DNA of 64,000 nucleotides. It comes from Candidatus Bathyarchaeota archaeon. Lineage in GTDB: Archaea > Thermoproteota > Bathyarchaeia > 40CM-2-53-6 > CAVXDP01. This document shows, piece by piece, positions 1 through 64,000 of the stretch (position 1 is its first letter; the number at the start of each line of letters is the position of its first letter). Location: positions 574-64,573 of the forward strand of contig CAVXDP010000011.1 in assembly GCA_963760485.1 (NCBI GenBank). The letters are read 5' to 3'. The notes beneath the pieces are model-generated. The model was not told where the DNA came from, made no database searches, and worked only from the letters and a program-made list of their open reading frames with translations. Made by a program: the position numbers and the translations under genes.

Positions 1-177
1 CAATCGGCGACAAGAGTCCGATCACTATACTCGCGCAGTATCTCGCTCAACGGTTTCCTGTCATATTTCTTATCAGAGATCAAGAATAGCCATCTTGACA
101 GCGCCCATGCTTACTGTTTGTTGGAACCAGATTTCACCTGCCTGACTTGGCTTCTGAAGATTTGTAATCAGGTAAGA

Positions 178-582
178 TCAAGGGCCAGTAGGTGCTGCAA
201 CGTTTCTCCTAGCATAGTAACCGATAAGCTCGGTTCCTTTCAACGTCTGGTGCATCAATATCAGGTTGCGGCAGTAGGAGCGACTAAGCGTTCTCCAGTC
301 AGGAGGAAGACTGCTGATCTTGATTTCGCACGTGTGCGAATTTCTAGGACGTGTAACAAGAATACGGGTAACATTCCGCCAGCTCTGCCACCCATAATCT
401 CTTATGAATGCTTCAACGTCAGGAAATTGCTGGGCAAATTGCATGCACCTGTATAAGGTCGATTGGGAAAAGTCGTACCCAAGGTCATTTGCTAGTCGCC
501 TCATCTGGTCTCTATGGAAATTGGCTGCAGACGAGTATCTTGCCCAGCCCATGATATCTATACAGTAAGTTGACAACCCCAT
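178..582 (-). CDS. hypothetical protein; a possible frameshifted continuation runs to the window start
   Basis: 134-aa ORF with protein-like composition. The competing plus-strand ORF 118..456 is Cys/Arg-rich and looks spurious. No family is recognised. Confidence 0.3.
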   Translation of the reverse strand: MGLSTYCIDIMGWARYSSAANFHRDQMRRLANDLGYDFSQSTLYRCMQFAQQFPDVEAFIRDYGWQSWRNVTRILVTRPRNSHTCEIKISSLPPDWRTLSRSYCRNLILMHQTLKGTELIGYYARRNVAAPTGP

Positions 583-762
583 TCCTAATCTCCTCTACGA
601 TACTCTTGCATTGACTGAGGACTGCACCATACTCTCCCCAGTTCACTGGTGACGAGGTTTGCTGCGTATTCAGAGCCATTTTCTCTCTTGATACTTATCC
701 GAGAAGGTTGATATATGTCTTACTAATAGACATATCTATAGGAAACCTATAGATGTTGAGTC

Positions 763-1305
763 ATGGACAGATGGGTGATTAGAAACTCTGATTTTAAAGT
801 GCTTGGCTACCTTGCCACGGTGAAACAGGATCGCGAGAGAAGCAAATACTGGATCGAGAAGCGAACGAGTCTGGCCAGACAAACCGTGTACGATACGATA
901 AGGCGACTAATTCAGGCAAGGCTCATAGATGAAAAAGTAGCCGGAAAATCAAGGGCCCGAAAACCGATAAAGTACTATTACCTGAAGGAAGCAGGATGGA
1001 TTAAGCTTGTGCATACCCCACAGTCATCTGACAAATTTTGGTGCAAGCTGGGAGGCCAACAATTGCGCTGCCTTTCCAGATTTCAGGAAGTTATTGATAG
1101 AGAGAACCGGCAGAAAGCTAAGAAGATGATCAAGATCTTCCAAGATCTTCAAGAAATTGACGATCGTGAAGGGGCCCCCCCGAACTCTCTGCTGCTCCTA
1201 ACCATCACTGTGGATGGAAAAGGTCAGGCAGAGGTCGGCATGAGGTCAAGCAGGCCAGATCTTTTGGATGACCTTTCGAAATGGGTTAAACGCAAGATCA
1301 GATGA
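763..1305 (+). CDS. putative winged-helix transcriptional regulator
   Basis: 180-aa ORF. The N-terminal ~70 aa have a wHTH-like pattern (…LGYLATVKQDRERSKYWIEKRTSLARQTVYDTIRRLIQARLIDEK…). It contains a G4C7 homopolymer at ~1175-1185. Confidence 0.35.
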   Translation: MDRWVIRNSDFKVLGYLATVKQDRERSKYWIEKRTSLARQTVYDTIRRLIQARLIDEKVAGKSRARKPIKYYYLKEAGWIKLVHTPQSSDKFWCKLGGQQLRCLSRFQEVIDRENRQKAKKMIKIFQDLQEIDDREGAPPNSLLLLTITVDGKGQAEVGMRSSRPDLLDDLSKWVKRKIR

Positions 1306-1802
1306 CTAAGAATCAGGTTTTGGATAAGACGATATTCTGATTATTTTGTCAAAGGCGGCCCTGTATACGTATAGAAGCGAGCGCACACTCGAGTGAGGCG
1401 GCGGATGCCAAGACCAACTCTTGGGGTCTTCCTTCAGGTGCTGCAGTTGGGGACGAGTGCGTAATCTATCTAGTAATGTATTATAAGTGCATGAACCCGA
1501 ATGGTCCAAGTGGATATGAGCGTTTCTCCCAAGTCATTCCCTTCGCGCGTTTCATGTCATGTAGGGATACTAGGCACTGTTGAACACTGATTGTATCCAT
1601 AGCAGCAACGTACGGATGGGTTATGGCTTGGTTTGCAGCAGGCGCTTCAATGATCCCGGGGGTAGTTGTAGGACTTCTAATACCGAAATTGAAGCCTAGA
1701 TAGTTAACATATGAGCCAATTTGAGTTCTTGTTGCGATCGAACTGAGCAACTAGTAGAAAGGAGAGAGATTCCAAGGATTCTTCCCCTAACGTGTAGGCC
1801 AA

Positions 1803-2300
1803 TTATTTTGTGTGTGTGCGCACCAGGGTATACACATTCGATGGAGAGCATATCACTACCTGCTGCGTGCATAATCTCTTTCGAGTGCTGCCTACGTACT
1901 TGTCCCAGACTTCGTTGGTTTGCTTTGAGTCTTGCTGTCTGGTTGGTGCACGAATAATTTTGTACTTTACCTTGAATGTCATGTCTAATCTGGTCTTTCT
2001 CTGGCCGAGCCTCGTTAACCTGTAATCACCAATTTCATCATTTTCCTGTCCAGCTAGATCCAAGTGCCAAGCGTTCGGTGGGCGCAGTGCCACGATACGA
2101 ACGGCACTGATGTTCTTGTCTTTTCGTTTGTGTGTGGAGACGTAGATGACTCGTCGTGCCGTCTTCTGCAGAATGATTCTCTTGATACTTGAACCCCAGA
2201 TCTTGTTGTCATCCTCTTTGAAGTCAACACACCAATCGTAAACGAACTTTAGAGGAGCGTTGATTACTTTCGATACGTGAAACGTATGACTCCCGGCCAA
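1803..2300 (-). CDS. SRPBCC (START/Bet v1/polyketide-cyclase-like) domain protein
   Basis: 165-aa ORF. The motif VINAPLKFVYDWCVDFKEDD is typical of SRPBCC ligand-binding proteins. Confidence 0.45.
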   Translation of the reverse strand: MAGSHTFHVSKVINAPLKFVYDWCVDFKEDDNKIWGSSIKRIILQKTARRVIYVSTHKRKDKNISAVRIVALRPPNAWHLDLAGQENDEIGDYRLTRLGQRKTRLDMTFKVKYKIIRAPTRQQDSKQTNEVWDKYVGSTRKRLCTQQVVICSPSNVYTLVRTHTK

Positions 2301-2369
2301 TTGTTGGATTCCTTACCCTTCAGATGAATGTAGATGATGCTTGAGGCTTTAAGGTGAACTCAAGGTGTG

Positions 2370-2408
2370 ATAGAAAGAGCTAAACAGTATTGTGAAGGTC
2401 CATCATTT
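2370..2408. repeat. 39-bp direct repeat, copy A (atagaaagagctaaacagtattgtgaaggtccatcattt)
   Basis: Matches copy B at 5167..5205 with 3 mismatches in 39 nt. Both copies are intergenic. Confidence 0.7.
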
Positions 2409-2666
2409 TCTACAGGCCGTAGATGTTACATCTATTTTCTCATGTCACGTTTGTTTGACCAGATATGGCATCATGTGCTTGGTGGAACGTTGGTTAGAGA
2501 CTGTTTCGCCTACGACTAAGACATAGATATGGCAGACATTCAAGTCGATACGGCTCGCAATTCACATGAGCTTCGAGATTTGGCACGGTCCATCCAAGAG
2601 AAAGGAAAGTATACAAGAAGGTTGCAAGCAGACTCCTAGCAAGTTGATGATGGAGTTTAACTGAAA

Positions 2667-4693
2667 GTGCCACATGGAACGTCAAATCAATATCGAAGAC
2701 CGAAAAAGATCACAGTGCATACTACACGCAGCAGTCACGTGAATGAACGCAAGCGAACCGAGAAAACACTGAAGGAACAGTACCCAACGCTTCGCGCGAT
2801 AATTGACAGCGCCGATGCACTAATCTTTTCTGTGGACACTCAATACTGCTATACGAGTTTTAACAGTGCTCATGCTACTGTGATGAAGAAGATTTATGGC
2901 AAGAATATCGAAATGGGCAGAAGCCTACTGGATTACATGACTGTGCCAGAAGATCGTGAGAAGGCTAAGCGAAACCTCGACCGTGCACTCGCTGGACAGA
3001 GTCTGGTGGAGGAAGCATATTCTGGAGAGGAAGGGCTGTCCCGACGGTATTTCCAAGTTTCACACTACCCCATCAGTGAAACAGACGAGAATGACATAGG
3101 CGTGGCAGTGCTAAGCAAAGACGTTACCGAGCTCAAGAAGGCTGAGGATGCACTACGAGGAAGTGAGAAGAATTACAGGATTGTTAGCGAGAATATCCCG
3201 GTGGCGGTTTATGCAGCGTTACCAGATGAACACTCTACAAACACATTCACTGCTGGAAGAATCGAGGAACTGACAGGTTACTCGACAGAAGACTACGTGA
3301 AAGACCAATATTATGGTCCAAAATTATTCATAAAGACGATAGAGAACATGTTCTTAAACAATTGAATGAAGATCTGAGAAACAAGACTCCTTTCGAAATA
3401 GAGTATCGGATAATTGCGAAAGATGGTTCTGTCAAGTGGATAAGAGACAAAGCGTCACCTATGCTCAACAATAATGGAGAAGTCACTGGAATCAACGGAT
3501 TCATGGAAAACGTGACTGAGCGAAAGAGATTGGAGGAAGAGCTGAAGAAACACATCGCGCGTCTGGAAGAACTAGTTGAAGAACGCACTGCGAAGCTTAG
3601 GGAAAGCGAAAGAAGATTCAGGGAAATAGCTGAACTCCTACCAGAAAGCGTGTTCGAAACAGATGAGAAAGACAATATCACTTTTTTCAACAAGACTGCA
3701 GTCGAAACATTTGGTTACACTGCGAATGAAATTGCGAATGGATCAATGCACTTCAAGCGGTTGCCCCCGAAGATAGAGGAAGAGCTGAAGAGGATATTCG
3801 AAGGGGAATGAGTGGTGAACATCTGGACCCATTGAATACGAGGGGCTGAGAAAAGATGGCACAACGTTTCCTATGATCGTCGGCTCAACGCGCATCTTTC
3901 GTGATGGTAAACTGGTAGGTCGGCGAGGTTTTGCCGTTGACATTGCTGAGCGGAAACAGATGGAGGAGAAGCTTCGAAAAGCTGAACGGTTTGCGGGAAT
4001 TGGTGAGGCGGCTGCCGATGGTTGGACATGACCTGCGTAATCCTTTGCAGGTTATTGTTAACAGATTGTTCTTGGGAAAGAGAGCTGTTGAGAAATTATC
4101 CTCACCCTATTCTGAGGTTGCAGAGAAACTAGGTTTGACGGAATTGTTTGCTGAGCTTGAGTATCAGACAAGTTACATGAATAAGATTGTTTCTGACATT
4201 CAGGATTACGCGAAACCAGTAACGCCTGAGCTGGTCAGTAAGAGAATAAACAAGCTTGTCAATGAGACATTCTCAACGATTCCAGTTCCAGCCAACGTGA
4301 AAGTAAGCAGGGAGATTGACGAGAACCTTCCAGAGTTGATGGTGGATCCTGGGTTGATGAGGCGAGCCTTGACAAACCTGATTAGGAATGGGATTCAGGC
4401 TATGCCTAAGGGAGGCAAACTCACCGTGAGAGCATCAAAAGCAGATGAAGCGGTCTTCATCAGAGTCCAAGACACGGAGAAGGCATCCCCAAGAGAACTT
4501 GGACAAGGTCTGGAGCCCCCTATTCACTACGAAGGCTAAAGGTGCGGGACTCGGTTTGGCAGTCTGTAAACGCTTGATCGAAGCCCATGGCGGCACAATA
4601 AGTGTTGAAAGTAATGTAGGCGAGGGATCAACGTTCACGGTTAAGCTACCGTTAGACATCTTGCGCGACCCTAACGAGCCGGTAGTTGAGTAA
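2667..4693 (+). pseudogene. multi-PAS sensor histidine kinase (PAS-PAS-HisKA-HATPase_c), disrupted by >=5 frameshift/stop lesions
   Basis: Four consecutive ORFs (2667..3365, 3362..3811, 3931..4539, 4445..4693) plus an unlisted in-frame segment ~3828..4018 together encode a contiguous PAS/PAC-HisKA-HATPase architecture. The HisKA motif is MVGHDLRNPLQ and the HATPase_c motif is [39 protein letters not shown]. Frame changes occur near 3325, 3809-3835, 4017 and 4445-4539. Confidence 0.75.
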
Positions 4694-5059
4694 AGAGGGG
4701 TTTTTGGGATTCTCCCTGAATGTATAGGAGATTATTCTGCGTGTGAAGAGGTGGACAATCTCTGGTGCTGTAGTGAGAAGAGTTCTCCGCGGGTGGTAAG
4801 CCCGAGCGCGCACTGACTAGTACGGGTCGGACGTGTGAATGGTCAATACTCTGGAACGGTTCCTTAGATGCACTTTTCTAGCGAATAGAAGACTGCAGCG
4901 TCTAATTCAACCTGAAAAATGGAAGGTGAAACCTGCCAAGTAGCTTTGAATGAAGACGGGTCAATTCCATGTGAAACTAGATACGAGAAGCGGCTGGGAC
5001 AGCGCTAGAAGTGTGATGAACGCCCAGGACAGTTGACTCAATGTAAAGCGGTGTAGATC

Positions 5060-5167
5060 AAGGAAGGAGAAAGAGAAAGGAGAAGAAGGGAGGGAGGAAA
5101 GAGAAAAGAGGGGAAGGGAAGGAGAGGGGGAGAAAGGAGGAGAAGAGAAGAGAGAAGAGAAAAGAAA
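5060..5167 (+). repeat. 108-nt uninterrupted polypurine (A/G only) tract, GA-rich low-complexity DNA
   Basis: Direct reading shows positions 5060..5167 contain only a and g on the plus strand. The tract directly abuts repeat copy B. Confidence 0.9.
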
Positions 5168-5205
5168 TAGAAAGAGCTAAACAATACTGTGAAGGCCCAT
5201 CATTT
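5167..5205. repeat. 39-bp direct repeat, copy B
   Basis: 36/39 identity with 2370..2408. The two copies bracket the decayed histidine-kinase locus. Confidence 0.7.
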
Positions 5206-5216
5206 ATGATCTTCCA

Positions 5217-5873
5217 TTGCCAGATGTGAACTCCCGCGAGCCTGTGAAAGTCGTTTCATTTGACATTGATGGAACTCTAGCTGACGAAAGATTCAGTCGC
5301 CTGGTTTGGGAAGAAGTGATTCCTAGGATTTATGCACGGAAAGAAAACATTGATGCGGAAAGTGGCAAGAGACATGTTTACAAAGAATACTCCAAGATTG
5401 GGAAAGAAAGACTCGAGTGGTATGATATACAATATTGGTTCCAACATTTCGGGCTTAATCAAGATTGGAGAGAGCTCTTGGAGAGTTACAAGCATGAAGT
5501 ACACCTCTACCCTGAAGTACCCTCGGTCTTGAGGAAACTGGAACCCCATTACGTTTTGATTGTAGTTACAAATGCAGCCAAGGAATTCGCGAAGATTCTA
5601 ACTAAGGACATTGAGAATTACTTCTCGCATATTTTCTCGGCTACAAGCGACTTCAAGGTGCTGAAGAGTTCACCTCGCCTCTACGAATTGGTATGCGAGC
5701 GGTTGGGAGTCACACCTGACGAGTTAGCTCATGTAGGTGACAATCGCAAATTCGATTATTTGGTTCCGAGAACCCTGGGAGTAAAGTCGTATCTCCTTGA
5801 CAGGACAAGAAGCCTATCAAGCGAGTTCATACTTAAGAATCTCCAGGATTTCTGCAGTCGAATCGGCGTCTGA
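5217..5873 (+). CDS. HAD-superfamily hydrolase
   Basis: Motif I VSFDIDGTLAD is present. The core motifs VTNAAKEF and VGDNRKFD are typical of HAD phosphatases. Confidence 0.6.
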   Translation: MPDVNSREPVKVVSFDIDGTLADERFSRLVWEEVIPRIYARKENIDAESGKRHVYKEYSKIGKERLEWYDIQYWFQHFGLNQDWRELLESYKHEVHLYPEVPSVLRKLEPHYVLIVVTNAAKEFAKILTKDIENYFSHIFSATSDFKVLKSSPRLYELVCERLGVTPDELAHVGDNRKFDYLVPRTLGVKSYLLDRTRSLSSEFILKNLQDFCSRIGV

Positions 5874-5879
5874 ATAGCG

Positions 5880-6426
5880 GTGAGATATTGCTACAACATT
5901 CGCATCATCCAAATTCCAGAACCAAACAAACTAAAGATCAAAGAGGCTATCTCAGTAGTGGTACAAAGTATTGGAAATTACCATCAGAAATGCAACGAGA
6001 TCAGATTTCCAGCAATCGAGAAGTTAGCGTCAGAACTTGTCGAGGATATCGATAATACTGAAGGAATCAATGCCTCTCTCTGTTTACTAAGAACTTGCTT
6101 CGCTCTTTTAAGACAGTGCTAATTCGAATTTCTTGATCGCAGAATCAGAAGAAGCCATTGTCGGGTTCATACACTTCACAACTAGAAGAACACTCTTGCA
6201 TGATGGGCCATCTGGCTTGATCGATGAAGTCGTTGTCTCAAAGCAATATCGCGAAAAGTCTATTGGAAAACGGCTAGTTCTTGGCGGCATTTAAGAAATG
6301 TAAACAACTAGGGTGTTGCGAAATTGAGGTGAGTACTGAAAAGAAGAACAAAAAAGCGATAGAGTTCTACAGAGCTTGTGGTTTTCAAGAGCGTGGTATA
6401 CTCTTGGAGATGGACATTGACGAATA
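5880..6426 (+). CDS. GNAT family N-acetyltransferase (two frameshifts)
   Basis: Three collinear frames encode the GNAT N-terminus, then the core (EAIVGFIHF…VVSKQYREKSIGKRLV), then the C-terminus (EFYRACGFQERG). Frame changes lie near 6120 and 6295. Confidence 0.5.
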
Positions 6427-6489
6427 GGCGACCTTCACATGAGGCTTTTTGAGCTTTGACTGTGCTAGTACTCCAAGCCGTCTAGTTGT

Positions 6490-6807
6490 TCATCTATGGC
6501 GACTGTTTCTCCTATCTCGAGCATCAGTCTTTTGCCAGTCTCTCTTTCTTTGTGTTTCGATTCTCGCTCTTCCAGATTTGAATGACTGCAGATCCCTTCG
6601 GTACTCATGAATCTGAGCATAGAAACCTGAATAATCGCTTTCACTTTTCGAGAGGGAGAGAATCAGCTCGTTCAGTTTCAATCTAGCCCCGTCAGAACCA
6701 TTCTCATCCCAAGCTCGAGAATAGACATCATAGGCAACACGGAACTTGAAATCATTCGGCCTGTCGATCTCCAACTTCGACACAGGTTTCTCCGTATTTT
6801 CCGTCAT
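6490..6807 (-). CDS. hypothetical protein
   Basis: 105-aa ORF with no recognisable domain. Confidence 0.25.
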   Translation of the reverse strand: MTENTEKPVSKLEIDRPNDFKFRVAYDVYSRAWDENGSDGARLKLNELILSLSKSESDYSGFYAQIHEYRRDLQSFKSGRARIETQRKRDWQKTDARDRRNSRHR

Positions 6808-7176
6808 GAAAATTGAGCTCTCGGACTATGGTACCATATACTCAAGGTATTAAATGCATCCACGGGAGAATCAACGGACAAAATCATCTTCCGCAAACCC
6901 ACGATCTATGACGAGAGTCGATATATCGATTTTTTGAATAATCCTTTTTATCCGCTCGGTACATTAATGTTCCACGTGTGAGTTGATAATCATGACGGAC
7001 CTAAAGAGTTACCTTAGATGCAAAATGATTGATAGGTTCGGACACATTCCAATGCAGAGAGCAAAGTTTCACACTATCGATGAGTTACTGCTTGGATGCT
7101 GAGCAACGGTTCTTCCAACGACATTTGTCACAATACGCAAAACCTTCTCAACATGGTCCAAGTTCCGGACCACTAT

Positions 7177-7965
7177 TCACTGACGTGGTTGAAAAATGAA
7201 TGTGCAATACTCGTGTCCTTTGGTCATGCATTCTTCTTCCTTTACGAGAGTGGGTTGACCAAACACGCTACTCAATAGTCCCTCCAGATATCCTCTGAAG
7301 AAGTGGCTTCCAACCTGTGTCATCTTGCCGTCTATGCGAAGACATTCGAAGAGATCGTGCACCCTTATCTTGCCAGTTGCCCTAGTTTCATCGAACTCCA
7401 GTATCTCAGGTATTCCCCAGCCCTTAGCCACCCTTCCCGACAAGAAGACGTCTAACACATTTTTTCCTGTTAAGCCATACTTATCTCTGATAGCCTCCAC
7501 CTTACTGGTCCCTGCAACTAGGCCCATATGATACAACACGGAAGAAGCAGGAGGACCGAACATTTCGCGAAGTTGATGAAACATGGCAGATATTGTCCGA
7601 ACTGTAAGGATGATACATCTCTCGTCTATGGCTAGGACAGGGAAATGAACTTCATCCACGATTAGGCCTTCAATCTTCGCTTCATGAATCTTAACTTGTG
7701 AGACCACATTGAGCTTACTAACCTCCTCAGTCAAGCGTTCTGGGTCAATATCGGCCTCAGTGATGTCAGCAATGAAGCTGAAGAGGGCGGTAGGTTTTTC
7801 AGGATACGCTGTTACAAATCCAGAGCATAGATTGATGCCGAGTCTTGCTAGCTCGGTTGAGGTTTCTGCCAGTGCCCCTTTTACGTTCTTCATTTCAATT
7901 TGAAACTCAACTAGCCGTCTGTTGGGAGAGTATACGCCCATGAAGAGGTCTTTCTTATGTAGCAT
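7177..7965 (-). CDS. ACT-domain plus V4R-like (hydrocarbon-binding) domain protein
   Basis: The N-terminal ACT-like segment is VEFQIEMKNVKGALAETSTELARLGINL. The C-terminal half resembles V4R small-molecule-binding domains. Confidence 0.45.
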   Translation of the reverse strand: MLHKKDLFMGVYSPNRRLVEFQIEMKNVKGALAETSTELARLGINLCSGFVTAYPEKPTALFSFIADITEADIDPERLTEEVSKLNVVSQVKIHEAKIEGLIVDEVHFPVLAIDERCIILTVRTISAMFHQLREMFGPPASSVLYHMGLVAGTSKVEAIRDKYGLTGKNVLDVFLSGRVAKGWGIPEILEFDETRATGKIRVHDLFECLRIDGKMTQVGSHFFRGYLEGLLSSVFGQPTLVKEEECMTKGHEYCTFIFQPRQ

Positions 7966-8283
7966 ACAAAGCCCCTAAACATAGTACTCAGTACATGTCT
8001 GTATACCTTTTCTTTAGCTTTCTTACTTGTTCTCCTGCTACTCCAAGGGAACGTGCAACACCATCAATAGGAGAACGCTTGGCCGGTTTCAATGAGAAAA
8101 GGTCCATGATCATTGCCAGAGTCAGCTTGAAATGGGGAACGTACTAGGCACACTGCCACAGATCTCGAATGTAAAAGCAAGCTCTCTTTCAGAACCGTCT
8201 CATTACTAGAGTCATTCATATACTTCCTGCTTGCGAGGCTGTCACCTTCCCCTTTTCCCGCAGGTCACATTCAGCTCAACTAT

Positions 8284-8481
8284 ATGACACATCAAGTGTT
8301 GTTCGAGGAAAGAGGTGCATCCATGGTGCATAAGATTACGATTACGGAGGAAGTTTACAAGAGAATTGAAGCTCAAGCTCAAAAAGAAGGCGTCTCAGCT
8401 TCAAAACTAGCTGAGAAACTTCTCTTGGAAGTCATAACGCCGAAAGCAATGTCTTGTCCCAGATGTGCCTTCAGATTCTGA
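8284..8481 (+). CDS. small ribbon-helix-helix (CopG-like) protein
   Basis: 65-aa ORF. HKITITEEVYKRIEAQAQKEGVSASKLAEKLL has an RHH beta-strand/helix pattern. Confidence 0.3.
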   Translation: MTHQVLFEERGASMVHKITITEEVYKRIEAQAQKEGVSASKLAEKLLLEVITPKAMSCPRCAFRF

Positions 8482-9021
8482 TTAAACGACCGGCAAACAG
8501 AATTTGTCATTCGTCGTATTGCTGAGGTAGAGATCACATTTCTCAGGTTCATTGAACCCACCCTCATATGGGAAGCTTGGTGGATTGCGCAAGTGCCTAC
8601 GCGATTAAGCTTGCTCCAGCCTCTACCACATGACCATATGCGCTGGAAAATATTGAATGAAGATGCTTCTTGTTGAATGAGTGACTGTGGGATGAGGAAT
8701 ACCGCAGATACTCGAGTTCGATCTGCGGATCAAGTATCCACCCCCTTCTCAAGTTCAGGCCATGGCGATCGCCATTAATTCTCAACCCAATAAAGAAATG
8801 TCCAAAATCATCTTGTTTCTCGATTACGCGATATTCTATTCTTGTTGCAATGTCGTCGCCATTTACGTACGTAAATGCCTATGTAAGCATATGCCCGCAA
8901 CAATAATGTCGTTAACAATTGAGTCGACAACGATTATGTCGTTACTTGACATCGTTCACACTCCAATTTATTGGAGACAGTGATATAGCAATTTGTTATC
9001 GAGCGAAATGAGCATGCCGAG

Positions 9022-9459
9022 TTATGCCAATTCTCCCTTTGTAATGTCTTTGATCCTTTCACGCCAGTAGCTTGCGAGCATTTCGAGCTTGTTTGAGAAG
9101 ATGTCACTGAGCTGGGCTGGTTCATTTCGACGAACCCGGCTTAAGAGCCCACTTCGCATCATGGCCTGCCAGGTTTGACTTAGTGTCCGCGCTGAACAAT
9201 GTCTTTCCTTTATGATCTTAGGCGCCAAGTCCCTGTACAACTCGACGCGATAGGTTTTCATACGGCTCATTTCACGGAGAATCGCTTCGGCGAGTTGTGC
9301 CTTCCTAGGATTAAACGGAAAGAGCATAGTACAGAATACTCTCAGGTCTCCTATGCTGGTTCTCTGGGCATCGATCTTTGCGGTGATGTATCCTCTCCTT
9401 TTCATATAGTCTGCCCAGTACTCTTTGTCTTTCTTCGTCTCACTAAACCGCGAAGCCAA
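9022..9459 (-). CDS. hypothetical protein
   Basis: 145-aa basic protein with no family recognised. Confidence 0.3.
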   Translation of the reverse strand: MASRFSETKKDKEYWADYMKRRGYITAKIDAQRTSIGDLRVFCTMLFPFNPRKAQLAEAILREMSRMKTYRVELYRDLAPKIIKERHCSARTLSQTWQAMMRSGLLSRVRRNEPAQLSDIFSNKLEMLASYWRERIKDITKGELA

Positions 9460-9726
9460 GTGTGCCTACCTTACCCCATGGTGTGGTATGGTGGGATATC
9501 TTAGGTTTTGTCCCACATGGTGGTAATTGGGCCATTCCCCCACTAAAACATCTAGCTAACCCACGAGCCAAACAAATAATGCCTATGAATTATCCCATAG
9601 GGTGGATATGTCGCCCACAAAAAAAGTCCGATATATCGCACTCAAGTCGTGTATCTGCCCTCAGGGGGCTTCATTGGTTGTGTCTGGGCTGGCAAAGGTG
9701 GGAGAGGCGGGGGTATATTCAGAGTC

Positions 9727-10062
9727 TTAGATAGAAGAATAGCTTCGGCCATGGACGCATTCGAAACTGCTTGAACTACAGCTATGGGAGGCGGCTTTTG
9801 CTGCCTTGCTTTCATCCATCATCTTCTTGATCTCGGCACTGTCTCCTGTGATATACGCTCGCCCCCTAACACTGATTTGAGCGATTGATGGAACAAAGTT
9901 GACGGTAAATACAAACGGAGCCTCAGCCGCAACGTCTGATTTCTCTTCTAACCCCATGATATTGATATTCACATTAATGTGAATCTGAGGCGGCATCGGC
10001 TTGCTTACATCCCACAAGCGTTCTCCCGACAAGTTCGTAACAGAAACGTTCACAGTCAACAT
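9727..10062 (-). CDS. hypothetical protein
   Basis: 111-aa ORF with no family recognised. Confidence 0.25.
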   Translation of the reverse strand: MLTVNVSVTNLSGERLWDVSKPMPPQIHINVNINIMGLEEKSDVAAEAPFVFTVNFVPSIAQISVRGRAYITGDSAEIKKMMDESKAAKAASHSCSSSSFECVHGRSYSSI

Positions 10063-10072
10063 CCCGAGTCAT

Positions 10073-10384
10073 CTACCGCCTCGTACGAGTACCCACCCGC
10101 TTTAAACCTTGCTTCCCCAAACGTTTTTTCCTCCTCCTACCACGAACTAGCTTCCGAGACATACTTACGCTACGTTTTGTCCCAAACTTCCCCCTGCGCC
10201 AAGACAACTCCACAAGGAGTCTCTCTCCAGCTATCTTCACAGCAACATCGTCCCCCTCCAAAAAAGGGAAGCTGGAGTCATCCGTGAGTTTTGTCGGAAG
10301 ATAGATTCTAGGAGAACGGTAAACAATTCCTTTGTTCCCACGCTTTCTAGCGACCGCCATCTTCGTAATGATCTTCGTAACCAT
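10073..10384 (-). CDS. AbrB/MazE-like (swapped-hairpin) DNA-binding protein, putative
   Basis: IYLPTKLTDDSSFPFLEGDDVAVKIAGERLLVE resembles an AbrB/SpoVT-type barrel. It is followed by a highly basic R/K tail. Confidence 0.3.
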   Translation of the reverse strand: MVTKIITKMAVARKRGNKGIVYRSPRIYLPTKLTDDSSFPFLEGDDVAVKIAGERLLVELSWRRGKFGTKRSVSMSRKLVRGRRRKKRLGKQGLKRVGTRTRR

Positions 10385-10629
10385 TTACATTACCTTATAC
10401 ATAGACATTTACTTATGACTATAAAAGGCTTGCCCACGCTGAACACCTGTCGCAATCAAGAAAACAGAAGATCAAAAATTCTATGCCGAAACTTCAAAAT
10501 CGAAAGAAAACGGGAGAAGCCTATGGAAAGCGCCTGCCGATATCTGAGGGTGACACTTCCAACAAGTCTCGTAGACGCAGATTCGCTGGACTTGAACGTA
10601 GGTAACGAGAGCCGGGAGGATGTATGGGT

Positions 10630-10983
10630 CTATTCCAGTTCTGATGCTACTAGGTAGACGCCCGAAATGATGAAGAAAATCAGGGCTAATGGTGCGAACC
10701 AGGAGACAAAGCCTGATACCAGAAGTATCATCAGGAACACGATGTCAATCCATCCAGTTCTAGATTTCGGGAGCAGTTCTCCAGGTGCCATGCCCAGTCG
10801 TCTCGCGACATAGAGAATTGCGATCGCACTTGCAGCGAGCAGGGTTAGGTGGAAGAATGTGGCAACGAATAGAACTCCACCAATGGGTTTTGTGCCACCA
10901 CCATATGGGACTGGAATTCCCTTATACATGATTGGCATCGCCAGAGTTTCTAGGGCTAGGGCGATGGCCAAGACTACGACCAC
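10630..10983 (-). CDS. integral membrane protein (3-4 TM helices)
   Basis: Hydrophobic 117-aa ORF. Confidence 0.35.
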   Translation of the reverse strand: MVVVLAIALALETLAMPIMYKGIPVPYGGGTKPIGGVLFVATFFHLTLLAASAIAILYVARRLGMAPGELLPKSRTGWIDIVFLMILLVSGFVSWFAPLALIFFIISGVYLVASELE

Positions 10984-11493
10984 TGAGACTATGAGGATGA
11001 CTTTTTCTCTGTTCGTCTCGGGTCCGCTCCGGTTTTCGCAGATTGTGCTGAAGCTGTGTTTAAAAACATACCTGTTGTTGGGCGTTCACTCTTGAGCCTT
11101 TTACAGCGTTTGATGCAACAAGATATATTTGTACTGCAGAGAAATACCCATCCGGACGAGGGTATACAGCATTTGTCTGATGACGCAAAGCACATACTTG
11201 AAGTGAAACAAGCTGAGAAGCCTTTGAAAGCTTCCAAGGAAAGCCTTCAGTCTCTGAAGGGCGTCGCCGGAGGTAAGCAGATTGCGCGGATGAAAAAAGA
11301 GGCCGTGGACTGCCCAGTCATGGCCAAGACAGTCTGTTTTGTTGAGTGTTTCGCCTGCAAAAACTTCCTCAGAAGACTTAAGGGAACAGCCCACTGCAAA
11401 GGAGACGCATTACCATAGTCGCCACCAAGAGGACATGTTGATAGCCTCATTCGAAAAAACAAGGAAGGAGAGTCCGCAGGTTCTAAGAAACCG

Positions 11494-11781
11494 TTACTGC
11501 ACGACTTCTCCCGTAGCAAATCTATTTCCTACACGAGTAACCTTCACTTTGACGTGGTCCCCAGGTTTTGTGTTTGGAATGAAAATCACGAATCCTTGAA
11601 CCCGCGCGATCCCTTCACCGCGTCTACTCGTCTCTTTTACGTCAACTTCGTATTCCTTACCTTCTTCCACAGGTTTCTCAAATGGTGCGTCGCTGAAACT
11701 TCGTCTTTCAAAACTCATACGTCTCACCTCGCTCAGTTTGGAATAGCTAGCTACGGGAGAATACAATAGCGGCGGATTCAA
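11494..11781 (-). CDS. TRAM-domain protein
   Basis: The C-terminus GEGIARVQGFVIFIPNTKPGDHVKVKVTRVGNRFATGEVV is a canonical stand-alone archaeal TRAM domain. Confidence 0.7.
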   Translation of the reverse strand: MNPPLLYSPVASYSKLSEVRRMSFERRSFSDAPFEKPVEEGKEYEVDVKETSRRGEGIARVQGFVIFIPNTKPGDHVKVKVTRVGNRFATGEVVQ

Positions 11782-11973
11782 AAACGGCTCGCTAGCTCTT
11801 CCCCTTCGTACCTAACTTCGTTTCTAGCGAAGCCGGATTGTTTGATATAAAGTTTGTCCGATTGATATCGATTGCCAGAATTGTCTGATGTTCCCACGCC
11901 TGATGACCACCTTCAAGCAAGTTTTTTATATGAAAGGAACGCTTTCAGTCGCAATTTCGGGAGCGTGAGGAAA

Positions 11974-14128
11974 ATGACATTCGAAACCACCGTGTTGTGG
12001 GTTATAATCGGTACAGCTCTGGGTGCGCTTCTGTACGCTGCGCTTTTGGCACGCCATACTCTAAAGGAGCCAACTGGAACTGGCAAAATGCTTGAAGTTT
12101 GGAAAGCAATATCTGAAGGGGCTAATGCCTATCTCAAGAAGCAATTCAGGTCAATAGTTCTGATAATCGCTGTTCTCACAGTTGCACTTTATGCTTCCGC
12201 CGCTCTCGTGGGAGGGTCACCTTCGATCTCTATCGGAAGAGCAGCAGCGTTTCTGATGGGTGTGACTTTTTCTGGACTCGTCGGCTATCTTGGAATGAAT
12301 ATGGCAGTCAAAGGAAACATTCGTGTCACCGAGGCCTCACGCAGAAGTTTTCGGGATGCCCTAAGGATCGCCTACAGATCAGGAACAATAACTGGAATGT
12401 TGACAGATGGCCTAGGGCTTTTTGGAGGCACCTTGATCTTCATGATATACTTCAAGGATGCTCCACAGGTTCTATTGGGCTTTGGCTTAGGTGGTACACT
12501 GATCGCCCTGTTCATGCGAGTTGGTGGAGGAATCTACACAAAGGCTGCAGATGTTGGAGCTGACCTTGTTGGCAAGGTTGAGAAAGGCATTCCTGAAGAT
12601 GACCCCCGCAACGCAGCCGTAGTCGCTGATCTAGTAGGAGACAATGTAGGCGACTGTGCCGGGATGGCGGCGGATATCTTCGAGTCATACGAGGTCACAA
12701 TAGTATCAGCCATGATACTTGCCCTAGCTCTACTGCCTTTCGACGTGAAATGGATCATGTTTCCACTTATGGTCAGAGCTATCGGTGTAGTAAGTACGAT
12801 AGTTGGAACCTACTTTGTCTCTCTGTGGCCTCAGAGTCTTACTAAAGGTGATGCCTTCAAAGCCATGGACTTGTCATATGACCTCTCCGCGGCAATATCC
12901 GTTGTGAGTTTCTTCTTACTCGCAGAATTCTACGTTCACGATCTCAGAGTTTTTGTAGCAACTGCCGTTGGAATATTCCTAGCGATTGGATTCAACAAGA
13001 TAACAGACCACTTCACAAATCCCAATAAGAAACCCATTGATGAACTTGCACGGGCATCAAGAACAGGCGCTGCAACAGAGATACTCGGCGGTTTGTCACT
13101 GGGGTTCGAGGTAACCGTTTGGAACCTGTTGATAATATGCATCACGATATTAATCTCAGTCTCCGTTTTCTCGGGTTCAACAATCGTATTCATGATGTAT
13201 GCCATCGCTCTTTCTGGAATAGGCATGCTTACCCTAACCGGTAATAACGTCTCAATGGATGCATTTGGCCCCATAGTAGACAATGCCAATGGTATAGGCG
13301 AGATGGCTGGTGTGGAGCCTGCCGCCAGGAAGATCCTGGCCGATCTTGACGCATCTGGGAATACCACCAAAGCGGCGACGAAAACAATAGCTATTGCATC
13401 GGCTGTAATAGCAGCTGTTTCGTTGTTCGGTGCGTTTACCGAGACAACAGGGCTGCAAACGATTGGACTGAACATTGCTGACCCAATTGTCTTCGTTGGA
13501 TTACTGGTTGGAGGAGCTCTACCGTTCTTGTTCAGCTCAGGCGCGATACGTGCGGTAAGTAGAGCTGCAGGATCTATCATCGAAGAAGTGAGGACGCAGT
13601 TCAAAGTCCCCGGTGTGATGGAGGGAACTGTTAAACCTGATTACGCAAAGGTCGTAACAATCTGCACCTCAGCAGCCCAGAGAGAACTGGTAGGTCTTGC
13701 GATCATGTCAATACTCGCGCCACTGGCGATCGGACTCTTGCTCAAGCAGGCGAGCACTAGGAGCCTTTCTAGCAGGCATAATCGTGACAGGCCAGCTACT
13801 AGCAGTTTTTATGGCATCATCAGGAGCCTCTTGGGACAACGCCAAGAAGAAGATTGAAGATGGCTATTATGGCGGAAAGGGTTCTGAAAACCACAAGGCA
13901 TCAGTGACCTGCGACACTGTGGGCGACCCACTGAAAGACACTTCTGGCCCTGCTCTGAACCCCATGATAAAAGTCATCAACCTGATCTCGCTCATCTTCG
14001 CGCCACTGATCATCAAACTCGCCAGCCAACCACTGATCTCCGTACCTCTCGGCATTGTGTTTGTAGTGGCAATTGGAATTGCGGTCTGGTACGGAAAGCG
14101 AGAAGGCGCATTCACAAAGATTCAATAG
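11974..14128 (+). CDS. hppA: membrane-bound proton/sodium-translocating pyrophosphatase (one frameshift near ~13745)
   Basis: The 661-aa ORF and the following 143-aa ORF ([31 protein letters not shown]…[18 protein letters not shown]) are collinear V-PPase sequence. The likely start is the ATG at 11974, which is preceded by GTGAGG. Confidence 0.85.
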
Positions 14129-14269
14129 CAGAACACGGCAAGACAGCCTGGTTTGGAGGGGCCCAATACCCCAAAACATGGCCCATTCCAACGGCTCTAA
14201 ACGTTATAAGTGAAATCAATTCCAAGGTACGACTAAACAATCAGAGCATTACTGGCAGTGTGTACGAAG

Positions 14270-15564
<1,295 letters not shown>

Positions 15565-15691
15565 GTCTGCGTATGCCAAAGACGACTTCTGATCAATAAT
15601 ACCGGACTCAGAACGAACCAATAGATAAGTGCAAAGATAAGTCGATCACAACGCATCATAATTGTTGAGTTTCCGCGCGTAGTTTCTGAAG

Positions 15692-16477
15692 TTGATGGAC
15701 TTGACCAGGTCGTACACTGTGATCGGTGTTGAAGGGCTGCCTCTTGTGCAACCCGGCGATGATGTCGGCGAGGTGATTGCCATCTGCATTACTAAGAATG
15801 GCATGACGTTAGAAGATCGGGACATAGTGGTCGTGTCCCAGAAGATTGTCTCGAAGGCCGAGGGCAGACTGGTCAATCTGGGACAACTGAGGCCATCGAA
15901 ACGCGCTGAGGAATTGGCGAAGCTTACGAATAAGGACGCCCGATTAGTCGAGTATGTATTGAAAGAGTCAAAGAGAGTTCTGGGAATTGCAGAGCAAGCC
16001 TTGGTTGTCGAAACTTACGCTGGGCTCGTGTGTCTGAATGCAGGAATTGACAAGTCAAACGTCTCCGGCAAAGACACTTATTCACTTTTGCCCAGAGACC
16101 CAGATGGCTCAGCTCATGAGATAAGATCGAAACTACGTGAGCTTACCGGGAAAAACGTGGGCGTGATAATATGTGATACGTATAGTCGGCCGTTCAGAAA
16201 TGGGATAGTTGATTTCGCCATCGGATTGGCCGGCGTAAGGCCATTCAAGGATTACAGAGGTACATGCGATCTCTTCGGAAATCAGCTTAAGTTCAAACTG
16301 GTTGCGACTGCTGATGAGATAGCGGCGGCTGCTGAACTAGTTATGGGCCAGGGTACAGAAGCGATCCCCGTGGCCATAATTAAAGGTCTAGCTAGTGTCG
16401 AATCGGATAATGATATCAAATCAACTGAGCTGATCATGCCGACATCAAGAGATCTCTATCGTGGGTCGATCAGGTAG
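15692..16477 (+). CDS. cofE: coenzyme F420-0:L-glutamate ligase
   Basis: 261-aa protein with CofE hallmarks: DIVVVSQKIVSKAEGR, NAGIDKSN and GVIICDTYSRPFRNG. Confidence 0.8.
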   Translation: MMDLTRSYTVIGVEGLPLVQPGDDVGEVIAICITKNGMTLEDRDIVVVSQKIVSKAEGRLVNLGQLRPSKRAEELAKLTNKDARLVEYVLKESKRVLGIAEQALVVETYAGLVCLNAGIDKSNVSGKDTYSLLPRDPDGSAHEIRSKLRELTGKNVGVIICDTYSRPFRNGIVDFAIGLAGVRPFKDYRGTCDLFGNQLKFKLVATADEIAAAAELVMGQGTEAIPVAIIKGLASVESDNDIKSTELIMPTSRDLYRGSIR

Positions 16478-16598
16478 TGCTCGTATCCGCGTGCGAGTAC
16501 ACCGCTAGGGCTTCTTGAATAATCCACAACAAAAGAAAGGGGAGACGAGGTCGTGGGAGATTCTGCGGAGTGACCGTAAGTCCGGACTCTACCTTTGG

Positions 16599-17126
16599 TC
16601 AATGAGCAGGTGCTTGAGCATGAGCGCGTGTTTCGATGAGCTTCCTGAGATCATCCGGTATGTTCGGTTCGTATGCCACTTTGATAACCCAGCGGAAGAC
16701 GTCTCTCTCGGTGACCATTCCAAGAAGTTTCTCACTTTCGACAACAGCGAGTCGTCGTATGTCCTTTCTCATCATCTGCTCAACGGCCTCCCAAACCTGA
16801 GCTGTGGGCACGATGGTAATGAGGGGCTTGGACATTATCTTCCCTACAATCATACCCATAACCTTCTGTCCCTTTGCAGTCCTTGTCGAGATGTCTCGTT
16901 CCGTTAGGATCCCAACGGGCTTTCCTTTCTCAGTCACAATAATACTCCCGATCTTGTTCCGAACCATGGTGCGGAGAGCTTTGCTAACCTTTTCCGTCGA
17001 CTTGATTGTTACGACTTTCGTGGACATTATCGCGGAAACTATTTCACTGGGTGGAACGGATCCAGCCAAACTTATCCTCTCTAATCTCAATTGTGTACCT
17101 GCACCATCTAAAAGGCTTTGCATCAA
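16599..17126 (-). CDS. CBS-domain pair protein
   Basis: Two CBS motifs are present: IMSTKVVTI…GILTERDI and IMSKPLITI…GMVTERDV. Confidence 0.6.
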   Translation of the reverse strand: MMQSLLDGAGTQLRLERISLAGSVPPSEIVSAIMSTKVVTIKSTEKVSKALRTMVRNKIGSIIVTEKGKPVGILTERDISTRTAKGQKVMGMIVGKIMSKPLITIVPTAQVWEAVEQMMRKDIRRLAVVESEKLLGMVTERDVFRWVIKVAYEPNIPDDLRKLIETRAHAQAPAH

Positions 17127-17266
17127 GACTCATGTTTTAGTCCAGTCCACATGTTCTGACAGCGGGCACTTTGAAGGCACACAATTGCACCGATTCTTTG
17201 AACCCACTCGTGGCCCGTCTTAAGCTTAATAGCTTATTTGCTCACCTGTAGGGACGGCGTTTCGTT

Positions 17267-18142
17267 TTGCAAATTGGAATCCTTACTAGAAGAGAGGACT
17301 CCTGGTGTGGAATGAGACTCAGAAAGGCCTTTGAGGACAGGCACAAAGATGTTAACTTCTTCGGTTTCCAAGATCTCGTTGCAAGGGTTCGACAGACTCC
17401 GACCATATCTTTTGGAAATGCGGATCTAACATCAGAATTGTCTGCCCTGTTCGTGAGACCCATTGGGAGAGGATCCTTAGACGAGATAGTATTCCAGTTG
17501 GACATTCTCCATACGTTATCGCAGGAAGGCGTATCCGTAATAAATGCGCCTTCAGCTATCGAGAAAGCCGTGGACAAATATCGGGCACTCGAACTTCTGA
17601 CCCGTGCAGGAATTCCGGTTCCGACAACGATAGTCACTGAGAATGTTAGTGAGGCGGTACGAGCGTTTGAGAGTTTTGGAGGAGAAGCTATCGTCAAACC
17701 CGTGTTTGGCTCACGTGGGATAGGCGCTGCCAGAATTTCTGACATAGATGTAGCTGAGAGGGTCTTTCGAACTCTTAGATTCTACAAGCATGTAATATAC
17801 GTTCAAGAGTTCATTCCGCACGGAACAAGCGACATAAGAGCGTTCGTGATTGACGGTGAAGTTGTTTCTGCTATGAGAAGAAATTCAAAGTCCTGGAAGA
17901 CGAATGTGAGTCGAGGAGCCACACCGACTGAGTTTGAACCCTCCCAAGAGTTAAGAAAGATAGCTGTGGACGCTGCCAAGGCGATAGGTTGTGACATCGC
18001 AGGAGTGGATGTCATGGAAAACGGTCAAAGCCTTATCGTAAATGAGGTTAATTCTCAGCCAGGATGGAAAGGACTGCAATCAATAACCAAAGTCGACATA
18101 GCTGGCAAGATAGCAGATTACGTGATATCCACAATCAGATAG
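17267..18142 (+). CDS. RimK-family ATP-grasp ligase (CofF/MptN-like alpha-L-glutamate ligase)
   Basis: The ATP-grasp core EAIVKPVFGSRGIGAARI…YVQEFIP…NEVNSQPGW is present. It lies adjacent to cofE. Confidence 0.65.
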   Translation: MQIGILTRREDSWCGMRLRKAFEDRHKDVNFFGFQDLVARVRQTPTISFGNADLTSELSALFVRPIGRGSLDEIVFQLDILHTLSQEGVSVINAPSAIEKAVDKYRALELLTRAGIPVPTTIVTENVSEAVRAFESFGGEAIVKPVFGSRGIGAARISDIDVAERVFRTLRFYKHVIYVQEFIPHGTSDIRAFVIDGEVVSAMRRNSKSWKTNVSRGATPTEFEPSQELRKIAVDAAKAIGCDIAGVDVMENGQSLIVNEVNSQPGWKGLQSITKVDIAGKIADYVISTIR

Positions 18143-18153
18143 ATGCACGGTTC

Positions 18154-19242
18154 TTATAGGTCGAATTCGATGTCCAGATTCTTAGCCAGATCCCGGAGGC
18201 TCTCCCAGACCCTGAAGTATAGAGGTACCCCATTCTTTCTGTAGTCTTCCTCCAACTCCCATTCTTTTTCGCCATGGATGTAGATTCTTTCTTGGCCCTT
18301 TGCTTTGGCTGAGTTTCTGATAGTTCTGATCATGACGTCCATTCGTTCTTTGAACTCCTCTAGTGGCGTGAAAGCGTCAATATCTATGGCTCCTAGGAAG
18401 TGCCCGATATCAGATGGTTTGGGATCTTCTGGGGTTCCCACGTGAGGTCCATAAGCTGCTCCGGGTAGTATACCTGAGAGTATGTCGACGAGGATAGATA
18501 ATCCGTAGCCCTTGTATCCGGCGGTCTCATCTAATCCCCCCAACGGTAGGAGTCCACCACGTTTTGTCTTGTATATGGAGCGCATAACGGTCTCTGTGTC
18601 GACCGCAGGGTTATTGTCTTCATCTATTGCCCACCCTGTGGGCACTGGTTTTCCGTGTCTTCTGTAGACTTCCATTTTTCCGATTGGAACGACGCTCGTG
18701 GCCATGTCCAATACATAGGGGCGCTCGTGTTTCGTGGGTACGGCGAAAGCCACTGGGTTGGTTCCGAGTATGGGTTCTATGCCGAAGGTTGGAACGACAA
18801 GTGGCCACGCGTTTGTCGTACTGAGTCCTATCATGTTCTCTTTCAATGCCATCATGGCGTAATAGCCGGCGATTCCAATATGATTGCTGTGAGTAACGGG
18901 AGCAAATCCCAGATGAGTTTTCTTGGCTTTGTCGATGCATCGCTCCATAGCTCTATAGGCAACCACTTGTCCGAGGCTGTTTTCTCCATCTATGAGTAGG
19001 CTGACAGGAGTCTCCCTTCTTATTGTAAGTCTAGCTTTGGGCGGTATCCACCCGTTCATCAACCGGTTGGCATACCTGGGCAATCGTGAGACGCCATGCG
19101 ACTCGATTCCTCTCAGATCAGCTGATACGAGAACATTCGCTGTTATCTCAGCTTCATCATGTGGAACATCCAATCGTTCTAGAACGCGTACACAGAATGC
19201 CTGCAGAGAATCTGCTTGAACATTCCGTTCTTGATCAGGCAA
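18154..19242 (-). CDS. Ldh2-family 2-hydroxyacid dehydrogenase (malate/(S)-sulfolactate/2-hydroxyglutarate dehydrogenase type, ComC/MdhII-like)
   Basis: 362-aa Mdh/Ldh_2 family protein (IESHGVSRLPRY…HSNHIGIAGYY…). It is the last gene of the fwd-mch operon. Confidence 0.7.
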   Translation of the reverse strand: MPDQERNVQADSLQAFCVRVLERLDVPHDEAEITANVLVSADLRGIESHGVSRLPRYANRLMNGWIPPKARLTIRRETPVSLLIDGENSLGQVVAYRAMERCIDKAKKTHLGFAPVTHSNHIGIAGYYAMMALKENMIGLSTTNAWPLVVPTFGIEPILGTNPVAFAVPTKHERPYVLDMATSVVPIGKMEVYRRHGKPVPTGWAIDEDNNPAVDTETVMRSIYKTKRGGLLPLGGLDETAGYKGYGLSILVDILSGILPGAAYGPHVGTPEDPKPSDIGHFLGAIDIDAFTPLEEFKERMDVMIRTIRNSAKAKGQERIYIHGEKEWELEEDYRKNGVPLYFRVWESLRDLAKNLDIEFDL

Positions 19243-19280
19243 TCCGCTACTTCTCCGTATAGGATCACTATCACAGGATT

Positions 19281-20243
19281 CTAGAGCGTGTGGAGGCCCA
19301 TAGTTGTTTTGAGAACGTCTACGTTGATTTTTCCGGATGTATATGTGGCCCCAGTTCGGATGTTGTTTATTGAAACAACAGCTGGTGCAAAAAGGTTTGG
19401 ATCTATGTTGTAGAATTCGTAGTTGGCGGCTTTTAGGATGTCGTAGAATGGCTTGCCGTAGTCTTTGGCAGTTGAGGATGGAGCATTTGTTACATAGTCC
19501 TTCAGTTTCTCATCGTCCTCAAAATCTACTGTGTAGTAGGCTTCTCCTCCATAGTAGAGGGCGTCGTTGGTTCGCCCCATTGCCTTCTGATCCTTGGGAT
19601 GGATTGGGGCTATCGGTGCGTATCCACAACCATAGAGAATTCTCTTGATGTCAAAGCCGATCTGCATGAGCTTGTGAATTCCTGTTTCTACGATTCTTCC
19701 CGAGATCTGAATGGATCCACAGATCGATGTTGTCGGGGCCACCATCAAAACCAAGTTCTCAAAAGTAACTCCGCATTTCTTGGCCAGGTAGTCGATCGCA
19801 CATTCTGTCGGGTTTGAATTCGATTCAAGGACCAGCACAGCTCTATCGGATTTGTCTCTGTATTCAATCCTCTCGTAGACTTCTTTGGGTTTCAATGCAA
19901 GTGCTCGTCCGGGGCCCGACCCCATTGCAAAGTAGTCTTCAGTTTTTATCTGCCATCCAGCAAGTTGCGAACCCAGTGTAGAGATAGCGGGGTAGGCAGT
20001 CTCAACAAATATGCTTGGCAATGAAATGTCTCCGTACTTGGAGTATAGAATTGAAGCTTTACCTAGTCCAGCCAGACATAGCTCCGTCATAGCGATGCCA
20101 GCGCTGTATCCTCCTGGTGCCTTCACACCAGCGTCAAGAATCGTTGCACCCTTAGAATCTTTTTCAACGGTTACCCCGAGGCGCTCTTTGTCCCTCACGA
20201 TTCTTTCTACGACTCTCATGGCAGACACGTTGAGGCTTAACAT
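19281..20243 (-). CDS. mch: N5,N10-methenyl-tetrahydromethanopterin cyclohydrolase
   Basis: 320-aa protein matching Mch along its whole length (…GVKAPGGYSAGIAMTELCLAGLG…DYFAMGSGPGRALALKPKEVYE…). Confidence 0.85.
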   Translation of the reverse strand: MLSLNVSAMRVVERIVRDKERLGVTVEKDSKGATILDAGVKAPGGYSAGIAMTELCLAGLGKASILYSKYGDISLPSIFVETAYPAISTLGSQLAGWQIKTEDYFAMGSGPGRALALKPKEVYERIEYRDKSDRAVLVLESNSNPTECAIDYLAKKCGVTFENLVLMVAPTTSICGSIQISGRIVETGIHKLMQIGFDIKRILYGCGYAPIAPIHPKDQKAMGRTNDALYYGGEAYYTVDFEDDEKLKDYVTNAPSSTAKDYGKPFYDILKAANYEFYNIDPNLFAPAVVSINNIRTGATYTSGKINVDVLKTTMGLHTL

Positions 20244-20249
20244 GGATTA

Positions 20250-21089
20250 CTAGTCCTCCAACTTGTCGATATATGACTCGCACCACTTCAATTGTGGATT
20301 GCTCGAAACCTTCACTGACAGACGCCCATTTCCATTCTCATTAATATCGCCTAAGAATGAGTAGAATGGCCCGAGAAGTTTCTCTTCTGCAACCTTGACC
20401 TTGTCTCGCATGTCTTCGAAGACGAAACTTGGTAAAACTGATATGAGATTTCCGAGCATAACAACCTTGCCTGCAGTCATCTGAGCGCCTGCCCTTCCCT
20501 CGCAGTCTCCTTCGACTAGAACTGTTCCATCGGTCATGTGAATTCCCGGATACATTCCGACGTTTCCTTTTACTCTTATCAGTCCGCCTCTCATCCAACA
20601 TCCAACTTCTACCCCGGCGTTACCTTCAATCACAATGGATCCAGCTTTCATTCCATTTCTGCTTCCACGATACGCTGAACCAACAAAATCTCCAGCATTT
20701 CCATGAACCTCGATAATTCCGCCGTTCATTCTCGATCCTACCCATGACCCTGCGTCGCCTTCGACAACAATTGTTCCACCAGACATTCCTTCTCCGAGAT
20801 GCATTCCCACGTCTCCCTCAATTTGAATGCCGCCAGCTGTCATTCCATGACCTATTCTTCGAATCTTCTTCAGATCTCCGAGAACTCTTATTCCAAGATC
20901 CTTCGGTGAAGTGTCGGCATTACCTTCCAGAGAGAAGATCTCCTTCAGCCGACTTTTCCTGTTTCCTTCCCAGAGGTCAAGTGAGAGAATCTCCTCATTC
21001 GATTTGCCGCTGAGAATGTCAGGTGTGATGCATGAACCATCCACGGGGACCGTTAGAGGTCGTATGAGTCTAATTGTGAGCTCTGTCAA
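20250..21089 (-). CDS. fwdC: formylmethanofuran dehydrogenase subunit C
   Basis: 279-aa protein with repeated GxxGxxMxGG beta-helix motifs (…MTAGGIQIEGDVGMHLGEGMSGGTIVVEGDAGSWVGSRMNGGIIEVHGNAGDFVG…) typical of FwdC/FmdC. Confidence 0.8.
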   Translation of the reverse strand: MTELTIRLIRPLTVPVDGSCITPDILSGKSNEEILSLDLWEGNRKSRLKEIFSLEGNADTSPKDLGIRVLGDLKKIRRIGHGMTAGGIQIEGDVGMHLGEGMSGGTIVVEGDAGSWVGSRMNGGIIEVHGNAGDFVGSAYRGSRNGMKAGSIVIEGNAGVEVGCWMRGGLIRVKGNVGMYPGIHMTDGTVLVEGDCEGRAGAQMTAGKVVMLGNLISVLPSFVFEDMRDKVKVAEEKLLGPFYSFLGDINENGNGRLSVKVSSNPQLKWCESYIDKLED

Positions 21090-22789
21090 CTAGAAGACCC
21101 TGCCACAGTGTCGATTCTCTTTGATGCCAAGAGATAGTGCTCGTCGATGGGATAGTTGCTCATCTGCATTGTGTAGTAGTCTTCGAACTTTCCCTTGAGG
21201 TCAGTGAGCATCTTTTCATGGATGTCTCGGGGTACTTTCGGATCTACCCAGAGTGTTTTTCCAGGAACAGTGTCTACAATCTCGCCATTCTTGACGAGGA
21301 TCTTTCCTTCCTTGATTGTGTATGCAGCCTTTCGAAAAGCCCGTCGTACAAGTTTGTATTGTTTCGAGGGGTTGATCTTGGTTGGATCGATTGCGTATAT
21401 GGAGATGTCCCCATCTGCTCCCAGTCCTAGGTGGCCCTTTTGCTTCAACCCCAATGTTTTGGCTGTGCCAGCTCTGGTTGCGATTGCAATATCGTAGAAG
21501 GAATATTCCCGATCGAGCCCTGGGAGGTTTAGCCGTCTGTGTGCGCTCTTGTTCAGTTTCTCGACAATCTTCAGTCTTGCTTCCTTGCTCATCAACCAAG
21601 CTATGACCCGCGGGTATTCTGTGAACGGTCCCGCGTTCGGATGGTCTGTTGTCATCTGGACGCGCCAAGGATCTTTTATCATCAAGGCAAGTTCGAGCCC
21701 TATGCCCCATTGTATGCAGTTTACATAGTTGCTCTTCTTGTAGTGAAATGGGACTATTCCACCTCCGTCTTCCACTTCCACATCTGTGTTGGCCCATTTG
21801 TTTCCTGAAATCAGGTAGAGAAGGAATTGGAAGCCTCCGTCAGCGGTCATAGTCGTTGTATCTGTAAATATGATCTGGCCTAGGTCTATGTCAACGTGCT
21901 CATGTTTGTTTACATAGTCAGCTATCTCAGGTGCGCCAGAACCGACGTTGATCCAGTCGGTTCCACTTCGTCCTGTAAACTGAACGTGGGTTATGTGAAT
22001 AATCGGTCTTCCACCATGGTATAGGTCGCGTACACAGTCCATTGTCTCTATTGTGGTTTCATAGTTTCCGGCTCTTGCTAGATTGTTTGTGTGAACGTGA
22101 ATTGAGTGAGGTAGTTTCAGATAGAGGTTTACTTTGCATAGGCCACGAATGATTTCTCTTGGAGTGATGTTGAATCTGGGTACGGTATCGTCTAGACTTG
22201 TAACATACTTTCCCCAGCCCCAGGCCTCGACTCCACCCGGATTGACGAGTTTTATCGCGTAGCCTTTTGTAGCTTTCATCATCCATGCTACATAAGCCGC
22301 ACACTCGTCGAATTTTCCGTCTCTCAAGTATTCCATGACAAACCAATTGTTTCCAAGCAGTGGAAAGCATCCTTTGTCCAGCATCGGAGTGTCATTCAAT
22401 TCTTCATGGGTATGCCTGGTCTTCATTGGTGGCGTGGCCGGTTCGAAAACAGTTGTGTACCCCATTCTAGCGTACCGATAGCCGGTGGTAAAGGTTGATG
22501 GGATTGATCTGCCAACACCAGATCTTGTATTAGACGTTCTTGTCTCTACGTCTTTTTCGTGGTCTTCGGGTCGAATCATTCGGCCTAAGTTTACCTTTGA
22601 TCCCGCGATGTGAGAGTGAACGTCGACTCCACCAGGCATGACGATCATGCCAGAGCCGTCAACTATCTCAGCTGACGAACCAACGCTATCTACAATGACC
22701 CCGTTTCTTATGGCGATGTCCATCTTTTCTCCATTCACGTTGTTCAAAGGGTCGTAGACGTACCCGTTCCTCACCAAGAGTTCAGGCAA
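21086..22789 (-). CDS. fwdA: formylmethanofuran dehydrogenase subunit A (amidohydrolase)
   Basis: 567-aa protein. The N-terminus LLVRNGYVYDP…EKMDIAIRNGVIVD…MPGGVDVHSHIAGSKVNLGRMIRPED is diagnostic for FwdA. Confidence 0.85.
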   Translation of the reverse strand: MPELLVRNGYVYDPLNNVNGEKMDIAIRNGVIVDSVGSSAEIVDGSGMIVMPGGVDVHSHIAGSKVNLGRMIRPEDHEKDVETRTSNTRSGVGRSIPSTFTTGYRYARMGYTTVFEPATPPMKTRHTHEELNDTPMLDKGCFPLLGNNWFVMEYLRDGKFDECAAYVAWMMKATKGYAIKLVNPGGVEAWGWGKYVTSLDDTVPRFNITPREIIRGLCKVNLYLKLPHSIHVHTNNLARAGNYETTIETMDCVRDLYHGGRPIIHITHVQFTGRSGTDWINVGSGAPEIADYVNKHEHVDIDLGQIIFTDTTTMTADGGFQFLLYLISGNKWANTDVEVEDGGGIVPFHYKKSNYVNCIQWGIGLELALMIKDPWRVQMTTDHPNAGPFTEYPRVIAWLMSKEARLKIVEKLNKSAHRRLNLPGLDREYSFYDIAIATRAGTAKTLGLKQKGHLGLGADGDISIYAIDPTKINPSKQYKLVRRAFRKAAYTIKEGKILVKNGEIVDTVPGKTLWVDPKVPRDIHEKMLTDLKGKFEDYYTMQMSNYPIDEHYLLASKRIDTVAGSSS

Positions 22790-22793
22790 TCAA

Positions 22794-24097
22794 TCAAACT
22801 CCTTTCAGATCTCTGACACGGTCAAGTATGGCTCTCAAGACTTCGACGTCTGTTTTCACGCCTTGAGGCGGATCTAGGAGTTTCTTGCATTCCAGAACGA
22901 CTCCATCCATTCTATAGAGCGAACCTGTCGCCTCGATACCCATAATAGCAGTTGGAAAGACGACATTGGAGACCATGGTAGTTGCTGAAACATGCGGGTC
23001 TATCGTTACCAATGGAATTTCCGACAGATATTTTGCGACTTGATATGGAAGGTGAGCTACGGGGTCAGACGAAATCACGAGTGCAGCGTCACATTCCTTT
23101 CTTGACAGTATGTCTACTGCCGAAGTTTCGCCTGGATTGTAGAATGGATATCCCCGGCTCATATCCACTGCATAAGGGTACCCCGTTATCCACGACGTCA
23201 CCTCATTTGCTCCACACACATTAAAGTGCCCACGCATTGGCATTATCAAGAACTTTGTTGACTTGTTAAGATCTCGAACAAGGGACAATGCCGCGTCCAA
23301 GTTTCTACTCTTGCCTTGGCTCATCGTTAGGCCAACACCGTAAAAGATTATGCCGAACTCACAGCCAACGAGTAAATCAGCCAGATCCTCGATTTCCTCG
23401 GAGCTCACCCCTGCAATGACCCGTTGCTCAAGCTCTTCGCCTCTCACGCACATCCTCAAAGCACATAGAAGTTCATAGTCTCTATTCGGCTCGATTTGAA
23501 TGAAAAGGTCAGCCATCTTGGCAGTATCCGTCTTTCTCACATCAACAACAATCATCTTTCTTTCTTTTCGGTCTTGCCTGAATCTTCCTTTGCTAAGTAC
23601 CGTATACCGTGCCATGTGCCGCGGATGAGCATGAACAGGGTTCGCTGCCCAATAGACAACAACGTCAGCTCTATGCCTGACTTCGCCAAGAGTGCATGTT
23701 GATATTCCAATATCTTGAGCACCTATTAGACCTGGGCCATGACAGAAGCTGGTATTGTTGTCCACGACTCCCCCTACGAGTTCAGCAAGTTCCACACCCA
23801 CACAAGTTGCCTCTGTACTCGTGAGACTCCATCCCAAGAGAATTGGGTACTTTGCGTTTGAAAGTATGGTTGCAGCTTCCGATATTGCTTCATCAAGCGA
23901 AGCTGGGTGCAACTCTCCGCCACGTCTTATCATGGGTGAGCTGTAACGTTCTGCATGTTGTCCTAGGAATTTGCCCATCGAAACAGCGCACGCGTTCTTT
24001 GCTTCAGTTATCTTCCCATCTTTGATCTTCACCTGCAGGTCATCGCATCCCGTCCCGCAGATTGTACAGACAACATCAGGAATTGTCTTTTCACTCA
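22794..24097 (-). CDS. fwdB: formylmethanofuran dehydrogenase subunit B (molybdopterin/tungstopterin oxidoreductase)
   Basis: MopB-type protein. The likely start is MSEKTIPDVVCTICGTGCDD (ATG complement at 24095-24097), which carries the N-terminal Cys motif. The upstream 100 aa of the listed 534-aa ORF overlap fwdD. Confidence 0.8.
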
Positions 24098-24568
24098 TGG
24101 GACCCACTTCCTGCCATATGACCTCTTGATAAGACTCTCCAGTCTTGCGACTTCTTGGTCGAGTGCAGGAGAAACTTCCGCGTCGATACCCTTCAGAGAT
24201 GGCATACCACTGCCATGAGTTTGAGGATCCGTTACACGGTTCGCCCATGGACCGTATGGAATGAAGGCGATGCCTTTTGGCAATGTCTGTTTTGCCGTGT
24301 AGGCTTTCACCACCACGTCTCCAAAATCTGTCTTCACCTTGATGTTTGCACCTTCTGAGATGCCTAGGAGGCTTATGTCCTCGGAATTCAACTCGCACAT
24401 CGCAGCGCTTTGAAAATACTGTTCCGAAAACTTGCCGAGCTCCTTACCTCTGCCCTGCCCTATGGTTCTTCCAGAAATGAGTTTGACTTTCACGAGAGCC
24501 AATTTGCGAATCCTATCCGGAACGTTGCATATGGTCAAAGGATTGATCATTCTTAAGATTTGCTTCAT
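24095..24568 (-). CDS. fwdD: formylmethanofuran dehydrogenase subunit D (molybdopterin dinucleotide-binding domain)
   Basis: 157-aa protein with the typical FwdD segment (…GRTIGQGRGKELGK…KVKTDFGDVVVKAYTAKQTLPKGIAFIPYGPWAN…). It is the first gene of the fwdDBAC-mch operon. Confidence 0.75.
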   Translation of the reverse strand: MKQILRMINPLTICNVPDRIRKLALVKVKLISGRTIGQGRGKELGKFSEQYFQSAAMCELNSEDISLLGISEGANIKVKTDFGDVVVKAYTAKQTLPKGIAFIPYGPWANRVTDPQTHGSGMPSLKGIDAEVSPALDQEVARLESLIKRSYGRKWVP

Positions 24569-24593
24569 TCTGGAAACTTGTCATTTAGAGCCA

Positions 24594-24615
24594 CTTTATG
24601 TAGTTATATTGTATT
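24594..24615 (-). promoter_or_regulatory. candidate archaeal TATA-like promoter element for the fwdDBAC-mch operon
   Basis: The minus-strand sequence aatacaatataactacataaag is A/T-rich and TATA-like. It sits ~27-47 nt upstream of the fwdD ATG. Inferred from position only. Confidence 0.25.
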
Positions 24616-24787
24616 ACAGGTTTGATTGTCTGCGCGTATGGTCAATCCTGCAGGTAGAATTGACGTGCCCAAGCTAGGAAGGAGTCTTTGAGTTGCAGTC
24701 GTGGCAGTCTTGTCGGCGCTTCACACAAGCAATTTGGTTGAGTGGCCTATTGGATAATGAGTCAATTCTATTGAATAGCAAAGTGAC

Positions 24788-25177
24788 GTGGCAGTTCCGG
24801 ATATCCTTTGCAGAACCGCTCAGTTCGGGGTCCTCACGATGGAAGAGATCCTAAGAGAATTGGCAAAAGGATCATTCGACAAGAATCCCAGGCTCTGCAG
24901 AAGAGTAATCTGCAGTAAGTGTGGAACCCCTGGGAAGAAATTCGTAGATTTCCTCAGAGATGGCCAATTCGAGGTTGGAAAGATGCAGCGAATAACAGTG
25001 ACGGAACCTGGTCAATATGCTTTGTACAAATACGAGGAAGAGAACGCCACTCCAATTCTGCTAAAGATTGTTTGTGATAAGTGCGGCCAAAACGAAGTTA
25101 TTTCTGACCCCGTCCTTACCGTTGAGTACATGACAACCATCTGTAGGTCCAAGAAGCCCAGAATAACATATGTCTGA
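24788..25177 (+). CDS. hypothetical protein with two CxxC pairs (zinc-ribbon-like)
   Basis: 129-aa ORF carrying CSKCG and CDKCG motifs. Confidence 0.35.
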   Translation: MAVPDILCRTAQFGVLTMEEILRELAKGSFDKNPRLCRRVICSKCGTPGKKFVDFLRDGQFEVGKMQRITVTEPGQYALYKYEEENATPILLKIVCDKCGQNEVISDPVLTVEYMTTICRSKKPRITYV

Positions 25178-25181
25178 TTTG

Positions 25182-26748
25182 TCAACTGAACATTACGGAA
25201 TCCTGAACGTAGCTCTTCCCCGTTCTTAGAGCAATCTCAGCTTTCCCTAGTTCGTAACCAAGATAAGCAGAATGCTTCAAGTTTGATACAAGATCTAAGT
25301 CAATTATTGAGCTGTAGATCTCGATGGCAGTCTGTCCTCTCGCGACAAAATCGGCTTTTTCTCTTTTGCCCATTGGGTAGTGAATTGCTACCATTTGCCC
25401 GGCTCCTCGATCGATCATTATCTTGAAACAGCCCTTTGGATCCATCTGCAACTGCTGCCGCGTTGATCTCTGAACCTGTCTTGCGCCCTCAACATACCCT
25501 GGGTTGAACGGCTCCTCCAAGAAACGTTTCTCCTTCAAAAAGAGAAGATCGATCCCCAGACTTTTTGGAATGCACCCTCTTCTTCTGGCTAAGAACATCA
25601 TTCTTGAAGCCATTGAAAGTTCTTTAACGCATCCCTTACAGACATTACTTACTTCAGTAGTCAATAGAAGGTTTATCCCAAGCTCTGACGCGACCCCCGC
25701 TGCGAGAGCATTCACGCCTGGTGTATCAGCATCCAATAGTTCACTGACATTTCCGATTCCGGCGAACAACGGTAGCTCAGGTTCAGCTACGCGAAACTTG
25801 TGGTAACTCACAATAGACTCCACAAAGCCAGGAGAGCCGATTGGATCCAATATCAAATCGGCCAGGATACGGTTCATACCGAGGCTTCTGACAGTCTTGA
25901 TGTTTCCTTTCATCATGTCCACGCGTTTGCCCGAATCCTTAGGAAAGTATCCTTTTTCATGGTTTGTCGGTATCACAACCACAGCTACTTGACTGGCAAA
26001 GTCCGACATGGACTCAGCGTTTCCTGCGTCAACGCTCAGTACCAGATCAGCGCCGGCCTGAACACCTGCCCTAGCCTCAGCTGGATCCATGGTGTCGATA
26101 GTTATCGGGACTTTGACGGCTTCTTTTGCAGTCTTAACAGCTCGTCTCGCATCTTGTTCTCTACCGCCACCAACGGTCATTCCAATATCGACGATGTCTG
26201 CACCAGAGTGAACGTAGTATCTCGCTCTCTCGGCTATTTGCTCATCGGAAAGAAAAGGCACATCAACAATTTCTGCAATAACACGCATAGGAAAATCTTT
26301 CCCAACAGGAAGAGACCCCACCAGCATGTTTCCCGGTTTCTTCAAAAGTTCGTCACGATTCTTCTCCGATGACTCTAGCTCACCCAGAGCCCTTTCTCTA
26401 AGCTCCTCTTTCAACAGTTCACATGCTGGAACCACTTTTGATAGTTTTACATTTTCATATAGGTCGAGTACAACGGGAAGATCGGCGAGCATAACGTGGC
26501 CCCTTGAACGTCGGTATTCTGGTTACTTGCTCGATACGCCAGACGTCACCAAATATGAAACCTGGTGTCAGAATCGCATCGTATCCTTTCGGCGCGATCT
26601 CTCTCAGAGCCTCCGCGACAGCCTTAGCTGTCAATAGCGCTGCTACAGGTGATGGCAAAGCGACGACATCGTAGTCAACATGACTTTCCTTAGCATATCT
26701 TTCTACAAGACCTTTTGCCAACTGTCCCGTGATAAGTAGAATCTTCAA
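25182..26748 (-). CDS. dihydropteroate-synthase-like pterin-binding protein with fused C-terminal domain (MJ0107 family), one frameshift near 26455-26492
   Basis: The 97-aa ORF (MKILLITGQLAKG…) and the 436-aa ORF (…VGKDFPMRVIAEIVDVPFL…GADIVDIGM…TIDTMDP…) are collinear with archaeal MJ0107-type DHPS paralogs of the H4MPT pathway. Confidence 0.7.
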
Positions 26749-26778
26749 ATCGAAAACTCAACTTCAAGACGCGTAGTT

Positions 26779-27189
26779 CTATTCGTGGATTTCTTCGATC
26801 TTCTCCACATACATCAGCGTATACTTCAGATCAGGGACATATCTCATCCTCAGCAAAGCTCGAACATTACCGTACTCTGCCACGACTTGAAGGTCCATAT
26901 GTCGCCCCTTCAATGTCTCGTAGTCGTATGGATTAGCTTTCTGTCCCTTCAAAGTGCTCCTGTCTATCTTGAGTTTGACAGATTTCTTGTATGGTTGAAG
27001 AGCCATCACATTGGATACAGCATTCTCAAGAGACTTCACAATCATCTCGTTCTTTGCAATGGGAGTTCCAACGAATTGATGATATGTCGCTCCTAGAGCA
27101 ATCGCTCCCTCGAAAATTGCCCTTTCCCGGTTTGTCATAGTCTTGTCAAAGTATTTTCTCGCGATCGATTCCACATCTCCCATCAACAA
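26779..27189 (-). CDS. mptD: archaeal 7,8-dihydroneopterin aldolase
   Basis: 136-aa MptD/DUF381-like protein (…RERAIFEGAIALGATYHQFVGTPI…) in a pterin-biosynthesis context. Confidence 0.6.
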   Translation of the reverse strand: MLMGDVESIARKYFDKTMTNRERAIFEGAIALGATYHQFVGTPIAKNEMIVKSLENAVSNVMALQPYKKSVKLKIDRSTLKGQKANPYDYETLKGRHMDLQVVAEYGNVRALLRMRYVPDLKYTLMYVEKIEEIHE

Positions 27190-27194
27190 TTCAC

Positions 27195-27957
27195 CTAGAG
27201 TTCACCGAGAGTAACATTATCGACTCCATCAATCTTTTCTCCAGACCCAGTTGCATTCAATATCTCTGCTCTAGCCCAACTAGCCAACCAACTTAACAAT
27301 TCCTTTGCCATCTGAAGCTTTCTTATCTTCTTTGAGCCTGCACGATAATCCATTATGTGACCCGGCTTAGAATATTTTCCCGCAACCGTGCCAAAATCCA
27401 TTCCCAACAGGATTACGCGTTTGGCCCCAACCTCCTCCGCCAGGAAAGCCAGCTCTGTCACCATCTGTGAAACCTCCAAAATTGTACACGTGGGGACGCG
27501 CCTCTACCTGAGTCGATCCAAGTACACTCCCAAACTTTGGAACATACCTCATAAGAGAGATCTCGTTATCTCCGTGAGCGTGAATAACCACCACCGACCC
27601 TTTCTTACTTGCATCCACTAAATCTCCAACATCACCATCTAGATCCGTTACCACAATTTCCGGAACAAGATGGTAGCCCCTCAAGAGTGAAGTGGTCGCA
27701 CCGTCTGCTGCAATCGATATCGACCTGCCTTTCAGCCCCGATGTGAGATACTCATTGAGGTTTCTCTCAAGCGAGGGACCGCAACCGAATACGACTGCGT
27801 TCTCACGCTCGACTATTCTCTGGACAGCCGAGGGAAGAATTGCTTTGCCCTCTAACAACTTCTCCAGGAGATCTGCTGACTTCGCGTCCTCGGACCAATC
27901 AAAAGAGAATGCAGTGAGAATCCTTTCGTACCAAGGGCGCCATTTGTCAAAATCCAT
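27195..27957 (-). CDS. mptE: archaeal 6-hydroxymethyl-7,8-dihydropterin pyrophosphokinase (one frameshift near ~27420)
   Basis: The N-terminal 196-aa ORF and the C-terminal 94-aa ORF overlap in different frames. Together they give a ~250-aa MptE/DUF115-type protein (…VVFGCGPSLE…VVTDLDGD…). Confidence 0.6.
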
Positions 27958-28002
27958 TAGATAACGACTCTAGCAGTAGCCAATCGAAAGCCAATCCAAG
28001 AG

Positions 28003-28490
28003 CTAATGTCTCAGTTCCTTCTTTATCTGCCCTATTGTGATGGATCTCTGCGCATAGAAATCGTGTTTGTGAATACTCTCCCTGCTTCTTGCAGTGAATA
28101 CAAGCCTCGCACTATCTGGTAACTCCCGGAACCGTTTTGCCATGTTTTTCATCATGTACCGTATGCTACCCTCGGCGAAACGTGGTCGCGAGACCGCCAC
28201 CCTTACTATCTCCCCTTCATCTTGTCTTTTCAACAGTTCGAAGGTTGAGGCGCTCATTGACTCCTCTATCACTTTGACCAGTTTCATAGCATCCACGTCA
28301 ACACCCTCAGGCACGCCCATTGTGACTATTCCATATGTTCTCTGCATGTGCCTAGCCACCGGAACCTGAGCTACAATACGTTCGATCAATTCCTTTCCAA
28401 GCTTCGTATTCCTTGCAATTACTGAAATTGACTTTTCTCTGAGAATCTCCTGTGCACAAGGACATGACAGTTAGGGGTTTGCCTTCGAAC
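28003..28490 (-). CDS. small protein with a T-fold/FolE2 (MptA)-like C-terminal motif, possibly a truncated GTP cyclohydrolase MptA remnant
   Basis: The C-terminus has SRESIHKHDFYAQRS, which resembles the ESIHxHxA motif I recall from FolE2/MptA-family C-termini. The open frame extends to ~28490. It is too short (<=160 aa) for a full MptA. Confidence 0.3.
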
Positions 28491-28705
28491 GACACGAAAC
28501 CGATTGGCATTTTATCCCGATTGCACCCACCTTTGTCAGTGATATTCTTACGTCCAGCTTTCTATCTTGAACGTCAATCGATCTCATGTATGATCACACA
28601 AAAAGACCCAGTTCGATCATTAATACCCGCACACTGGCACATAATAAGTATCATTTAGTCAATCTTTCATAAGAGCTGTCACCGACTACAGGTGAGGGTG
28701 CAAGA

Positions 28706-29680
28706 TTGAAAGTAAGTATCATGACTCCGGCAAGACTTCATTTAGGGATCATTGACACTTGTGGCGAGCTGGGACGTATCTACGGGTCCATCGGGATCAC
28801 AATTGACAAGCCCAATGTCGAATTGGAGGCAACTCCTTCACGCACTCTAGGAGCAACTGGTCTGGATGCCGAGAGAACAATTCGAATAGCTAGAAGATTC
28901 ATTGAAAGATTTCCCAAAGCAACTAATGCCGATATTAATGTCACGAAGACGATCCCAGAGCATGCCGGACTAGGATCAGGAACACAACTCTCGCTTGCAG
29001 TTGGAAAGGCTATCGCAGCAGTCTCTGCACTTGATCTCAGCGTCAGAGAGATTGCGTCAGCTTTGGGAAGAGGACGAGTGTCAGGGATTGGCGTAGGCGC
29101 GTTTGAACACGGTGGATTCATATTGGACACCGGAAGAAGAAACGGGCCCGAGACTCAATCCGTCGAATCAAGTGTGTCCCTGACAGTGTTTCAGAGGAAG
29201 TTCCCGGAAGAGTGGCGCTTTGTCGTGGCTATACCAAATGTCGGCAAAGGCCTATTCGGACGGGCTGAGCAGGAAGCATTCTCGGCTCTGCCCCCAGCCT
29301 CCCCAGAACTTGTCGGCAAAATCTGTAGAATAGTAATCATGAGGATGCTTCCATCGCTCATCGAACAGAACATAAGAGAGTTTGGCGAGTCCGTAACAAC
29401 TGTGCAAGACCTCGTTGGAGAAAGCTTCAGCAGAGTTCAGGGAGGACTATTCTTCAGTCCACTCGTGGAAGATTCAATCCACTTTATGCTCAGATCTGGC
29501 GCCTATGGAGCTGGTCAAAGTTCATGGGGACCTGCTATGTACGGAATAACGGAAAGCTCCTCTCGCGCGGAGATGCTCAAGCAACGCCTTGAAGGATTTT
29601 TGAACGAGAGAGGCGGTGGTTCGGTGTTTGTTGCGAAAGCGAACAACGATGGAGCTCGAACTACTACCTCAGATGCGTGA
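28706..29680 (+). CDS. mptG: beta-ribofuranosylaminobenzene 5'-phosphate (beta-RFA-P) synthase, GHMP-kinase fold
   Basis: 324-aa protein. The N-terminus MTPARLHLGIIDTCGELGRIYGSIGI is typical of RFA-P synthase. The GHMP motif PEHAGLGSGTQLSLAVG is present. A TTG start is used. Confidence 0.65.
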   Translation: MKVSIMTPARLHLGIIDTCGELGRIYGSIGITIDKPNVELEATPSRTLGATGLDAERTIRIARRFIERFPKATNADINVTKTIPEHAGLGSGTQLSLAVGKAIAAVSALDLSVREIASALGRGRVSGIGVGAFEHGGFILDTGRRNGPETQSVESSVSLTVFQRKFPEEWRFVVAIPNVGKGLFGRAEQEAFSALPPASPELVGKICRIVIMRMLPSLIEQNIREFGESVTTVQDLVGESFSRVQGGLFFSPLVEDSIHFMLRSGAYGAGQSSWGPAMYGITESSSRAEMLKQRLEGFLNERGGGSVFVAKANNDGARTTTSDA

Positions 29681-29691
29681 CTATTCTGGGC

Positions 29692-30780
29692 TCAAAGACC
29701 GTATTTCCTTTTCAGAGTATCTGCCTCAGGCAGGTATATATGATCTAGAACCGTGCCCGTGGCGTTCCTTATCTTTGTGACTTCGACTAACTCTTTGAAC
29801 TGACCACCGGCGAGTCCATCAGCAATGAGGGCGGCTCCTTGTGCCGCTTCCTTACTAACCTGAGCAAATCTACCGACTCTTCGAACTTTGCCGAACCTAG
29901 ACAATTTATGGCTCACTGCTTCGCAGATTCCCTCTACTCTTGATATTCTTCCAGACACCAAGATCTCTCTAGGGTGGTCGACTGAGACCGATATCGCTGC
30001 CACACTCTTCAGGGCACTGTCAATGAAAGCATCGAGTGCAACTCTTTTCTTAGGAGCTGTTCTAGCTTGATCCACAAGTATTTCGGGTGTGATGGTGCCA
30101 TTGCCCGCGACGTATGCAGCCCCACCTTGAAACAACATGCCCTTGGAGAAACCTCCGAGTAGATATGCCAGTTCTCCGTCCATTGCTCCTAATGTCAGAA
30201 ACCCAAGTCCACCTGTGGTTCCACCTATTCCGTCTACGATCTCCCCGTTCTCGACTGCGATCGCAGCATTGTAGCCAAATCCCATTTCAACCAAGATGAA
30301 TGAAGTTTGATCGTAGGGAATTCCTAGGCGTTGAGACTGATCATGAATCGCGAGTACTGCACAACAGAGTTTGTCAGCTGTACCCATGTCGATCTTGTTC
30401 ACCTTTCTAAATTCGGGCACAGTGGATAGATGAATCACGCCAGGTATGAAGAACGCGTTAAATCCTTCGTCTTTGAGCATGTTGACCAGTCTTCGAAGGC
30501 CTTTCAGAACACTGATCTTCAGGTCGTCAGGCCTAACCAAAATGGTTAGAAAATGTTCCCTCTGCCCGAGTTTGCTTATGTGGGTGACAGGCAAACCATA
30601 TCCTGAAGGTGCTACCACCACATCAAGAGGCACCACGCTCTTCAGAATGCCAATAACTGACTCAGGGTTTTCAGCTATCTGTGTAGAAGGAATCGTACTA
30701 TCTAGAATGACCCTCCCATTATCTATCCCACACAAATCGAAACTGCGTGTACCGGGGTCTATTCCAACAACTCTTACCAT
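29692..30780 (-). CDS. H4MPT-linked C1-transfer pathway protein (DUF1464, ASKHA/acetate-kinase-like fold)
   Basis: 362-aa protein. The N-terminus VVGIDPGTRSFDLCG and the glycine-rich GIGGTTGGLG are ASKHA-type. The family is known from methanogen and methylotroph H4MPT gene clusters. Confidence 0.55.
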   Translation of the reverse strand: MVRVVGIDPGTRSFDLCGIDNGRVILDSTIPSTQIAENPESVIGILKSVVPLDVVVAPSGYGLPVTHISKLGQREHFLTILVRPDDLKISVLKGLRRLVNMLKDEGFNAFFIPGVIHLSTVPEFRKVNKIDMGTADKLCCAVLAIHDQSQRLGIPYDQTSFILVEMGFGYNAAIAVENGEIVDGIGGTTGGLGFLTLGAMDGELAYLLGGFSKGMLFQGGAAYVAGNGTITPEILVDQARTAPKKRVALDAFIDSALKSVAAISVSVDHPREILVSGRISRVEGICEAVSHKLSRFGKVRRVGRFAQVSKEAAQGAALIADGLAGGQFKELVEVTKIRNATGTVLDHIYLPEADTLKRKYGL

Positions 30781-30867
30781 TCTACTATCTCCAGAATACT
30801 ACGACCGAGGATAACAAGTATAAAATATCGACTCTAGATCAAGATCAGGCAAGAGGATTGAACGAGA

Positions 30868-31320
30868 ATGCAGCAGGCGATAGAGAAGATAACCAACGGC
30901 GTGGCCGTAGTAACTTCAAGAAGTGGCGACAAGATAAATGGTCTGTCTGTGGCTTGGATGAGCCAAGTTTCGACAAACCCTCCCCTTGTCATGGTGGCTA
31001 TTGGAGAAACCAAGTATACCCACGAATTGATAGAGAAGTCAAAAGCGTTTGCGATTAACATTCTATCCGATAAACAGAAGAACAACGCTAAGCATTTCGG
31101 TCTTCAGACTGGAAGAAAAGTAAACAAGCTCAGCAGTATTGAATATGAGCTTAGGAAGACTGGCTCTCCAATTCTGAAGGAATGTATCGCATATCTAGAT
31201 TGCAAAGTGCACAAATCAATCGTCGTAGGCGACCATACGATATTCGTGGGGGAAATTGTGGATGCAGACGTGAAGACCCAAGAAGCCCCGCTGATCTACA
31301 ACTCCAAGGACTATTTCTAA
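30868..31320 (+). CDS. flavin-reductase-like (FMN-binding split-barrel) domain protein, candidate DmrB-like dihydromethanopterin reductase
   Basis: 150-aa protein matching the flavin reductase domain (NGVAVVTSRSGDKINGLSVAWMSQVSTNPPLVMVAIG…). It lies within the H4MPT cluster and has no Fe-S domain. Confidence 0.5.
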   Translation: MQQAIEKITNGVAVVTSRSGDKINGLSVAWMSQVSTNPPLVMVAIGETKYTHELIEKSKAFAINILSDKQKNNAKHFGLQTGRKVNKLSSIEYELRKTGSPILKECIAYLDCKVHKSIVVGDHTIFVGEIVDADVKTQEAPLIYNSKDYF

Positions 31321-31477
31321 CATCTCAAGCTGTTTAGTCTCTTGCGTCCCAGCTCACCGAAGGCATTTCACAATGAACATGCGTAGCCCTGATGTAGAAT
31401 CAGCCATACCACCACGAAGCTTTTAGCGACAATAAACGGATAGTCTGCTTTGATAAGCTTTGAGTGTGGTCTGAGTC

Positions 31478-32392
31478 ATGAGAATTGGGAACGTAGAAAT
31501 TGACGACAACGATTTCGCAGAAGCATTTCCTATGTGGGCATGTAGAGCACTCATAACTGCTCAGGACGAGAAATGGGCTAGAACAGCCGCCCATACAAGT
31601 ACTGGGTTCGCTTCTTCAATAATAATGTCTCCCGCCGAGGCGGGTGTTGAAGGCCCAGTCGTTTCACCCGAGAGGACACCGGACGGCAGGGTAGGAGTTC
31701 ATATTCAAATCTACCACAGGACGGGAATGGAGCTCAAGCTACAGGTGCTTGGCCGCATTGGTCAGTGTGTCCTTACCTGCCCCACCACAGCAACATTTGA
31801 CGCTATGCCAAAGGCTGTCAAGAGACTCAAGATCGGTCGAATGATCAGGATGTTTGGCGACGGTTTTGAGTCCAAAGACACTCTTGGTGGCCGCAAGATC
31901 TGGAGGATTCCTGTAATGGAGGGCGAGTTCATCATAGAAGACAAGTTCGGCGTTAGGAGAGCTGGAGCTGGCGGGAACTTTCTGATAATGGCAGATAGCC
32001 AGAAAGCAGGTCTTGCAGCGGCTGAAAAAGCAGTTTCGGCAATTTCGACTGTTAGCGGCGTGGTTTTGCCGTTTCCTGGAGGGATCTGCAGATCTGGATC
32101 GAAGGTCGCATCAAACAAATACAAGCTGAGAGCTTCAACGAACGATCCATATTGTCCCAAGCTAAGGAGCATAACGGGAAATTCTCTAGTGCCAGACGGC
32201 GTGACAAGTGTCTACGAATTGGTCTTCAACGGAGTTACGCCAACTCTTCTGAAGAGGGCTACTGCAAGGGGGATAAGAGCGGCAGCAACTGTTCCCGGCG
32301 TTAGGAAGATAACAGCCGTGAATTTTGGTGGAAAACTCGGCCCCATCCAAATCAAACTCAAAGAAGCGCTTGATACAGAACCGGAAAAGTGA
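31478..32392 (+). CDS. ftr: formylmethanofuran:tetrahydromethanopterin N-formyltransferase
   Basis: 304-aa protein with full-length Ftr similarity (VEIDDNDFAEAFPMWACRALITAQDEKWARTAAHTSTGFASSIIMSPAEAGVEG…). Confidence 0.85.
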   Translation: MRIGNVEIDDNDFAEAFPMWACRALITAQDEKWARTAAHTSTGFASSIIMSPAEAGVEGPVVSPERTPDGRVGVHIQIYHRTGMELKLQVLGRIGQCVLTCPTTATFDAMPKAVKRLKIGRMIRMFGDGFESKDTLGGRKIWRIPVMEGEFIIEDKFGVRRAGAGGNFLIMADSQKAGLAAAEKAVSAISTVSGVVLPFPGGICRSGSKVASNKYKLRASTNDPYCPKLRSITGNSLVPDGVTSVYELVFNGVTPTLLKRATARGIRAAATVPGVRKITAVNFGGKLGPIQIKLKEALDTEPEK

Positions 32393-32398
32393 GAGAGG

Positions 32399-33454
32399 CT
32401 AGCGCGCCTTAGGCTTCAGATAGTCCGTACCTTTAGCCTCTATTGACCCTATCACTATCCTGTGGTAGACATCTCCATTTCTCTTGTCATACACTCTCTC
32501 TAGCTTTCCTCGAGCCTGAACCCTTTCGCCAAGGGACGCTATATCACAGTAGAACCCCTCGTAAGTCGCTATCTCTTTGATGTCAGCTACAGATGGCCCG
32601 TTGAGGATTCGTACTGAACCAATGCGATAGGTACCTGGCATGAACACTGATTCTCTTGCATCATCTATGATTGCTTCTGCATCAACAATGCCCTCTGGCG
32701 AGTAGATTCTGTCACCATACGTTTCGCCTATTTCTGTTTCAACCCTCCCAGGGTGGATTGAGAAGTCGGTTCCTTCAAAGATTCCTCGATTCCAGTGTCT
32801 ACGATATATCCGCTCAACTTCTGAGCGGTCTAATGGATACAACCACGCCCTCGATGTCACCCATTTCTTGACAGCGGCTTCATCAAATGAACGAAGGCTC
32901 GGGTTGCCGCTGTGCAGCATATCTAGAACCGCCGTCTTGACCTTCAGACTATTCTCTTTTCCGTAAACCGTCAAGTCGATATCTGAGAACGCCGGATTGT
33001 GAATATCTACTAATATTGAGCCTGTTATCCCAAATTGTTTCGGATCGACACGACTCTGTTTGGAAACCGTTTCCAAAAGGCGTACCGCTTTTCTTTCAAG
33101 GGGATCGAGATGTTCAGCCCCAAGTAGATCTGATAGTCTAGACTCGGGGCAGTAGTGGACTCGAATACTATACAAAGGGACTGCAGATATGAGGAGATGT
33201 TGCGTTTCTGAGTTGTATAAGTACTGAGGATAGAACTCTTCCAGATAGTCGAAAGTTCCTTTGACATGTAAGGTCGAGTAGTACTTGAGTGCTCGATCGT
33301 ATCTTCTTGTTTCGAATCCCCAGGCACCTTTACGATTAGGTACATACTTGAGGTATGCTAGTACTCTGTCGACAGGATGAACGTCGCCAACCACAGTGAA
33401 AAGGAGGCCTTCGACAGTTTCTATGTAATCTCTATTTCTGTATCCCCTTTTCAT
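32399..33454 (-). CDS. uncharacterised protein with conserved N-terminal domain plus Pol-beta-type nucleotidyltransferase motif (paralog 1)
   Basis: 351-aa protein. It carries GITGSILVDIHNPAFSDIDLTVYG, a GS-x(n)-DxD NTase signature. It shares the N-terminal motif DYIETVEGLLFTVVGDVHPVDRVLAYLKYVP and C-terminal blocks with 34237..35259. Confidence 0.5.
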   Translation of the reverse strand: MKRGYRNRDYIETVEGLLFTVVGDVHPVDRVLAYLKYVPNRKGAWGFETRRYDRALKYYSTLHVKGTFDYLEEFYPQYLYNSETQHLLISAVPLYSIRVHYCPESRLSDLLGAEHLDPLERKAVRLLETVSKQSRVDPKQFGITGSILVDIHNPAFSDIDLTVYGKENSLKVKTAVLDMLHSGNPSLRSFDEAAVKKWVTSRAWLYPLDRSEVERIYRRHWNRGIFEGTDFSIHPGRVETEIGETYGDRIYSPEGIVDAEAIIDDARESVFMPGTYRIGSVRILNGPSVADIKEIATYEGFYCDIASLGERVQARGKLERVYDKRNGDVYHRIVIGSIEAKGTDYLKPKAR

Positions 33455-33614
33455 AGGATTCCCTTACCTCAAGCAACTTGAGAGCCGGAATACAAAAGAT
33501 TCCCCCTTGACATTAGAATATCGACTTCAAATGAAAGAACATTATCATATGAATCCCATGTAAGATATTGGGAGCGTTATGAGATCACAAGATTCCACGG
33601 GTGGACCATAATAA

Positions 33615-34166
33615 ATGAAAGTGCTTGGAGTCATCGGTAGCCCCAGGAGAGATGGGAACACCTCTATCCTGATAGACGAAGTGCTCAGAGGCGCCAAAGA
33701 TGTTGGCGCTATTGTGCAGAAGATCTTCTTGAATGATCTTGATATCAAACCCTGCCAGTCTACATGCAGTGCAAACTGCAAGAAGACGGGGAACTGTACA
33801 ATAGACGATGACATGTCACCTCTTTACGACGAACTTTACGATAGTAATGTCATAATCCTCGGCACACCGGTCTACTGGTACGGCCCATCCGCTCAACTGA
33901 AAGCCTTCATTGATCGATGGTTCGCATTCTCACATCCAGAGTTCATCAACAGAATGACTGGAAAAAAGATGATCTTAGTCGCTCCATTCGAGGAGACTGA
34001 CATTTCCGCATCCGATGCCCTAGTTGAAATGATTAGTAGATCTGCGAAGTATCTGAAAATGGAGTTACTAAGAACACTGCTCGTTACCGCCGGAGAGAAA
34101 GGTGCCGTAAGAAACAACAAGGAGGCAATGACTCAGGCATACAGAATGGGACTAGATTTGAAGTAG
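33615..34166 (+). CDS. flavodoxin-like NADPH-dependent FMN reductase / iron-sulfur flavoprotein (Isf)-like
   Basis: 183-aa protein. The N-terminus VLGVIGSPRRDGNT is an FMN-reductase motif. A compact Cys cluster CQSTCSANCKKTGNC resembles the Isf Fe-S motif. Confidence 0.55.
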   Translation: MKVLGVIGSPRRDGNTSILIDEVLRGAKDVGAIVQKIFLNDLDIKPCQSTCSANCKKTGNCTIDDDMSPLYDELYDSNVIILGTPVYWYGPSAQLKAFIDRWFAFSHPEFINRMTGKKMILVAPFEETDISASDALVEMISRSAKYLKMELLRTLLVTAGEKGAVRNNKEAMTQAYRMGLDLK

Positions 34167-34236
34167 CGACGAGGTAGGAGTCTCACATGCAATTGTACGA
34201 TACATCAACCACTCAGATACGAATACGCCAGAGAAA

Positions 34237-35259
34237 TCAACTGAACACTATGAAGTCGAGCGAGGATTCCCCTACAACCAACTGGTAATACTCGTCATTC
34301 TTTGTTGAAACGTGTTCCAGATCACCATACGCAGTTATTCTCTCTCCCGTCTTAGCCTGTTCACAGAAACGTCCCCGAAAAGACAGGATCTGCTTGGGTG
34401 CTGGATCACTACGGTCAATCACAGATACTTTCTCAACTTCGTATGTACAAGGAGTAAATATTGATTCAGAATCATCAGATACAATAGCCGAGATCTTCTT
34501 TCTTCCAAGCCTCTGACACGTAAAGCTTCCATACGGTTCTCGAATCTCATCCCAGTCTCTGATGCATCTGACGAAGTAATCGCGGCCTTTGAAATTTCCT
34601 TGAAGAACCTTTCTGCGTTCATGAGTACAGAAATCATCGAACTTCATCGCTCTCTCCATAGATCTTGACTTGAACAGTCGGCCTAGGTCATCTATATCAT
34701 AGGCCTCGAACATATCCCCCGACGACATGGCATTTCTTAAAGCTTGATAGACTCTCCTTGAATTGCCTACTCCATAAATCATGATGTCCACGTCTGACTC
34801 TGGCTCCTGCAAACCGACCAATACTGATCCAGAAATGCCGACACTTGTTGTCCTGACTCCCGCGACATCTATCAATCTTCGAGCCAATTGAATAGCGTCC
34901 CGTTCAACCTCATCGTTCGATGGCTCACTGAGTCTTCTTCTAGGATCGTAGTGTGAGTGCACATTTTCCAACGGCACTGCTTGAAGTTCTCTGCCGAAGT
35001 AATCGTCGAAGTGTATGTATCCTGGAAAATATCTTCGCAGGAAATTCCATCTCTGTTCTAGATCGTAGATCTTTTTGTATCTCACACCCCTGCGTTCTCT
35101 GTCCCCATCGGGGGAAGGAACGTACCGAAGAAAGGATATGATTCGATCAACGGGATGAATAAGCCCCTTCACGTCAAAGATAAGACCTTCAATGGTTTCG
35201 ATGAAATCACCTTCCCTGCCTCTCGTCAAACCCGTTGTCAAATTGTTATCCCCACGCAT
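34237..35259 (-). CDS. uncharacterised protein with conserved N-terminal domain plus Pol-beta-type nucleotidyltransferase motif (paralog 2)
   Basis: 340-aa protein. It carries GISGSVLVGLQEPESDVDIMIYG. It shares the N-terminal motif DFIETIEGLIFDVKGLIHPVDRIISFLRYVP and the C-terminal blocks IFTPCTYEV / FRGRFCEQAKTGERITAYGDLEHV with the 32399..33454 protein. Confidence 0.5.
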   Translation of the reverse strand: MRGDNNLTTGLTRGREGDFIETIEGLIFDVKGLIHPVDRIISFLRYVPSPDGDRERRGVRYKKIYDLEQRWNFLRRYFPGYIHFDDYFGRELQAVPLENVHSHYDPRRRLSEPSNDEVERDAIQLARRLIDVAGVRTTSVGISGSVLVGLQEPESDVDIMIYGVGNSRRVYQALRNAMSSGDMFEAYDIDDLGRLFKSRSMERAMKFDDFCTHERRKVLQGNFKGRDYFVRCIRDWDEIREPYGSFTCQRLGRKKISAIVSDDSESIFTPCTYEVEKVSVIDRSDPAPKQILSFRGRFCEQAKTGERITAYGDLEHVSTKNDEYYQLVVGESSLDFIVFS

Positions 35260-35315
35260 TTTGAATGATCAACGCGCTTATCTACTTGTAGAACGTGTTC
35301 AACACCTGACCTCTC

Positions 35316-35975
35316 ATGTCACTTTCTAGCCTCGGTTATCGGAAGGGGTCAATTTACGAGGTCATAGTAACCACATTCGACGCCCAAAAACGACCTCACG
35401 CTGCGCCCATGGGCGTCACTGTCAGCAAAGCCAGGGAGTTCATTCTACGTCCCTTTGTGGAAACAGAGACTCTGAACACGCTAAAAGTATCCAAATGTGG
35501 AGTCATCAATGTGACCTCAAATCCTTGGAGGTTCTTTAGGACTGCCCTAAAAAATGAAGCATGGGTCGGACCTCCTCCAAGCAGCTGGTTTGAGCACGCC
35601 AAGCAAGTGATGGCTCCTCGCCTAAGGTCATCCGATTCCTACGCTGAGTTCCATGTTATGGACATCTTGTGTCATGGTCCACGCCGCCTGATTAGATGTA
35701 AAGTCGTGCATGTAGATTCCACCAAGAGGGGAATCACGCCTTATTGCCGAAGCACGTCTGCGACAATAGAGAGCATCATTCACGCGACCCGAGTCAAAGA
35801 ACTACTTAAGGAAGGAGACATAAGGGGTGCAAAGAGGCTGATAGATCTCATGAAATATTACGGAGAACTGACTAACAGGGTTTCTCCGAAGTCAGATGAG
35901 GCTAAAATAATTCGCTGCTTGCTTAGGCACATGGGAGGGCTCATGACCGTCAGTCCGCAACCAAGACGCTCGTGA
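35316..35975 (+). CDS. DUF447-family protein (FMN-binding split-barrel-like; H4MPT-cluster associated)
   Basis: 219-aa protein. The N-terminus IYEVIVTTFDAQKRPHAAPMGV is typical of DUF447. It is encoded divergently from NTase paralog 2. Confidence 0.45.
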   Translation: MSLSSLGYRKGSIYEVIVTTFDAQKRPHAAPMGVTVSKAREFILRPFVETETLNTLKVSKCGVINVTSNPWRFFRTALKNEAWVGPPPSSWFEHAKQVMAPRLRSSDSYAEFHVMDILCHGPRRLIRCKVVHVDSTKRGITPYCRSTSATIESIIHATRVKELLKEGDIRGAKRLIDLMKYYGELTNRVSPKSDEAKIIRCLLRHMGGLMTVSPQPRRS

Positions 35976-37734
35976 TACTCAACTTGTTCACGTCTACTAG
36001 ACCTTTGTCAGTGATTCTTAGCTCTGGAAGAACGGCCAATGACATGAAAGATAAGACAGAGAACGGTTCGTCCAGTTTTGCTCCGAGTTTCTTAGCCGCT
36101 GCATTCAGAGCCTCGGCCTTGTTCGCCACTTCATCCGCCGGCTTGTCAGACATTAGACCCGCTATGGGGAGAGCTAATTTGGCCAGTACGTGACCTGATT
36201 CTACGGCTGTGAGACCTCCGTCCATGTCGGACACAATATTAGCAGCGAACGCCATGTCTCCGCTGCGGACTCCCAAAACGACTATGTTGTGCGCGTCGTG
36301 CGCAACTGTCGACGCTATCGCGCCTTTCTTCATGCCAAAACCTTTGACGAATCCTTTTCCAACGTTTCCGGTCGCTTTATGTCTTTCAACGACTCCAATC
36401 TTGATGATGTCGTTCGCCGGGTCGGACTCAACTATCCCATCTTTCACCCTAATGGTAAGCACGAGTTTCCGGGTGACTGCCCCGCCTTTTGTGACGTCGA
36501 TGATCAGAGCTTTGACTGGCCCGTCGGATACCTCAGATTTGATGTCGAAATCAGGGGCACATAGCTGCTTCCCAACATGAATGGTTTTCTTTGCGTATCC
36601 CGGGTATTCCGGATTGGGAATATTCGCATTAAGAATTCCATCTTCCGCGACAACACGGCCGTTGGCGATCACTTTCTCAGGTTTCATCTCTTTGAGGTTT
36701 TTCATTATGAGTACATCTGCGATTCTACCCGGCGCTATCATACCAACTTCTTTACTCACCTTGAAATGTTCAGCAGTGTTGATTGTTGCCATCTGGATCG
36801 CTCGAATCGGATCAAGCCCCTCCTCGATTGCTCGTCTGACAATATGGTTCATGTGGCCGTTGTTGACAAGATCCATTGCAGTTATGTCATCAGACACAAA
36901 AAGGCAATGTCGATGGTCAACCTTTGTCTTCAAAAGTACCTTAAGCAATTCGTTCATATTCCTCATCGTTGAACCTTCTCTCAGTTCAAGCTTCATGCCA
37001 AGACGAAGATTCTGAAGTGCATAGTCTGCTGTGGTGGCTTCGTGGTTTCCTTCAATTCTACTCGCTACGTATGCATTGAGCTGGGCTTCAGTTAGTTTTG
37101 GTGCGTGGCCTTCAACCGTCCTTCCAGATTTCTCTGTTTCTTCGATTTCCTTCAGTAGTTTCCAGCTCTTTTCAAATACGCCCGGGAAGTTCATGACCTC
37201 TCCAAGTCCGATAACGCCTTTCCAAGTCATTGCCTTCTTCACGTCATTAGCATTGATTGTTGCGCCGGTAGTCTCTAGGCCAGGAGCAGATGGTACACAT
37301 GACGGCATCTCAGCGAAGACTTTGAGTGGAAGATTGCTCGCCTCTCTCAGCATCAATTGGATACCCTTGATACCTAGTACGTTTGCAATTTCATGCGGGT
37401 CCATCATGACAGCTGTTGTTCCTCTTGGAAGTGCTGCTCGAGCAAATTGGGTTATGGTAAGCATCGAGCTCTCGATGTGAACATGTCCATCTATGAATCC
37501 CGGAACCAGATACGATCCCTTGGCATTGATGACTGACGACCTATCACATTGAATCTCTTCAACGTTCCCGACGAATGCTATTCGACCATTCTTTATCGCA
37601 AGTCCTGTGTGCTCAATAATCTCTGCAGTACAGACGTTCACAAGGCGCCCGTCTTTCACTACAAGGTCGGCCTTTCTCCGCCCAAGAGCGACATCAATGA
37701 GACTCTTTACATCATATATGTCCAAAGTGATCAT
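35950..37734 (-). CDS. ade: adenine deaminase (amidohydrolase superfamily)
   Basis: 594-aa protein (…GFIDGHVHIESSMLT…MMDPHEIANVLG…) with full-length Ade-like architecture. Confidence 0.75.
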   Translation of the reverse strand: MITLDIYDVKSLIDVALGRRKADLVVKDGRLVNVCTAEIIEHTGLAIKNGRIAFVGNVEEIQCDRSSVINAKGSYLVPGFIDGHVHIESSMLTITQFARAALPRGTTAVMMDPHEIANVLGIKGIQLMLREASNLPLKVFAEMPSCVPSAPGLETTGATINANDVKKAMTWKGVIGLGEVMNFPGVFEKSWKLLKEIEETEKSGRTVEGHAPKLTEAQLNAYVASRIEGNHEATTADYALQNLRLGMKLELREGSTMRNMNELLKVLLKTKVDHRHCLFVSDDITAMDLVNNGHMNHIVRRAIEEGLDPIRAIQMATINTAEHFKVSKEVGMIAPGRIADVLIMKNLKEMKPEKVIANGRVVAEDGILNANIPNPEYPGYAKKTIHVGKQLCAPDFDIKSEVSDGPVKALIIDVTKGGAVTRKLVLTIRVKDGIVESDPANDIIKIGVVERHKATGNVGKGFVKGFGMKKGAIASTVAHDAHNIVVLGVRSGDMAFAANIVSDMDGGLTAVESGHVLAKLALPIAGLMSDKPADEVANKAEALNAAAKKLGAKLDEPFSVLSFMSLAVLPELRITDKGLVDVNKLSITSVLVAD

Positions 37735-37903
37735 TCCAAGAAGGCGCAGGAATCTATTTACACCTGAAAATCAAGAAAAGCCTTTTGCAAACAATTTGCT
37801 GTCTAATCCTGCAGGTAACTGAAGTTAGCAAGGCACCAAACGCGGTAATGTCCAGTAAGTCTTGAATATTCCTTCATGAGATCGCATCAGACAAGGATGT
37901 GTA

Positions 37904-38845
37904 TTGACTATTCTAGAAGATGAAATTGCCTCTTGTCTTCAGCTCGCAATGCTACTGGAAACCAGCGCCTATCCGAAACCAGGGAATGTTCACAGAACTA
38001 GAGATTTTTCGGAGACTAGATTTGAGCACTTTCTTGCATCATCCGCTTCACTTGGTTCCACTTACAGATGGGCCGCCCATAGAGGGATATTGATCTCAAA
38101 AGGCATCTTGAACTTGGATGACGCTAGACTTGGGAAAGCCATCCGGCTTGGAGTCGAGAACATGATGCGATGGCAGAAGGGTGGAAACACAAGTCTCGGA
38201 ACCATTCTGCTACTTACCCCTATTGCAACTTCAGCGGCGTTGACGTTGATAAGCGGCAAGTTAGAAATGAAAACACTGCGTGTCAATTTGATCAAATTAC
38301 TACAATCCGCAACCCACATTGATTCATTGGACGTCTACAAAGCAATTTCAAGAGCATCACCTGGTGGAATCGGATCAAGTGATGAACTAGACGTAATGTC
38401 ACCTGAATCACTGGATCATATTGAAAAGAACCATGTCGGACTACTGAGAACTTTCAAGATATCAGCTAGACGCGATTCTATTGCATCTGAGTGGATCAGC
38501 GGCTATAGAACAACTTTCGAGATCGGCTATCCGTACTTCGCACGCGCCCTCGATGACGGCTTGGACATAAACACTGCCACAGTCAATACATTTCTCAAGA
38601 TCCTTTCGACGGTCCCGGACACACTGATAGCACGAAAGGTTGGAATCAAGAAAACACGTTATGTTTCTGCACGAGCCAGGGAATGCCTAAATGCCGGCGG
38701 ACTAGCAACAAGGAAAGGGTTCAGGTTAGTCAATAGACTAGACCAAGACCTGAGAACTCCTAATCACGAACTTAACCCAGGAACAACGGCAGACTTGGTC
38801 TCTGCGGCTCTTGCTCTCGCGCTCCTACAAGGACTTAGGCCCTAG
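37904..38845 (+). CDS. CitG/MdcB-family triphosphoribosyl-dephospho-CoA synthase homolog (H4MPT-biosynthesis associated)
   Basis: 313-aa protein. The N-terminus ETSAYPKPGNVHRTRDF is the CitG signature. Homologs occur in archaeal-type H4MPT gene sets. Confidence 0.6.
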   Translation: MTILEDEIASCLQLAMLLETSAYPKPGNVHRTRDFSETRFEHFLASSASLGSTYRWAAHRGILISKGILNLDDARLGKAIRLGVENMMRWQKGGNTSLGTILLLTPIATSAALTLISGKLEMKTLRVNLIKLLQSATHIDSLDVYKAISRASPGGIGSSDELDVMSPESLDHIEKNHVGLLRTFKISARRDSIASEWISGYRTTFEIGYPYFARALDDGLDINTATVNTFLKILSTVPDTLIARKVGIKKTRYVSARARECLNAGGLATRKGFRLVNRLDQDLRTPNHELNPGTTADLVSAALALALLQGLRP

Positions 38846-39709
38846 AGCCTGTCGTGAAACACGCATGTTTTCATGATTCAATCTTCTCACGATCACGATC
38901 GGAGTATGCTTAACGTTCTGGAGCATTTCCCACGTGACTCGATGCGGATCCACACGAAAGGTTTCACCCATATCCCAAACAGTTCTTCCTGCTCCGGAAC
39001 CCCTAACTTTGTTCGCTACGGCAGAGATCTGCAGAGCTTCATTAGTACCTAGATTCTCTCCAACCACAGCTAGAGGAGTAGACCTTGGAGTCAGTTTCAA
39101 CAATCTTCCAAAGACGTAGGCGAATAGCCCGAAACATCTAACTCCAGAAACAGTTGTACGCCTAACACTCATGTGGAACCCAGAAAGACTATACGTCTTA
39201 TCGGAGTCGACAACCAATACCGTTGTCTTCTTTCCTGTCTCGACATAGAGTCGCTCTTGAATCCTTGTCGCCTCTCTCTTTGGATCATCAAGAGGCAAGG
39301 CAACCAGAGAGAACGGAAGGTTACTTGCATCGATTCCCCCTTCTGATCCGTGCCTCAGAGCCTGAATGAAGCCCGTTTCGTCAATCGCCAATTGCTTGTG
39401 AGCTGCACCTTCTAGAATTGGGTAGTTTCTCAGCCGTGAGATATTCGTTGGGCTCAGATGGCACAGCCGACCCAGAACTCGACCCCAGACAACCCTCATC
39501 CAACCCACTGCAATCAGCTTTGCCAAGAAGCGTGGTTTGATAGGCGCCTCATCAATGACGTGTCCAGTGGCCACTGAAAGCGCCTTCTCAGATACTACCA
39601 AGAAGTCACCTTCATGAATAATCTTGGAAACGTGAACCAATAGATCTTCCATCCATTCATCCATCGGCTTCCAATACGAAGTTTGGACAGCTCTTGCAAT
39701 GTACTTCAA
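38825..39709 (-). CDS. CofE-like (F420-0:gamma-glutamyl ligase family) paralog
   Basis: 294-aa protein. EGDFLVVSEKALSVATGHVI and GGIDASNLP…TTVLVVDSDKTYS parallel the CofE motifs at 15692..16477. Overall divergence from that gene is strong. Confidence 0.5.
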   Translation of the reverse strand: MKYIARAVQTSYWKPMDEWMEDLLVHVSKIIHEGDFLVVSEKALSVATGHVIDEAPIKPRFLAKLIAVGWMRVVWGRVLGRLCHLSPTNISRLRNYPILEGAAHKQLAIDETGFIQALRHGSEGGIDASNLPFSLVALPLDDPKREATRIQERLYVETGKKTTVLVVDSDKTYSLSGFHMSVRRTTVSGVRCFGLFAYVFGRLLKLTPRSTPLAVVGENLGTNEALQISAVANKVRGSGAGRTVWDMGETFRVDPHRVTWEMLQNVKHTPIVIVRRLNHENMRVSRQALGPKSL

Positions 39710-39859
39710 AAGAAATCATCAGCTACTTTCATAATCTTGATTTGCGTGCGCTTTGATCTGTTAGAAATATGTGGGTCATGACAAAAAAGTCTATATCAGG
39801 ACTTGTTCCTTCCGATTGCCACGGGTAGAGATCCACGATACGTCTGGAGCTGATCTAGA

Positions 39860-41629
39860 ATGACTGCCACCAGACATCTCTATCTCTATGGCGGCGCGTT
39901 TCTTGTAGTATTCATCGGAATATTTCCAACCATCATACAGGGATCCCATAGCCTCCTCGACCTTTCTGCTTCATCGCAACTTCTGCAAGATCTGTTTGTG
40001 CTTCCATACTACGTATTTCGATCCCTACTAAGGATGTTTGTAGCATACACGCTGTCCTTGCTCTTTGGAATCACCTACGGAATAGTTGCGGCTACGCGTG
40101 AAAGAGCTTCGCATATCATGATTCCTATTCTCGATATTCTGCAGTCAGTCCCTGTCCTAGGGTTTCTTCCGGCAGCAATTCTGTTCTTCGTGTACAGTTT
40201 TCCGGGGGTATTGGGCCTAGAAGTCGCTTCAATTCTACTCATATTCACGAGCATGGCTTGGGCCGTTGTCTTCGGCGTCATAGCAGGAGTCCATCGAATC
40301 CCAAGAGACATCAAGGAGGCCGCAACAGCCTACGGTGTAAGACGACTAGGATACGTCAAGGAGATTGTACTTCCTGCAATATTCCCAGAACTTGTTTCCG
40401 GAAGCATTCTCGCGTGGGGAGGAGGATGGTATTTCCTGGTTGCCTGCGAGTACATGAATTTTGGAAACCAAAGGTACACATTGCCAGGCCTAGGATTCTA
40501 CTTGGCTAGCGCGGCATATCAAGGAGATATGCCCCGAGCCTTCCTCGGACTGACTGCGATGGTTGTCGTTATCGTATTCATAAATCGCATAGTTTGGCAT
40601 CCGTTAATGGAACAGACAGACAAGTACAAATACGATACAATATCCGCGTCATCTGTGGCCCGTGTTCACGAAATTCGAGTTGTGAAAGCATTTAGAAAAT
40701 ATGAAAACAGGTTGGAGTCGCTTGTGGCCTCATTTGTGGCACATGAACGTGCGTATCTCGTCTCGCGCTTAAAGGCAACTGGAATCTATCCAACAGTACA
40801 TTTGCCGGGTCGCCCGCACTTGCATGACATAGGAATCAAGCGTCCCCATTGGAACCATTTCATCGCCACCATCATCTCAATTGGCATAGTAATGACGATC
40901 GTTTCCATCTTCCTAAGGACGCCCATACCAACACCTAAGATTGCGGTGCAGCAAATTCACCTCCATCCTGAGGCACTCAATCTTCCCTACTATTCTCTTA
41001 GGTCTCTCGCCCGGCTATCCATCGCCTATGCAGTAGCTCTTGGATGGACTCTGGTAGTGGGAATAACGACAGCCAGGAGCCCTAGACTCATGAACATTTT
41101 CACTCCTTTATTCGACCTGGGCCAATCCATTCCGGCAACCGCACTTTTCCCGTTCATAGTCGTGTACGTGATCGATTTCTTTGGAGGATCGTGGTTTGGC
41201 CAAGAGATTGCATCCATTCTTCTGCTGCTTACTGGAATGCAATGGTACTTGCTATTCAACATAATCGGCGCAGTGCACACGATTCCGAATGATGTTACTG
41301 AGGCCGCGAGAGCATTTGGTTACAAAGGCTTTAGGTTTGTTAGAGAGATTATTCTTCCAGCCATTTTTCCAGCAATTATTGTTGGAAGTATGCAGGCTTG
41401 GGGTGGCGGATGGAACGCTTCGATTGTGTCAGAATACATCAACTTCGGTGACAAGATCTACGAGTTGCCAGGTCTGGGATATTTCCTCGATAAAGCTGCA
41501 TGGCAATGGGGAAGCACAACTATGGTGCTTCTCTCCTTGGCGACCATGACAGGCATTATCCTATGCGTTAACAGACTTGTCTGGCGTAGACTAATGGCGA
41601 ATTCGGAGAGGTTCAAGTTTGAGTACTGA
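39860..41629 (+). CDS. ABC transporter permease with two fused tandem transmembrane domains (NitT/TauT-type binding-protein-dependent permease)
   Basis: 589-aa protein with an internally duplicated permease. Both halves contain the EAA-like loop (…DIKEAATAYGVRRLGYVKEIVLPAIFPELVSG… and …DVTEAARAFGYKGFRFVREIILPAIFPAIIVG…). Confidence 0.7.
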   Translation: MTATRHLYLYGGAFLVVFIGIFPTIIQGSHSLLDLSASSQLLQDLFVLPYYVFRSLLRMFVAYTLSLLFGITYGIVAATRERASHIMIPILDILQSVPVLGFLPAAILFFVYSFPGVLGLEVASILLIFTSMAWAVVFGVIAGVHRIPRDIKEAATAYGVRRLGYVKEIVLPAIFPELVSGSILAWGGGWYFLVACEYMNFGNQRYTLPGLGFYLASAAYQGDMPRAFLGLTAMVVVIVFINRIVWHPLMEQTDKYKYDTISASSVARVHEIRVVKAFRKYENRLESLVASFVAHERAYLVSRLKATGIYPTVHLPGRPHLHDIGIKRPHWNHFIATIISIGIVMTIVSIFLRTPIPTPKIAVQQIHLHPEALNLPYYSLRSLARLSIAYAVALGWTLVVGITTARSPRLMNIFTPLFDLGQSIPATALFPFIVVYVIDFFGGSWFGQEIASILLLLTGMQWYLLFNIIGAVHTIPNDVTEAARAFGYKGFRFVREIILPAIFPAIIVGSMQAWGGGWNASIVSEYINFGDKIYELPGLGYFLDKAAWQWGSTTMVLLSLATMTGIILCVNRLVWRRLMANSERFKFEY

Positions 41630-42398
41630 AAATGAAAATACTACCCAGAAGATGATCATGGAATCCATAGATGTCTGGAAGAGTTTCGGACATAACGGCA
41701 AAGAGATCGTGGCCCTTCAAGAAATAAGCTTCCAAATTCACAGTGGTGAGTTTGTTTGTATAGTTGGGCCGTCGGGCTGCGGCAAGAGCACTCTGCTTAG
41801 AATACTAGACGGACTTGAACCTCCAACCAAAGGTGAAGTTCTGTATCGAGATAAGAAAGTGACAGCCCCCGATCCGAAAATTGGAGTGATCTTTCAGACA
41901 TTCGCCCTTATCCCTTGGAAGACAGTCCTTGAGAATGTGGAGATGGGGTTACTGGCTACAGGGAAAACTAGGGAAAGAGCTCAACAGACGGCGAAAACAT
42001 TCATTCATGATGTAGGGTTGGAAGGATTTGAGGAGAGCTACCCTCGGGAGCTTTCCGGCGGTATGAAACAGAGGGTTGGCATCGCGAGAGCTCTGGCACT
42101 TGAACCAGAAGTATTATTGATGGATGAACCATTCTCATCCCTTGATGCATTGACAGCGGAGAACTTGAGGAGAGAAACTCTTGAGATGTGGGCTCGCCCA
42201 GACATTCCGGTAAATGTGTGTGTGATGGTTACACACAACGTCCAGGAAGCAGTGTACATGGCAGACAGGGTCCTAGTTTTAAGTGCCAGGCCTGGAAGAA
42301 TCGTCGGAGACGTAAGAGTGAACTTGCAAAGACCCAGGAACAGCAGAGACCCAGAGCTATTCAACTACGCGGATACAATCGTTTCAATGATCAGTTGA
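41619..42398 (+). CDS. ABC transporter ATP-binding protein
   Basis: Walker A GPSGCGKST, the LSGGMKQR signature, and Walker B LLMDEPFSSLD are all present. Confidence 0.8.
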   Translation: MSTENENTTQKMIMESIDVWKSFGHNGKEIVALQEISFQIHSGEFVCIVGPSGCGKSTLLRILDGLEPPTKGEVLYRDKKVTAPDPKIGVIFQTFALIPWKTVLENVEMGLLATGKTRERAQQTAKTFIHDVGLEGFEESYPRELSGGMKQRVGIARALALEPEVLLMDEPFSSLDALTAENLRRETLEMWARPDIPVNVCVMVTHNVQEAVYMADRVLVLSARPGRIVGDVRVNLQRPRNSRDPELFNYADTIVSMIS

Positions 42399-42882
42399 CA
42401 AACTTCGCCGTATGCCGATGGTCTTTTTTGGCGGTGACCCTCTGCGAGTCACCATCGTAGTCGAAACAGCGAGCGAAGCACCCCCAGCCGACTATCAAAT
42501 CAACCGAGTTCCCCATCTTTTCGCTTGGGCCGAATCTGCTCTGAAGCACATGAGTAATCTGTCTTTTGCTAAGCCTTCCTCCGCTGAGAAGGAGGTTTCT
42601 AATAAAAGAGAACACCTCCACGTTTTCCAACTGTTCGTGAAGAACTTTCTTCCTTCCAGCTATGGTACTAGCCATAACCTTGTGCGCAACGTTCGTGAGT
42701 TGTATGTCTCCTTTATCCACAGACACTAGACCGAACAGTTCCGCAGTTTCAACAACTTTGAGAAGATCATCGATATCCATTCTCAAGTCCATACCTATCT
42801 TTGCGACATCGGTCTTTCCCCCGTAACTCTTGACTATGTCCAATAGACCGAAGACCTCAGAGATGTGCGCTTTCGGTAACAT
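42391..42882 (-). CDS. hypothetical protein
   Basis: 163-aa ORF lying convergent with the ABC ATPase. No domain is recognised. Confidence 0.3.
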   Translation of the reverse strand: MLPKAHISEVFGLLDIVKSYGGKTDVAKIGMDLRMDIDDLLKVVETAELFGLVSVDKGDIQLTNVAHKVMASTIAGRKKVLHEQLENVEVFSFIRNLLLSGGRLSKRQITHVLQSRFGPSEKMGNSVDLIVGWGCFARCFDYDGDSQRVTAKKDHRHTAKFVN

Positions 42883-43070
42883 ACAACCACCATGAGCAGT
42901 CTTATCCAGTTCTTATTCATGCCGTTCCTACAAAAACAATTCGAATCGGAACAACTTCATCGTGATACAGACTATCCAACGACGCTCAAATCTAACATAT
43001 GTCCCGCGAACAGTCTGAGCTGAAGACCGACTCAACCTTTAATAGCCAAGTCCTCGACTCTGCTTCAACC

Positions 43071-43256
43071 ATGGCCACTACCGAAGAGAAAAAGGAGCCA
43101 GAAAGCGTAGGCATCATATATGAGTGCCTAAGCTGCGGATCGCGGATAACGTCCGATCAGTTGTCTATGATACCTGAGATAAAGTGCCCATACTGTGGAT
43201 ATAGAGTACTCAAGAAGACACGCCCACCAGTAGTGAAGCACATAAAAGCCAACTGA
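43071..43256 (+). CDS. rpoP: DNA-directed RNA polymerase subunit P (Rpo12/RpoP zinc ribbon)
   Basis: YECLSCGSRI…KCPYCGYRVLKKTRPP is the canonical RpoP ribbon. The listed ORF starts at 42999, but the internal ATG at 43071 gives a typical size. Confidence 0.65.
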   Translation: MATTEEKKEPESVGIIYECLSCGSRITSDQLSMIPEIKCPYCGYRVLKKTRPPVVKHIKAN

Positions 43257-43335
43257 AGGCCTCTGATCAAAACTGCTCCTCCTAGCGACACGCCGGAGTG
43301 AATTATGAAGTTATCTCTGCAGGAGGATAATTACC

Positions 43336-44322
43336 GTGGATATAAACTCGTACGTGAACAACCTCGCAAAGGACATCAAAACTATGAAAGTACGAGGAGC
43401 TGGGAAAATTGCGAGGCGAGCAGTCGAAGCCTTGAAGATCACAGCAAGACACTCGAAAGCGAGGAATGTAAACAACCTGATTCTAGAACTCGAAAAGGTG
43501 GCTTGCGTCCTTCTGAGGACGAGGCCTACAGCAGTCTCTCTTCCCAATGGAATAAGGTATGTGATGCATAGAGCCCGAGCTGCCGAGACCAGTAACTTGA
43601 ACGTCAATGATTTGAGACAGGTGGTAATCCGATCGTCCAACGAATTCATTCAGAACTCTAAGACCGCCGTTCAGAGGATTGGAGAGATGGGATCGAGGAG
43701 AATTGTCGACGGGGATGTGATCATGACCCACTGCCACAGCACATCTGCCCTGGCCATAATGAAATCAGCCAAGAGAGATGGAAAACGGATTGAAGTGATC
43801 GTTACGGAGTCCCGCCCGTTCCAACAGGGGATACTTACTGCTGGAGAGCTGAATCGACTGAAGATACCAGTCACATATATCGTCGACAGCGCCGTACGTT
43901 TTTTCATGAATAAGGTTGACAAAGTCGTCGTGGGAGCGGATGCAGTGGCTGCAAACGGTGCGGTCGTCAACAAGATTGGAACATCGCTTATGGCTCTGGC
44001 TGCTCATGAAGCGAGAACTCAATTCCTGGTGGCAGCAGAGACCTACAAATTTAGCCCCGACACAATGACAGGCGAGCTTGTTGAGATCGAGGAGAGAGAT
44101 GCTTGCGAGATCCTCTCAAAGAAGGACCAGAGACACTTGAAAATGACCAGGATTAGAAATCCATCTTTTGACGTCACGCCTCCTGAATATATTGACGCCA
44201 TAGTCACCGAGAGAGGTGTAATACCTCCCCAGGCGGCCCTACTGATATTGAAAGAAACGTTTGGGAAGATTCCACTCGAGGAGCTCATGGAGTATCGAAC
44301 TGTTCCTAGAGTTGAACACTAG
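43336..44322 (+). CDS. eIF-2B alpha/beta/delta-family protein (aIF-2B subunit / ribose-1,5-bisphosphate isomerase type)
   Basis: 328-aa protein (…KVRGAGKIARRAVEAL…ILTHCHSTSALAI…VGADAVAANGAVVNKIGT…) matching the e2b2 family along its whole length. Confidence 0.7.
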   Translation: MDINSYVNNLAKDIKTMKVRGAGKIARRAVEALKITARHSKARNVNNLILELEKVACVLLRTRPTAVSLPNGIRYVMHRARAAETSNLNVNDLRQVVIRSSNEFIQNSKTAVQRIGEMGSRRIVDGDVIMTHCHSTSALAIMKSAKRDGKRIEVIVTESRPFQQGILTAGELNRLKIPVTYIVDSAVRFFMNKVDKVVVGADAVAANGAVVNKIGTSLMALAAHEARTQFLVAAETYKFSPDTMTGELVEIEERDACEILSKKDQRHLKMTRIRNPSFDVTPPEYIDAIVTERGVIPPQAALLILKETFGKIPLEELMEYRTVPRVEH

Positions 44323-44331
44323 AACTCTTAT

Positions 44332-44754
44332 GTGAAACTCGAAGGGTATGTGTCATGTATGTCGCCCTTGGGCCTTGTCTCAAAAGAGAAGTTCATGGAG
44401 TTGCAGAGCAAATACGAAGAGCTAGGGCACTCGCTAGATCAATCGAAAGCCGAGGCTAAGAAGCTGAAGCTGAGAGTATCAGAACTGTCTGAAAGCGTGG
44501 AGATACTATCAAAGAAAAACAAGGAACTTACTTACAGTTATCACTCAGTCACCAAGGAAAAAGATCAACTACAAGCGAAGTTGGGAAAATATGCTGAAGA
44601 AAGACAGCTTCTTCAGAAGATGATTAAGGACCTAGAGTTCCTTGCAAGAAAGAGGAGAAAAAAGATAGAATCTTCGCCAGATACACAGTCATTCGAATCC
44701 GACATTCAGAAATTGTTGGAACAGACATCCATGGAACACAGTGACGATGACTAG
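44332..44754 (+). CDS. coiled-coil protein, hypothetical
   Basis: 140-aa protein with a heptad-rich K/E/L composition. Confidence 0.3.
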   Translation: MKLEGYVSCMSPLGLVSKEKFMELQSKYEELGHSLDQSKAEAKKLKLRVSELSESVEILSKKNKELTYSYHSVTKEKDQLQAKLGKYAEERQLLQKMIKDLEFLARKRRKKIESSPDTQSFESDIQKLLEQTSMEHSDDD

Positions 44755-45255
44755 TTGAAGCCCAAGGATCCTGTTCAAGTTGATTTCGTCTATTCTGGCC
44801 GGATTAGAAGAGAGTCTGAACATGTGAAAATCCAATATCCAGTAAATATCCGTTGGCAATGCATTAGATGCCATACATGCTCCGGCGATACGAAGCAACA
44901 CACTCGCCACGTCAGAATGCTCGACACTGAGGTCAAAGCCATCTCTCGTTTGACTGGCCTCAATCCACGAAGTTTCTGTGTCACACTCGATAGCATTGAG
45001 CCTTACAGATTTGAGATGCTCAAACAGACCTCAGGTGATTGCATATTTCTTAAAGGGCCCTCTTGCGTGATCTACAATGAACGACCACTGACATGCAAGT
45101 TCTACCCGTTCTATCTCGAGGAACATTCAATTGGAAATATCGTTTTCGATTTGACCAGCGAGAAATGCCCTGGACTTGGTCAAGGCCCCTTGCTAAGCAC
45201 CGAGTTCTTTGTTGAAATGCTCAGAACTGCTTCGAAACAAATGACTTCAAGATAG
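44755..45255 (+). CDS. YkgJ/UPF0153-family Fe-S/zinc-binding protein
   Basis: The motifs CIRCHTC and CIFLKGPSCVIYNERPLTCKFYPF match the YkgJ Cys-cluster family. Confidence 0.5.
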   Translation: MKPKDPVQVDFVYSGRIRRESEHVKIQYPVNIRWQCIRCHTCSGDTKQHTRHVRMLDTEVKAISRLTGLNPRSFCVTLDSIEPYRFEMLKQTSGDCIFLKGPSCVIYNERPLTCKFYPFYLEEHSIGNIVFDLTSEKCPGLGQGPLLSTEFFVEMLRTASKQMTSR

Positions 45256-45315
45256 ACATTTGACAACTATTTTAAGCTGAGAGCATCAGTGAATAGAACT
45301 CCGCGATACTAGGAA

Positions 45316-47049
45316 TTGATGGCATTGAGTGGAGTAGACAAGTACGAGATCTTGGCTGAACTGGCTCGAAGACGAGGGTTCTTCTGGCCTTCATTCGAGA
45401 TCTATGGTGGAGTTGGCGGATTCATGGATATGGGTCCGCTGGGCATCTCCATCAAACATCGCTTGATAGAGAAGTGGAGAGATTTTTTCATCAGACGACA
45501 AGGCCTACTTGAGATCGCCACTCCAGTAATCATGCCGGCGAAAGTCTTCGAGGCTTCAGGTCATATACAGCACTTCAAGGACTCCATGGTCGAGTGCACA
45601 AAATGCAAACGAAAGTACAGAGCCGACCACATTCTCTCCGATGCAACCGGCATGGAGACTGAGGGATTTGATCTTGACCATCTCAATCGGTTGATCAGAG
45701 AGAAAAATGTTCACTGCATGGAATGCGGCGGAGACCTGTCGGACCCTCAGTACTTCGGTACCATGTTCATGACGACCATAGGCCCATACAGCGATGCCAT
45801 CGGATACGCAAGGCCCGAAGCCGCGCAAGGAATGTTCGTTAACTTCAGACGCATCTACGAAGTGGCCAGAGAAAAGATGCCGCTGGGTATAGCTCAAATT
45901 GGCCAAGCATTAAGAAACGAGATCTCACCGCGTCAAGGCCCATTGAGGCTTAGAGAATTCACGATTATGGAGTTTGAGTTCTTCTTCGACCCAGAAGACC
46001 CAAGATGCGACCGCCTGCCAGACGTTCAAAATGAGAAGCTACGCCTAGTTCCGATAGAGCTTCGGGAGAAAGGAATAGAGGAACCGATTGAATTGTCTGT
46101 TGCCGAAGCATTGGATAAAGAGTATGTGAAACAGCCTTGGTCAGCCTACTTCATGGCCTTGTCTAAGCAGTTCCTAACGGAGTTGGGAATTCCTGAAGGG
46201 AAACAGAGATTCCATGAGAAACTTACAACGGAGCGAGCACATTACTCTGCGCAAACATACGATCATCAGGTCGAACTTGACAGATGGGGTTGGGTGGAGC
46301 TCGCAGGTAACGCTTACAGAACCGCTTTCGATCTTCAAGGACACATCAAAACCTCTGGGGTAGACTTAACCGCCTTCAAAGCCTACGACGCCCCAGTCAA
46401 GAGGAAACTGAAGGTTGTTGTACCGATCAGCGCGACAATTGGACCGGAATTCAAGGAGCACGCTAGTAAGATTGCGAGAAAGATATCGGAGACGGATGCA
46501 AGTCTGATTGAAAAAGCATTCGTACAAGATGGTTTTATCGAAATAGACGGTTTCAAGGTGTTGCCTAAACATGTCAAGATTGATGAAAGAGAAACCAGCG
46601 AGTCTGGGAGAAGATATATTCCGCATGTAATAGAGCCCAGCTTTGGAGCCGAGCGACTTGTCTACGCCGTTCTCGAATATTCTTACACAGTTGTGAAAGA
46701 CAGAGTGGTCATGAAGATTCCTAGAGACCTCGTGCCAATTCAAGCCATCATTCTACCCCTAGTCAACAAAGATGGGTTAGATGACAAGGCTCGGCAAATC
46801 TACAAGATGCTACTGCAACAGAAGTTCGATCTAGAGTACGATGAATCAGGATCCATAGGACGGAGATATGCGAGAGCCGACGAGGCTGGAATCCCATTGG
46901 CAGTAACTATTGACTATCAGACCATGAAGGATGACACTGTAACACTGCGAGATCGAGACACTTGGATGCAGAAACGTTTCAAGGTATCTGAGATCGCTAA
47001 CACCCTCCACAGATACATGTCCAGCACGGTTTCACTCCAGGGCCTGTAG
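45316..47049 (+). CDS. glyS: glycine--tRNA ligase (archaeal/eukaryotic class II type)
   Basis: 577-aa protein. The N-terminus …RRGFFWPSFEIYGGVGGFMDMGPLG… and the overall architecture are typical of archaeal GlyRS. Confidence 0.85.
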   Translation: MMALSGVDKYEILAELARRRGFFWPSFEIYGGVGGFMDMGPLGISIKHRLIEKWRDFFIRRQGLLEIATPVIMPAKVFEASGHIQHFKDSMVECTKCKRKYRADHILSDATGMETEGFDLDHLNRLIREKNVHCMECGGDLSDPQYFGTMFMTTIGPYSDAIGYARPEAAQGMFVNFRRIYEVAREKMPLGIAQIGQALRNEISPRQGPLRLREFTIMEFEFFFDPEDPRCDRLPDVQNEKLRLVPIELREKGIEEPIELSVAEALDKEYVKQPWSAYFMALSKQFLTELGIPEGKQRFHEKLTTERAHYSAQTYDHQVELDRWGWVELAGNAYRTAFDLQGHIKTSGVDLTAFKAYDAPVKRKLKVVVPISATIGPEFKEHASKIARKISETDASLIEKAFVQDGFIEIDGFKVLPKHVKIDERETSESGRRYIPHVIEPSFGAERLVYAVLEYSYTVVKDRVVMKIPRDLVPIQAIILPLVNKDGLDDKARQIYKMLLQQKFDLEYDESGSIGRRYARADEAGIPLAVTIDYQTMKDDTVTLRDRDTWMQKRFKVSEIANTLHRYMSSTVSLQGL

Positions 47050-47081
47050 CTTGCCGGACCTTTCAAACACCCTTAGCTACG

Positions 47082-47093
47082 TTTTTATTTGAA
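47082..47093 (+). terminator. oligo-T tract downstream of glyS, candidate archaeal intrinsic terminator
   Basis: The run cgtttttatttg lies ~35 nt after the glyS stop. Archaeal RNAP terminates at U-tracts. Confidence 0.25.
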
Positions 47094-47123
47094 GTCAGCG
47101 TAGCGTCTAGTAGCCGAGCATAT

Positions 47124-47819
47124 GTGGCTGCGTGTTCCAAAAAAATATGGTGTTTCAAAGTGACATTCCCACTCGAAGCCGAAGCCAATATCAGAAGACG
47201 AATGCTTAACATTTGCCAAGACCACGCCAGATCTGTGGTTGATGTTGTACGGGAGCTTACACTGATGATTGATAGCATCGCAGAGGACAAGCCGAAGAAG
47301 GTGAAAGAGCACTACGAGAACATGCTTAAGCTCCTTGAGTCGGTAAGCAAACTTAAGACAAATCTATTAGAGGAAGTTGCAGCAGTAGGGTCACTCCTAA
47401 TCAGCCGAGAGGGGTTTCTGAGGCTGATATTCGAACTTGAAAGGATAGCCGACTATGCAGAGGCCGTCGGCTACAGACTCGAGAGTATGATTGAAGGAAA
47501 ATGGAAGATTGAGAACAAGTTCATGAAAAGCCTTGCAGAATTCATGTCAATGATTCTGGACGAGATAACGAAAGTAAGAGAGACGATGATCTCGCTTGGT
47601 TTCAACCCTGACAGAGCGATCGAGGCTTCTAAGGCTGTTGAGGACGCGGAGAAAAAGATAGATGCAAAACACCGCAGCATTGACATGGAGATACTCTCGA
47701 GCAGATTGCAGATCCAAGTCATGTTGCTTCTCCGAGATATCTTGGGTCGCCTGGAAGATATCGCTGACACAGGTGTAAACGTGATTGACATGATAAGAGT
47801 TCTGGCGATTTACTCGTAG
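47124..47819 (+). CDS. PhoU-like / DUF47-family protein (phosphate-transport-regulator-related)
   Basis: 231-aa all-helical protein with a PhoU/DUF47-type repeat architecture (…RIADYAEAVGYRLES… and …RLEDIADTGVNVID…). Confidence 0.45.
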   Translation: MAACSKKIWCFKVTFPLEAEANIRRRMLNICQDHARSVVDVVRELTLMIDSIAEDKPKKVKEHYENMLKLLESVSKLKTNLLEEVAAVGSLLISREGFLRLIFELERIADYAEAVGYRLESMIEGKWKIENKFMKSLAEFMSMILDEITKVRETMISLGFNPDRAIEASKAVEDAEKKIDAKHRSIDMEILSSRLQIQVMLLLRDILGRLEDIADTGVNVIDMIRVLAIYS

Positions 47820-47830
47820 AGGACTTAACG

Positions 47831-48391
47831 ATGGAGGAGAAGCCGACCGCGGAGCTTATTGGAACGAGACTTGTTGTCTGGAACCCACGCGACGGAACTG
47901 AACTCTATAGACTGGGGTTCTACGGCAAACCAGTCGGAATTCCAAAACCGAAACCTGACCAAGACTTCGCTGTACCACTAATACTCGATATTATTGAAGG
48001 TCTCTATCTGCATGAGAAAAAGAAAATCAAGATCGTAGAGCCAAGGAGTAAGAAAATCCTCAAGAAGACGACACTTCTTAATCTGGCGCAACGGGCATAC
48101 AGCGGATTCGACCTTGCCTACATCGTGTACAAAGATCTCAGGGACAAAGGGTACATAGTAACTCCTGGAATCAAGTTTGGAGCAGACTTTGCAGTCTACG
48201 AACACGGTCCAGGCATAGACCACGCACCTTTCATCATCTCAGTCAAGACGATGAAAGAAAACATGGGACCGTTCGATGTTGTCAGAGCTGGCAGACTCGC
48301 CACGACCGTTAGAAAACAGTTCATAGTAGGCGCCCCGAATAAACGTTCGAAGAAGGTTGACTATCTAGTCTTTAAGTGGTTCAAAGCCTAG
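47831..48391 (+). CDS. endA: tRNA-intron (splicing) endonuclease catalytic subunit
   Basis: 186-aa protein. …VYKDLRDKGYIVTPGIKFGADFAVYEHGP…HAPFII… matches the EndA catalytic domain. Confidence 0.7.
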   Translation: MEEKPTAELIGTRLVVWNPRDGTELYRLGFYGKPVGIPKPKPDQDFAVPLILDIIEGLYLHEKKKIKIVEPRSKKILKKTTLLNLAQRAYSGFDLAYIVYKDLRDKGYIVTPGIKFGADFAVYEHGPGIDHAPFIISVKTMKENMGPFDVVRAGRLATTVRKQFIVGAPNKRSKKVDYLVFKWFKA

Positions 48392-48454
48392 TTAGCCAAA
48401 CTCAACATTCTGGAACGGAAAACGCTATTAGCAGTTTTTGACTTCATCACGGCT

Positions 48455-49207
48455 ATGGCAAAGCTTCCACAACTAGTTGTTGAAGGTGACTCTCTCCCCG
48501 AAGTATGGGAGAAAAGCCTTTCAGCTCTTTTTCATCAGGGAATCAGATCCTACAAGGAATCCTACAGACATGCTGAAGAGAAGATTGAAGTCGTAGAGGC
48601 GTCCATGAAGATGATTGTGAGGGACCCTCTTCAGGAGCCGATGCTACACATGGGATGTGAGGGTCTCGGCAGCTTGAGGGAATACGTGGACGAGGTCTTG
48701 GACGGATCGAAAGATGATTATGTGGACCGTGGATTCTGGGACTACACCTATCATAGGCTTCTTAGGAATTATGAGGTCTACGACAAACCTGGTGTAGACC
48801 AGTTGAAGTATGTCATCGAGAAACTCAGCGCCACACCATTCTCGAATAGAGCTCAAGCAACTACGTGGATGCCTTGGAAGCATCCCACAGTTAAGGGCCC
48901 TCCATGTCTTCAGAGGATTTGGTGCAAGAGATTTGGAGATGAACTGGAAATGCATACGAGTTGGAGGAGCCGTGACTCCTACAACGCGGCCTTCATGAAT
49001 ATGTACGCGATTATTCAACTCCAGAAAGGCTTCGCGGAAACAATTGGCGCGAAAGTCGGCCAGTACGTCGACGATTCGGACAGCTACCACATTTACTCTT
49101 ACAACGTTAGGAGTGTAGAGAAGCTTCTAGACACTGCCGAGACACTCAGGAAGAAAGGTGCCTCACCATACGAGTACAGCTCGCTGCTAATCAGAATGTC
49201 AAAATAG
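48455..49207 (+). CDS. thyA: archaeal-type thymidylate synthase (ThyA-like, likely methylene-H4MPT dependent)
   Basis: 250-aa protein. A TS-like FSNRAQATTWMPWKH (the NRR..W…P motif) and a conserved Cys (PPCLQRIW) are present. Confidence 0.5.
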   Translation: MAKLPQLVVEGDSLPEVWEKSLSALFHQGIRSYKESYRHAEEKIEVVEASMKMIVRDPLQEPMLHMGCEGLGSLREYVDEVLDGSKDDYVDRGFWDYTYHRLLRNYEVYDKPGVDQLKYVIEKLSATPFSNRAQATTWMPWKHPTVKGPPCLQRIWCKRFGDELEMHTSWRSRDSYNAAFMNMYAIIQLQKGFAETIGAKVGQYVDDSDSYHIYSYNVRSVEKLLDTAETLRKKGASPYEYSSLLIRMSK

Positions 49208-49835
49208 GCAGACGTCGCTTTGCCACATGAGAAGAAATGAGAATGCTCATCAGCACAGTCGCCACGTAGATTGGCATGTCGATCCAGAACTCGGGGATTG
49301 GAGTCGAAGGTTCAACTGATACGTGACTAGGCGTAGCCGCCGAATCCATGTACAATACCACATTGGGGTCAGGAATCAGAGTGTTCTTCACAGGCGTTAG
49401 TTGCAATGCAAGCGCCCCTCCAGCCGGCACTTGAAATGTGCTCGTGAAGAGGTTCAGACTGTACTCGTTGGGGAATTGTCTAATGCCAGTAATGTTACCT
49501 TGAGCCATTACTTGGAAACTCCCCGCAGACAGATAGCCAATAGCGACACGCAATGATGTTGACATGACGGTATACCCCAGCCAGAGAGATATTGTCCAGG
49601 TGCTCACATCTATTGATATATCTGAAGACAGTACGCCCGTTCTGAAATAGTACGACACGTAGCCCAAGTCAAGAGGATAGGAGTACTGCGTCGGCTGATT
49701 CTCATCCATCAGGTATTCAAAAGGATTCTCAAAAGTCCACTTATGGAGGTAGAAGACCTGAGCTGGACTTGCCTTCACCGAACCCATCGACAATGCCAGT
49801 AGGACTAGAAGACCGATGACCACTATCGCCCTCAT
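49191..49835 (-). CDS. secreted/surface protein with N-terminal signal peptide and C-terminal TM anchor, hypothetical
   Basis: Signal-like N-terminus MRAIVVIGLLVLLALSMGSVKASP. The C-terminus has a hydrophobic helix followed by KRR. Confidence 0.35.
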   Translation of the reverse strand: MRAIVVIGLLVLLALSMGSVKASPAQVFYLHKWTFENPFEYLMDENQPTQYSYPLDLGYVSYYFRTGVLSSDISIDVSTWTISLWLGYTVMSTSLRVAIGYLSAGSFQVMAQGNITGIRQFPNEYSLNLFTSTFQVPAGGALALQLTPVKNTLIPDPNVVLYMDSAATPSHVSVEPSTPIPEFWIDMPIYVATVLMSILISSHVAKRRLPILTF

Positions 49836-50203
49836 GGAATCTCCCTGGATCCTAATAGCTTCACATCTAATTGAAAGTTAGCTTTTGCCCTTGCAACTAA
49901 CCAACCGAAGATCATCGTCGACGTGTGCTGCACGGACTCGCACACCGCCTGAACGGCACAAGGGGTTCCGTAAGGCTTCTAGTCTAGCTACGAGTCTAGA
50001 CCAGGGCGCTATTTAAGCATCGGTCAACAATAAATGATGTCATAATGCCCACAACAACTGGAATTTGAGTGACAGGTGATCATGAAGCTCGCCTGTCCCA
50101 CATCGAGGAACCGCAGCGGTTGACATGTTCTATCAAATAACATGTTAGAGTGTTCGAGCCCAGAACGGATTTCTTGCGCTTAGCATTATAGGAGTGATCG
50201 GAT

Positions 50204-50452
50204 ATGGGTATCAAAGAGAAATTTACTCGTGCCAACTGGGAGCTGAATTGCCTCTTCAGAACTGGTAAACTACCACAGTGCACAGCACCAACGCCATACT
50301 ACCCACAGGGAGGTTCGCATACAGGATGGTCTGGGGGACGGCAGGCGCTTTGTAGTATGTGTGGGAGACAGATTCGCAAAGGCGACAGATTCTGCGACAG
50401 GTGTGGCACGCGGACCCTTTCAAACCTAACCTCACAAAGAAGGCCACAATAA
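50204..50452 (+). CDS. small zinc-ribbon protein, hypothetical
   Basis: 82-aa protein ending in CSMCGRQIRKGDRFCDRCG. Confidence 0.3.
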   Translation: MGIKEKFTRANWELNCLFRTGKLPQCTAPTPYYPQGGSHTGWSGGRQALCSMCGRQIRKGDRFCDRCGTRTLSNLTSQRRPQ

Positions 50453-50510
50453 ATCGCTGGAAGATTCCGAGTCCAGGTTCTTCACGGACGTTAAGCTAAG
50501 GGTCGCGTTA

Positions 50511-50877
50511 CTTCTGCGATTTTGTGCATTTGGGGCAGAATGACGAGCCTGCCTCAATTTCAGCTCCGCAGAACCTACAGTTCGTGCTCGATTCCTTTTT
50601 CTGAGATTCGATTGGTCTAGCAATGATTTTTGTTGCGCTGGCGAGCTCCGGCGAAGCATATGATAAGTCCGAATATAGCTATGAGACCGCCTACGAACTG
50701 GAGCATGACGGCGACGATCTCGAGTGAAAGGCCCCACGAGGTCATGGGCTTCGCAAATTCAGCCAGCCATGCACCGAGCAGAGTTGTTGGATGAAGTTCG
50801 GATGACAATCCAAACTGATAGGATATGAAGCCAATTACGAGCATCAATGAGCCGGCTAGAAATACTGATCGCTTCAT
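50511..50877 (-). CDS. small membrane protein with C-terminal zinc ribbon (frames joined by a putative frameshift near 50620)
   Basis: The 86-aa two-TM ORF 50617..50877 ends at a stop codon. The adjacent downstream frame, which has no start codon, encodes NCRFCGAEIEAGSSFCPKCTKSQK. Confidence 0.3.
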
Positions 50878-50994
50878 TCACTTGAACCTCTCATACGCAA
50901 CGTAAGGCGACACATGAAAGATTTCAATGTTGGGTTCTGCTAGCGAAAATCCTTAAAAGAAGACTGTGAGTGTAAGCAGGATAGGTAATACCAG

Positions 50995-51267
50995 ATGCCT
51001 CTAAGTGGAATGGAACTGGTTATTGTTGCAGTAGTCATCGTAGTATTCCTCATGTGGGGACCGAAGAAACTTCCTGAGTTGGCTCGATCAATAGGCCTGG
51101 CGAAGAAGGAGTTTGAACAGGCCAAAACTGAGGCCACACAGACAGCACCCGTGTCGACTGAAGATGTTCTGATCAAGACTGCGAAAGAGCTGGGAATATC
51201 GACAGAAGGCAAGACCAAGGATCAGATATCACAAGAGATTGTCCAAAGATCCAAAGAAGTGAAGTAG
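50995..51267 (+). CDS. tatA: twin-arginine translocase TatA/E subunit
   Basis: N-terminal TM helix, then a GPKKLPELARSIGLAKKEFEQAK amphipathic helix. This is the canonical TatA arrangement. Confidence 0.7.
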   Translation: MPLSGMELVIVAVVIVVFLMWGPKKLPELARSIGLAKKEFEQAKTEATQTAPVSTEDVLIKTAKELGISTEGKTKDQISQEIVQRSKEVK

Positions 51268-51304
51268 TATAATTCTATGATTCTCACGCTGACTGATGCA
51301 TTTG

Positions 51305-53087
51305 CTAGATGTTTGAGGACCCTTCTGAGCCGATCTTTTTTAGTTGGCTTCTGTAAATCTCCAGAATCTCATCTCGCGTCGTCGCATCCTCTGGAGCCTT
51401 ATCATTTCGCCAATTCCCCGTGAATCTTGGAAACCTAAGAGCTAGTCCTGCATCTTTCTTCGCGGTATCTCTTGCACACGTATGCAAAGGAGAAAGAGTT
51501 ATCTCGTCTGCAGCGACCTCGAGCACTAGCCCAGGAGAAAACCAAATGTCGGGAGTCATTAGGCATACGACACGTGCGTGCCTATGCTGGATCTCATAGG
51601 GTTTCAACATTCCAGGGAGTTTCGATAAATCCTCATCTGTGAAACCGCTTCCGAGTTTACATATGGTTTCGAACAGATCCTGTTTGGGATCGTAGGTGGC
51701 TGTGAGAAGCGCTCCATAGGACCCCGCTCTCTTGCCTCGTCCATAGAATGCACCTATCGGAACTAAGTCGAATGTGTCAGCTATCTCCGCTTTGTACGAT
51801 CTCTTGTATTTGATCCAAGTCCATCCTCTCGCTCCAGCCTTGTAATCGGAGTCAGGGCCAATTGACTTGACCATCAAGCCTTCACATCCATCGGCCACAG
51901 CTTGATCCATATACACGTCAAGTCTGGTTGGATCGTCTGTCACGAGTTGATCTGACAGGGTTGCATGTGGATTCTTTTTCACAATTTGCTCAAGCAGCCG
52001 TCGCCTCTCTGGATATGGGGCGATCGTGCAGTCTTTTCCATCTAGATAGAGTACATCAAAGAGGTACACATGAACGGGAACCTCTTCTTCCATTCGTTCA
52101 ATCTCGTACTTTCGACCTCTCCTCTGCGAGATCATCTGGAAGGGCAGCATATCACCTGTGTTCGGGTCCACGGCAACGCATTCACCCTCAACCACAATCT
52201 CATTCGTATTGAGAGATTCTGTGATATATTGCAGCGCGTCGGGAAACTGTTCAGTCACGTTCTCCAATCTCCTAGAGAACAAACACGACTCACGTGGCGA
52301 GATGTGTGCCTGCAATCTTATCCCGTCATACTTGTACTCTGCCGCTCCCTTACCTCGCAAGTTTCTCAAGAATCTCGTTAGCGGTCGAGAGTCTCTCCGC
52401 AAGCATAGGCCTTATCGGGCGACCGACCTTAACTCTAAATTGTTTGACGGTTTCTAGGCTTTCATTCGCAACAATCTTCGCCACCAGTCCTAGATCTGAT
52501 GAGAGGTTGTACGCTCGCTCCAAATCATTTCGAGCCTCTTTGCCTCCCCCATAAGCGATCGCAAGAGCGTCGAGGATAGTCATGTCTGCGATCCCAAGCC
52601 TTAGTCTTCCAAGTGCGGTACGCATAATGTATCGAGCTTCCAGCGGTGAAGCATCGTGGAGTAGACTCGACAGAAATCTAGTCTTGACATCGATAGATCC
52701 ACTCCCCGTTGCGTGAGCTATCTTCTCGAAACAGTCATAGACTATTTCAACGGACAATTCCCTTCTAAGTAGTGTTGATTGAGATTTCTTTGCGGCGAAG
52801 ATTTCGGCTGTCTTTCCTAGATCACCAGTCTGTTTGAAGCTCTTTTCAACACTTTCCTCAGATCTTCCCGAGATAGATACTATTGATTTGATCGCAAGCT
52901 TCTCAGCGATGCCCAGTTCAATCCCGACAAAACCAGGATAGATTTTGCCCTGAGTCAGGTAGATGAGCTTGTCAATAGAGATCCTTGGGGACTGTTTGAG
53001 GATGGCGACTAGCAAATCAGTCATCTCCAGCCTCTTCGTTGTTCCCTCGATCTTCTCGTAGGCTTCAGCGAGCATTGAGTACTTCAA
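51305..53087 (-). CDS. lig: ATP-dependent DNA ligase (one frameshift near ~52355-52400)
   Basis: The N-terminal DNA-binding domain ORF (52350..53087, ending …PMLAERLSTANEILEKLAR) and the adenylation/OB ORF (51305..52402, with the KYDGIR motif I) are collinear in different frames. Confidence 0.8.
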
Positions 53088-53139
53088 AATCTACCCCGCA
53101 ATCTCATCTATAGCAGACTAGCCTTTTTCTCTTTTCCAG

Positions 53140-53648
53140 GGCGCGATTCGACATAACGGTTGCCCCAAGTGTCTTCTACGAGTTTTTTTCGAGTCATGTC
53201 GATTATTAGAGTGTTTAGGATGTTCTGCCGGGTACCCCAATGGGATTATTGCGACTGGCAGTACCCCTTCTGACAATTCTAGGATTTCAGAAACCTATTT
53301 CTCATTGAAGGATCATGCCCAGCATGTTCCAAGACCCAGAGCATGACCGGCAAGCAAGAGGTTTTGAACAGCTGCTGCAGTATCTTGGATACAGAAGAGG
53401 TTGACTCCTCTCTCCATAGTATCTTCCCGACCTACGTTGATCGGCACAGACTACTATAACAACGGGTGCCTCTGCAACCATCGACTGTCCTAGCGCGGCT
53501 TCTGTGAGGTCTCTCTTTGTGCGGTTTCTTTTAGTACAACGAAACACTAGGGGTGCAGGCTGCCAGCAGATGGATCTTGAGATGCAGCTTCTAGAATTCT
53601 CAAGCTTCCTTCTGGAATCTGGTTCCTAGTATACTTTCGAATGCTACA
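53140..53648 (-). pseudogene. nitroreductase-family gene remnant (>=3 frameshifts plus an in-frame TAG where Trp is expected)
   Basis: Manual translation of the minus strand gives MDLLDALKNRCSIRKYT…ILEAASQDPSAGSLHP, then a TAG stop, then CFVV. After frame changes it continues APVVIVVCADQRRSGRYYGER, then IQDTAAAVQNLLLAGHALGLGTCW, then IPLGYPAEHP. All are nitroreductase hallmarks. Confidence 0.6.
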
Positions 53649-53805
53649 CCTGTTTTTGAGAGCGTCAAGGAGATCCATCTTAGCACCTGCTCCAGAGTGG
53701 AATATGCTCAAACAAAAGGGCAGTGGTCAACTACGTTAACATAAACCGAAATAAGCAAGGCTTTGCGATTAGTGCCCGAACACTACGTACGCGAGGTAAT
53801 GCGGA

Positions 53806-54411
53806 TTGTTGGTTGGAAGGCCATCAATTAGGAGGTTTGGTCCTACTTACATTCTGATTATCATAAACGCACTCGTCTACGCTGGAACAGCCATTTTGAG
53901 CCTTAACCCTCTTGTGATAGATGGTTCAGTCTTGGCTTTGATCGGCCAGCATAACGCAAGAGTTCTGAACGATGGATGGTACTGGCAGTTGTTCACGTCT
54001 CTTTTTGTTCACGCGAACCTTCTTCACATCCTTGGAAACATGCTGTTCCTTTTGATCTACGGCGTAAGGACCGAGGATTTGTTTAGCAGTCGCCAGTATC
54101 TAGCAATCTATTTCGCATCAGGTCTTGCTGGAAATCTACTCAGCCTCTTGATGGGACCTGATGTAGTTTCAGTGGGAGCTTCGGGAGCGATATTTGGACT
54201 CTTTGGAGCATCGGTAATCTACATGAGAAGGTCGGTAGGTCAATCTATTGCTGGTGCTTTGATGTATGTCTTCTACCTGTTTGTTCTGAACATTGGTGCG
54301 GGGGTCAATTTGCTAGCTCATTTCGGGGGTTTGGCTACAGGCCTCATCATAGGATATTCGTTGGCACATACGCGACGAGAAACCAACAGCGTCAGGTATA
54401 GTGCTAGCTGA
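53806..54411 (+). CDS. rhomboid-family intramembrane serine protease
   Basis: Six or seven TM helices. The catalytic GASGAIFGLFGA (GxSG) and downstream LAHFGGLATG (His) are present. Confidence 0.7.
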   Translation: MLVGRPSIRRFGPTYILIIINALVYAGTAILSLNPLVIDGSVLALIGQHNARVLNDGWYWQLFTSLFVHANLLHILGNMLFLLIYGVRTEDLFSSRQYLAIYFASGLAGNLLSLLMGPDVVSVGASGAIFGLFGASVIYMRRSVGQSIAGALMYVFYLFVLNIGAGVNLLAHFGGLATGLIIGYSLAHTRRETNSVRYSAS

Positions 54412-54414
54412 TAG

Positions 54415-56064
54415 TTGGATATGGAGAAAACCTGGTTGAGATTCTGGCCCCATGAGATGGCGAAGAACCTCATCTATCCGAAGATGTCAATGGGCGATAT
54501 GCTGAGAAAAGCGTCATCACACAACGCTGATGGAACTGCGATTATTTTCGGCGACATTGCGATAAGCTACGCGCAGCTTGATAAATATACAGGAAGGCTT
54601 GCAGCGTCTCTGGCAAGGATTGGGATTGTCAAGGGAGATCGAGCAGCGCTATATCTTCCGAATACGCCACAGTTCATAATCAGCTATTATGGGATTCTAA
54701 GACTAGGAGGAGTCGTTGTCGCGTGCAGCCCTCTTTACAAGGAAAGAGAGCTTCTACATCAGTTGAATGACTCCGAAGCGAGAACAATCATCTGTCTTGC
54801 ATCGAACCAACAGATAGTCGAGAATGTTCTGAAGGATTCGATGATTAAGAACGTCATCACGGTAGATGCCGAGGATCTATTGACAGAACTACCGAGTGCA
54901 AATGAACGTGACGGTATTTCCGTTGAATCACATGATGGTCTCAGCCTAAGGTTCAGTGATCTACTCCAAACCGATTCCTCACCTGTTGACACAGAAATTG
55001 ATCCATCACGTGATCTCGCCCTCCTTCAGTACACGGGTGGAACTACTGGGACTCCGAAGGCGGCAATGATAACCCATCGAAACCTTGTTGTCAACGCGAT
55101 TCAATTTTCTACTTGGCTCAGTTTTCGACATGACGATGTGCACATTTCGGCGCTCCCCCTCTTCCACATATATGGTATGACAACGTCGATGAACGCCCCA
55201 ATCTACTCTGCTTCGACGATGGTGCTCGTGCATAGATTCGAACCAACTCGTCTATTGGAGACCATTGGTAGGTACAAGCCCACAGTCTTCTGCGGCGTTC
55301 CCACGATGTACATGGCGCTCGTGAACCACCCAGGTATCGAAAAGCACAACCTCAGGTCGATTCGGCTGTGTATTTCGGGAGCCGCACCGTTACCAGCTGA
55401 GGTTCAGAGAAAGTTCGAGCAGATAACAGGAGGAAGGTTGGCTGAGGGGTATGGTCTAACCGAAGCCAGTCCTGTAACGCACGTGAACCCGCTAGACGAT
55501 CCGAAAAACAATAGAATGGGATCGATAGGAATCCCAATCTTTGACACCGAGGCAAAGATCGTAGACCTTGAAACTGGTGAGAAAGATCTCATATCAGAAG
55601 AAGCGGGCGAGCTCGTGATTCGTGGACCGCAGGTGATGTTGGGCTACTGGAAGAACCCCGAAGAGACTTGTAGCTCGTTGAAGTGTGGCTGGCTACATAC
55701 CGGGGACATTGCGAAAATGGATGCCGATGGATACTTCCACATAGTTGATCGGAAGAAAGACATGATCAACGTGTCTGGACTGAAGATCTATCCGAGGGAA
55801 ATTGAGGAAGTCCTATACGAGCATCCAAGGGTAAGAGAAGCATGTGTGGTGGGCGTTCCGGATCCTTACCGAGGCGAGCGAGTAAAGGGATATGTAGTCT
55901 TGGAGCCGGGAGCCCAAGAAAAAACAGTTTCTGACGAGCTCATCTCGTTCTGCAAGCAAAGAATTGCAGACTACAAAGTTCCGTCAGAACTGGAGTTCAT
56001 CTTGCAGATGCCAAAGACATCTGCTGGAAAGATAGATAGAAGAGCCTTTCGAGAAAAGCACTAG
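54415..56064 (+). CDS. AMP-dependent acyl-CoA synthetase (long-chain-fatty-acid--CoA ligase-like)
   Basis: The AMP-binding motif LQYTGGTTGTPKAAMITHRNL is present. 549 aa with the FadD-type architecture. Confidence 0.8.
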   Translation: MDMEKTWLRFWPHEMAKNLIYPKMSMGDMLRKASSHNADGTAIIFGDIAISYAQLDKYTGRLAASLARIGIVKGDRAALYLPNTPQFIISYYGILRLGGVVVACSPLYKERELLHQLNDSEARTIICLASNQQIVENVLKDSMIKNVITVDAEDLLTELPSANERDGISVESHDGLSLRFSDLLQTDSSPVDTEIDPSRDLALLQYTGGTTGTPKAAMITHRNLVVNAIQFSTWLSFRHDDVHISALPLFHIYGMTTSMNAPIYSASTMVLVHRFEPTRLLETIGRYKPTVFCGVPTMYMALVNHPGIEKHNLRSIRLCISGAAPLPAEVQRKFEQITGGRLAEGYGLTEASPVTHVNPLDDPKNNRMGSIGIPIFDTEAKIVDLETGEKDLISEEAGELVIRGPQVMLGYWKNPEETCSSLKCGWLHTGDIAKMDADGYFHIVDRKKDMINVSGLKIYPREIEEVLYEHPRVREACVVGVPDPYRGERVKGYVVLEPGAQEKTVSDELISFCKQRIADYKVPSELEFILQMPKTSAGKIDRRAFREKH

Positions 56065-56087
56065 TTGTGCGGTCAGGAACTCACAGA

Positions 56088-57869
56088 CTAAGTCTTAGCG
56101 CTTTCAGAAGACAAGCCAAGTTGGTTCATGTAGGCGTCTATACCTTGTCTAACATATTCTTCAGCCACAAGGCCGAAAGGTGTCGGAGTTTCGAGTACCC
56201 TCTGAGGTATCCTGATCTTTCTAAAGTCATATCCTTCACGCAACTTGAACTCGTACTTTGCTTTGAGTATCTCAACACCGACTTTGTTTAAATCATCGGG
56301 GGCAAGATCCCATCCCATAACGTTGAGTGCCTTGCTCACGATTTCTGGTGTGTAAATTGCTCTGGCAAAGAAACATATGACAAGACTCGATAGTATTTGT
56401 CTCCATCTCTCCTCATCGATCAACAATGCAGCTGTCCTTTCAGGGTCCAACCGATCTCCTTTCGCAATTGCTTTCTGATCGATACCGTATCCGGCCGAAT
56501 CAAGGTGACTATGCCTTGAACCCGTCAAGTGTCCTAGTAGCGCGGCGGGTCCAGTGTGGTATCCAGGCATCTCATTTCCTCCGAAGCTCAGTGCAAACTC
56601 TGATCCACTGTACTTCTTTGAGGCATATTCAACACCTTGGCCTATGTCCCGATAGAAACTGTTACTCCTGTTCACTATTAGTCGGATCGCTTCAATGTAT
56701 CCTTGAGCGTCTCCCCAGTTGAAAATGATCCCCATAGTATCTTTGTCTGAGATCAAGCCTTTCAATTGAGCTTCGGTAGCCCAAGCCAAGACGACTCCTG
56801 TGCTCATAGCATCGAGGCCGTGAATTTCAGCCTCTTCGAAGAGTCTGAGGAGTTCCGTGCTTGAGCTTATGCCCAGCATCGATCCGAAGGCATAGATCAG
56901 TTCGTAGTCGTACGAGATCATTTTCGTCTTGTAGAAATATGGGTCACCCTCATACTCCTCTCGAAGAGATCCGAGATGGATGCAAGATACGGGGCAGTGT
57001 GAACAAGCGATTCTTCGCGCCAAATGGTTTTTCGCAAAACTTTCTCCCGAAATTGATTCTGCCCCTTCAAAACTAGTCTGCTGAAGATTTCTTGTGGGAA
57101 GAGCTTTGATCTCATTTAGCGGGTTCACGTTCATAGGTGTGCCTAGATCATGATACTTCTTCATAAGCGGCGATGCCGTAAGTGCTGTGAAGATCTCGTT
57201 GTAGATTTGCCGGTATGTCTTGGAATCACGTACCTTGATCATACGATTTCCGGAGACCAGCAATGCTTTCAGTTTCTTGCTACCGAAGACCGCGCCGAGT
57301 CCCAACCTTCCGAAGTGTCTGTATGTTTCTGTGATTACGCTGGCGTATGGAACTAGACGTTCGCCAGCCCTACCTATCCGCATGATTGTTCGAATACCTG
57401 CTCCCGGTTCGCGTTCTCTAATAACGCGGCCTACAGAGTAGCTGTTTCCCATACCCCAGAGGGCGGAAGCATCTCTGAAGTTCACCTTATCATCTTCTAT
57501 CGCGATGTAGATCGGCATGTCGCTTGACCCTAAGATTACGATTGCCCCGTAACCTGCGAGCCTGATAGATACGCCACTTCTTCCTCCGGCATGGCTTTCG
57601 CCAAGGTTTCCTGTCAGAGGAGACTTGAACATCGCAACAGTCTTCGAAGCGATTGGGAATACCCCATTGAGAGGTCCCACTGCAAACACAATCGGGTTAC
57701 TGGGACCGTAAGGGTCGGTACCACGCTCACATTTCTCTTTGAGCAATTGGATCGCCACGCCGGCTCCGCCAACATATCTTTCGAAAAGCTCCTGTCGTTC
57801 TTCAACCCAGTATCTGCGTGACGATAGATCGACGAAAAGAACGTTGGCTAATGGGTCCTTACCGATCAC
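56088..57869 (-). CDS. aor: tungsten-containing aldehyde:ferredoxin oxidoreductase
   Basis: 593-aa AOR-family protein. The N-terminus …FVDLSSRRYWVEERQELFERYVGGAGVAIQLL… and the overall length and architecture match. Confidence 0.8.
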   Translation of the reverse strand: MIGKDPLANVLFVDLSSRRYWVEERQELFERYVGGAGVAIQLLKEKCERGTDPYGPSNPIVFAVGPLNGVFPIASKTVAMFKSPLTGNLGESHAGGRSGVSIRLAGYGAIVILGSSDMPIYIAIEDDKVNFRDASALWGMGNSYSVGRVIREREPGAGIRTIMRIGRAGERLVPYASVITETYRHFGRLGLGAVFGSKKLKALLVSGNRMIKVRDSKTYRQIYNEIFTALTASPLMKKYHDLGTPMNVNPLNEIKALPTRNLQQTSFEGAESISGESFAKNHLARRIACSHCPVSCIHLGSLREEYEGDPYFYKTKMISYDYELIYAFGSMLGISSSTELLRLFEEAEIHGLDAMSTGVVLAWATEAQLKGLISDKDTMGIIFNWGDAQGYIEAIRLIVNRSNSFYRDIGQGVEYASKKYSGSEFALSFGGNEMPGYHTGPAALLGHLTGSRHSHLDSAGYGIDQKAIAKGDRLDPERTAALLIDEERWRQILSSLVICFFARAIYTPEIVSKALNVMGWDLAPDDLNKVGVEILKAKYEFKLREGYDFRKIRIPQRVLETPTPFGLVAEEYVRQGIDAYMNQLGLSSESAKT

Positions 57870-58350
57870 GTTCCCACTCCTCGCTAGGCCTGATCTTGAT
57901 TACACCGTAGTGGCAGAAATCCGTGCAAAATCCGCAGTGAACACAGATTATTGGCTTATTGTTCGAGCTGTCCCACGAGACTGCGCCTATTGTGCAAGCG
58001 TCCACGCACATTCTGCATCCGATACACTTGGCCTGGTTGAGTATTACGCCTCCCCCATTTCTAATGGTGAGAGCGTTAGTTGGGCAGGCTTTCATGCATG
58101 GTGGATCTGGACATGCTCTGCACGCAATAACTACGAACCCTCTTTCCATACCGCCTGCGGACCTAATTCTAATTGCTGACTTCTCGAGGCCGGCATTACC
58201 GAAGCGCCGCGCGCAGGCAAACATACAACACTGGCAGCCTACGCACAGATCAGTATCAATCAACGTTAATTTTGCACCAGCCAACCCAGCTACACCACCT
58301 GAAATGTGCGAAACAAATCGCTCGAAAAGACACACGAAATTTGTATTCAA
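57859..58350 (-). CDS. 4Fe-4S ferredoxin-domain protein (AOR-associated electron-transfer subunit)
   Basis: Several CxxCxxCxxxCP motifs are present (CVGCQCCMFAC, CRACPDPPCMKACP, CIGCRMCVDAC, CVHCGFCTDFC). The gene overlaps the aor start, which suggests an operon. Confidence 0.6.
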   Translation of the reverse strand: MNTNFVCLFERFVSHISGGVAGLAGAKLTLIDTDLCVGCQCCMFACARRFGNAGLEKSAIRIRSAGGMERGFVVIACRACPDPPCMKACPTNALTIRNGGGVILNQAKCIGCRMCVDACTIGAVSWDSSNNKPIICVHCGFCTDFCHYGVIKIRPSEEWERDR

Positions 58351-58487
58351 TAGGGCGAGCTGATTGATATATACTTCTCGTTACAGTATTGGAGCAACAT
58401 TTGTCGCTGAGCCGTTCTTTCCAGTGCAAAGTAGATGTACCCCCGAAAGAAAAGGCTGAAATAAGCAACCGATGATAGCCAACGCAG

Positions 58488-59165
58488 GTGGACGAAATGA
58501 CTGATCTGATATTCTTTCTAACGTATAGTGACGTGACTGTCTACAACGCGATCGAAGTCTTTGAAGAGACAAAGAACAGCAATGTGAAGTATTTCGGCTT
58601 CAAGGACGTAGGCCTACCCAAAGAGAAACTCAAGCAGCTACATTCGAACATGAAAGAAGCGGGCAAGACTACATTTCTTGAAGTTGTCACGGCCACAAAG
58701 GAAGACAACATTAAGTCAGCGAAGATGGCAGCAGAACTGGGTGTTGATTATCTCATTGGTGGCGTCGCAGTCAAGCAGACTCTTACTTTGCTTAAAGGCG
58801 CGAACATCAGATACTTCCCATATATTGGGAAAATTGTTGGCCACCCATGTCTGCTTAGAGGTACAGTTGAAAACATCACAAGAGACGCAAGAATGGTGGA
58901 GCGTCTAGGAGCTGCCGGAATAGACCTGTTGGGCTATCGATATGACCGCGACCCGGAACCAATGATTAAGTCCGTGCTAAAGACGGTCAAGATACCGCTA
59001 ATCGTAGCAGGAAGCATAGACTCACTTGAGAGAGTCCAGAAAATGGTCGACCTCGGTGTGTGGAGCTTCACTATCGGAAGCGCGTTCTTCGACAAGAAGT
59101 TCGTTCCGAACGGGAGTTTGACGGACCAAATCAATACGGTGCTGAACGCGATAGAAAAGAGATAG
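58488..59165 (+). CDS. TIM-barrel (ribulose-phosphate-binding-barrel / NanE-like) protein, uncharacterised
   Basis: The C-terminus IPLIVAGSIDSLERVQKMVDLGVWSFTIGSAF resembles the phosphate-binding end of NanE/ThiE-type barrels. It is not GGGPS-like. Confidence 0.3.
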   Translation: MDEMTDLIFFLTYSDVTVYNAIEVFEETKNSNVKYFGFKDVGLPKEKLKQLHSNMKEAGKTTFLEVVTATKEDNIKSAKMAAELGVDYLIGGVAVKQTLTLLKGANIRYFPYIGKIVGHPCLLRGTVENITRDARMVERLGAAGIDLLGYRYDRDPEPMIKSVLKTVKIPLIVAGSIDSLERVQKMVDLGVWSFTIGSAFFDKKFVPNGSLTDQINTVLNAIEKR

Positions 59166-59259
59166 AGGCACTTCATCAAAGTGAAGTAACTGCTCTCTAG
59201 GCCCACCCGAATCAGCGCCTATTCTTGCATGGGCTGAATATGTACTCTGGGAAAACGAG

Positions 59260-60387
59260 ATGACGTTTCCAAATTTGGAGTCTTGGAAGTGCTCCTGCGG
59301 AAGGCATAGTTGGCCAAAGATAGAAGTCATTGTTGAGAAAGGCGCTCTAGAGAAGCTTCCTGAAGTGAGAAGAAAACTTGGCCTCGGCGGAAGCTGCCTG
59401 ATCGTAGATGATGTGAATACAAGAGAAGTTGCTGGAGCCTCCCTTAGAAGGTCGTTGCAGCGAGACGATTGCCACGTTTCAGAAGTCGTGGTTGGGAGAC
59501 CTGACGAAGCAAACGTGGAGAAAGTCGTTGAAAGAGTTGGAAAAGGCGATTTTCTGTTGGGGGTGGGAGGAACCAGCGTTTTGGACATAACGAAACTTGC
59601 TGCTTACCGTGCCTCGGTTAGATACGTCATTGTTTCAACCGGAGTTGCCAACAATGGAATGAGCTCAAAGACTGCTTCAATTTCCATCAAGGGGAAAAAA
59701 GAAACGATTCCTGTGAGCCTTGCTGACGCATTGATCGTTGATCTCGCAATCGTTTCAGATGCTCCAACATGGATGGTGGCGGCTGGATGTGGAGATTTGG
59801 TAGCTGAGACAACTGCCATAAAGGACTGGCAACTCGGCCGAGACGAGCAGTCAGAACCCTACTGCAATTCTGTAGCCGAATTAGAGCTATCGGCTCTTAA
59901 CGATGTGATAGCCAATATTGAGATGATCAAATCGAGAAACGATGCGGGCATCAGAATCCTTGTGAACGCTCTCATCAGATCAGGACTTGGAATGACGATT
60001 TGGGGATCCTCAAGACCCGCTTCTGGGTCAGAACACCTTTGGTCGCATTGGCTTGACCACTATGCTGATGAGAACAAGATCAGATTTGGGCAGCATGGTG
60101 AACAAGTAGGTATTGGAACATGCCTTATGGCGAAATATCATGAGCTCTATGATCAAAATTGGTGGAGTTGTACGCAGCATCCCGTCTACCAAGCAGAGGC
60201 TTTAATGTCGTTTCTCAAAGGAGCTGGCGCTCCTGCAACACCATCTGAAATAGGTATCGAGAGGAGACTGGCGATCCAAGCTTTCTTGGACGCATGGGAG
60301 TATAGAAAAGAAAGATACACGATATTGCACAAGCGTCATCCGAGTCGACAAGATGCTGATAGAATATTGAGACAACTTTCCATGTGA
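59260..60387 (+). CDS. egsA: glycerol-1-phosphate dehydrogenase [NAD(P)+]
   Basis: GVGGTSVLDITK (a GGGS-type nucleotide loop) is present. AAGCGDLVAETTAIKDWQL and SSRPASGSEHLWSH…HGEQVGIGT closely match archaeal G1PDH signature blocks. Confidence 0.8.
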   Translation: MTFPNLESWKCSCGRHSWPKIEVIVEKGALEKLPEVRRKLGLGGSCLIVDDVNTREVAGASLRRSLQRDDCHVSEVVVGRPDEANVEKVVERVGKGDFLLGVGGTSVLDITKLAAYRASVRYVIVSTGVANNGMSSKTASISIKGKKETIPVSLADALIVDLAIVSDAPTWMVAAGCGDLVAETTAIKDWQLGRDEQSEPYCNSVAELELSALNDVIANIEMIKSRNDAGIRILVNALIRSGLGMTIWGSSRPASGSEHLWSHWLDHYADENKIRFGQHGEQVGIGTCLMAKYHELYDQNWWSCTQHPVYQAEALMSFLKGAGAPATPSEIGIERRLAIQAFLDAWEYRKERYTILHKRHPSRQDADRILRQLSM

Positions 60388-60439
60388 ATTCTTACGGAAA
60401 CAAAGGAACGGAGCTATTCGAATCGTTCCAGACAAAGCA

Positions 60440-61212
60440 TCATATCAGGAACAATGAACGACTCAGTTTTCTATGGGTCAAGATAGCTCGTAATGCGAGT
60501 TGCATTTCCAACGAAGCTCAGAAAAGGTGGCGAAACTTGATCAGATAACCCATCAAGAAAACTTCTCATCCTCAGAACCGGAACGATTGGCACGTTCATG
60601 ATATTCCTTGAGCATACATCCGCAAGAGTTACTAGGATCGGCACGAATGTGAATTCCGTTCGATCTGAAAGCCTAAGTCTCTTGATATGATTCGAAATCT
60701 CATCAGCGAGCGCCTTCGTTCGTACTATCTGCTGCTTGCACCGCAGTTGTTATCCTGCTTCTCTGCCATCCATACGTCCAGTGTTTGCAATCAACGCAGA
60801 GCACGAGTCTCCCCTTGACTCCAACAATATCGATTTCCCATCTCTTTCCCCTCTGCTTGAAAATGAAATGTCTTTTCGAATCATAACCATTTGAATCAAG
60901 AGCAATCAAGGTGACTTCTTCAAATTCTTTCCAATTCAGTTTCCTGCAAACTCTCTCTGGGTCGGCGCCGTCTTTTAAAGCCTCAACAGCTATGGCAATA
61001 CGCTGCTCATCGTCGGTGCATATCACGCCATCAACTATCGACACGGAGTCTTTGGCTGCCAATTTCTCTATGTAGGTTTGAACAAGACTCCTTGGAGTTC
61101 TCGACAATTCGGCAAGTTCATCAAATCCTATAGTTTGGTCCGTCTGCGTAGCTTTTAGAATTGATAACAGAACTTCCCGCGAGATCAATCTACTCTGATC
61201 AACCTCATACAA
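60440..61212 (-). CDS. wHTH plus PD-(D/E)xK nuclease-like protein (possible frameshift near 60715 extending the C-terminus)
   Basis: 169-aa ORF with an N-terminal wHTH and RWEIDIVGVKGRLVLCVDCKHW (an E-x-D … D-C-K nuclease core). The next frame continues with coding-like sequence for ~85 more aa. Confidence 0.4.
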
Positions 61213-61309
61213 TGAGTGCCTGAACTAATATGATTCACTATTTGAGATGCTACCATAACTCAGGCTTATCTATGTCCTCGGGCTCTAGTATCATCCGAAA
61301 GAGGCATCA

Positions 61310-61744
61310 ATGTCTCCTCGAGAGTGCTCAGAATTGCGAAGTGCCGGTTTGATTTGTTTCACGCTGATGATATGTGTTCTATTGTTTCAGTATTCATTGC
61401 CAACGACGAACGCCATTTCTGTGGGCCCTGTCAGCTATGAAATCCAAGCCATTCTTTCGAACGTAAATTCAGATACGTTGCTATACACATACGCAAATGC
61501 AGCCTATTTGGACTCCGGTGCAAATACTACGAGGGTTAGTGTCATCACAGCTACTCCAAGAGTGACCACAGTGAACGCAACTGCGATAACGACCGCAATA
61601 TCAGCAACTACGGCAGCTGTTTCGGTCTCCGTGACTGGAGGCGAACAAGATTTTCATTTGGAGGCTGCTCTCGTGATCGTTATTGCGATAATTCTTGGAG
61701 TGATCGTGTTCGCACGAAAGAAGAGAACCACAGAACAAAGTTGA
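61310..61744 (+). CDS. secreted Thr/Ala-rich protein with C-terminal TM anchor
   Basis: N-terminal signal/TM, a T/A/V-rich low-complexity middle, and a C-terminal hydrophobic helix plus RKKR. Confidence 0.35.
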   Translation: MSPRECSELRSAGLICFTLMICVLLFQYSLPTTNAISVGPVSYEIQAILSNVNSDTLLYTYANAAYLDSGANTTRVSVITATPRVTTVNATAITTAISATTAAVSVSVTGGEQDFHLEAALVIVIAIILGVIVFARKKRTTEQS

Positions 61745-61797
61745 AGATCGTCAACTCTTGTGCAGCGATGACACTGGATGACAATTGCCGTGGATCA

Positions 61798-62946
61798 TCA
61801 TCTCATCAAACCTGTGAAATCATAAAGCGAAACGAAACATAGGACGGTTATGAGCAGAATAACCAAGTACAGAGCCTTTCGTGACTTGGATAATGGTGAG
61901 ACATCATCGAGTGGCTCTGCTCCAGCCATCCCGCGCCTCCTACTGAACATCCAGAAGAGTATGAAGAGGCCGAAAAACCAGTAACCTGTTGCAAAGAGGA
62001 CAAGTATTCCTATTGCCGATGCGATCTTATGACCTCTGGCTCCAAATACTGCGCGAGATATGTGGCCACCGTCCAGTTCCCAAACCGGTAGTATGTTGAG
62101 GAATGTAAGAAGGGCTCCTACCCATGCCGCAAGCTCGATCTGAGTTAATATCAGAGAGTATCCTTCCAAAGTGGGACGTACCAATGGTTGAATTAAATCA
62201 AAGAGAAAGGGGTACATAGGCCACGAAGCTTGTTGGACAAGCCCTTGGGTCTCCCACGCCATGGCTTGTTGCAGCGTGACTTGGAAAGCGAGTCGGAAAC
62301 TGAGCAGCGATATTACCAGAGTGGCGATGAATCCAGAAAATGGCCCTGAAAATCCCAAGTCGAAGAGCTCATTTCTGTTTTTTGGTGCACTTCTAAGAGA
62401 TACAACCGCTCCAAATGTTCCAAAGGGTGGCGGGCCGGGAATGAAGTATGGCAACGTGAAGTCTAGGTTGTATCTTCTGCATGCTAACAGATGCCCCGAT
62501 TCATGCAGACCTATTATGCCGAAAAGGCAGATAGCAAATAGTCCAGCCTGAATGTATGGGTTTGCATCTTTCAGAAGAACTTCTCGCAGAATTGGGGTAT
62601 TCATGAACCCGAAGTATCCCGAAATAAAGATGGTACCAAGAGTAGCGATCAAGAGAACAAGGTTCACATCCGATCGACTCGGTTTCATTCGCGATTTCGG
62701 AAAAACCCTGATGAGAAGGCGTTGTCCATCACGCCTAAGAAATGCAACCAAGTTCATCTTGGAAAAATCTTCCACGACCGCCTTGAACTTGTTCTCTGTC
62801 TCCCCAGGAGCTATTACAAACGATGGAGTACCGTTTTGATCTATGAAAGCGTCAAGGATTGTGAACCTCGCTGCAATCACGTTTCTCAGGTCTACGAAAG
62901 CCGGGCCATAGCTCGGTGGAGGGAAGTACGGTGGAATACCACTCAT
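61798..62946 (-). CDS. site-2 protease family zinc metalloprotease (peptidase M50)
   Basis: Polytopic membrane protein with HESGHLLACRRYN (HExxH within a TM helix). Confidence 0.7.
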   Translation of the reverse strand: MSGIPPYFPPPSYGPAFVDLRNVIAARFTILDAFIDQNGTPSFVIAPGETENKFKAVVEDFSKMNLVAFLRRDGQRLLIRVFPKSRMKPSRSDVNLVLLIATLGTIFISGYFGFMNTPILREVLLKDANPYIQAGLFAICLFGIIGLHESGHLLACRRYNLDFTLPYFIPGPPPFGTFGAVVSLRSAPKNRNELFDLGFSGPFSGFIATLVISLLSFRLAFQVTLQQAMAWETQGLVQQASWPMYPFLFDLIQPLVRPTLEGYSLILTQIELAAWVGALLTFLNILPVWELDGGHISRAVFGARGHKIASAIGILVLFATGYWFFGLFILFWMFSRRRGMAGAEPLDDVSPLSKSRKALYLVILLITVLCFVSLYDFTGLMR

Positions 62947-63089
62947 TCATCTTGTCCTCTAGATGAAGCCTAATCGCATGATGTGTCTGCTAAAAACCTT
63001 CCGCGATTCCAATCAAGGCCTCATGATCGAGCTGATCATGAGACAACGTATTATACTGCATCTGGAGAGAGATTCAGTCTTGATCGAAT

Positions 63090-63578
63090 ATGGTGACGAT
63101 TGGAAAGTTCGAACTCAGGAGATTTACACCTGACGACCTTCCAGCCGTCATAGAGATTAACAGAACTTGTCTGCCTGAGAATTACAATTCATACTTCTTC
63201 TTGGAGGTTCATCAGAGCTGTCCCGAGGCATTTCTAGTAGCTGCCAGCGGAGGCAGAGTTGTCGGCTATATGATGTGTCGCATTGAACATGGATTCTCTG
63301 AAATGAGCCGGCTGAAGATGGTAAAGAAGGCTCATTTGGTCTCGTTAGCTGTCGTACCCGAATATCGCAGAATGGGCGTCGCTCGTGCTCTAATGAGTGG
63401 AGCAATCGACGCGGTCACAAAGCGTGGTGCAAAGGAATTCTATTTGGAGGTTAGAGTTACGAACGATCCTGGGATAGAGTTGTACAAGCAACTCGGTTTT
63501 GGTATATACCGACGAATTGCATACTATTATCATGATGGTGCCGAAGCCTACGTCATGTCCAGGAAGTTAACCGAATAA
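63090..63578 (+). CDS. rimI: GNAT N-alpha-acetyltransferase (RimI/Ard1-like)
   Basis: 162-aa protein. The acetyl-CoA motif RRMGVARALM…GAKEFYLEVRVTNDPGIELYKQLGF is present. Confidence 0.7.
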   Translation: MVTIGKFELRRFTPDDLPAVIEINRTCLPENYNSYFFLEVHQSCPEAFLVAASGGRVVGYMMCRIEHGFSEMSRLKMVKKAHLVSLAVVPEYRRMGVARALMSGAIDAVTKRGAKEFYLEVRVTNDPGIELYKQLGFGIYRRIAYYYHDGAEAYVMSRKLTE

Positions 63579-63595
63579 TACAGTTTGAGGGTTAT

Positions 63596-63829
63596 CTACA
63601 AGCTGGGTCCGGTGGAACGTTCGCCTGCTTTGATGAGGTGCAAAGACACCGCAATCAGGACTATTGTTGGGATGTAGACTAGCGCTATTTCGAATTCCAA
63701 TGTGAACAGGACGATAGAACCTATCCTGCATATGAGCACAATCAATGAGACAACTAGCATTATGCTTGTGGCATACAGCCATGACCTATTATCATCCTGC
63801 AATAGCAACCATCCGGCCTTCAGACGCAA
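63596..63829 (-). CDS. small membrane protein, hypothetical
   Basis: 77-aa hydrophobic ORF. Confidence 0.2.
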   Translation of the reverse strand: MRLKAGWLLLQDDNRSWLYATSIMLVVSLIVLICRIGSIVLFTLEFEIALVYIPTIVLIAVSLHLIKAGERSTGPSL

Positions 63830-64000
63830 AAGGACACTACTAACCCGTCTGAGTTAGAACCCTCAAAGGTATGTTCTGAAAGGCTCCATCAGGAAGCGCC
63901 CTTCTTATGCTCATGGGAAGGACATTCTGCTCGAGCTCAAGAAGTGCTATGTCTATTGGCGATCCAATTTCTGCAGAGTCTACTAGAACCGGCGCTCCCA

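Follow-up and report, generated by a model that had tools for sequence, protein, structure and literature searches.

Two copies of a 39-bp sequence bracket a disrupted sensor histidine kinase gene in a Bathyarchaeota genome. What the repeated sequence is, and how the kinase came to lie between its copies, was examined in a 64-kb stretch of one contig, referred to below as the window, and in related loci. The features of the locus are collected in Table 1.

Table 1. Features of the kinase locus, in window positions.
Feature	Position	Strand	Basis and remarks
Left neighbour, hypothetical protein, 165 aa	1803..2300	-	ORF; no Pfam match; 147 aa in the relatives (L001/L013)
Repeat copy 1	2370..2408	+	ATAGAAAGAGCTAAACAGTATTGTGAAGGTCCATCATTT; G18, T21, T30; displaced duplicate of the HAD upstream element
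Leader, 5' non-coding part of block	2409..2666	+	258 nt; missing from empty sites; no Rfam match
Multi-PAS sensor histidine kinase	2667..4693	+	Pfam matches; six frame changes as assembled
Kinase PAS_4 domain	about 2805-3137	+	Pfam
Kinase PAS_3 domain	about 3371-3505	+	Pfam
Kinase PAS domain	about 3614-3796	+	Pfam
Kinase HisKA domain	about 4018-4215	+	Pfam E=1.1e-5; H-box MVGHDLRNPL
Kinase HATPase_c domain	about 4345-4657	+	Pfam E=4.5e-14
3' non-coding part of block	4694..5059	+	366 nt; no Rfam match
Purine tract	5060..5166	+	3' end of block; continuous with the purine-rich start of copy 2
Repeat copy 2	5167..5205	+	ATAGAAAGAGCTAAACAATACTGTGAAGGCCCATCATTT; A18, C21, C30; resident HAD upstream element
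Right neighbour, HAD-superfamily hydrolase	5217..5873	+	Pfam Hydrolase/HAD_2

The repeated sequence

The first-pass annotation had placed the two copies at 2370..2408 and 5167..5205 with 36 of 39 positions identical, and both the coordinates and the identity are exact; the mismatches fall at positions 18, 21 and 30. The pair is the sole direct repeat of at least 25 nt within the 64-kb window, and 100 dinucleotide-preserving shuffles gave no match, in agreement with the earlier view that a chance origin is unlikely. The edges of the homology are sharp, the sequence beyond either edge aligning no better than shuffles. A longer duplication that has since decayed is ruled out by the absence of residual homology past the 39 bp on both sides, and the leader shares no homology with the region downstream of copy 2. 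The junctions of the occupied allele read CCATCATTTTCTACAGGCCG and GAGAAAAGAAATAGAAAGAGC.

The differences between the copies all share a codon phase and leave the amino acids unchanged in the plus frame (IERAKQYCEGPSF) and in the minus frame, which suggested that the 39-mer might be coding sequence. This reading was rejected because the element sits in a 119-bp divergent intergenic spacer at sites that lack the kinase, because T18 of one such site (L001) would give His in the plus frame and a TAA stop in the minus frame, and because the variants in two outgroup loci (L021 and L015) are not codon-like. Single-stranded DNA folds of both copies with their flanks, on both strands, gave z-scores of -1.2 to +0.7 and no stable hairpin, and Rfam, searched with the block and the repeat at gathering thresholds and at E up to 1, returned no ncRNA match.

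A codon-degenerate scan for the 39-mer had no match in 185,579 species genomes or in viral contigs and found one contig only among 241 M metagenome records, the empty-site contig L001. The first-pass annotation had considered that the 39-mer might be a widespread promoter motif without association with indels. It does prove to be a promoter-region motif, but one confined to a single gene, and an indel is associated with it.

The empty site in related lineages

Comparison of the locus across relatives, as the first-pass annotation had proposed, showed that the kinase block is missing from four related lineages (L001 and L013, which are 99.7% identical, L014 and L021). In each, the layout is left flank, one 39-mer, right flank, with both flanking genes 119 bp apart; the two genes are divergently transcribed. 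The window aligns with L001 over 1773-2408 (94.7%) and 5167-5877 (97.6%), with no alignment in between. The single 39-mer of L014 is identical to copy 2. L021, whose HAD protein is 77% identical to that of the window, has the same neighbours and an empty site. The left neighbour has one extra base in the window relative to both L001 and L014, and its C-terminus is altered.

The element precedes the start codon by about 50 nt in HAD orthologues with 97%, 88%, 77% and 65% amino acid identity. Its 16-mer core, ATAGAAAGAGCTAAAC (at most two mismatches), occurs among all the loci fetched only upstream of HAD orthologues; for the 65%-identity orthologue it is present on six contigs, in one copy and likewise at a spacing of about 50 nt. 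It was not found upstream of kinase homologues in the loci fetched. As orthologues down to 65% identity keep this core, the repeat belongs to the upstream region of the HAD gene itself and was duplicated around the insertion. Conserved upstream of the HAD hydrolase gene, the 39-mer is a putative promoter element. Two proposals of the first-pass annotation, a duplicated regulatory element and the footprint of a recombination event, are therefore essentially right, the second because the empty sites of relatives hold one copy. Since related lineages lack the block, we regard the locus as a strain-level insertion of the ordinary kind, unusual in two details. Synteny could be followed no further in GTDB genomes, where the nearest HAD relatives (Bathyarchaeota and Thermoplasmatota MAGs) are 39-48% identical and have no neighbours in common with the window.

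The inserted DNA

The insertion measures 2,758 bp and consists of the 258-nt leader, the multi-PAS histidine kinase, 366 nt of non-coding DNA and a purine tract of 107-108 nt; only 731 bp of it lies outside the kinase. Earlier spacings of 257 and 474 bp between the repeats and the kinase were each one base off, the actual values being 258 nt (2409-2666) and 473 nt (4694-5166). A T5 run (4701-4705) lies 8 nt past the kinase stop. Both junctions of the block are clean and its composition is host-like.

Counted with A5167, the purine tract has 108 nt, of which 57 are A and 51 G (47% G), with no pyrimidine, and 8 of the first 10 nt of copy 2 are also purines. The tract is unique in the window, where the next longest run has 20 nt, and no such run longer than 23 nt occurs in 116 kb of related loci. 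The order of A and G looks random. A microsatellite was ruled out, as the 28-nt periodicity is only weak, and so was an H-DNA mirror repeat, as mirror symmetry does not rise above that of shuffles. An exosome tail was also ruled out, since the tract is pyrimidine-free and published archaeal exosome tails contain all four nucleotides (PMC1635327).

State of the kinase gene

The kinase is spread across at least five ORF pieces on the plus strand. Six frame changes were mapped (near 3310, 3743, 3824, 4015, 4476 and 4487, the last five called against the L002 homologue), and the A5 run at 2697-2701 is a possible seventh; the first-pass annotation had counted at least five frame-disrupting lesions. 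Its description of the gene as decayed holds only in part, since the same assembly frameshifts essential genes; after frame correction the pieces contain no internal stop and no nonsense codon. Enolase, the ATP-dependent DNA ligase and the H+-PPase (H+-pyrophosphatase), which are essential, and a GNAT gene are interrupted in the window by short-run indels like those of the kinase, which implies that the assembly itself carries indel errors and that part of the decay of the kinase may be assembly error. Frameshifts are denser in the kinase, which has 6 within 2 kb, than in the other coding sequence, where about 52 kb hold 5-9 (P <1e-5). The kinase is probably, though not certainly, a pseudogene, and the frameshift 'pseudogenes' of this assembly should not be taken at face value.

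The best homologues of the kinase are 50-55% identical at the amino acid level (top match 55% among 5.8 billion proteins), and the sole 100% match to its N-terminal part is the window's own contig; no parent or donor copy was identified. In L002-L006 the kinase homologues are followed by a 147-aa response regulator. A tblastn search of the window with response regulators from homologous kinase loci had no match, which rules out a decayed response regulator downstream of the kinase.

Allele states of the two copies

At positions 21 and 30 copy 1 carries T/T, matching the outgroup HAD promoters of L021 and L015; C/C is common to copy 2, L001, L013 and L014. The copies differ at 3 of 39 sites where 0.25 would be expected (P=0.002), and the flanks hold private substitutions of the window at 4 of 1,269 sites. 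On the evidence of these substitutions, the 39-bp pair is not a fresh target duplication; from the contrast of T21/T30 in copy 1 with C21/C30 in copy 2, either the duplication is old or copy 2 has been overwritten since. If the insertion came before the change to C21/C30, the empty sites of L001 and L014 require a long-lived polymorphism with recombination or two precise deletions. The sequences also indicate that recombination is active at the HAD locus: the HAD gene of L014 is a mosaic, with 5 differences in its first 360 nt and 55 in its last 308, and the segment following HAD is replaced in L001. The sample of occupied alleles is one, from an assembly with evident indel errors.

Comparison with mobile elements

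The first-pass annotation had seen no transposase between the copies, and a Pfam scan agrees, finding no transposase, integrase or RT domain there; nor were integrase or transposase domains found in the block or in those ORFs of the first 12 kb that were checked. The window ORFs scanned (Pfam/NCBIfam) included no integron integrase or reverse transcriptase, and the larger ones are housekeeping genes. An inverted-repeat search of 2250-5300 found no terminal inverted repeats pairing the block ends, the only inverted pair at the block borders being a near-palindrome inside the 39-mers. The proposal of a MITE-like or cassette-like unit thus fails, there being no terminal inverted repeats, no attC-like hairpin and no second copy in the window.

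The locus resembles the target-site duplications of transposons, MITEs and casposons in that a direct duplication with sharp boundaries brackets the insert and the empty site in relatives is unduplicated. However, those duplications measure 2-15 bp and this one 39 bp, the block is single-copy in the window and lacks terminal inverted repeats, transposase and casposase, and what it carries is a kinase gene of an ordinary chromosomal type. With integron cassettes, including those of archaeal integrons (PMC9668308), it shares a single-gene unit beside a promoter in an archaeal metagenome-assembled genome. It differs in having no attC-type imperfect hairpin, no integron integrase among the scanned ORFs and no array, the kinase block standing as a single unit; moreover its repeats are 39-bp target copies, not attC sites. 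A BLAST search of plasmid and phage records with the whole block had no match, and two exact strings from within it had none in viral contigs; on these searches a plasmid, phage or virus origin of the block was ruled out.

Proposed insertion by repair of a staggered break

The explanation that we favour, with about even confidence, is that 2,758 bp of non-mobile DNA was inserted into the HAD spacer and that 39 bp were duplicated by break repair. In the ancestral layout the hypothetical gene (minus strand) and HAD (plus strand) would have diverged across a 119-bp spacer with one element. The non-mobile piece, comprising leader, orphan multi-PAS sensor kinase gene, 3' non-coding stretch and purine tract, would have entered this spacer in the lineage of the window or in a lineage that donated the allele. 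Staggered-break repair is our best guess at the mechanism. The target may have been opened by opposite-strand nicks 39 bp apart and the single-stranded gaps filled in, which would account for the 39 bp on both sides; the target-site duplication would thus have arisen by break repair or template switching and not through a transposase. The upstream region of each neighbour would thereby have stayed intact, the probable reason for the survival of the insertion, and copy 1 would now direct a HAD-type upstream element into the kinase. We infer that the event is old, with copy 1 a fossil of the earlier promoter allele T21/T30 and the functional copies, copy 2 included, since moved to C21/C30. Occupied and empty alleles would have coexisted from then on; the flanks would have undergone homologous recombination, and some lineages may have lost the block through its repeats. 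The presence/absence polymorphism of genomic islets is comparable: occupied and empty alleles occur among close relatives, and short direct border repeats can mediate loss, although such deletion explains the loss and not the origin of the duplication.

We know of no archaeal or bacterial enzyme or repair pathway documented to leave a 39-bp duplication around a 2.8-kb non-mobile insert, and the mechanism is therefore read from the anatomy of the locus only. Plain break repair leaves the purine tract unexplained. It is also a point against this explanation that all mismatches lie to the right of the 17-nt identical block and that copy 2 is the resident allele.

Alternative explanations

These last two observations are what an att-type integration would predict. 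A small circular DNA carrying a diverged 39-bp copy would have integrated by one crossover within the 17-bp identical block, giving attL as copy 1 (resident left, donor right) and attR as copy 2 (donor left, resident right). The circle could have been an integrative element, either non-autonomous or decayed, or else a fragment that had become circular, and the crossover site-specific or homologous. Direct repeats of about 40 bp flanking a block, with a single copy at the unoccupied site, are classic att anatomy, shared with attL/attR of tyrosine-recombinase integrative elements; the mismatches at 18, 21 and 30 are all right of the longest identical block, as a single crossover predicts; copy 2 has the resident-type allele of L014 and copy 1 carries 'foreign', outgroup-like states. 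One recent event would cover everything and deletions would be unnecessary. Unlike such elements, however, the block is only 2.76 kb long, with 731 bp of non-kinase DNA, and encodes neither an integrase nor Rep nor any further element gene. Its target lies upstream of HAD and not in a tRNA gene, ARAGORN finding no tRNA in the window; integration at tRNA or tmRNA genes is usual for att-type elements, not obligatory. The viral 39-mer scan, the viral exact-string search and the plasmid and phage BLAST are all empty, and as the 16-mer is missing upstream of kinase homologues, nothing would explain why the HAD element should be carried by foreign DNA. We consider an att-type remnant unlikely.

With the opposite polarity, a kinase flanked by two copies would be the older state in this group and the empty sites would be precise repeat-mediated deletions of a dead gene, by slippage or recombination. 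The ancestral states of copy 1 fit this reading, under which the duplication would be older than the ancestor shared by the functional copies of the window, L001 and L014; the element left by a deletion via the 17-nt identical block would resemble copy 2, as is seen; and deletion bias against pseudogenes, which is well established, would favour it. But the outgroup L021 (77%) has both neighbours and an empty site, the 65% orthologues have one copy, and at least three independent precise deletions would be required. An initial insertion with duplication is still needed, only its timing being different, and we hold the reversed order to be distinctly improbable.

The purine tract invites a third reading, in which a kinase transcript ending in an untemplated tail of purines alone underwent reverse transcription at a nicked HAD promoter. 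The pyrimidine-rich 3' end of the nick (complement of ATAGAAAGAG) would anneal to the tail as primer, and cleavage of the second strand 39 bp away would create the duplication, as in LINE-type target-primed reverse transcription. Like a LINE-1-type processed pseudogene, the kinase is a gene copy in the sense orientation with an ORF full of frameshifts, and its pyrimidine-free 108-nt 3' tract adjoins a long, non-canonical target duplication (of variable length in the LINE-1 type) that opens with 8 purines in 10 nt, as microhomology in priming would predict. The random-like order of A and G also looks untemplated. Against this, the tract is a mixture of A and G and not poly(A), and extra non-coding DNA flanks the ORF: 366 nt separate the stop and T5 run from the tract and 258 nt precede the ORF. 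A search of 5.8 billion proteins gave no parent gene (best match at 55% amino acid identity), no reverse transcriptase is present among the window ORFs scanned (Pfam/NCBIfam), and the divergence of the copies is too great for a recent event. To our knowledge, no LINE-type retroposition is known in archaea. Nor does tailing by the exosome supply the tract, with 0 of 108 pyrimidines against the four nucleotides of archaeal tails (PMC1635327). Retroposition is accordingly very improbable. A related and less specific reading is that a ruler-type integrase or a repair complex might have cut at both edges of a protein-bound promoter.

That the kinase block was mis-joined into the HAD promoter from a mixed population, with the repeat an overlap artefact, is scarcely credible: the assembly has indel errors in essential genes and the window resembles a population consensus in which private substitutions are nearly absent, but artefactual overlaps are normally identical and these copies differ at three positions, in a pattern matching real alleles from other samples, with clean junctions and host-like block composition.

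Significance of the locus

The locus is a clean, well-polarised case of archaeal gene gain within a tight divergent promoter region in which neither neighbour was disabled, the route of gain being duplication of one gene's conserved upstream element around the insert. The displaced copy 1 is a dated fossil of an older promoter allele. Neither the 39-bp duplication nor the purine tract of 108 nt, which looks untemplated and lies at the 3' junction, fits an insertion pathway described in prokaryotes. Recurrence of such junctions in this genome or in related ones would define a new insertion mechanism, either filler synthesis during break repair or, much less likely, retroposition; were the latter true, the locus would hold a target-primed 'processed pseudogene' of LINE-like type in a non-eukaryote.

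The 39-bp repeat and empty sites in related lineages

The two copies of the 39-mer reported by the first-pass annotation are borne out: they agree at 36 of 39 positions, no shuffle of the window gave a match to the repeat, and the 64 kb contain no other direct repeat of ≥ 25 nt. Flanks aligned over 60–250 nt beyond the 39-bp edges match no better than shuffled sequence; the similarity ends exactly at these edges.

Metagenome contigs were scanned with a third-position-degenerate 39-mer and a single contig, L001, matched. In the orientation of the window it has the left flank of copy 1, one 39-mer and the right flank of copy 2; BLAST aligns window positions 1773–2408 (94.7%) and 5167–5877 (97.6%) with no match between. 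Further alleles were reached through close homologues of the adjacent HAD-superfamily hydrolase (HAD) gene. The site is empty in L013 (ENA sample; 99.7% identical to L001), in L014 (a separate lineage; left flank 96%, right flank 91.5% identical to the window) and in L021, which has the same left neighbour and a HAD protein only 77% identical. In the empty-site contigs the HAD gene (+) lies directly beside the hypothetical gene (−) and is transcribed away from it, across a spacer of 119 bp in L001. Measured against this ancestral arrangement, the window has thus gained 2,797 bp by insertion: 2,758 bp of new DNA and a 39 bp duplication. We consider an insertion with duplication of the HAD element to be very probable. 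The comparison with relatives proposed at first pass thus finds one 39-mer and no kinase block at all four loci.

Features of the locus and split genes of the contig (window coordinates)
Feature	Position	Strand	Description
Left neighbour	1803–2300	−	hypothetical gene
Indel in left neighbour	~1885		one base more than in L001 and L014
Copy 1	2370–2408		39-mer
Leader	2409–2666	+	258 nt
Sensor kinase	2667–4693	+	PAS_4, PAS_3, PAS, HisKA, HATPase_c; split over several reading-frame pieces
3′ stretch after kinase			366 nt without ORFs; T5 run 8 nt after stop codon
Purine tract	5060–5166		merges into A5167 of copy 2; 108 nt: 57 A, 51 G, 0 pyrimidine
Copy 2	5167–5205		39-mer
HAD gene	5217–5873	+	HAD-superfamily hydrolase
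GNAT acetyltransferase	6133–6427		2 pieces
H+-pyrophosphatase	11872–14128		2 pieces
Enolase	14258–15564		3 pieces
ATP-dependent DNA ligase	51305–53087		2 pieces

The 39-mer as an upstream element of the HAD gene

Searched for with ≤ 2 mismatches in the window and 23 fetched loci, the core ATAGAAAGAGCTAAAC is confined to sites upstream of HAD orthologues, always ~50 nt from the start codon; these sites include six contigs whose orthologue has another left neighbour and 65% protein identity. It was never found upstream of the kinase homologues in the fetched loci at the same threshold. A second conserved block, CATCATTT/CATCGTTT, ends the 39-mer and is separated from ATAGAAAGAGCTAAAC by a variable 15-nt spacer. 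The 39-mer thus belongs to the HAD gene as its conserved upstream element, and position and conservation point to a putative promoter or operator. Together with the empty sites, this supports the earlier suggestion of a recombination footprint or duplicated regulatory element. The HAD protein itself is only 39–48% identical to those of the nearest GTDB genomes (Bathyarchaeota and Thermoplasmatota MAGs).

All three differences between the copies are synonymous in one frame on each strand. A coding function was rejected: one frame of the L001 variant reads as His and the other as a stop, and the outgroup variants do not vary as codons would. Within the 39-mer, ACAGTATTGT (copy 1, 2384–2393) is the exact reverse complement of ACAATACTGT (copy 2, 5181–5190), each being one step off the perfect palindrome ACAGTACTGT; this could be the site of a dimeric regulator, or a coincidence.

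The inserted block

The block is close to the host in base composition (GC3 0.47 vs. 0.48–0.56) and has no terminal inverted repeats. As noted at first pass, no transposase lies between the copies; integrase, transposase and RT domains are absent from the block and from the ORFs checked across the first 12 kb, and there is no tRNA in the window. The whole block has no match in plasmid and phage records by BLAST, and two exact strings from within it gave 0 matches to viral contigs. With no inverted repeats, a single copy and no attC fold, the ‘MITE-like or cassette-like’ unit is unsupported. The 3′ stretch has no Rfam match and no response-regulator remnant. No second such purine tract exists in the window, whose next longest run measures 20 nt; the tract is missing from all empty sites, and the related loci (116 kb) have no run > 23 nt. 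Along it, A and G follow one another in near-random order (63 runs vs. 54 expected), with a weak 28-nt periodicity and no mirror symmetry above that of shuffles.

The kinase and indel errors in the assembly

The closest kinases, 50–55% identical, are encoded in sediment metagenomes, where a response regulator follows each of them; the 3′ half has 76% DNA identity to the closest homologues. The N-terminal PAS_4 (2805–3137) is 62–68% identical to PAS_4 of bacterial LuxR-type and response-regulator proteins (Desulfuromonadaceae and Chloroflexota MAGs), much closer than to any archaeal kinase found; this similarity suggests a PAS module common to both domains.

Alignment to the homologue on L002, the contig with the closest kinase, locates one-base indels at 3743, 3824, 4015, 4476 and 4487, and tblastn a further frame change near 3310; a simple codon-usage HMM recovers these same frame changes. 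The density, six in 2 kb vs. five to nine in ~52 kb elsewhere in the window, is 20–40 times higher (P < 1e-5). After frame correction there are no nonsense codons, which is unexpected under long neutral decay. Other genes are also split (see table) at non-homopolymer or short-run sites of the same character; these include essential or conserved genes, so that indel errors must be present in the assembly. Were the block carried by just a fraction of the population, errors at the kinase could locally be more frequent. The earlier ‘decayed’ label is supported in part: the dense frame changes speak for it, the lack of nonsense codons and the indel errors elsewhere against it; on balance we lean towards true pseudogenization. 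Frameshift ‘pseudogenes’ in this contig call for read-level confirmation. The conclusion on the repeat is unaffected.

Age and allele history of the duplication

In a three-way flank comparison of the window, L001 and L014 (1,269 sites) only four substitutions are private to the window. Had the duplication occurred on the window branch, ~0.25 differences between the copies would be expected; there are three (P = 0.002).

Bases at the three positions that differ between the copies (L015, like L021, is an outgroup)
Position	Copy 1	L021	L015	Copy 2	L014	L001/L013
18	G	A	G	A	A	T
21	T	T	T	C	C	C
30	T	T	T	C	C	C

Copy 1 agrees with both outgroups at positions 21 and 30, where the derived C is common to copy 2, L001, L013 and L014; the copy 1 allele is therefore older than any sampled functional copy. 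Copy 2 equals L014 across the entire 39-mer. The duplication may be older than the C21/C30 change, with the functional copies, copy 2 included, having gained C/C by descent or by recombination halted at the heterologous block. Or else a more divergent lineage may have supplied the block and copy 1 together.

The locus shows clear signs of active recombination. The L014 HAD gene (2608–3264) differs from that of the window at five positions in the first 360 nt and at 55 in the last 308 (~18%); it is a mosaic, which points to a divergent segment imported by homologous recombination. After the HAD stop codon the window (5878–6427) and L001/L013 diverge completely (L001 reverse strand 1308–2041); L001 has a 194-aa zinc-ribbon gene in place of the GNAT gene, of which only the last 13 codons (6386–6424) are common to both. 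Judged from these alignments, this is a second replacement event beside the same HAD gene and the locus is a rearrangement hotspot. A ~60-nt element, GGATTCTTCCCCTAACGTGTAGGCC...TGTGTGTGTGCGCACCAGGGTATACACA, occurs at 1776–1836 and, partly inverted, on L002 (3610–3672); the window has one copy, the L001 contig stops at precisely this point, and the element could represent either a dispersed repeat or the scar of a rearrangement.

Mechanism of insertion

The junctions have a sharp 39-bp target duplication around non-mobile DNA, relatives have empty sites, and the purine tract at the 3′ junction merges into the purine-rich start of the repeat. Staggered-break capture is our tentative mechanism, with at best an even chance of being correct. 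The target would be opened with a 39-nt stagger, a DNA segment captured or copied in through break repair or template switching, the 3′ junction made with purine filler or microhomology, and the gaps filled in. The duplication may coincide with the conserved element because the 119-bp divergent spacer would tolerate only events that keep a complete element beside HAD and leave the left gene's upstream DNA untouched.

The main rival, an att-type single crossover with a circular donor bearing a diverged 39-mer, would predict the mismatch layout exactly and in a single event; however, integrase and element genes are absent and there is no reason why foreign DNA would carry a HAD-specific element, so that we judge it unlikely. 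The reverse polarity, with every empty site a deletion, is less probable again, given that the outgroup L021 is empty and an initial duplication would still be required. Target-primed, LINE-like retroposition of the kinase is consistent with its orientation, with the purine tract at the 3′ end and with a duplication that is long and begins purine-rich. It is nevertheless highly improbable: archaeal exosome tails in the literature include all four nucleotides (PMC1635327), unlike the purine-only tract, 366 nt separate the stop codon and T5 run from the tract, 258 nt lie upstream of the ORF, parent gene and RT were not found, and the copies are too diverged for a recent event. An assembly artefact is barely credible because the two copies bear different alleles, seen in other samples.

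Genomic setting and relation to known systems

The window encodes formylmethanofuran dehydrogenase, Mch and Ftr. Methanogen-type C1 genes (FwdA, FwdB, FwdD-like, Mch, Ftr) are clustered at 19281–24568 and 31478–32392, with F420-glutamyl ligase and RimK-like genes also present; the source is thus an archaeon with the H4MPT Wood–Ljungdahl branch. The codon-usage HMM finds almost no coding signal at 1241–1765, 5836–7207 and 7964–10630, which contain small ORFs only; an RHH_5 fragment lies at 8284–8481. The first 11 kb look like a low-density, variable island adjoining a dense core with fwd, mch and ftr.

In its behaviour the locus resembles a target-site duplication or att-flanked islet. It differs from IS and MITE elements (no inverted repeats, single copy in the 64 kb, 39-bp duplication), from integrase-type integrated elements (no integrase among the ORFs scanned, no tRNA target), from integron cassettes, which exist in archaea (PMC9668308), in having no attC fold, no array and no integron integrase among the ORFs scanned, and from processed pseudogenes in its tail composition and the missing parent gene. 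The most fitting class is a repeat-flanked insertion polymorphism whose duplication is unusually long and whose junction holds an unexplained purine tract. The locus is ordinary strain-level gene-content variation; its value is as a clean polarized example with a putative fossil promoter allele and two junction features that merit a genome-wide check.

What the first reader, a model, noticed from the sequence alone, without database searches (positions are those of the whole stretch)
5060..5167. 108-nt perfect polypurine·polypyrimidine tract
Positions 5060-5167 contain only A and G on the plus strand, a GA-rich stretch with irregular GGAG/GAAA units. It immediately precedes repeat copy B in a ~520-bp ORF-free gap. 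Tracts of this length and purity are rare in prokaryotes. They can adopt triplex (H-DNA) structures, are hotspots for replication slippage and recombination, and in archaea sometimes mark integration or rearrangement junctions.
Basis: seen in the sequence. Interest (0 to 1): 0.6.

Follow-up and report, generated by a model that had tools for sequence, protein, structure and literature searches.

The report
Purine tail ending a strain-specific gene insertion
The 108-base all-purine stretch is real in the sequence and is the random-looking "tail" of a 2.76-kb, one-gene insertion that landed in, and duplicated, the promoter of a neighbouring gene in an uncultured archaeon; close relatives lack it, so it looks like an insertion scar made by untemplated synthesis, not a conserved structural signal.

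Summary
Observation confirmed. Window 5060-5167 is 108 nt of A/G only (57 A, 51 G). The next-longest purine or pyrimidine run is 20 nt in the window and 31 nt in about 2 Mb of comparison loci.

Three relatives (L001, L002, L169) have the gene at 1803-2300(-) directly next to the HAD-hydrolase gene (5217-5873), with one copy of a 39-mer between them. The window therefore carries a 2,758-bp insertion (2409-5166) bounded by a 39-bp direct repeat (2370-2408, 5167-5205). The insert holds a leader, one PAS/histidine-kinase gene on the + strand, a 366-nt trailer and the purine tract, which abuts repeat copy B.

The A/G order cannot be told from random: no periodicity, no mirror symmetry, no template found.

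Best reading: an untemplated purine tail on the 3' end of an inserted cassette. It may be an exosome-type RNA tail captured by reverse transcription, or DNA added by a template-independent polymerase. The tests here cannot tell these apart.

H-DNA and slippage readings are not supported. Repeat copy A looks like a different allele, which points to recombination through the 39-mer.

Caveat: the assembly is indel-prone, so an artefact is not excluded (about 15%).

The parts
5060..5167 (+). 108-nt pure A/G tract (tail) at the right end of the insertion; base 5167 (A) is shared with the first base of repeat copy B
   Evidence: random order shown; no mirror symmetry
2370..2408 (+). 39-nt direct repeat, copy A (left boundary of the insertion); carries 3 window-unique substitutions (2387 G, 2390 T, 2399 T)
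5167..5205 (+). 39-nt direct repeat, copy B (right boundary); identical to the single copy in L002; ends 11 nt before the HAD start codon
2370..2385 (+). Invariant 16-mer ATAGAAAGAGCTAAAC inside copy A (second copy at 5167-5182). Found in the fetched loci only upstream of HAD orthologues, 50 nt before the start codon. Candidate BRE/TATA core promoter.
2409..5059 (+). Templated body of the insertion, absent from L001, L002 and L169: leader 2409-2741, kinase gene, trailer 4694-5059
   Evidence: host-like composition
2742..4693 (+). PAS-PAS-HisKA-HATPase_c sensor histidine kinase. The reading frame is broken by about 6 single-base indels, mostly deletions in G/C homopolymers. Coordinates of the start are approximate.
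4702..4706 (+). T5 run 9 nt after the kinase stop codon; candidate archaeal terminator signal
   Evidence: sequence; inference from known archaeal oligo-T termination
5217..5873 (+). HAD-superfamily hydrolase gene whose promoter region was the target
1803..2300 (-). Left-flank gene of unknown family; directly adjacent to the HAD gene in relatives

Best explanation
The tract is not a conserved signal. It is the terminal segment of a strain-specific 2,758-bp insertion.

Shown:
- A cassette of leader, one PAS/histidine-kinase gene, a 366-nt trailer and the tract sits between two copies of a 39-bp sequence.
- That sequence occurs once in three related genomes, between the same two flanking genes.
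- The 39-mer is the conserved upstream block (probable core promoter) of the HAD gene. The insertion therefore gives the kinase one promoter copy and leaves the other for HAD.
- The tract is on the sense strand at the 3' end of the cassette, and its A/G order cannot be told from random.

Inferred:
- The tract was made by untemplated, stochastic addition of purines to the 3' end of the cassette's sense strand, before or during integration.
- My leading candidate (about 0.2 absolute) is a heteropolymeric A/G tail added to a read-through kinase transcript by the archaeal exosome, then copied into DNA and inserted like a processed retrocopy. In that model the tail pairs with the purine-rich start of the target (ATAGAAAGAG).
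- Nearly as likely (about 0.25-0.3) is a template-independent DNA polymerase or terminal transferase extending a DNA end.
- The allele pattern of copy A suggests that the cassette reached this particular lineage by recombination through the 39-mer, for example Campbell-type integration of a 2,797-bp circle from a sister lineage.
For: Empty site: L001 107-709 matches window 1805-2408 and L001 671-1381 matches 5167-5877, an exact 39-nt overlap. L002 gives the same result, and L169 has the same synteny with a single 39-mer.

Geometry: the only gene in the insert is on the + strand and the tail is 3' of it.

Randomness: runs test z = 1.6; no autocorrelation at lags 1-60; longest internal repeat 11 nt, as in shuffles; the top tandem-repeat score is reached by 6% of shuffles. 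No two-letter-collapsed template was found in the window.

Host-like composition of the insert: GC 0.464 against 0.472; 48 of 307 host windows are as far or farther in tetranucleotide distance.

Precedent for random purine-rich tails in archaea: exosome-made heteropolymeric tails, for example AAAGGGGGAUAAAAUAAAGA in S. solfataricus (PMC4227792, PMC1635327).

Target: the target starts with 9 purines out of 10.

Promoter reading of the 39-mer: the 16-mer is invariant down to 65%-identity orthologues, lies 50 nt before the start codon, and similar RGCTAAA boxes lie upstream of other genes.

Copy A: 3 window-unique substitutions in 39 nt against 0/565 in the rest of the left flank. All three sites carry states seen in outgroups, and all lie 3' of the invariant 17 nt.
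Against: - No reverse transcriptase, integrase or transposase was found in the ORFs scanned in the window.
- No parent kinase gene was found anywhere. The best matches are 44-57% protein identity and about 76% DNA identity, in coding parts only, so the tail cannot be shown to start where templated homology ends.
- Known exosome tails contain some U/C. Zero pyrimidines in 108 nt is more extreme than the one published example I could read (2 of 20).
- A T5 run right after the kinase stop suggests that most transcripts would end 350 nt before the tail.
- A 39-bp duplication is long for a staggered cut, and the divergent copy A fits recombination better than a target-site duplication made in situ.
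- This is a single instance. The assembly has frameshifts in enolase, DNA ligase and a GNAT gene, so the sequence quality here is imperfect.
Confidence: 0.5

Rival explanations
1. DNA-level filler. A linear or circular DNA carrying the kinase gene was joined to the chromosome by homology on one side (the 39-mer) and an illegitimate joint on the other. A template-independent polymerase, such as a primase-polymerase or other terminal transferase with the usual preference for purines, added about 108 nt at the free 3' end before ligation.
For: - The copy A allele pattern points to DNA recombination through the 39-mer.
- Random purine order.
- No reverse transcriptase in the window.
- Host-like composition of the insert.
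- Terminal-transferase activity of archaeal primases is established knowledge (from memory, not tested here).
Against: Untemplated DNA fillers of about 100 nt are not known to me in prokaryotic illegitimate recombination. No candidate enzyme was identified. This model gives no reason for the tail to sit on the sense strand 3' of the gene, although that orientation has a 50% chance anyway.
Confidence: 0.27
2. Assembly or sequencing artefact. A chimeric or low-coverage long read carrying low-complexity junk was built into the consensus, and the 39-bp 'duplication' is just the overlap of two mis-joined pieces.
For: - The window is indel-prone. Enolase (at least 2 frameshifts), ATP-dependent DNA ligase (1), a GNAT gene (2) and the kinase (about 6) are broken, mostly at G/C homopolymers.
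- Window-unique substitutions, by contrast, are rare. This is the pattern of an unpolished long-read consensus.
- The cassette is seen in no other assembly.
Against: - Both junctions fall exactly on the borders of the conserved 39-mer, and the left junction is clean.
- Copy A differs from copy B by three transitions that match outgroup alleles, which indel-type errors would not produce.
- There is no adapter similarity beyond chance: SMRTbell p = 0.32 against shuffled A/G, and ONT/Illumina adapters at the null level.
- The insert has host composition and a complete, homologous kinase gene.
Confidence: 0.15
3. Functional element of a small mobile cassette or of the host. The purine-pyrimidine tract might act as an H-DNA, R-loop or G-quadruplex roadblock insulating the HAD promoter from read-through, or as a recombination or replication site of a 2.8-kb circular element.
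For: - The tract sits between a gene transcribed towards it and the next promoter.
- Five runs of at least 3 G within 44 nt (5088-5131) could form a G-quadruplex, and a purine-rich transcript would give stable RNA:DNA hybrids (read from the sequence; inference).
- The 39-bp flanking repeats are in the size range of archaeal attachment sites.
Against: - The tract is absent from three close relatives and from all kinase-homologue loci, so it is not conserved.
- No mirror symmetry.
- Random order, with no sign of a selected motif.
- No replication or integrase gene in the cassette.
Confidence: 0.06
4. In-situ expansion of the purine-rich promoter motif (AGAAAGAG) by replication slippage, followed by divergence of the units.
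For: The tract abuts ATAGAAAGAG, and weak tandem-repeat rows exist.
Against: No significant periodicity. Erasing the repeat units while keeping 108/108 purines would need many transitions and no transversions, yet the lineage shows almost no unique substitutions. Slippage also does not explain the 2.65-kb insert next to the tract.
Confidence: 0.02

Closest known systems
Processed retrocopies made by target-primed reverse transcription (LINE-1-mediated retroposition in eukaryotes)
   Same: One promoterless-looking gene copy in the sense orientation, an untemplated tail at its 3' end, flanking direct duplication of the target, and a tail that abuts a target start of matching composition (purine-rich here, A-rich for L1).
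   Different: The tail is a random A/G heteropolymer, not poly(A). The duplication is 39 bp and its two copies look like different alleles. The host is an archaeon, and no reverse transcriptase, endonuclease or parent gene was found.
Heteropolymeric 3' tails synthesised by the archaeal exosome or bacterial/organellar PNPase
   Same: Untemplated, random-order, purine-rich extension at a 3' end. This is the only well-documented archaeal process that makes such sequences (PMC4227792, PMC1635327).
   Different: Those tails are RNA, are described as containing all four nucleotides, and mark RNA for decay. Here the sequence is chromosomal DNA with no pyrimidines in 108 nt.
Archaeal integrative elements flanked by about 40-50-bp attachment-site repeats (SSV-type or pTN3-type, tyrosine recombinase)
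   Same: Direct repeats of about 40 bp flank a lineage-specific insert. The left copy differs from the resident allele only 3' of an invariant core, as expected for a crossover within the core.
   Different: No integrase is present, the target is a promoter rather than a tRNA gene, the element is only 2.8 kb with one cargo gene, and such elements are not known to end in a purine tract.
H-DNA-forming homopurine-homopyrimidine mirror repeats
   Same: Perfect strand asymmetry of purines and pyrimidines over more than 100 bp.
   Different: No mirror symmetry beyond chance (9-nt arms), so the canonical intramolecular triplex is not specifically encoded.

Membership tests
Processed retrocopy (target-primed reverse transcription) | Insert flanked by a duplication of the target site; empty site in relatives | tested here: met
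   A 39-bp duplication; L001, L002 and L169 have a single copy and no insert. However, copy A carries 3 differences that look allelic.
Processed retrocopy (target-primed reverse transcription) | Untemplated tail at the 3' end of the sense strand | tested here: met
   The tract lies 3' of the only gene, on its sense strand, and has random order. The tail is A/G, not poly(A).
Processed retrocopy (target-primed reverse transcription) | Identifiable parent gene, with homology ending at the transcript ends | tested here: inconclusive
   No parent was found: the best hits are 44-57% protein identity and about 76% DNA identity in coding parts only. The lineage is barely sampled, so absence says little.
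Processed retrocopy (target-primed reverse transcription) | A reverse transcriptase/endonuclease source in the genome | tested here: not met
   No RT domain in the window ORFs or stop-free segments scanned. The rest of the genome is not available.
Exosome/PNPase heteropolymeric tail | Random-order, purine-rich sequence | tested here: met
   compare the tail AAAGGGGGAUAAAAUAAAGA.
Exosome/PNPase heteropolymeric tail | Contains all four nucleotides (some U/C) | tested here: not met
   0 pyrimidines in 108 nt. The literature describes tails containing all 4 nt.
H-DNA mirror repeat | Homopurine-homopyrimidine tract | tested here: met
H-DNA mirror repeat | Mirror symmetry with long arms and a short spacer | tested here: not met
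   The best perfect arms are 9 nt; shuffles typically give 8-10.
Tyrosine-recombinase integrative element | Attachment-site direct repeats flanking the element | tested here: met
   39-bp repeats; differences confined to the 3' part of copy A.
Tyrosine-recombinase integrative element | Integrase gene, whole or split at the ends | tested here: not met
   The only domains in the insert are PAS, HisKA and HATPase_c. There is no other ORF longer than 53 aa.
Tyrosine-recombinase integrative element | Target within a tRNA gene | tested here: not met
   No tRNA gene in the window. The target is an intergenic promoter block.
IS element / DNA transposon | Terminal inverted repeats and a transposase | tested here: not met
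   No terminal inverted repeats beyond a 6-nt match; no transposase domain.
Microsatellite / slippage array | A repeat unit with significant periodicity | tested here: not met
Known structured RNA | Match to an Rfam family | tested here: not met
   No hit at gathering thresholds in the window, and none at E <= 1 in 2300-5300. The trailer fold has z = 0.6.

The most novel reading that the evidence does not exclude
The cassette is a natural retrocopy in an archaeon. A kinase transcript received a long purine-only tail from the exosome, was reverse-transcribed, and was inserted at a promoter with duplication of the target. This would be the first evidence that archaeal RNA tails can be fossilised in a genome and that mRNA retroposition creates new gene copies outside eukaryotes.
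Probability: 0.17. Interest if true: 0.9.

Novelty: new variant of a known kind. Interest (0 to 1): 0.58.

Why it matters
If the tract is real, it is a fossil of an untemplated purine polymerisation coupled to the insertion of a gene. That combination is not described for prokaryotes. It would point either to retroposition of a tailed mRNA in Archaea or to an unknown terminal-transferase step in archaeal illegitimate recombination.

It also gives a concrete, searchable signature for finding more cases in archaeal metagenome-assembled genomes: a strain-specific insert, a duplicated promoter-sized target, and a long purine-only run on the sense strand.

On the practical side, it shows how a single insertion can supply an incoming gene with a promoter by duplicating the promoter.

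If it is an artefact, it is a useful warning about low-complexity insertions in long-read metagenome assemblies.

Tried and rejected
- Periodicity or slippage: autocorrelation at lags 1-60, runs test, internal repeats, and Tandem Repeats Finder against shuffles. Nothing above chance.
- H-DNA mirror symmetry: none beyond chance.
- Hidden template: strong/weak and keto/amino two-letter collapses of the whole window gave at most 80/108 matches, against a null maximum of 74-78.
- Sequencing adapters (SMRTbell, ONT, Nextera, TruSeq): no similarity beyond what any A/G string gives.
- Coding potential: no + strand ORF crosses the tract; the only ORF is a 48-aa S/L/P/F ORF on the - strand, judged spurious.
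- Known RNAs: no tRNA and no Rfam hit, even at E <= 1. The trailer is not unusually structured.
- Terminal inverted repeats and sigma-70/intrinsic-terminator scans: nothing meaningful.
- Parent or donor search with a frameshift-repaired kinase: protein database, GTDB genomes and JGI metagenomes gave only paralogue-level hits. The loci of the three closest homologues share coding DNA only.
- Leader and trailer six-frame searches against about 2 Mb of loci: nothing.
- Plasmid and phage collections: no match.
- The 16-mer in viral contigs: 73 hits, none extending into the 39-mer (at most 13 of the remaining 23 positions), which I read as chance.
- Calling the kinase a pseudogene: rejected as unsafe, because housekeeping genes in the window carry the same kind of homopolymer indels.
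- Exact look-up of a window protein to find the source contig: not on record.

Full report
**1. The observation**

Window 5060-5167 is 108 consecutive purines on the + strand (57 A, 51 G), bounded by C5059 and T5168. Chance is excluded. The tract lies in a 523-nt gap (4694-5216) with no ORF above 48 aa. It touches the second copy of a 39-nt direct repeat (2370-2408 and 5167-5205, 36/39 identical).

**2. The host**

The window is a chromosomal piece of an uncultured archaeon.
- It encodes methanopterin-pathway enzymes (Mch, Ftr), F420 ligases, tRNA-intron endonuclease, aIF-2B, H+-pyrophosphatase and others.
- Its glycyl-tRNA synthetase is only about 59-60% identical to the closest named proteins (Candidatus Bathyarchaeia). 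The lineage itself is represented in public data only by a few short contigs.
- No tRNA gene or Rfam family is present.

**3. What the tract belongs to**

The HAD-hydrolase gene just downstream (5217-5873) has near-identical orthologues on three short metagenomic contigs: L001 (97% aa), L002 (88%) and L169 (77%).

In all three, the gene that lies at 1803-2300(-) in the window is directly adjacent to HAD, with a single copy of the 39-mer between them. BLAST makes this exact. L001 107-709 aligns to window 1805-2408, and L001 671-1381 aligns to 5167-5877, so the two alignments overlap by exactly the 39-mer. L002 behaves the same way.

The window therefore carries a 2,758-bp insertion (2409-5166) bounded by a 39-bp duplication. 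The purine tract is its last 108 nt.

**4. Anatomy of the insert**

- 2409-2741 is a leader with no homologue.
- About 2742-4693 is a PAS-PAS-HisKA-HATPase_c sensor kinase on the + strand.
- A T5 run follows the stop codon (4702-4706).
- 4694-5059 is a trailer with no ORF, no homologue, no Rfam hit and no unusual folding (z = 0.6).
- Then comes the tract.

There are no terminal inverted repeats and no transposase, integrase or reverse-transcriptase domains. The composition of the insert (GC 0.464; tetranucleotide distance within the host range) points to the same or a closely related genome as its source.

**5. The tract itself**

Its A/G order is statistically random.
- The runs test gives z = 1.6.
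- No lag from 1 to 60 has autocorrelation above noise.
- The longest internal repeat (11 nt) is the modal value for shuffles.
- The best Tandem Repeats Finder score (109) is reached by 6% of shuffled strings.
- It has no mirror symmetry beyond chance (9-nt arms), so it is not a designed H-DNA element.
- No strong/weak or keto/amino 'collapsed' template exists in the window.
- It does not resemble sequencing adapters more than any A/G string does.

A random, strictly purine sequence is what untemplated, stochastic polymerisation would give. It is not what slippage, duplication or selection would give.

**6. The 39-mer**

Its first 16 nt (ATAGAAAGAGCTAAAC) are invariant even in orthologous loci whose HAD protein is only 65% identical. 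They always start 50 nt before the start codon. In the fetched loci they occur only upstream of HAD orthologues. The 73 exact matches in viral contigs do not extend into the rest of the 39-mer and look like chance. Similar RGCTAAA boxes lie 35-55 nt upstream of other genes in the window.

I read the 39-mer as the core promoter of HAD (inference). The insertion then places one promoter copy in front of the kinase and leaves the other for HAD. Survivorship would explain why the duplicated segment coincides with the promoter block.

**7. An unexpected detail about the repeat copies**

Across 565 nt of the left flank outside the repeat, the window has no substitution that is unique relative to L001 and L002. 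In 711 nt of the right flank it has 3. Copy A has 3 in 39 nt (2387, 2390, 2399); by uniform placement, (39/604)^3 is about 3e-4.

All three sites carry the states found in more distant orthologues: T, T in L169 and L003-5; G in L003-5. All lie 3' of the invariant 17 nt.

Copy A thus looks like another allele of the same site, not like a mutated duplicate of copy B. A single crossover inside the invariant core between the chromosome and a circular (or terminally redundant) cassette from a sister lineage would give exactly this pattern. So would later gene conversion of copy B by DNA from empty-site strains. In either case, the primary event that joined cassette, tail and 39-mer may have happened in a sister lineage.

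Two of the three differences also turn the 10-nt quasi-palindrome ACAATACTGT into its exact reverse complement. I cannot say whether that is meaningful.

**8. Mechanism**

Shown:
- an insertion with a flanking duplication;
- a tail on the sense strand 3' of the only gene;
- random purine order;
- a purine-rich target start (9 of 10).

Inferred: the tail was added without a template.

The only well-documented archaeal source of long, random, purine-rich polymers is tailing of RNA 3' ends by the exosome (example tail AAAGGGGGAUAAAAUAAAGA). That makes a retrocopy of a tailed read-through transcript the most specific model, and the geometry matches processed retrocopies.

Against it:
- no reverse transcriptase was found;
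- no parent gene was found;
- a likely terminator lies 350 nt before the tail;
- published tails contain some pyrimidines;
- the copy A pattern favours DNA recombination.

A template-independent DNA polymerase acting on a DNA end is about equally likely. My estimates are:

| Reading | Estimate |
|---|---|
| Untemplated tail at a genuine insertion junction | about 0.5 |
| ... of which RNA route | about 0.2 |
| ... of which DNA route | about 0.27 |
| Artefact | about 0.15 |
| Functional element | about 0.06 |
| Slippage | about 0.02 |

**9. Quality caveat**

The kinase frame is broken about six times, mostly by single-base deletions in G/C homopolymers. Enolase, ATP-dependent DNA ligase and the GNAT gene downstream of HAD are broken in the same way, while substitutions unique to the window are rare.

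This is the signature of an indel-prone (probably long-read) consensus. It has three consequences:
- the kinase cannot be called a pseudogene;
- the exact length of the tract is uncertain by a few bases;
- a chimeric-read artefact cannot be excluded without reads.

The clean left junction, the borders that fall exactly on the conserved block, and the allele-like differences in copy A all argue that the structure is biological.

**10. Comparison and novelty**

The structure works most like a processed retrocopy (tail plus target duplication), and partly like an attachment-site-flanked integrative element. It fails defining features of both: no poly(A), reverse transcriptase or parent gene for the first; no integrase or tRNA target for the second. 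It is not an H-DNA mirror repeat, a microsatellite or a transposon.

I know of no described prokaryotic insertion that ends in an untemplated purine heteropolymer of about 100 nt. I rate it a new variant of a known kind, from a single and not yet read-verified instance.

Noticed in passing
window 2384-2393 vs 5181-5190: Within the 39-nt repeat, the 10-nt quasi-palindrome ACAATACTGT (copy B) reads ACAGTATTGT in copy A. That is its exact reverse complement, produced by two symmetric transitions. It could be a small template-switch inversion, an allelic difference or coincidence.
   Followed up: partly
window 13697-15564; about 52340-52402; 5874-6424: Housekeeping genes are frameshifted: enolase (at least 2 breaks), ATP-dependent DNA ligase (the EYKYDG motif is in another frame) and a GNAT acetyltransferase (2 breaks). 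The breaks are mostly at G/C homopolymers, which suggests an indel-prone consensus rather than real pseudogenes.
   Followed up: partly
window 5877 onward vs L001 1381 onward: L001 loses all similarity to the window immediately after the HAD stop codon and carries zinc-ribbon (DZR) genes instead. L002 continues like the window up to its contig end. This is a second strain-variable boundary next to the same gene.
   Followed up: no
window 2370-2385, 5167-5182; also upstream of 7177-7965(-), 49191-49835(-), 27367-27957(-): An invariant 16-mer, ATAGAAAGAGCTAAAC, lies 50 nt upstream of HAD orthologues. Similar RGCTAAA-like boxes lie 35-55 nt upstream of other genes. This may be the promoter box of this lineage.
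   Followed up: partly
window 7960-11870: An ORF-poor 3.9-kb stretch with only fragments (ribbon-helix-helix, TRAM domain, a membrane-protein piece). It may be a degraded or badly polished strain-variable region.
   Followed up: partly
window 5088-5131: Five runs of at least 3 G within 44 nt of the tract (GGGAGGG...GGGGAAGGG...GGGGG) fit a loose G-quadruplex motif on the non-template strand of kinase transcription.
   Followed up: no
window 5060-5167 vs whole window: The G fraction of the tract (0.472) equals the G+C fraction of the window (0.472). No collapsed-alphabet template was found, so this is probably coincidence.
   Followed up: yes
window 1893: A single-base insertion unique to the window, relative to L001 and L002, changes the C-terminus of the left-flank gene (165 aa against 147 aa in L001).
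   Followed up: no
L245, L246, L247 vs window 2760-3075 and 3939-4650: The kinase is mosaic. Its N-terminal PAS part is about 75% DNA-identical to one community paralogue (L245). Its kinase core is about 76% identical to two others (L246, L247). Some of these contigs come from the same ENA project as the empty-site relative L001.
   Followed up: partly

Follow-up and report, generated by a model that had tools for sequence, protein, structure and literature searches.

Single-base insertions at GCWGC in a Bathyarchaeota contig: probable consensus errors beside one real pseudogene

In programmed +1 frameshifting, known from bacterial prfB and from Euplotes genes, the signal lies on the sense strand, has a fixed form and a fixed codon phase, and is conserved among relatives. 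Frameshifts in metagenome-assembled genomes (MAGs) also have a technical source, the indels of long-read sequencing, which are recognised with the IDEEL test (PMC9262707). In Listeria, methylation of the motif GCWGC (G5mCWGC) leads to nanopore consensus errors, in which a few percent of the methylated sites are miscalled (PMC10687267; 10.1101/2024.07.12.603236), and these errors are mainly mismatches (PMC10687267). For many archaea, especially for the Thermoproteota, m5C methyltransferases for this pentamer are listed (PMC11033074).

Here, we analyse a window of 64,000 nucleotides (the whole stretch of DNA studied, from Candidatus Bathyarchaeota archaeon, GCA_963760485.1 CAVXDP010000011.1:574-64573). 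An original prediction, made by reading this DNA alone, had claimed that conserved and normally essential genes are split here by single-base frameshifts, and had preferred sequence error to recoding or genome decay as their explanation.

Frame breaks and contigs of the same population

All of the genes named in that prediction (eno, hppA, lig, mptE, an MJ0107-like gene, a GNAT acetyltransferase, a PD-(D/E)xK gene and a TM zinc-ribbon gene) are indeed split, as judged from Pfam coordinates and from frameshift-aware alignment to orthologues. The Pfam profile coordinates run on across the frame breaks, at 81|83 in GNAT and at 564|562 in H_PPase, and the two shifts claimed for eno appear as Enolase_N 35|26 and then as a passage from Enolase_N 119 to Enolase_C 4. 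The list of genes was correct and incomplete, because sites at 9804, 11790 and 50090, a histidine kinase and a nitroreductase pseudogene are affected as well. The frames do change by one, as had been stated, but the supposed mixture of +1 and -1 changes was not found: every resolved break in the listed genes is a +1 insertion.

In total, 18.4 kb of the window (18,359 reference bases) were compared with contigs of the same population, which are 95-99.7% identical to it and come from more than eight public samples. ERZ27247924, ERR10755944, 3300032070 and 3300035701 are examples of samples in which this population occurs. The names and lengths of these reference contigs suggest short-read assembly; three of them (L059-L061) were obtained by a chimeric query against metagenomes. 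Within the compared bases, 11 uncompensated 1-base insertions and 1 deletion are private to the window. Over the full 64 kb there are at least 14 private indels, a load that would far exceed that of accurate prokaryotic sequence. The motif-linked insertions and the genes that carry them are listed below, with the extra base in square brackets.

2661..4690, plus strand: PAS histidine kinase; at least four frame breaks, only that at 4016 linked to the motif
4016: kinase, GGCTGC[C]GATGG, with an extra C that borders GCTGC (as deduced from orthologues); its deletion restores GCWGC
9804, minus strand: small hypothetical gene (9727-10062), GCTG[C]CTTGC, with an extra C at GCTGC; private
11790: intergenic, TRAM gene to hppA, ACGGCT[C]GCTAGC, with an extra C inside GCTGC; private
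11935..14128, plus strand: hppA, H+-pyrophosphatase; one break
13752: extra G in hppA, CAGGC[G]AGCAC, inside GCAGC (as deduced from orthologues); one +1 event relative to the 88%-identical hppA of L057
14270..15564, plus strand: eno; two breaks, both +1
14384: eno, AGA[G]GCAGC, with an extra G that borders GCAGC; private; L001, a JGI contig with 98.8% identity, reads AGAGCAGC
14646: eno, GGCT[C]GCTTC, with an extra C inside GCTGC; absent from L001; its deletion restores an internal GCWGC
25182..26748, minus strand: MJ0107-like gene (DUF6513, Pterin_bind and DUF4346); one break
26487: MJ0107-like pterin-binding gene, GGC[G]AGCA, with an extra G inside GCAGC; private; absent from L059 (99.4% identical)
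27195..27957, minus strand: mptE; one break
27449: extra C in mptE, AAAG[C]CAGCTC, inside GCAGC; private; absent from L059
50090: no gene called here, GAAGCT[C]GCCTGT, with an extra C inside GCTGC; private; absent from L139
50643: TM zinc-ribbon gene, CTGGC[G]AGCTCC, with an extra G inside GCAGC; private; absent from L139
60736: extra T in the NERD/Mrr-like (PD-(D/E)xK) gene, GCTGC[T]TGCAC, inside GCTGC; private; absent from L060 (99.3% identical)

The prediction had described the sites at 14384 (AGA[G]GCAGC) and 13752 (GC[G]AGC) exactly. When one base is deleted per break, full-length enolase, H+-pyrophosphatase, DNA ligase, MptE, MJ0107-like, nuclease-like and TM zinc-ribbon proteins are obtained. 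The enolase repaired at 14384 and 14646 is identical to P0001 at 428 of 430 residues. Without G13752, hppA encodes KQAALG, as in L057, GCAGC is restored, and the repaired protein spans positions 3-645 of the 645 in H_PPase. The repaired PD-(D/E)xK-like protein, whose gene has one break, is 246 aa long with weak matches to NERD and Mrr_cat. Single +1 events likewise separate the MJ0107-like gene from P0121, mptE from the MptE of L054 and, by frameshift-aware alignment, lig and the TM zinc-ribbon gene from their orthologues. The exact site at 50643 is given by one contig, L139, which encodes an intact TM zinc-ribbon protein of 122 aa. The product of the small hypothetical gene has 111 aa here and 124 aa in L144 and L145, both of which are without the extra C. 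The extra C at 11790 is missing from eight contigs of eight different samples (L144-L150 and L152), and in L139 no gene is called across the equivalent of 49835-50507 of the window.

Eno, mptE, the MJ0107-like and nuclease-like genes and their neighbours contain no other lesions, and their 1,579 codons show 18 synonymous versus 8 non-synonymous differences. In eno there are 9 synonymous versus 1 non-synonymous differences, despite the two uncompensated insertions. Intact orthologues of the affected genes are present in all of the relatives examined. It should be mentioned that the window represents a distinct strain with substitutions of its own (54 private substitutions in the ~8 kb for which two or more references are available), so that the absence of an extra base from other strains is, taken alone, no proof of error. 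The private substitutions do not cluster at GCWGC. Further frameshifts were sought in unannotated genes with a codon-usage hidden Markov segmentation, a sliding frame-switch score and an ORF-merge scan of all single-base deletions; these scans were too noisy because codon usage is only weakly biased and spurious ORFs abound, and insertions may be undercounted across the 45 kb without references. The tRNA and Rfam scans returned nothing relevant.

The GCWGC context of the insertions

The pentamer GCWGC (GCAGC or GCTGC) holds or adjoins 9 of the 11 private insertions, which has a probability of ~1e-15 by chance, and the breaks in hppA and the histidine kinase have the same context when they are reconstructed through orthologues. 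Deletion of a base restores an internal GCWGC at only 393 of the 64,000 positions, the references carry 46 GCWGC sites in 18.4 kb, and the motif offers ~1.5% of the insertion slots. The most frequent form is GCAGC read as GC[G]AGC, and the affected share of the GCWGC sites in the window is ~9%. None of the break sites in the genes of the original prediction lies in a long homopolymer, as it had stated for the sites inspected. Moreover, none of the 11 motif-linked insertions (nine exact and two reconstructed) falls in a run of three or more bases, four of them (eno 14384, mptE 27449, PD-(D/E)xK 60736 and kinase 4016) turn a single base into a doublet, and no homopolymer run-length differences were seen in the 18.4 kb compared. 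This is unlike homopolymer indel error of the nanopore, 454 or Ion Torrent type, which alters the length of mostly long runs.

A motif common to the sites had been proposed as a possible sign of programmed frameshifting. The common motif is present, but it is not a translational signal: the sense strand shows either GCAGC or GCTGC, the inserted base may occupy any of the phases 0, 1 and 2, and at two sites it lies outside genes. Because GCWGC thus appears in both mRNA orientations, in three codon phases and in intergenic DNA, the cause must be sought at the level of the DNA or of its sequencing.

The motif is not depleted in the window (113 intact sites versus ~120 expected), which is compatible with a restriction system but no argument for one. 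None of the 42 GCWGC sites in 15.9-26.3 kb and 28.1-47.8 kb is affected (P = 0.008, for regions picked post hoc), and a nearest-neighbour test for patchiness of the affected sites was not significant (P = 0.15).

A real pseudogene and the breaks outside the motif

The remaining lesions are found at the following positions.

5880..6427, plus strand: GNAT acetyltransferase; three frames and two breaks, the first within 6070-6135 and the second at 6277
6277: extra G in GNAT, GGCTA[G]TTC; not at GCWGC; absent from L061
51305..53087, minus strand: lig, ATP-dependent DNA ligase; one break
52357: extra base in lig, TTG[C]GAGG on the coding strand versus TTGGAGG in the references; private; not at GCWGC
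53165..53690, minus strand: nitroreductase-family pseudogene; stops and frameshifts common to L139 and L140
53520: nitroreductase pseudogene, 1-base deletion (GG to G); private, with GG in both L139 and L140

The nitroreductase-like gene is a true pseudogene, common to the population: two independent assemblies carry its stops and frameshifts as well. Its TAG stops (~53547 and ~53295) and its frameshifts (~53413 and ~53198) are identical in L139, where no gene is called at this locus, and L140, which ends near 53563, has the two frameshifts and the downstream one of these stops. At 53315, L140 likewise reads TGA, where L139 has GGA. Among the broken genes, only this one has lesions of mixed types that are common to independent assemblies. 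Sequence error as an explanation is supported for the motif-linked genes of the original prediction and does not extend to this gene, which it had not listed. Reassignment of stop codons was rejected for these stops, since they align to W, G and E/R and one of them is polymorphic between strains.

At the lig site L139 and L140 concur: neither has the extra base, and both encode an intact 589-aa ligase. The repaired protein gives a full match to all three ligase domains. For GNAT, the contig L061 is only 95% identical, its own GNAT copy is degenerate, and homology is lost at 6127; after repair at 6277 there is a continuous Acetyltransf_1 match over positions 37-116. These two insertions and the one deletion, all of them off the motif, may be ordinary residual indel error.

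In the kinase, a +1 event at ~4017 is demanded by all three homologues used (P0241-P0243, 66-71% identical). Its other breaks resemble putative contractions of short runs from three bases to two, at ~3300 (CCC to CC), at 4476 (GGG to GG) and at 4487, and the region 3800-3843 is also disturbed, with an in-frame TGA at 3809. The chimeric-query homologue search gave only MJ0107-like and kinase homologues, with 66-73% identity; no near-identical kinase, GNAT or nitroreductase was recovered by it, the candidates having been swamped by PAS/histidine-kinase families. The motif gives no account of the private insertions in lig and GNAT or of the putative short-run deletions in the kinase.

Origin of the extra bases and comparison with known systems

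We conclude that the extra bases in eno, hppA, mptE, the MJ0107-like, TM zinc-ribbon and nuclease-like genes and at one kinase site are spurious, that is, private consensus errors rather than mutations. The Bathyarchaeia-like archaeon probably methylates the cytosine of GCWGC, an m5C motif that is very common in archaea, and the contig is suspected to derive from long reads of native DNA, most likely nanopore reads. A basecaller or polisher would then mishandle the modified GCWGC, and correction with accurate reads would have been incomplete. That the motif-linked insertions are artefacts is very probable, whereas methylation as their specific cause is a plausible reading that we favour with less assurance; weighing the two jointly, we put the probability at roughly 80%. 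The preference of the original prediction for sequence error is upheld by the absence of the extra bases from every near-identical contig of other public assemblies, and further by the near-exclusive occurrence of insertions, the single DNA motif and the excess of synonymous differences.

The same artefacts might arise from long-read indel noise, motif-specific or random, that has no link to methylation, for example through a context bias of the basecaller or polisher at GCWGC, low coverage, or confusion of mixed strains in the consensus. The small share of GCWGC sites affected, the two private insertions and one deletion off the motif, the putative short homopolymer contractions in the kinase, and the location of broken accessory genes in strain-variable DNA, where L061 is 5% divergent and loses homology at 6127, would all fit such noise. 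If the noise were purely random, however, 9 of 11 insertions would not have landed on 1.5% of the positions. A pure context bias would look the same as methylation in these data, but GCWGC is both a documented methylation-error motif and a common target of archaeal methyltransferases; we regard noise of this kind as possible but unlikely.

Three explanations take the extra bases to be real. A strain in genome decay, with eno, lig and hppA among its many recent pseudogenes, would be in keeping with the nitroreductase pseudogene common to two other assemblies, with the degenerate GNAT copy of L061, and with the private substitutions of a distinct strain. Decay, however, yields mixed lesions, such as the stops, insertions and deletions of the nitroreductase, and not +1 insertions almost exclusively at one pentamer, intergenic copies included. 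Moreover, the affected genes serve central functions and are intact in all of the relatives examined, and neither the enolase ratio of 9 to 1 with two uncompensated insertions nor the overall ratio of 18 to 8 indicates relaxed selection, so that decay seems highly improbable. We give similarly little credence to a recent +1 insertional mutagenesis targeted to GCWGC in this strain, affecting ~9% of the copies; it may have come, for example, from error-prone repair after self-restriction or from methyltransferase-linked damage, and the cells may have survived through paralogues or a mechanism that skips the extra base. Finally, the bases might be tolerated by recoding at a signal derived from GCWGC, be it programmed +1 frameshifting, transcriptional slippage or RNA editing, as the uniform +1 sense of the resolved breaks and their common context could suggest. 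Against this, the context occurs in both mRNA orientations and all three codon phases, the sites have neither a stop codon nor a slippery run, non-coding DNA contains identical events, and no frameshift is conserved in any of the 95-99.7% identical strains or in sister species; recoding can practically be dismissed.

Annotation, pathway reconstruction and pseudogene counts are distorted for this contig, and probably for the whole genome bin: extrapolated to a genome of a few megabases, the rate of at least 14 private indels per 64 kb would mean several hundred broken genes. The signature of the motif-linked errors is recognisable, a 6-mer that reverts to GCWGC on removal of one base, which allows them to be located and repaired, with the public contigs identified here as references. 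True (nitroreductase) and artefactual pseudogenes stand side by side in this window and are separable only by comparison with other assemblies. The pattern also hints, indirectly, at GCWGC methylation in an uncultured lineage of the Bathyarchaeia.

Compared with the known systems, the window resembles programmed +1 frameshifting in that reading through one extra base would take a +1 shift, and differs from it in that the orientation and phase of the signal are mixed and relatives do not conserve it. Like the long-read errors in MAGs recognised by IDEEL-type tests, which are fixed by short-read polishing, the insertions split conserved genes into adjacent ORFs and damage the annotation. Classic long-read errors are homopolymer insertions and deletions, whereas here insertions outnumber deletions 11 to 1 and no long homopolymer is involved. 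The motif is the same as that of the archaeal GCWGC m5C methyltransferases of the M.ApeKI type, and the Bathyarchaeia are placed with the Thermoproteota, in which such enzymes are commonly predicted (PMC11033074); unlike in the M.ApeKI-type systems, no methyltransferase gene was seen within the 64-kb window, and the methylation is itself deduced. Published GCWGC-linked nanopore errors are mainly mismatches and those of the window are insertions, which is a point against methylation as the cause. The Listeria monocytogenes ST87/ST121 errors come from bacterial isolates for which the platform and the methyltransferases are established, whereas the window holds single-base insertions in an uncultured archaeal contig. 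In both cases the same pentamer is concerned and a small share of its sites is miscalled; the errors in Listeria occur only in the native-DNA long-read assembly and do not show up in short-read data, and those of the window are likewise private to one assembly.

Gene content and the split genes

The sequence is archaeal (47% GC) and closest, among named relatives, to Bathyarchaeia MAGs (80-86% identity to named Bathyarchaeia proteins for the ligase, ~68% for the enolase); its genes include formylmethanofuran dehydrogenase subunits, mch, ftr, hppA, eno, and lig. The tRNA and Rfam scans of the window found no tRNA and no Rfam family. At 18154-32392, a methanofuran/H4MPT one-carbon gene set, all intact and here in a Bathyarchaeia-like genome, adjoins pterin biosynthesis genes; the fwd/fmd B, D, A, and C-like subunits and ftr were identified by eye from translations, and MCH and other neighbours follow the annotation of contig L056. 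The pterin cluster consists of mptE, a gene of the DHNA family (so annotated in L054), and the MJ0107-like gene. In L054, a 73%-identical relative, a 221-aa flavoprotein gene (2072-2737) separates the latter two, where the window has only ~30 bases (26748-26779). In L055 (3618-4903), a relative whose enolase shares 85% identity, the hppA that precedes eno has only 238 aa and adjoins a phage-integrase fragment, which suggests truncation of hppA by a rearrangement in that lineage.

The genes named in the original prediction are indeed split. Pfam coordinates continue over neighbouring ORFs in different frames (from 81 to 83 in GNAT, 564 to 562 in H_PPase, 35 to 26 in Enolase_N, and Enolase_N 119 to Enolase_C 4). 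Its descriptions of one eno and one hppA site are exact, and none of the checked breaks lies in a long homopolymer, as had been stated for the sites inspected; the frame changes, described as +/-1, are real, but every resolved break is a +1 insertion. In a purpose-written frameshift-aware protein-to-DNA alignment with intact orthologues, eno needed two +1 events, and hppA, mptE, the MJ0107-like gene, lig, and the TM zinc-ribbon gene exactly one each, with no other lesion in these six genes. When one base was removed per break, full-length matches were regained for Enolase_N (1-131) plus Enolase_C, H_PPase (3-645 of 645), all three DNA ligase domains, MptE-like, DUF6513 + Pterin_bind + DUF4346, and the zinc ribbon, and the PD-(D/E)xK-like protein gave weak NERD/Mrr_cat matches.

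Private insertions and the GCWGC motif

A search with the enolase led to L001, a 1.9-kb JGI contig (98.8% DNA identity) that encodes an unbroken protein of 430 aa sharing 99% identity with the fragment in the window. A metagenome scan with a chimeric bait added L059, L060, and L061, and exact look-ups of the small intact proteins TatA, rhomboid, and TRAM added 14 further contigs (ENA, Logan, and JGI samples). To judge by their names and lengths, these references are probably short-read assemblies. At 95-99.7% identity they span 18,359 bases of the window, over which the window has 11 uncompensated one-base insertions and one such deletion, at 53520.

Uncompensated one-base insertions relative to the references (extra base in brackets; GCWGC is GCAGC or GCTGC)
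6277, GNAT (plus strand), off GCWGC
9804, GCTGC[C]
11790, outside genes, GC[G]AGC or GCT[C]GC
14384, eno (plus strand), GCTGC[C]
14646, eno (plus strand), GC[G]AGC or GCT[C]GC
26487, MJ0107-like gene (minus strand), GC[G]AGC or GCT[C]GC
27449, mptE (minus strand), GC[C]AGC
50090, outside genes, GC[G]AGC or GCT[C]GC
50643, TM zinc-ribbon gene, GC[G]AGC or GCT[C]GC
52357, lig (minus strand), off GCWGC
60736, GCT[T]GC

The extra base at 11790 is absent from eight contigs of eight samples, that at 52357 from L139 and L140, which both encode an intact ligase, and that at 50643 from L139, where the encoded protein is intact (L140 ends short of the site). The other indels are one of three bases, one of two bases, and two compensated pairs. 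These pairs, at 15243-15247 (KR to RR in eno) and 6586-6588, fall within 3-5 bases and act as small multi-base substitutions; neither is at GCWGC, nor is the 2-base deletion relative to L060 at 59173, between two genes. The region of small hypothetical genes at 8286-11900, with 2-3.6% strain divergence against ~0.3-1.2% for the rest, accounts for the majority of the private substitutions and includes an in-frame indel of 3 bases (8666-8668).

Nine of the 11 insertions lie within or directly against a GCWGC of the reference. The commonest product, GC[G]AGC on one strand or the other, recurs in hppA at 13752, and GCTGC[C] recurs in a kinase gene at 4016. Because GCWGC accounts for only ~1.5% of insertion slots (46 sites in 18.4 kb of reference), the probability of 9/11 by chance is ~1e-15; in the window, deletion restores an internal GCWGC at 393 of 64,000 positions. 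Since 113 intact sites remain, near the Markov expectation, ~9% of the window's sites are affected.

Breaks off the motif and a nitroreductase pseudogene

In lig, the private insertion (TTG[C]GAGG on the coding strand, TTGGAGG in the references) is off the motif, as is the likewise private one in GNAT at 6277. The first GNAT break is placed only to 6070-6135; L061 (1-900) loses homology upstream of 6127, and its GNAT remnant (window 6127-6322) has three TAG stops in a span of 12 codons, at positions that are sense codons in the window. The spot appears to vary between strains, with GNAT decaying independently in L061. Besides its motif-linked site, the PAS histidine kinase gene (2661-4690) has putative 3-base-run contractions at ~3300, 4476, and 4487 and an ambiguous stretch with an in-frame TGA (3800-3843); the searches found no near-identical reference for it, so ordinary indel error and real decay are both possible for its non-motif breaks.

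A further broken gene was missing from the original list:
53165-53690, minus strand, nitroreductase-family pseudogene (counterparts L139 5276-5790 and L140 2171-2570)

Compared with the intact orthologues of sister species (L006, L008), it carries three frameshifts and three in-frame stops. The two TAG stops and two of the frameshifts, both insertions, recur in the independent assembly L139, which has no called gene there; L140, which ends near 53563, shares the downstream TAG and both insertions. The TGA at 53315 is polymorphic (shared with L140, GGA in L139), and of the lesions only the 1-base deletion at 53520 is unique to the window. The gene is truly decaying in the population, an example of real decay that contrasts with the motif-linked insertions.

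Origin of the motif-linked insertions

Translational recoding would call for a conserved signal specific in sense and phase. The suggested check for a shared context did reveal a common motif, but its sense-strand form varies between GCAGC and GCTGC, the inserted base occurs in all three codon phases (0, 1, and 2), and two insertions are outside genes (11790, and 50090 in a stretch without a called gene in L139). Real decay would be expected to leave mixed lesion types and relaxed selection, whereas the insertions are at one motif, and codon differences from the references in the affected genes are 18 synonymous to 8 non-synonymous over 1,579 codons (9 to 1 in eno, despite two uncompensated insertions), so the genes have been under purifying selection throughout the divergence. 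The original observation holds and has been broadened; as a biological phenomenon it is not real, the nitroreductase pseudogene excepted. The evidence backs sequence error, already the preferred reading, and narrows it to a systematic error tied to one motif. The practical use of this result is as a caution about the contig and a recipe for its repair.

A strand-symmetric 5-base motif, a classic restriction-modification target, points to a cause in the DNA or the sequencing chemistry. In Listeria, G5mCWGC methylation causes nanopore consensus errors with both R9 and R10.4.1 chemistries, the miscalled share of methylated sites being just a few percent (PMC10687267; 10.1101/2024.07.12.603236); many archaea, notably Thermoproteota, are listed with GCWGC m5C methyltransferases (PMC11033074); and indels in long reads are known to introduce frameshifts into MAGs (PMC9262707). 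These reports lead to the proposal that the likely cause is GCWGC methylation, which the source organism would carry, combined with native-DNA long reads, from which the contig would have been built with incomplete polishing. A sequence-context bias at GCWGC without methylation is a possible alternative. Two caveats apply to the proposed methylation: the window's private substitutions show no clustering at GCWGC, and the published Listeria errors at GCWGC are mainly mismatches, whereas those in the window are insertions.

Follow-up and report, generated by a model that had tools for sequence, protein, structure and literature searches.

What does an archaeon use a dense block of C1-carrier genes for? 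The question is raised by a 24-kb span (15692–39709) of a 64-kb window, the whole stretch of DNA analysed (64,000 nucleotides), from an uncultured member of the Bathyarchaeia, in which fwdDBAC-mch-ldh2 and ftr lie alongside H4MPT cofactor genes. A profile search of the window ORFs matched every gene named for the span, which establishes the gene identities and bears out a sequence-only reading that had proposed a cluster of fwdDBAC-mch-ldh2, ftr, mpt genes and cofE over about 24 kb. About 18 of the 25 genes belong to methanofuran (MFR), H4MPT or F420 chemistry; the hypergeometric probability of this co-location is 1e-22 to 1e-28, under assumed totals of 35–60 such genes among 1500–2500. Since the genes fall into some 15 short transcription units of alternating orientation, they are co-localised rather than parts of one operon. 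We are fairly confident that the region is a chromosomal C1-carrier locus for the H4MPT Wood-Ljungdahl methyl branch, most likely in a genome without mcr.

The operon lies on the reverse strand and comprises fwdD (24095–24502; NF042908, 132 bits), fwdB (22794–24098; TIGR03129, 566 bits, above cut-off), fwdA (21086–22789; TIGR03121, 806 bits, above cut-off), fwdC (20250–21089; TIGR03122, 263 bits, above cut-off), mch (methenyl-H4MPT cyclohydrolase, 19281–20243; TIGR03120, 409 bits) and a ComC-like 2-hydroxyacid dehydrogenase gene of the Ldh_2 family (18154–19242; PF02615, 414 bits). The fwdB start forms an ATGA overlap with fwdD; in the gene call of L105, an independent short-read contig 99.7% identical to the window, the two products are 434 and 135 aa long. 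FwdB is predicted to be of the Cys type, its reading frame being uninterrupted with no in-frame TGA. The formyl-MFR:H4MPT formyltransferase gene, ftr, is transcribed separately on the forward strand (31478–32392; TIGR03119, 372 bits; PF01913 and PF02741). Fwd subunits A, B, C and D, Ftr and Mch are thus all present, and the C1 enzyme genes in the window are all intact. Together they would cover steps one to three of the archaeal Wood-Ljungdahl methyl branch: Fwd would form formyl-methanofuran from CO2 and methanofuran, Ftr would pass the formyl group to H4MPT, and Mch would cyclise the product to methenyl-H4MPT.

The Ldh_2 gene is the last of the operon, 38 nt from mch, and keeps this place in L007–L009. 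Its best NCBIfam match is L-sulfolactate dehydrogenase (268 bits, under the cut-off of 500). ComC, of the same family, has been linked to the provision of (S)-hydroxyglutarate for making methanopterin (PMC5695019), and the enzyme here is probably a source of (S)-2-hydroxyglutarate. At the edge of the span, cofE (coenzyme F420-0:L-glutamate ligase, 15692–16477, forward; TIGR01916, 286 bits, above cut-off; PF01996, 250 bits) would serve F420. It has the same position in L007–L009, as does a gene for a CBS-domain protein (16599–17126, reverse; CBS-type matches), which stands between cofE and an ATP-grasp gene and may be a conserved passenger or a regulator.

The arylamine branch of carrier synthesis would be supplied by mptG (beta-ribofuranosylaminobenzene 5'-phosphate synthase, 28706–29680, forward), which encodes the committing step of H4MPT biosynthesis and matches TIGR00144 at 219 bits (cut-off 113.5) and NF040726 at 253 bits. 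Five further genes, conserved and H4MPT-associated, probably build the side chain. The ATP-grasp gene encodes a RimK-family, MptN-like ligase (17267–18142, forward; TIGR00768, 220 bits, above cut-off; PF08443) that scores 261 bits against the NF040720 equivalog cut-off of 350; its neighbour is mch or citG in bacterial loci as well as in distant Bathyarchaeia, and it is a candidate H4MPT:alpha-L-glutamate ligase. A DUF1464 gene (29692–30780, reverse; PF07318, 341 bits) is found in bacterial loci beside fhc and the gene for a dihydropteroate synthase-like (DHPS-like) protein, and a DUF447 gene (35316–35975, forward; PF04289; PDB entries 2nr4 and 2ptf, both uncharacterised) immediately precedes the DHPS-like gene in L094–L096 and L040. 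The CitG-family gene (triphosphoribosyl-dephospho-CoA synthase-like, 37904–38845, forward; PF01874, 238 bits) also sits beside fhc in bacterial loci. A true CitG was rejected: the CitG/MdcB equivalog models give 54–81 bits against cut-offs of 272–477, and there are no citrate or malonate lyase genes nearby, the context being H4MPT genes. The fifth is cofE2, a CofE-like paralogue of the F420_ligase family (38825–39709, reverse; PF01996, 54 bits, partial); the trio citG-cofE2-mptN recurs in L018 and L019. The MptN-like, ComC-like and CitG-like proteins fall below the equivalog cut-offs for characterised enzymes, so specific activities assigned to them are guesses.

Also inside the span are two flavin reductase genes, one of the Flavin_Reduct family upstream of ftr (30868–31320, forward; PF01613, 152 bits; kept in L011, L012 and L091) and one of the NAD(P)H-dependent FMN_red family (33615–34166, forward; PF03358, 80 bits). 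An adenine deaminase gene (35950–37734, reverse; TIGR01178, 580 bits, above cut-off) is divergent from the CitG-like gene and has the same place in L011 only. Two uncharacterised paralogues, u351 and u340, flank ftr across the Bathyarchaeia. The first (32399–33454, reverse) combines a Pol-beta-type nucleotidyltransferase domain with a C-terminal OB-like barrel; it is convergent with ftr and adjoins it in 12 archaeal loci. PF01909 matches weakly in 25 of the 33 family members, and the AF2 model of u351 (pLDDT 94.3) has PDB matches at domain level only. The second (34237–35259, reverse) aligns to u351 at 33% identity, has homologues almost all from Bathyarchaeia, and lies near ftr, citG or cofE2 in L005, L011, L015, L018, L023 and L028. 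Neither was detected in the bacterial loci examined.

These neighbours invite a wider interpretation, which we consider possible though rather improbable: that the cluster is a ‘Rosetta stone’ for the late steps of methanopterin synthesis. The CitG-like enzyme would attach ribose-5-phosphate from a nucleotide donor with release of the base, which the adjacent adenine deaminase would salvage, and Ldh_2 would supply hydroxyglutarate. The u351 and u340 proteins might activate or attach the terminal hydroxyglutaryl-phosphate, or carry out some other Bathyarchaeia-specific tailoring of a cofactor. The Methylobacterium cofactor, at least, is not known to carry the hydroxyglutaryl-phosphate end. Loss of mptA and of a flavoprotein, described next, could mean that the species has another way of acquiring its pterin precursor.

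The pterin branch would consist of mptA (dead here), mptD, mptE and an MJ0107-type DHPS-like condensing enzyme, all encoded on the reverse strand. The archaeal dihydroneopterin aldolase gene mptD is intact (26779–27189; PF04038, 116 bits). The mptE-like 6-hydroxymethyl-dihydropterin diphosphokinase gene (27195–27957; PF01973) is split by one extra base at 27449; it is intact in L105 and L091 (253 aa). The DHPS-like gene (DUF6513, Pterin_bind and DUF4346; 25182–26748) is split over 25182–26492 and 26455–26748 by one extra base at 26487, both pieces matching TIGR00284, and is intact in L105, L008 and L091 (521 aa). One-base frameshifts also interrupt the enolase, PPase and DNA ligase genes of the window, which points to consensus indel errors, and all five breaks look like assembly errors; further long-read MAG loci, L077 and L086 among them, show comparable errors. 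The GTP cyclohydrolase gene mptA (28003–28587) is a true pseudogene. It matches only positions 177–301 of TIGR00294, and mapping the 311-aa MptA of L091 onto it shows a frameshift and the loss of about 115 internal codons. The same deletion is present in L105, which carries a further frameshift. The sequence-only reading had the cofactor genes right. Several apparent truncations look like assembly frameshifts, and the mptA of the cluster is dead; its remnant is among the genes of the span that the reading did not list, together with those for the CBS-domain protein, the two flavin reductases, u351, u340 and the adenine deaminase, and a small Cys-rich ORF. MptB was not found by profile search in the 64-kb window, and an AfpA/DmrB-family flavoprotein gene, which relatives have between mptD and the DHPS-like gene, is absent here. 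With mptA a pseudogene and the flavoprotein missing, the locus by itself falls short of a full de novo route to the pterin. A small Cys-rich ORF, u129 (24788–25177, forward; no family match), lies between the DHPS-like gene and fwdD, with homologues 62–67% identical in the same place in L008, L091 and L092.

The lost mptA and flavoprotein genes, together with the broken mptE and DHPS-like genes, could also mean that the H4MPT-biosynthesis part is decaying, de novo synthesis being lost or already gone and the pterin precursor scavenged or the pathway unused. The mptA deletion, shared by two independent assemblies, fits such decay. However, near-identical L105 has unbroken copies of mptE and the DHPS-like gene, the accompanying breaks in the enolase, PPase and DNA ligase genes point to consensus errors, the C1 enzymes are all intact, and another part of the genome could encode a second GTP cyclohydrolase. 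We therefore regard decay as unlikely, and a C1-carrier locus in use remains the preferred reading.

Homologues place that locus in the Bathyarchaeia. The closest FwdA homologues are 81–88% identical, and those from named Bathyarchaeota/Bathyarchaeia 64–69%; for FwdA and Ftr together, best matches reach 85–88% and named Bathyarchaeota matches 57–75%. Ftr is 88% identical to that of the Bathyarchaeia MAG GCA_964562925.1, and the 29 best Ftr loci (L011–L039) come from MAGs labelled Bathyarchaeia, Hecatellales or Nitrososphaeria, with one exception labelled Deltaproteobacteria. Relatives conserve the layout. In L091 and L092 a single contig carries both halves, as ftr-flavin reductase-DUF1464-mptG-mptA-mptE-mptD-DHPS-like-u129-fwdDBAC-mch. 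L007–L009 have one half, fwdDBAC-mch-ldh2-ATP-grasp-CBS-cofE-enolase-PPase, and L011 the other, mptD through cofE2 in window order. Partial versions of the cluster occur in more distant Bathyarchaeia, with mch-fwdCABD beside ftr-u351-citG-cofE2-mptN in L018 and L019. The clustering had been called unusual. It is real, but its recurrence, whole or by halves, makes it typical of the lineage, and the locus neatly illustrates a known pathway and is no surprise. Such lineage-typical clustering was half of what the sequence-only reading had said would count against it, although it had named closely related methanogens and the relatives that share the layout are Bathyarchaeia. The thyA said to lie nearby exists (48455–49207; TIGR03283, 118 bits, under cut-off), but is separated from the cluster by 8.7 kb that includes unrelated genes, and is not part of it.

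Similarity to bacterial loci raises the prospect that the cluster is not an ancestral bathyarchaeal locus but an island gained horizontally, in exchange with bacteria bearing ‘archaeal-like’ C1 islands. Bacterial loci do have much the same gene set around fhc-mch, and after the archaeal MAG loci the next-best Ftr matches among the pattern-scan loci are bacterial (43–50%); that list of 80 loci, skewed by the choice of peptide patterns and without a methanogen in it, cannot rank bacteria above methanogens. Against exchange, G+C is flat across the window (0.46–0.49) and uniform between span and flanks, with no foreign composition; every gene has its closest homologues in Bathyarchaeia (60–88% identity, against 30–50% for bacteria); and the gene order is archaeal, fwdDBAC with ftr apart from it. 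We consider acquisition very improbable.

The preferred reading, a bathyarchaeal Wood-Ljungdahl locus, also has to account for genes that are missing. As the sequence-only reading stated for mcr and mtr, scans of the ORFs in the 64-kb window found none of mcr, mtr, mer, mtd, hmd or cdh, and no relative's contig examined had mcr or mtr. Without mtd, mer or cdh, the window does not establish a complete pathway. That 64 kb lack mcr says little in itself for a genome of probably 1.5–3 Mb. A methane- or alkane-metabolising archaeon, with mcr/acr and mtr elsewhere and the cluster as the upper part of (reverse) methanogenesis, is also very improbable: mcr/acr does occur in BA1, BA2 and one Jinwuousiales MAG, and one of the u351 homologues (44% identity) comes from BA1, but these are only 3 of 304 Bathyarchaeia MAGs (PMC10321748), and the fwd operon of the closest relative lies next to CODH/ACS genes, consistent with the Wood-Ljungdahl pathway. 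Most likely the pathway is used without methyl-coenzyme M reductase, mcr probably being absent genome-wide, and would serve acetogenic CO2 fixation or methyl-group oxidation.

In methanogens, which also have mtr and mcr, the H4MPT and methanofuran genes are generally dispersed over many sites. MptA, MptD, MptE, MptG, MptN, ComC, Fwd, Ftr and Mch of Methanocaldococcus jannaschii are homologous to the proteins here and catalyse the same reactions, with the window's MptN-like and ComC-like proteins scoring under NCBIfam cut-offs built on the methanogen enzymes. It is from this system that the connection of Ldh_2/ComC with (S)-hydroxyglutarate derives (PMC5695019). The other known system is the ‘archaeal-like’ H4MPT C1 island of Methylobacterium and methanotrophs, with fhcCDAB, mch, mptG and orf-numbered H4MPT genes (PMC3615186); we found equivalent loci in Thermoleophilia/Solirubrobacterales, Anaerolineae and Clostridia (L040–L090). 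They share with the window formyltransferase/hydrolase-type genes and mch together with DUF1464, DHPS-like, CitG-like and RimK/MptN-like genes, mptG and sometimes DUF447. The suggested likeness to bacterial C1 islands and to non-methanogenic H4MPT-using archaea thus holds, for a bathyarchaeal lineage. In contrast to the bacterial order fhcB-A-D-C with an embedded formyltransferase gene (B-A-ftr-C), the window has fwdDBAC with a FwdD subunit, and ftr on the opposite strand at a distance of 7 kb. Profile searches found neither fae nor mtdB in the window, and cofE, the CofE-like paralogue, Ldh_2 and the two nucleotidyltransferase/OB paralogues of the window went undetected in the bacterial loci.

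The closest known systems are the H4MPT Wood-Ljungdahl loci of the Bathyarchaeia themselves (PMC10321748; PMC7886697), with the same lineage, the same Fwd, Ftr and Mch, and mcr absent. The pathway is reported as near-universal in the class and as complete in bathyarchaeial orders (PMC10321748). The fwdDBAC-mch operon core is the same in every bathyarchaeal contig examined. Other Bathyarchaeia (L001, L003 and L005) have mtd or cdh adjoining fwd, among them the 85%-identical relative L001 with CODH/ACS genes next to fwd-mch, whereas this clade does not. Here one 24-kb block instead unites it with the pterin operon, with mptG and ftr, and with at least six H4MPT-associated genes.

The stretch at 15692–39709 is a bathyarchaeal locus for C1 and methanopterin genes, well consolidated but typical of its lineage. 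Profile searches identified the majority of its 25 genes. The minus-strand fwd-mch operon spans 24502 to 18154 with intergenic gaps of 0–38 nt. It comprises fwdD (24095–24502), which has an ATGA overlap with fwdB (22794–24098), then fwdA (21086–22789), fwdC (20250–21089), mch (19281–20243) and, as its last gene, an Ldh_2-family dehydrogenase gene (18154–19242). To the left lie genes for an MptN-like RimK-family ATP-grasp ligase and a CBS protein, and cofE; to the right are a small Cys-rich ORF and a second minus-strand operon holding an MJ0107-type DHPS-like gene, mptD, mptE and an mptA remnant. Beyond this operon come, in order, mptG, DUF1464, a Flavin_Reduct protein with ftr, a 351-aa protein, an FMN reductase, a 340-aa paralogue, DUF447, an adenine deaminase, a CitG-family protein and a CofE-like protein.

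A sequence-only reading had delimited this stretch as a C1-carrier supercluster; its boundaries match exactly the starts of cofE and the CofE-like gene. Roughly 18 of the 25 genes serve MFR, H4MPT or F420 chemistry, and the probability of such clustering by chance is 1e-22 or less, given generous assumed genome totals of such genes. Base composition is flat across the window, and Rfam and tRNA scans found no RNA genes in it. Strand alternation was considered as an unusual trait and dropped: the 15 switches at 24 junctions in the cluster are not distinctive against 10 at 22 in the rest of the window.

To compare layouts, we queried 105 fetched loci by tblastn with every protein of the window. 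Two loci with FwdA 88% identical to ours (L091, L092) carry, on one contig and in window order, ftr, the flavin reductase, DUF1464, mptG, mptA, mptE and mptD, continuing with the DHPS-like gene, the small Cys-rich ORF, fwdDBAC and mch. L007–L009 share fwdDBAC-mch-ldh2-ATP-grasp-CBS-cofE-enolase-PPase, and L011, from GCA_964562925.1, shares mptD through the CofE-like gene, then an eIF-2B-family gene. The degree of clustering had been called unusual; the same arrangement, sought in close relatives, is thus present in full or in part in these six loci and is not genome-specific. Distant Bathyarchaeia vary, with ftr alone (L016, L036, L037) or fwdDBAC-mch beside ftr (L024, L026, L031). L018 and L019 hold 9–10 of the window's genes, including the series ftr, the 351-aa protein gene, citG, the CofE-like gene and mptN. 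Because the full layout occurs in close and a partial one in distant Bathyarchaeia, we regard the supercluster as the most consolidated state of a class-wide tendency. The layout is stable at about the genus or family level.

Junctions differ among close relatives. In the 85%-identical locus L001 (6285–14359), also from GCA_964562925.1, mch is followed by cooC and a CODH/ACS (cdh) cluster; what follows it in the window lineage (15692–19242) is ldh2, then the genes for the ATP-grasp ligase and the CBS protein, and cofE. A rearrangement breakpoint therefore lies immediately 3' of mch between the two. At the other end, a NitT/TauT-type ABC transporter (fused double permease and ATPase) and an AAA_assoc_C protein occupy 39860–43256, between the CofE-like and eIF-2B-family genes. 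This block is missing at the matching L011 junction, so close relatives differ here by an insertion or deletion.

Homologues place the locus in the same class. One JGI entry matches FwdA at 100% identity, and further homologues reach 81–88%; the named FwdA homologues at 64–69% are all from Bathyarchaeota/Bathyarchaeia, except for single Hecatellales- and Nitrososphaeria-labelled MAGs. In a genome scan, Ftr was closest (88% identity) to that of the Bathyarchaeia MAG GCA_964562925.1, followed by Bathyarchaeia, Hecatellales and Nitrososphaeria-labelled MAGs at 57–75% and then by bacterial loci at 43–50%. The 351-aa protein has a 100%-identical match on a 140,587-nt NCBI/ENA contig, from which the window presumably derives.

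Scans of the remaining ORFs bore out the absence of mcr and mtr from the window; mer, mtd, hmd and cdh were likewise not found there. ORFs outside the cluster include a membrane pyrophosphatase, enolase, an ABC transporter, an eIF-2B-family protein, a class II aminoacyl-tRNA synthetase, a tRNA-splicing endonuclease, thyA, DNA ligase, an acyl-CoA synthetase and an aldehyde:ferredoxin oxidoreductase. The thyA gene, described earlier as lying nearby, is real (48455–49207) but stands 8.7 kb from the cluster with unrelated genes between. At 54415–58350, the AMP-forming acyl-CoA synthetase adjoins the aldehyde:ferredoxin oxidoreductase with its 4Fe-4S ferredoxin. Together they may form an acid/aldehyde redox module with a bearing on fermentative or acetogenic metabolism. 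In the region 5900–11450, both strands carry many short ORFs (73–145 aa), and a single 262-aa ORF there (7177–7965) has a V4R domain. Neither family matches among the short ORFs scanned nor RNA genes were found there, and the region could be fragmented or fast-evolving.

A complete H4MPT Wood-Ljungdahl pathway has been reported for the Bathyarchaeia orders examined, with mcr/acr in only 3 of 304 MAGs (PMC10321748), and mcr is also missing from termite-gut Bathyarchaeia (PMC7886697). On this class prior, it is very unlikely that the host carries mcr. The locus does not change the view of the lineage, for which published work already leads one to expect an H4MPT Wood-Ljungdahl pathway that lacks mcr.

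One cofactor gene has been lost. The mptA pseudogene (28003–28587, minus strand) has an internal deletion and a frameshift: the 311-aa MptA of L091 aligns to the window only at residues 1–26, 26–42 (in another frame) and 158–311, with about 115 internal codons missing. An independent short-read contig (L105; ENA ERZ27247924) is 99.70% identical to window 22396–35058; the alignment has 35 mismatches and three gaps of one base each. It carries the same mptA deletion plus an extra frameshift at window position 28211. Since the deletion is common to both assemblies, mptA is truly dead in the population; the gene is full-length in the relatives L091 and L011. The 88% relatives have a PF02441 flavoprotein gene (about 220 aa; L008 1047–1703, L091 9060–9725) that separates mptD from the DHPS-like gene; it is cleanly missing from the window (gap 26749–26778) and from L105. 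The dihydromethanopterin reductase AfpA/DmrB belongs to this family.

Other broken frames might also be read as pseudogenes. Relative to L105, the window has extra bases at 27449, breaking mptE, and at 26487, breaking the DHPS-like gene; at both of these sites, the only ones that L105 covers, its genes are intact (253 and 521 aa). The enolase frame is broken twice (14390 and 14643), the pyrophosphatase (PPase) frame at 13750 and the DNA ligase frame at about 52380, with the KYDG motif in the other frame; a break is probable in a PAS protein (2667–4539). Long homopolymers do not occur at the break sites. Because the breaks hit housekeeping genes and fetched long-read MAG loci (L058, L059, L077, L086) are similarly fragmented, the one-base frameshifts suggest consensus indel errors of long-read assembly, not pseudogenes. 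Exact-sequence look-ups with Mch and CofE found no further independent contigs over the enolase/PPase frameshifts.

Judged by homology, Fwd would reduce CO2 onto methanofuran, Ftr would pass the formyl group to H4MPT and Mch would form methenyl-H4MPT, with a flux that may run toward either CO2 fixation or the oxidation of methyl groups. For the cofactors, MptD, MptE and the DHPS-like enzyme are predicted to make and couple the pterin, MptG to make the arylamine ribotide and CofE to elongate F420. The top NCBIfam match of the Ldh_2 enzyme, below cut-off, is the L-sulfolactate dehydrogenase ComC, a proposed source of (S)-2-hydroxyglutarate for the methanopterin side chain (PMC5695019). Its gene is predicted to be co-transcribed with mch, and the enzyme probably reduces 2-oxoglutarate to this (S)-2-hydroxyglutarate. 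Coenzyme M synthesis is an unlikely role, since it would make little sense without mcr.

The CitG-like, DUF447, DUF1464 and CofE-like proteins and the ATP-grasp ligase lie beside H4MPT genes in both domains and are the obvious candidates for those side-chain steps that remain. All of them score below the equivalog cut-offs of characterized enzymes, and PDB structures of DUF447 carry no annotation. As in L011, an equivalog-level adenine deaminase gene (35950–37734, minus strand) is divergently paired with the CitG-like gene (37904–38845, plus strand), an adjacency seen in the closest relatives alone. Adenine is a product of CitG-type reactions, and the pairing may thus have a function.

The 351-aa (32399–33454) and 340-aa (34237–35259) proteins, both on the minus strand, are paralogues with 33% identity and a common GS...DxD signature. 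The Pfam NTP_transf_2 profile weakly matches 25 of the 33 family members. Homologues are from Bathyarchaeia almost throughout; one or both paralogues adjoin ftr in 13 archaeal loci, and none was detected in the bacterial loci. The AlphaFold model of the 351-aa protein, encoded next to ftr, is confident (pLDDT 94.3, pTM 0.90). Sequence and profile searches of PDB gave no match, and Foldseek found no full-length counterpart there (no match with E ≤ 0.001). Foldseek likeness is at domain level only, to OB folds (SSB/RPA) and to the nucleotidyltransferases ANT(2'') and CCA-adding enzyme, and a fold assignment was dropped on that account. The model points to a Pol-beta nucleotidyltransferase joined to an OB-like barrel, and the OB fold would suit a nucleic-acid or a cofactor substrate equally.

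The 13-mer AATCCTGCAGGTA occurs identically at 24644–24656 and 37805–37817, both in divergent intergenic (promoter) regions of the cluster, and the window's four CCTGYAGG sites are all located within the cluster. Neither motif's sites are conserved in relatives, including L008, L011 and L091, so a conserved operator role for AATCCTGCAGGTA was set aside.

Bathyarchaeia are among the most abundant uncultured sediment archaea, and their carbon metabolism is inferred almost wholly from genomes. The locus unites C1 enzymes with almost every methanopterin gene that is known or suspected. It thereby offers a compact candidate list for methanopterin steps without enzymes (the CitG-like, DUF447, DUF1464 and CofE-like proteins and the nucleotidyltransferase/OB paralogues) and a handy fragment for heterologous reconstruction. 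Its value lies in this list and the mptA pseudogene, not in a departure from expected Bathyarchaeia metabolism. The sequence-only reading was correct in its observation and essentially right in its interpretation.

That reading also likened the locus to bacterial C1 islands. Ftr anchored 51 bacterial loci, from Thermoleophilaceae/Solirubrobacteraceae, other Actinomycetota, Anaerolineae/Chloroflexota, Clostridia and one Synergistaceae-labelled contig. In many of the longer loci, a span of 20 kb holds DUF1464, DHPS-like, CitG-like, fhcB, fhcA, ftr (fhcD), fhcC, mch, MptN-like and mptG genes. Compact DUF1464-DHPS-like-CitG-like-fhcBADC-mch-MptN-like-mptG islands are present in many MAGs of Thermoleophilia/Solirubrobacterales, Anaerolineae and Clostridia, for example at L040 2192–14500 and L057 149–18700; L040 (Clostridiales PH28_bin88) also has a FwdD homologue and DUF447, and the top bacterial Ftr identity (50%). 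In methylotrophs, 19 H4MPT-linked genes are grouped in a few islands (PMC3615186). Because the bacterial loci match this methylotroph pattern, the analogy holds for gene content, which is alike. It does not extend to membership of the bacterial type: unlike those islands, the window has archaeal operon order, and its proteins are only 30–50% identical to their bacterial counterparts.
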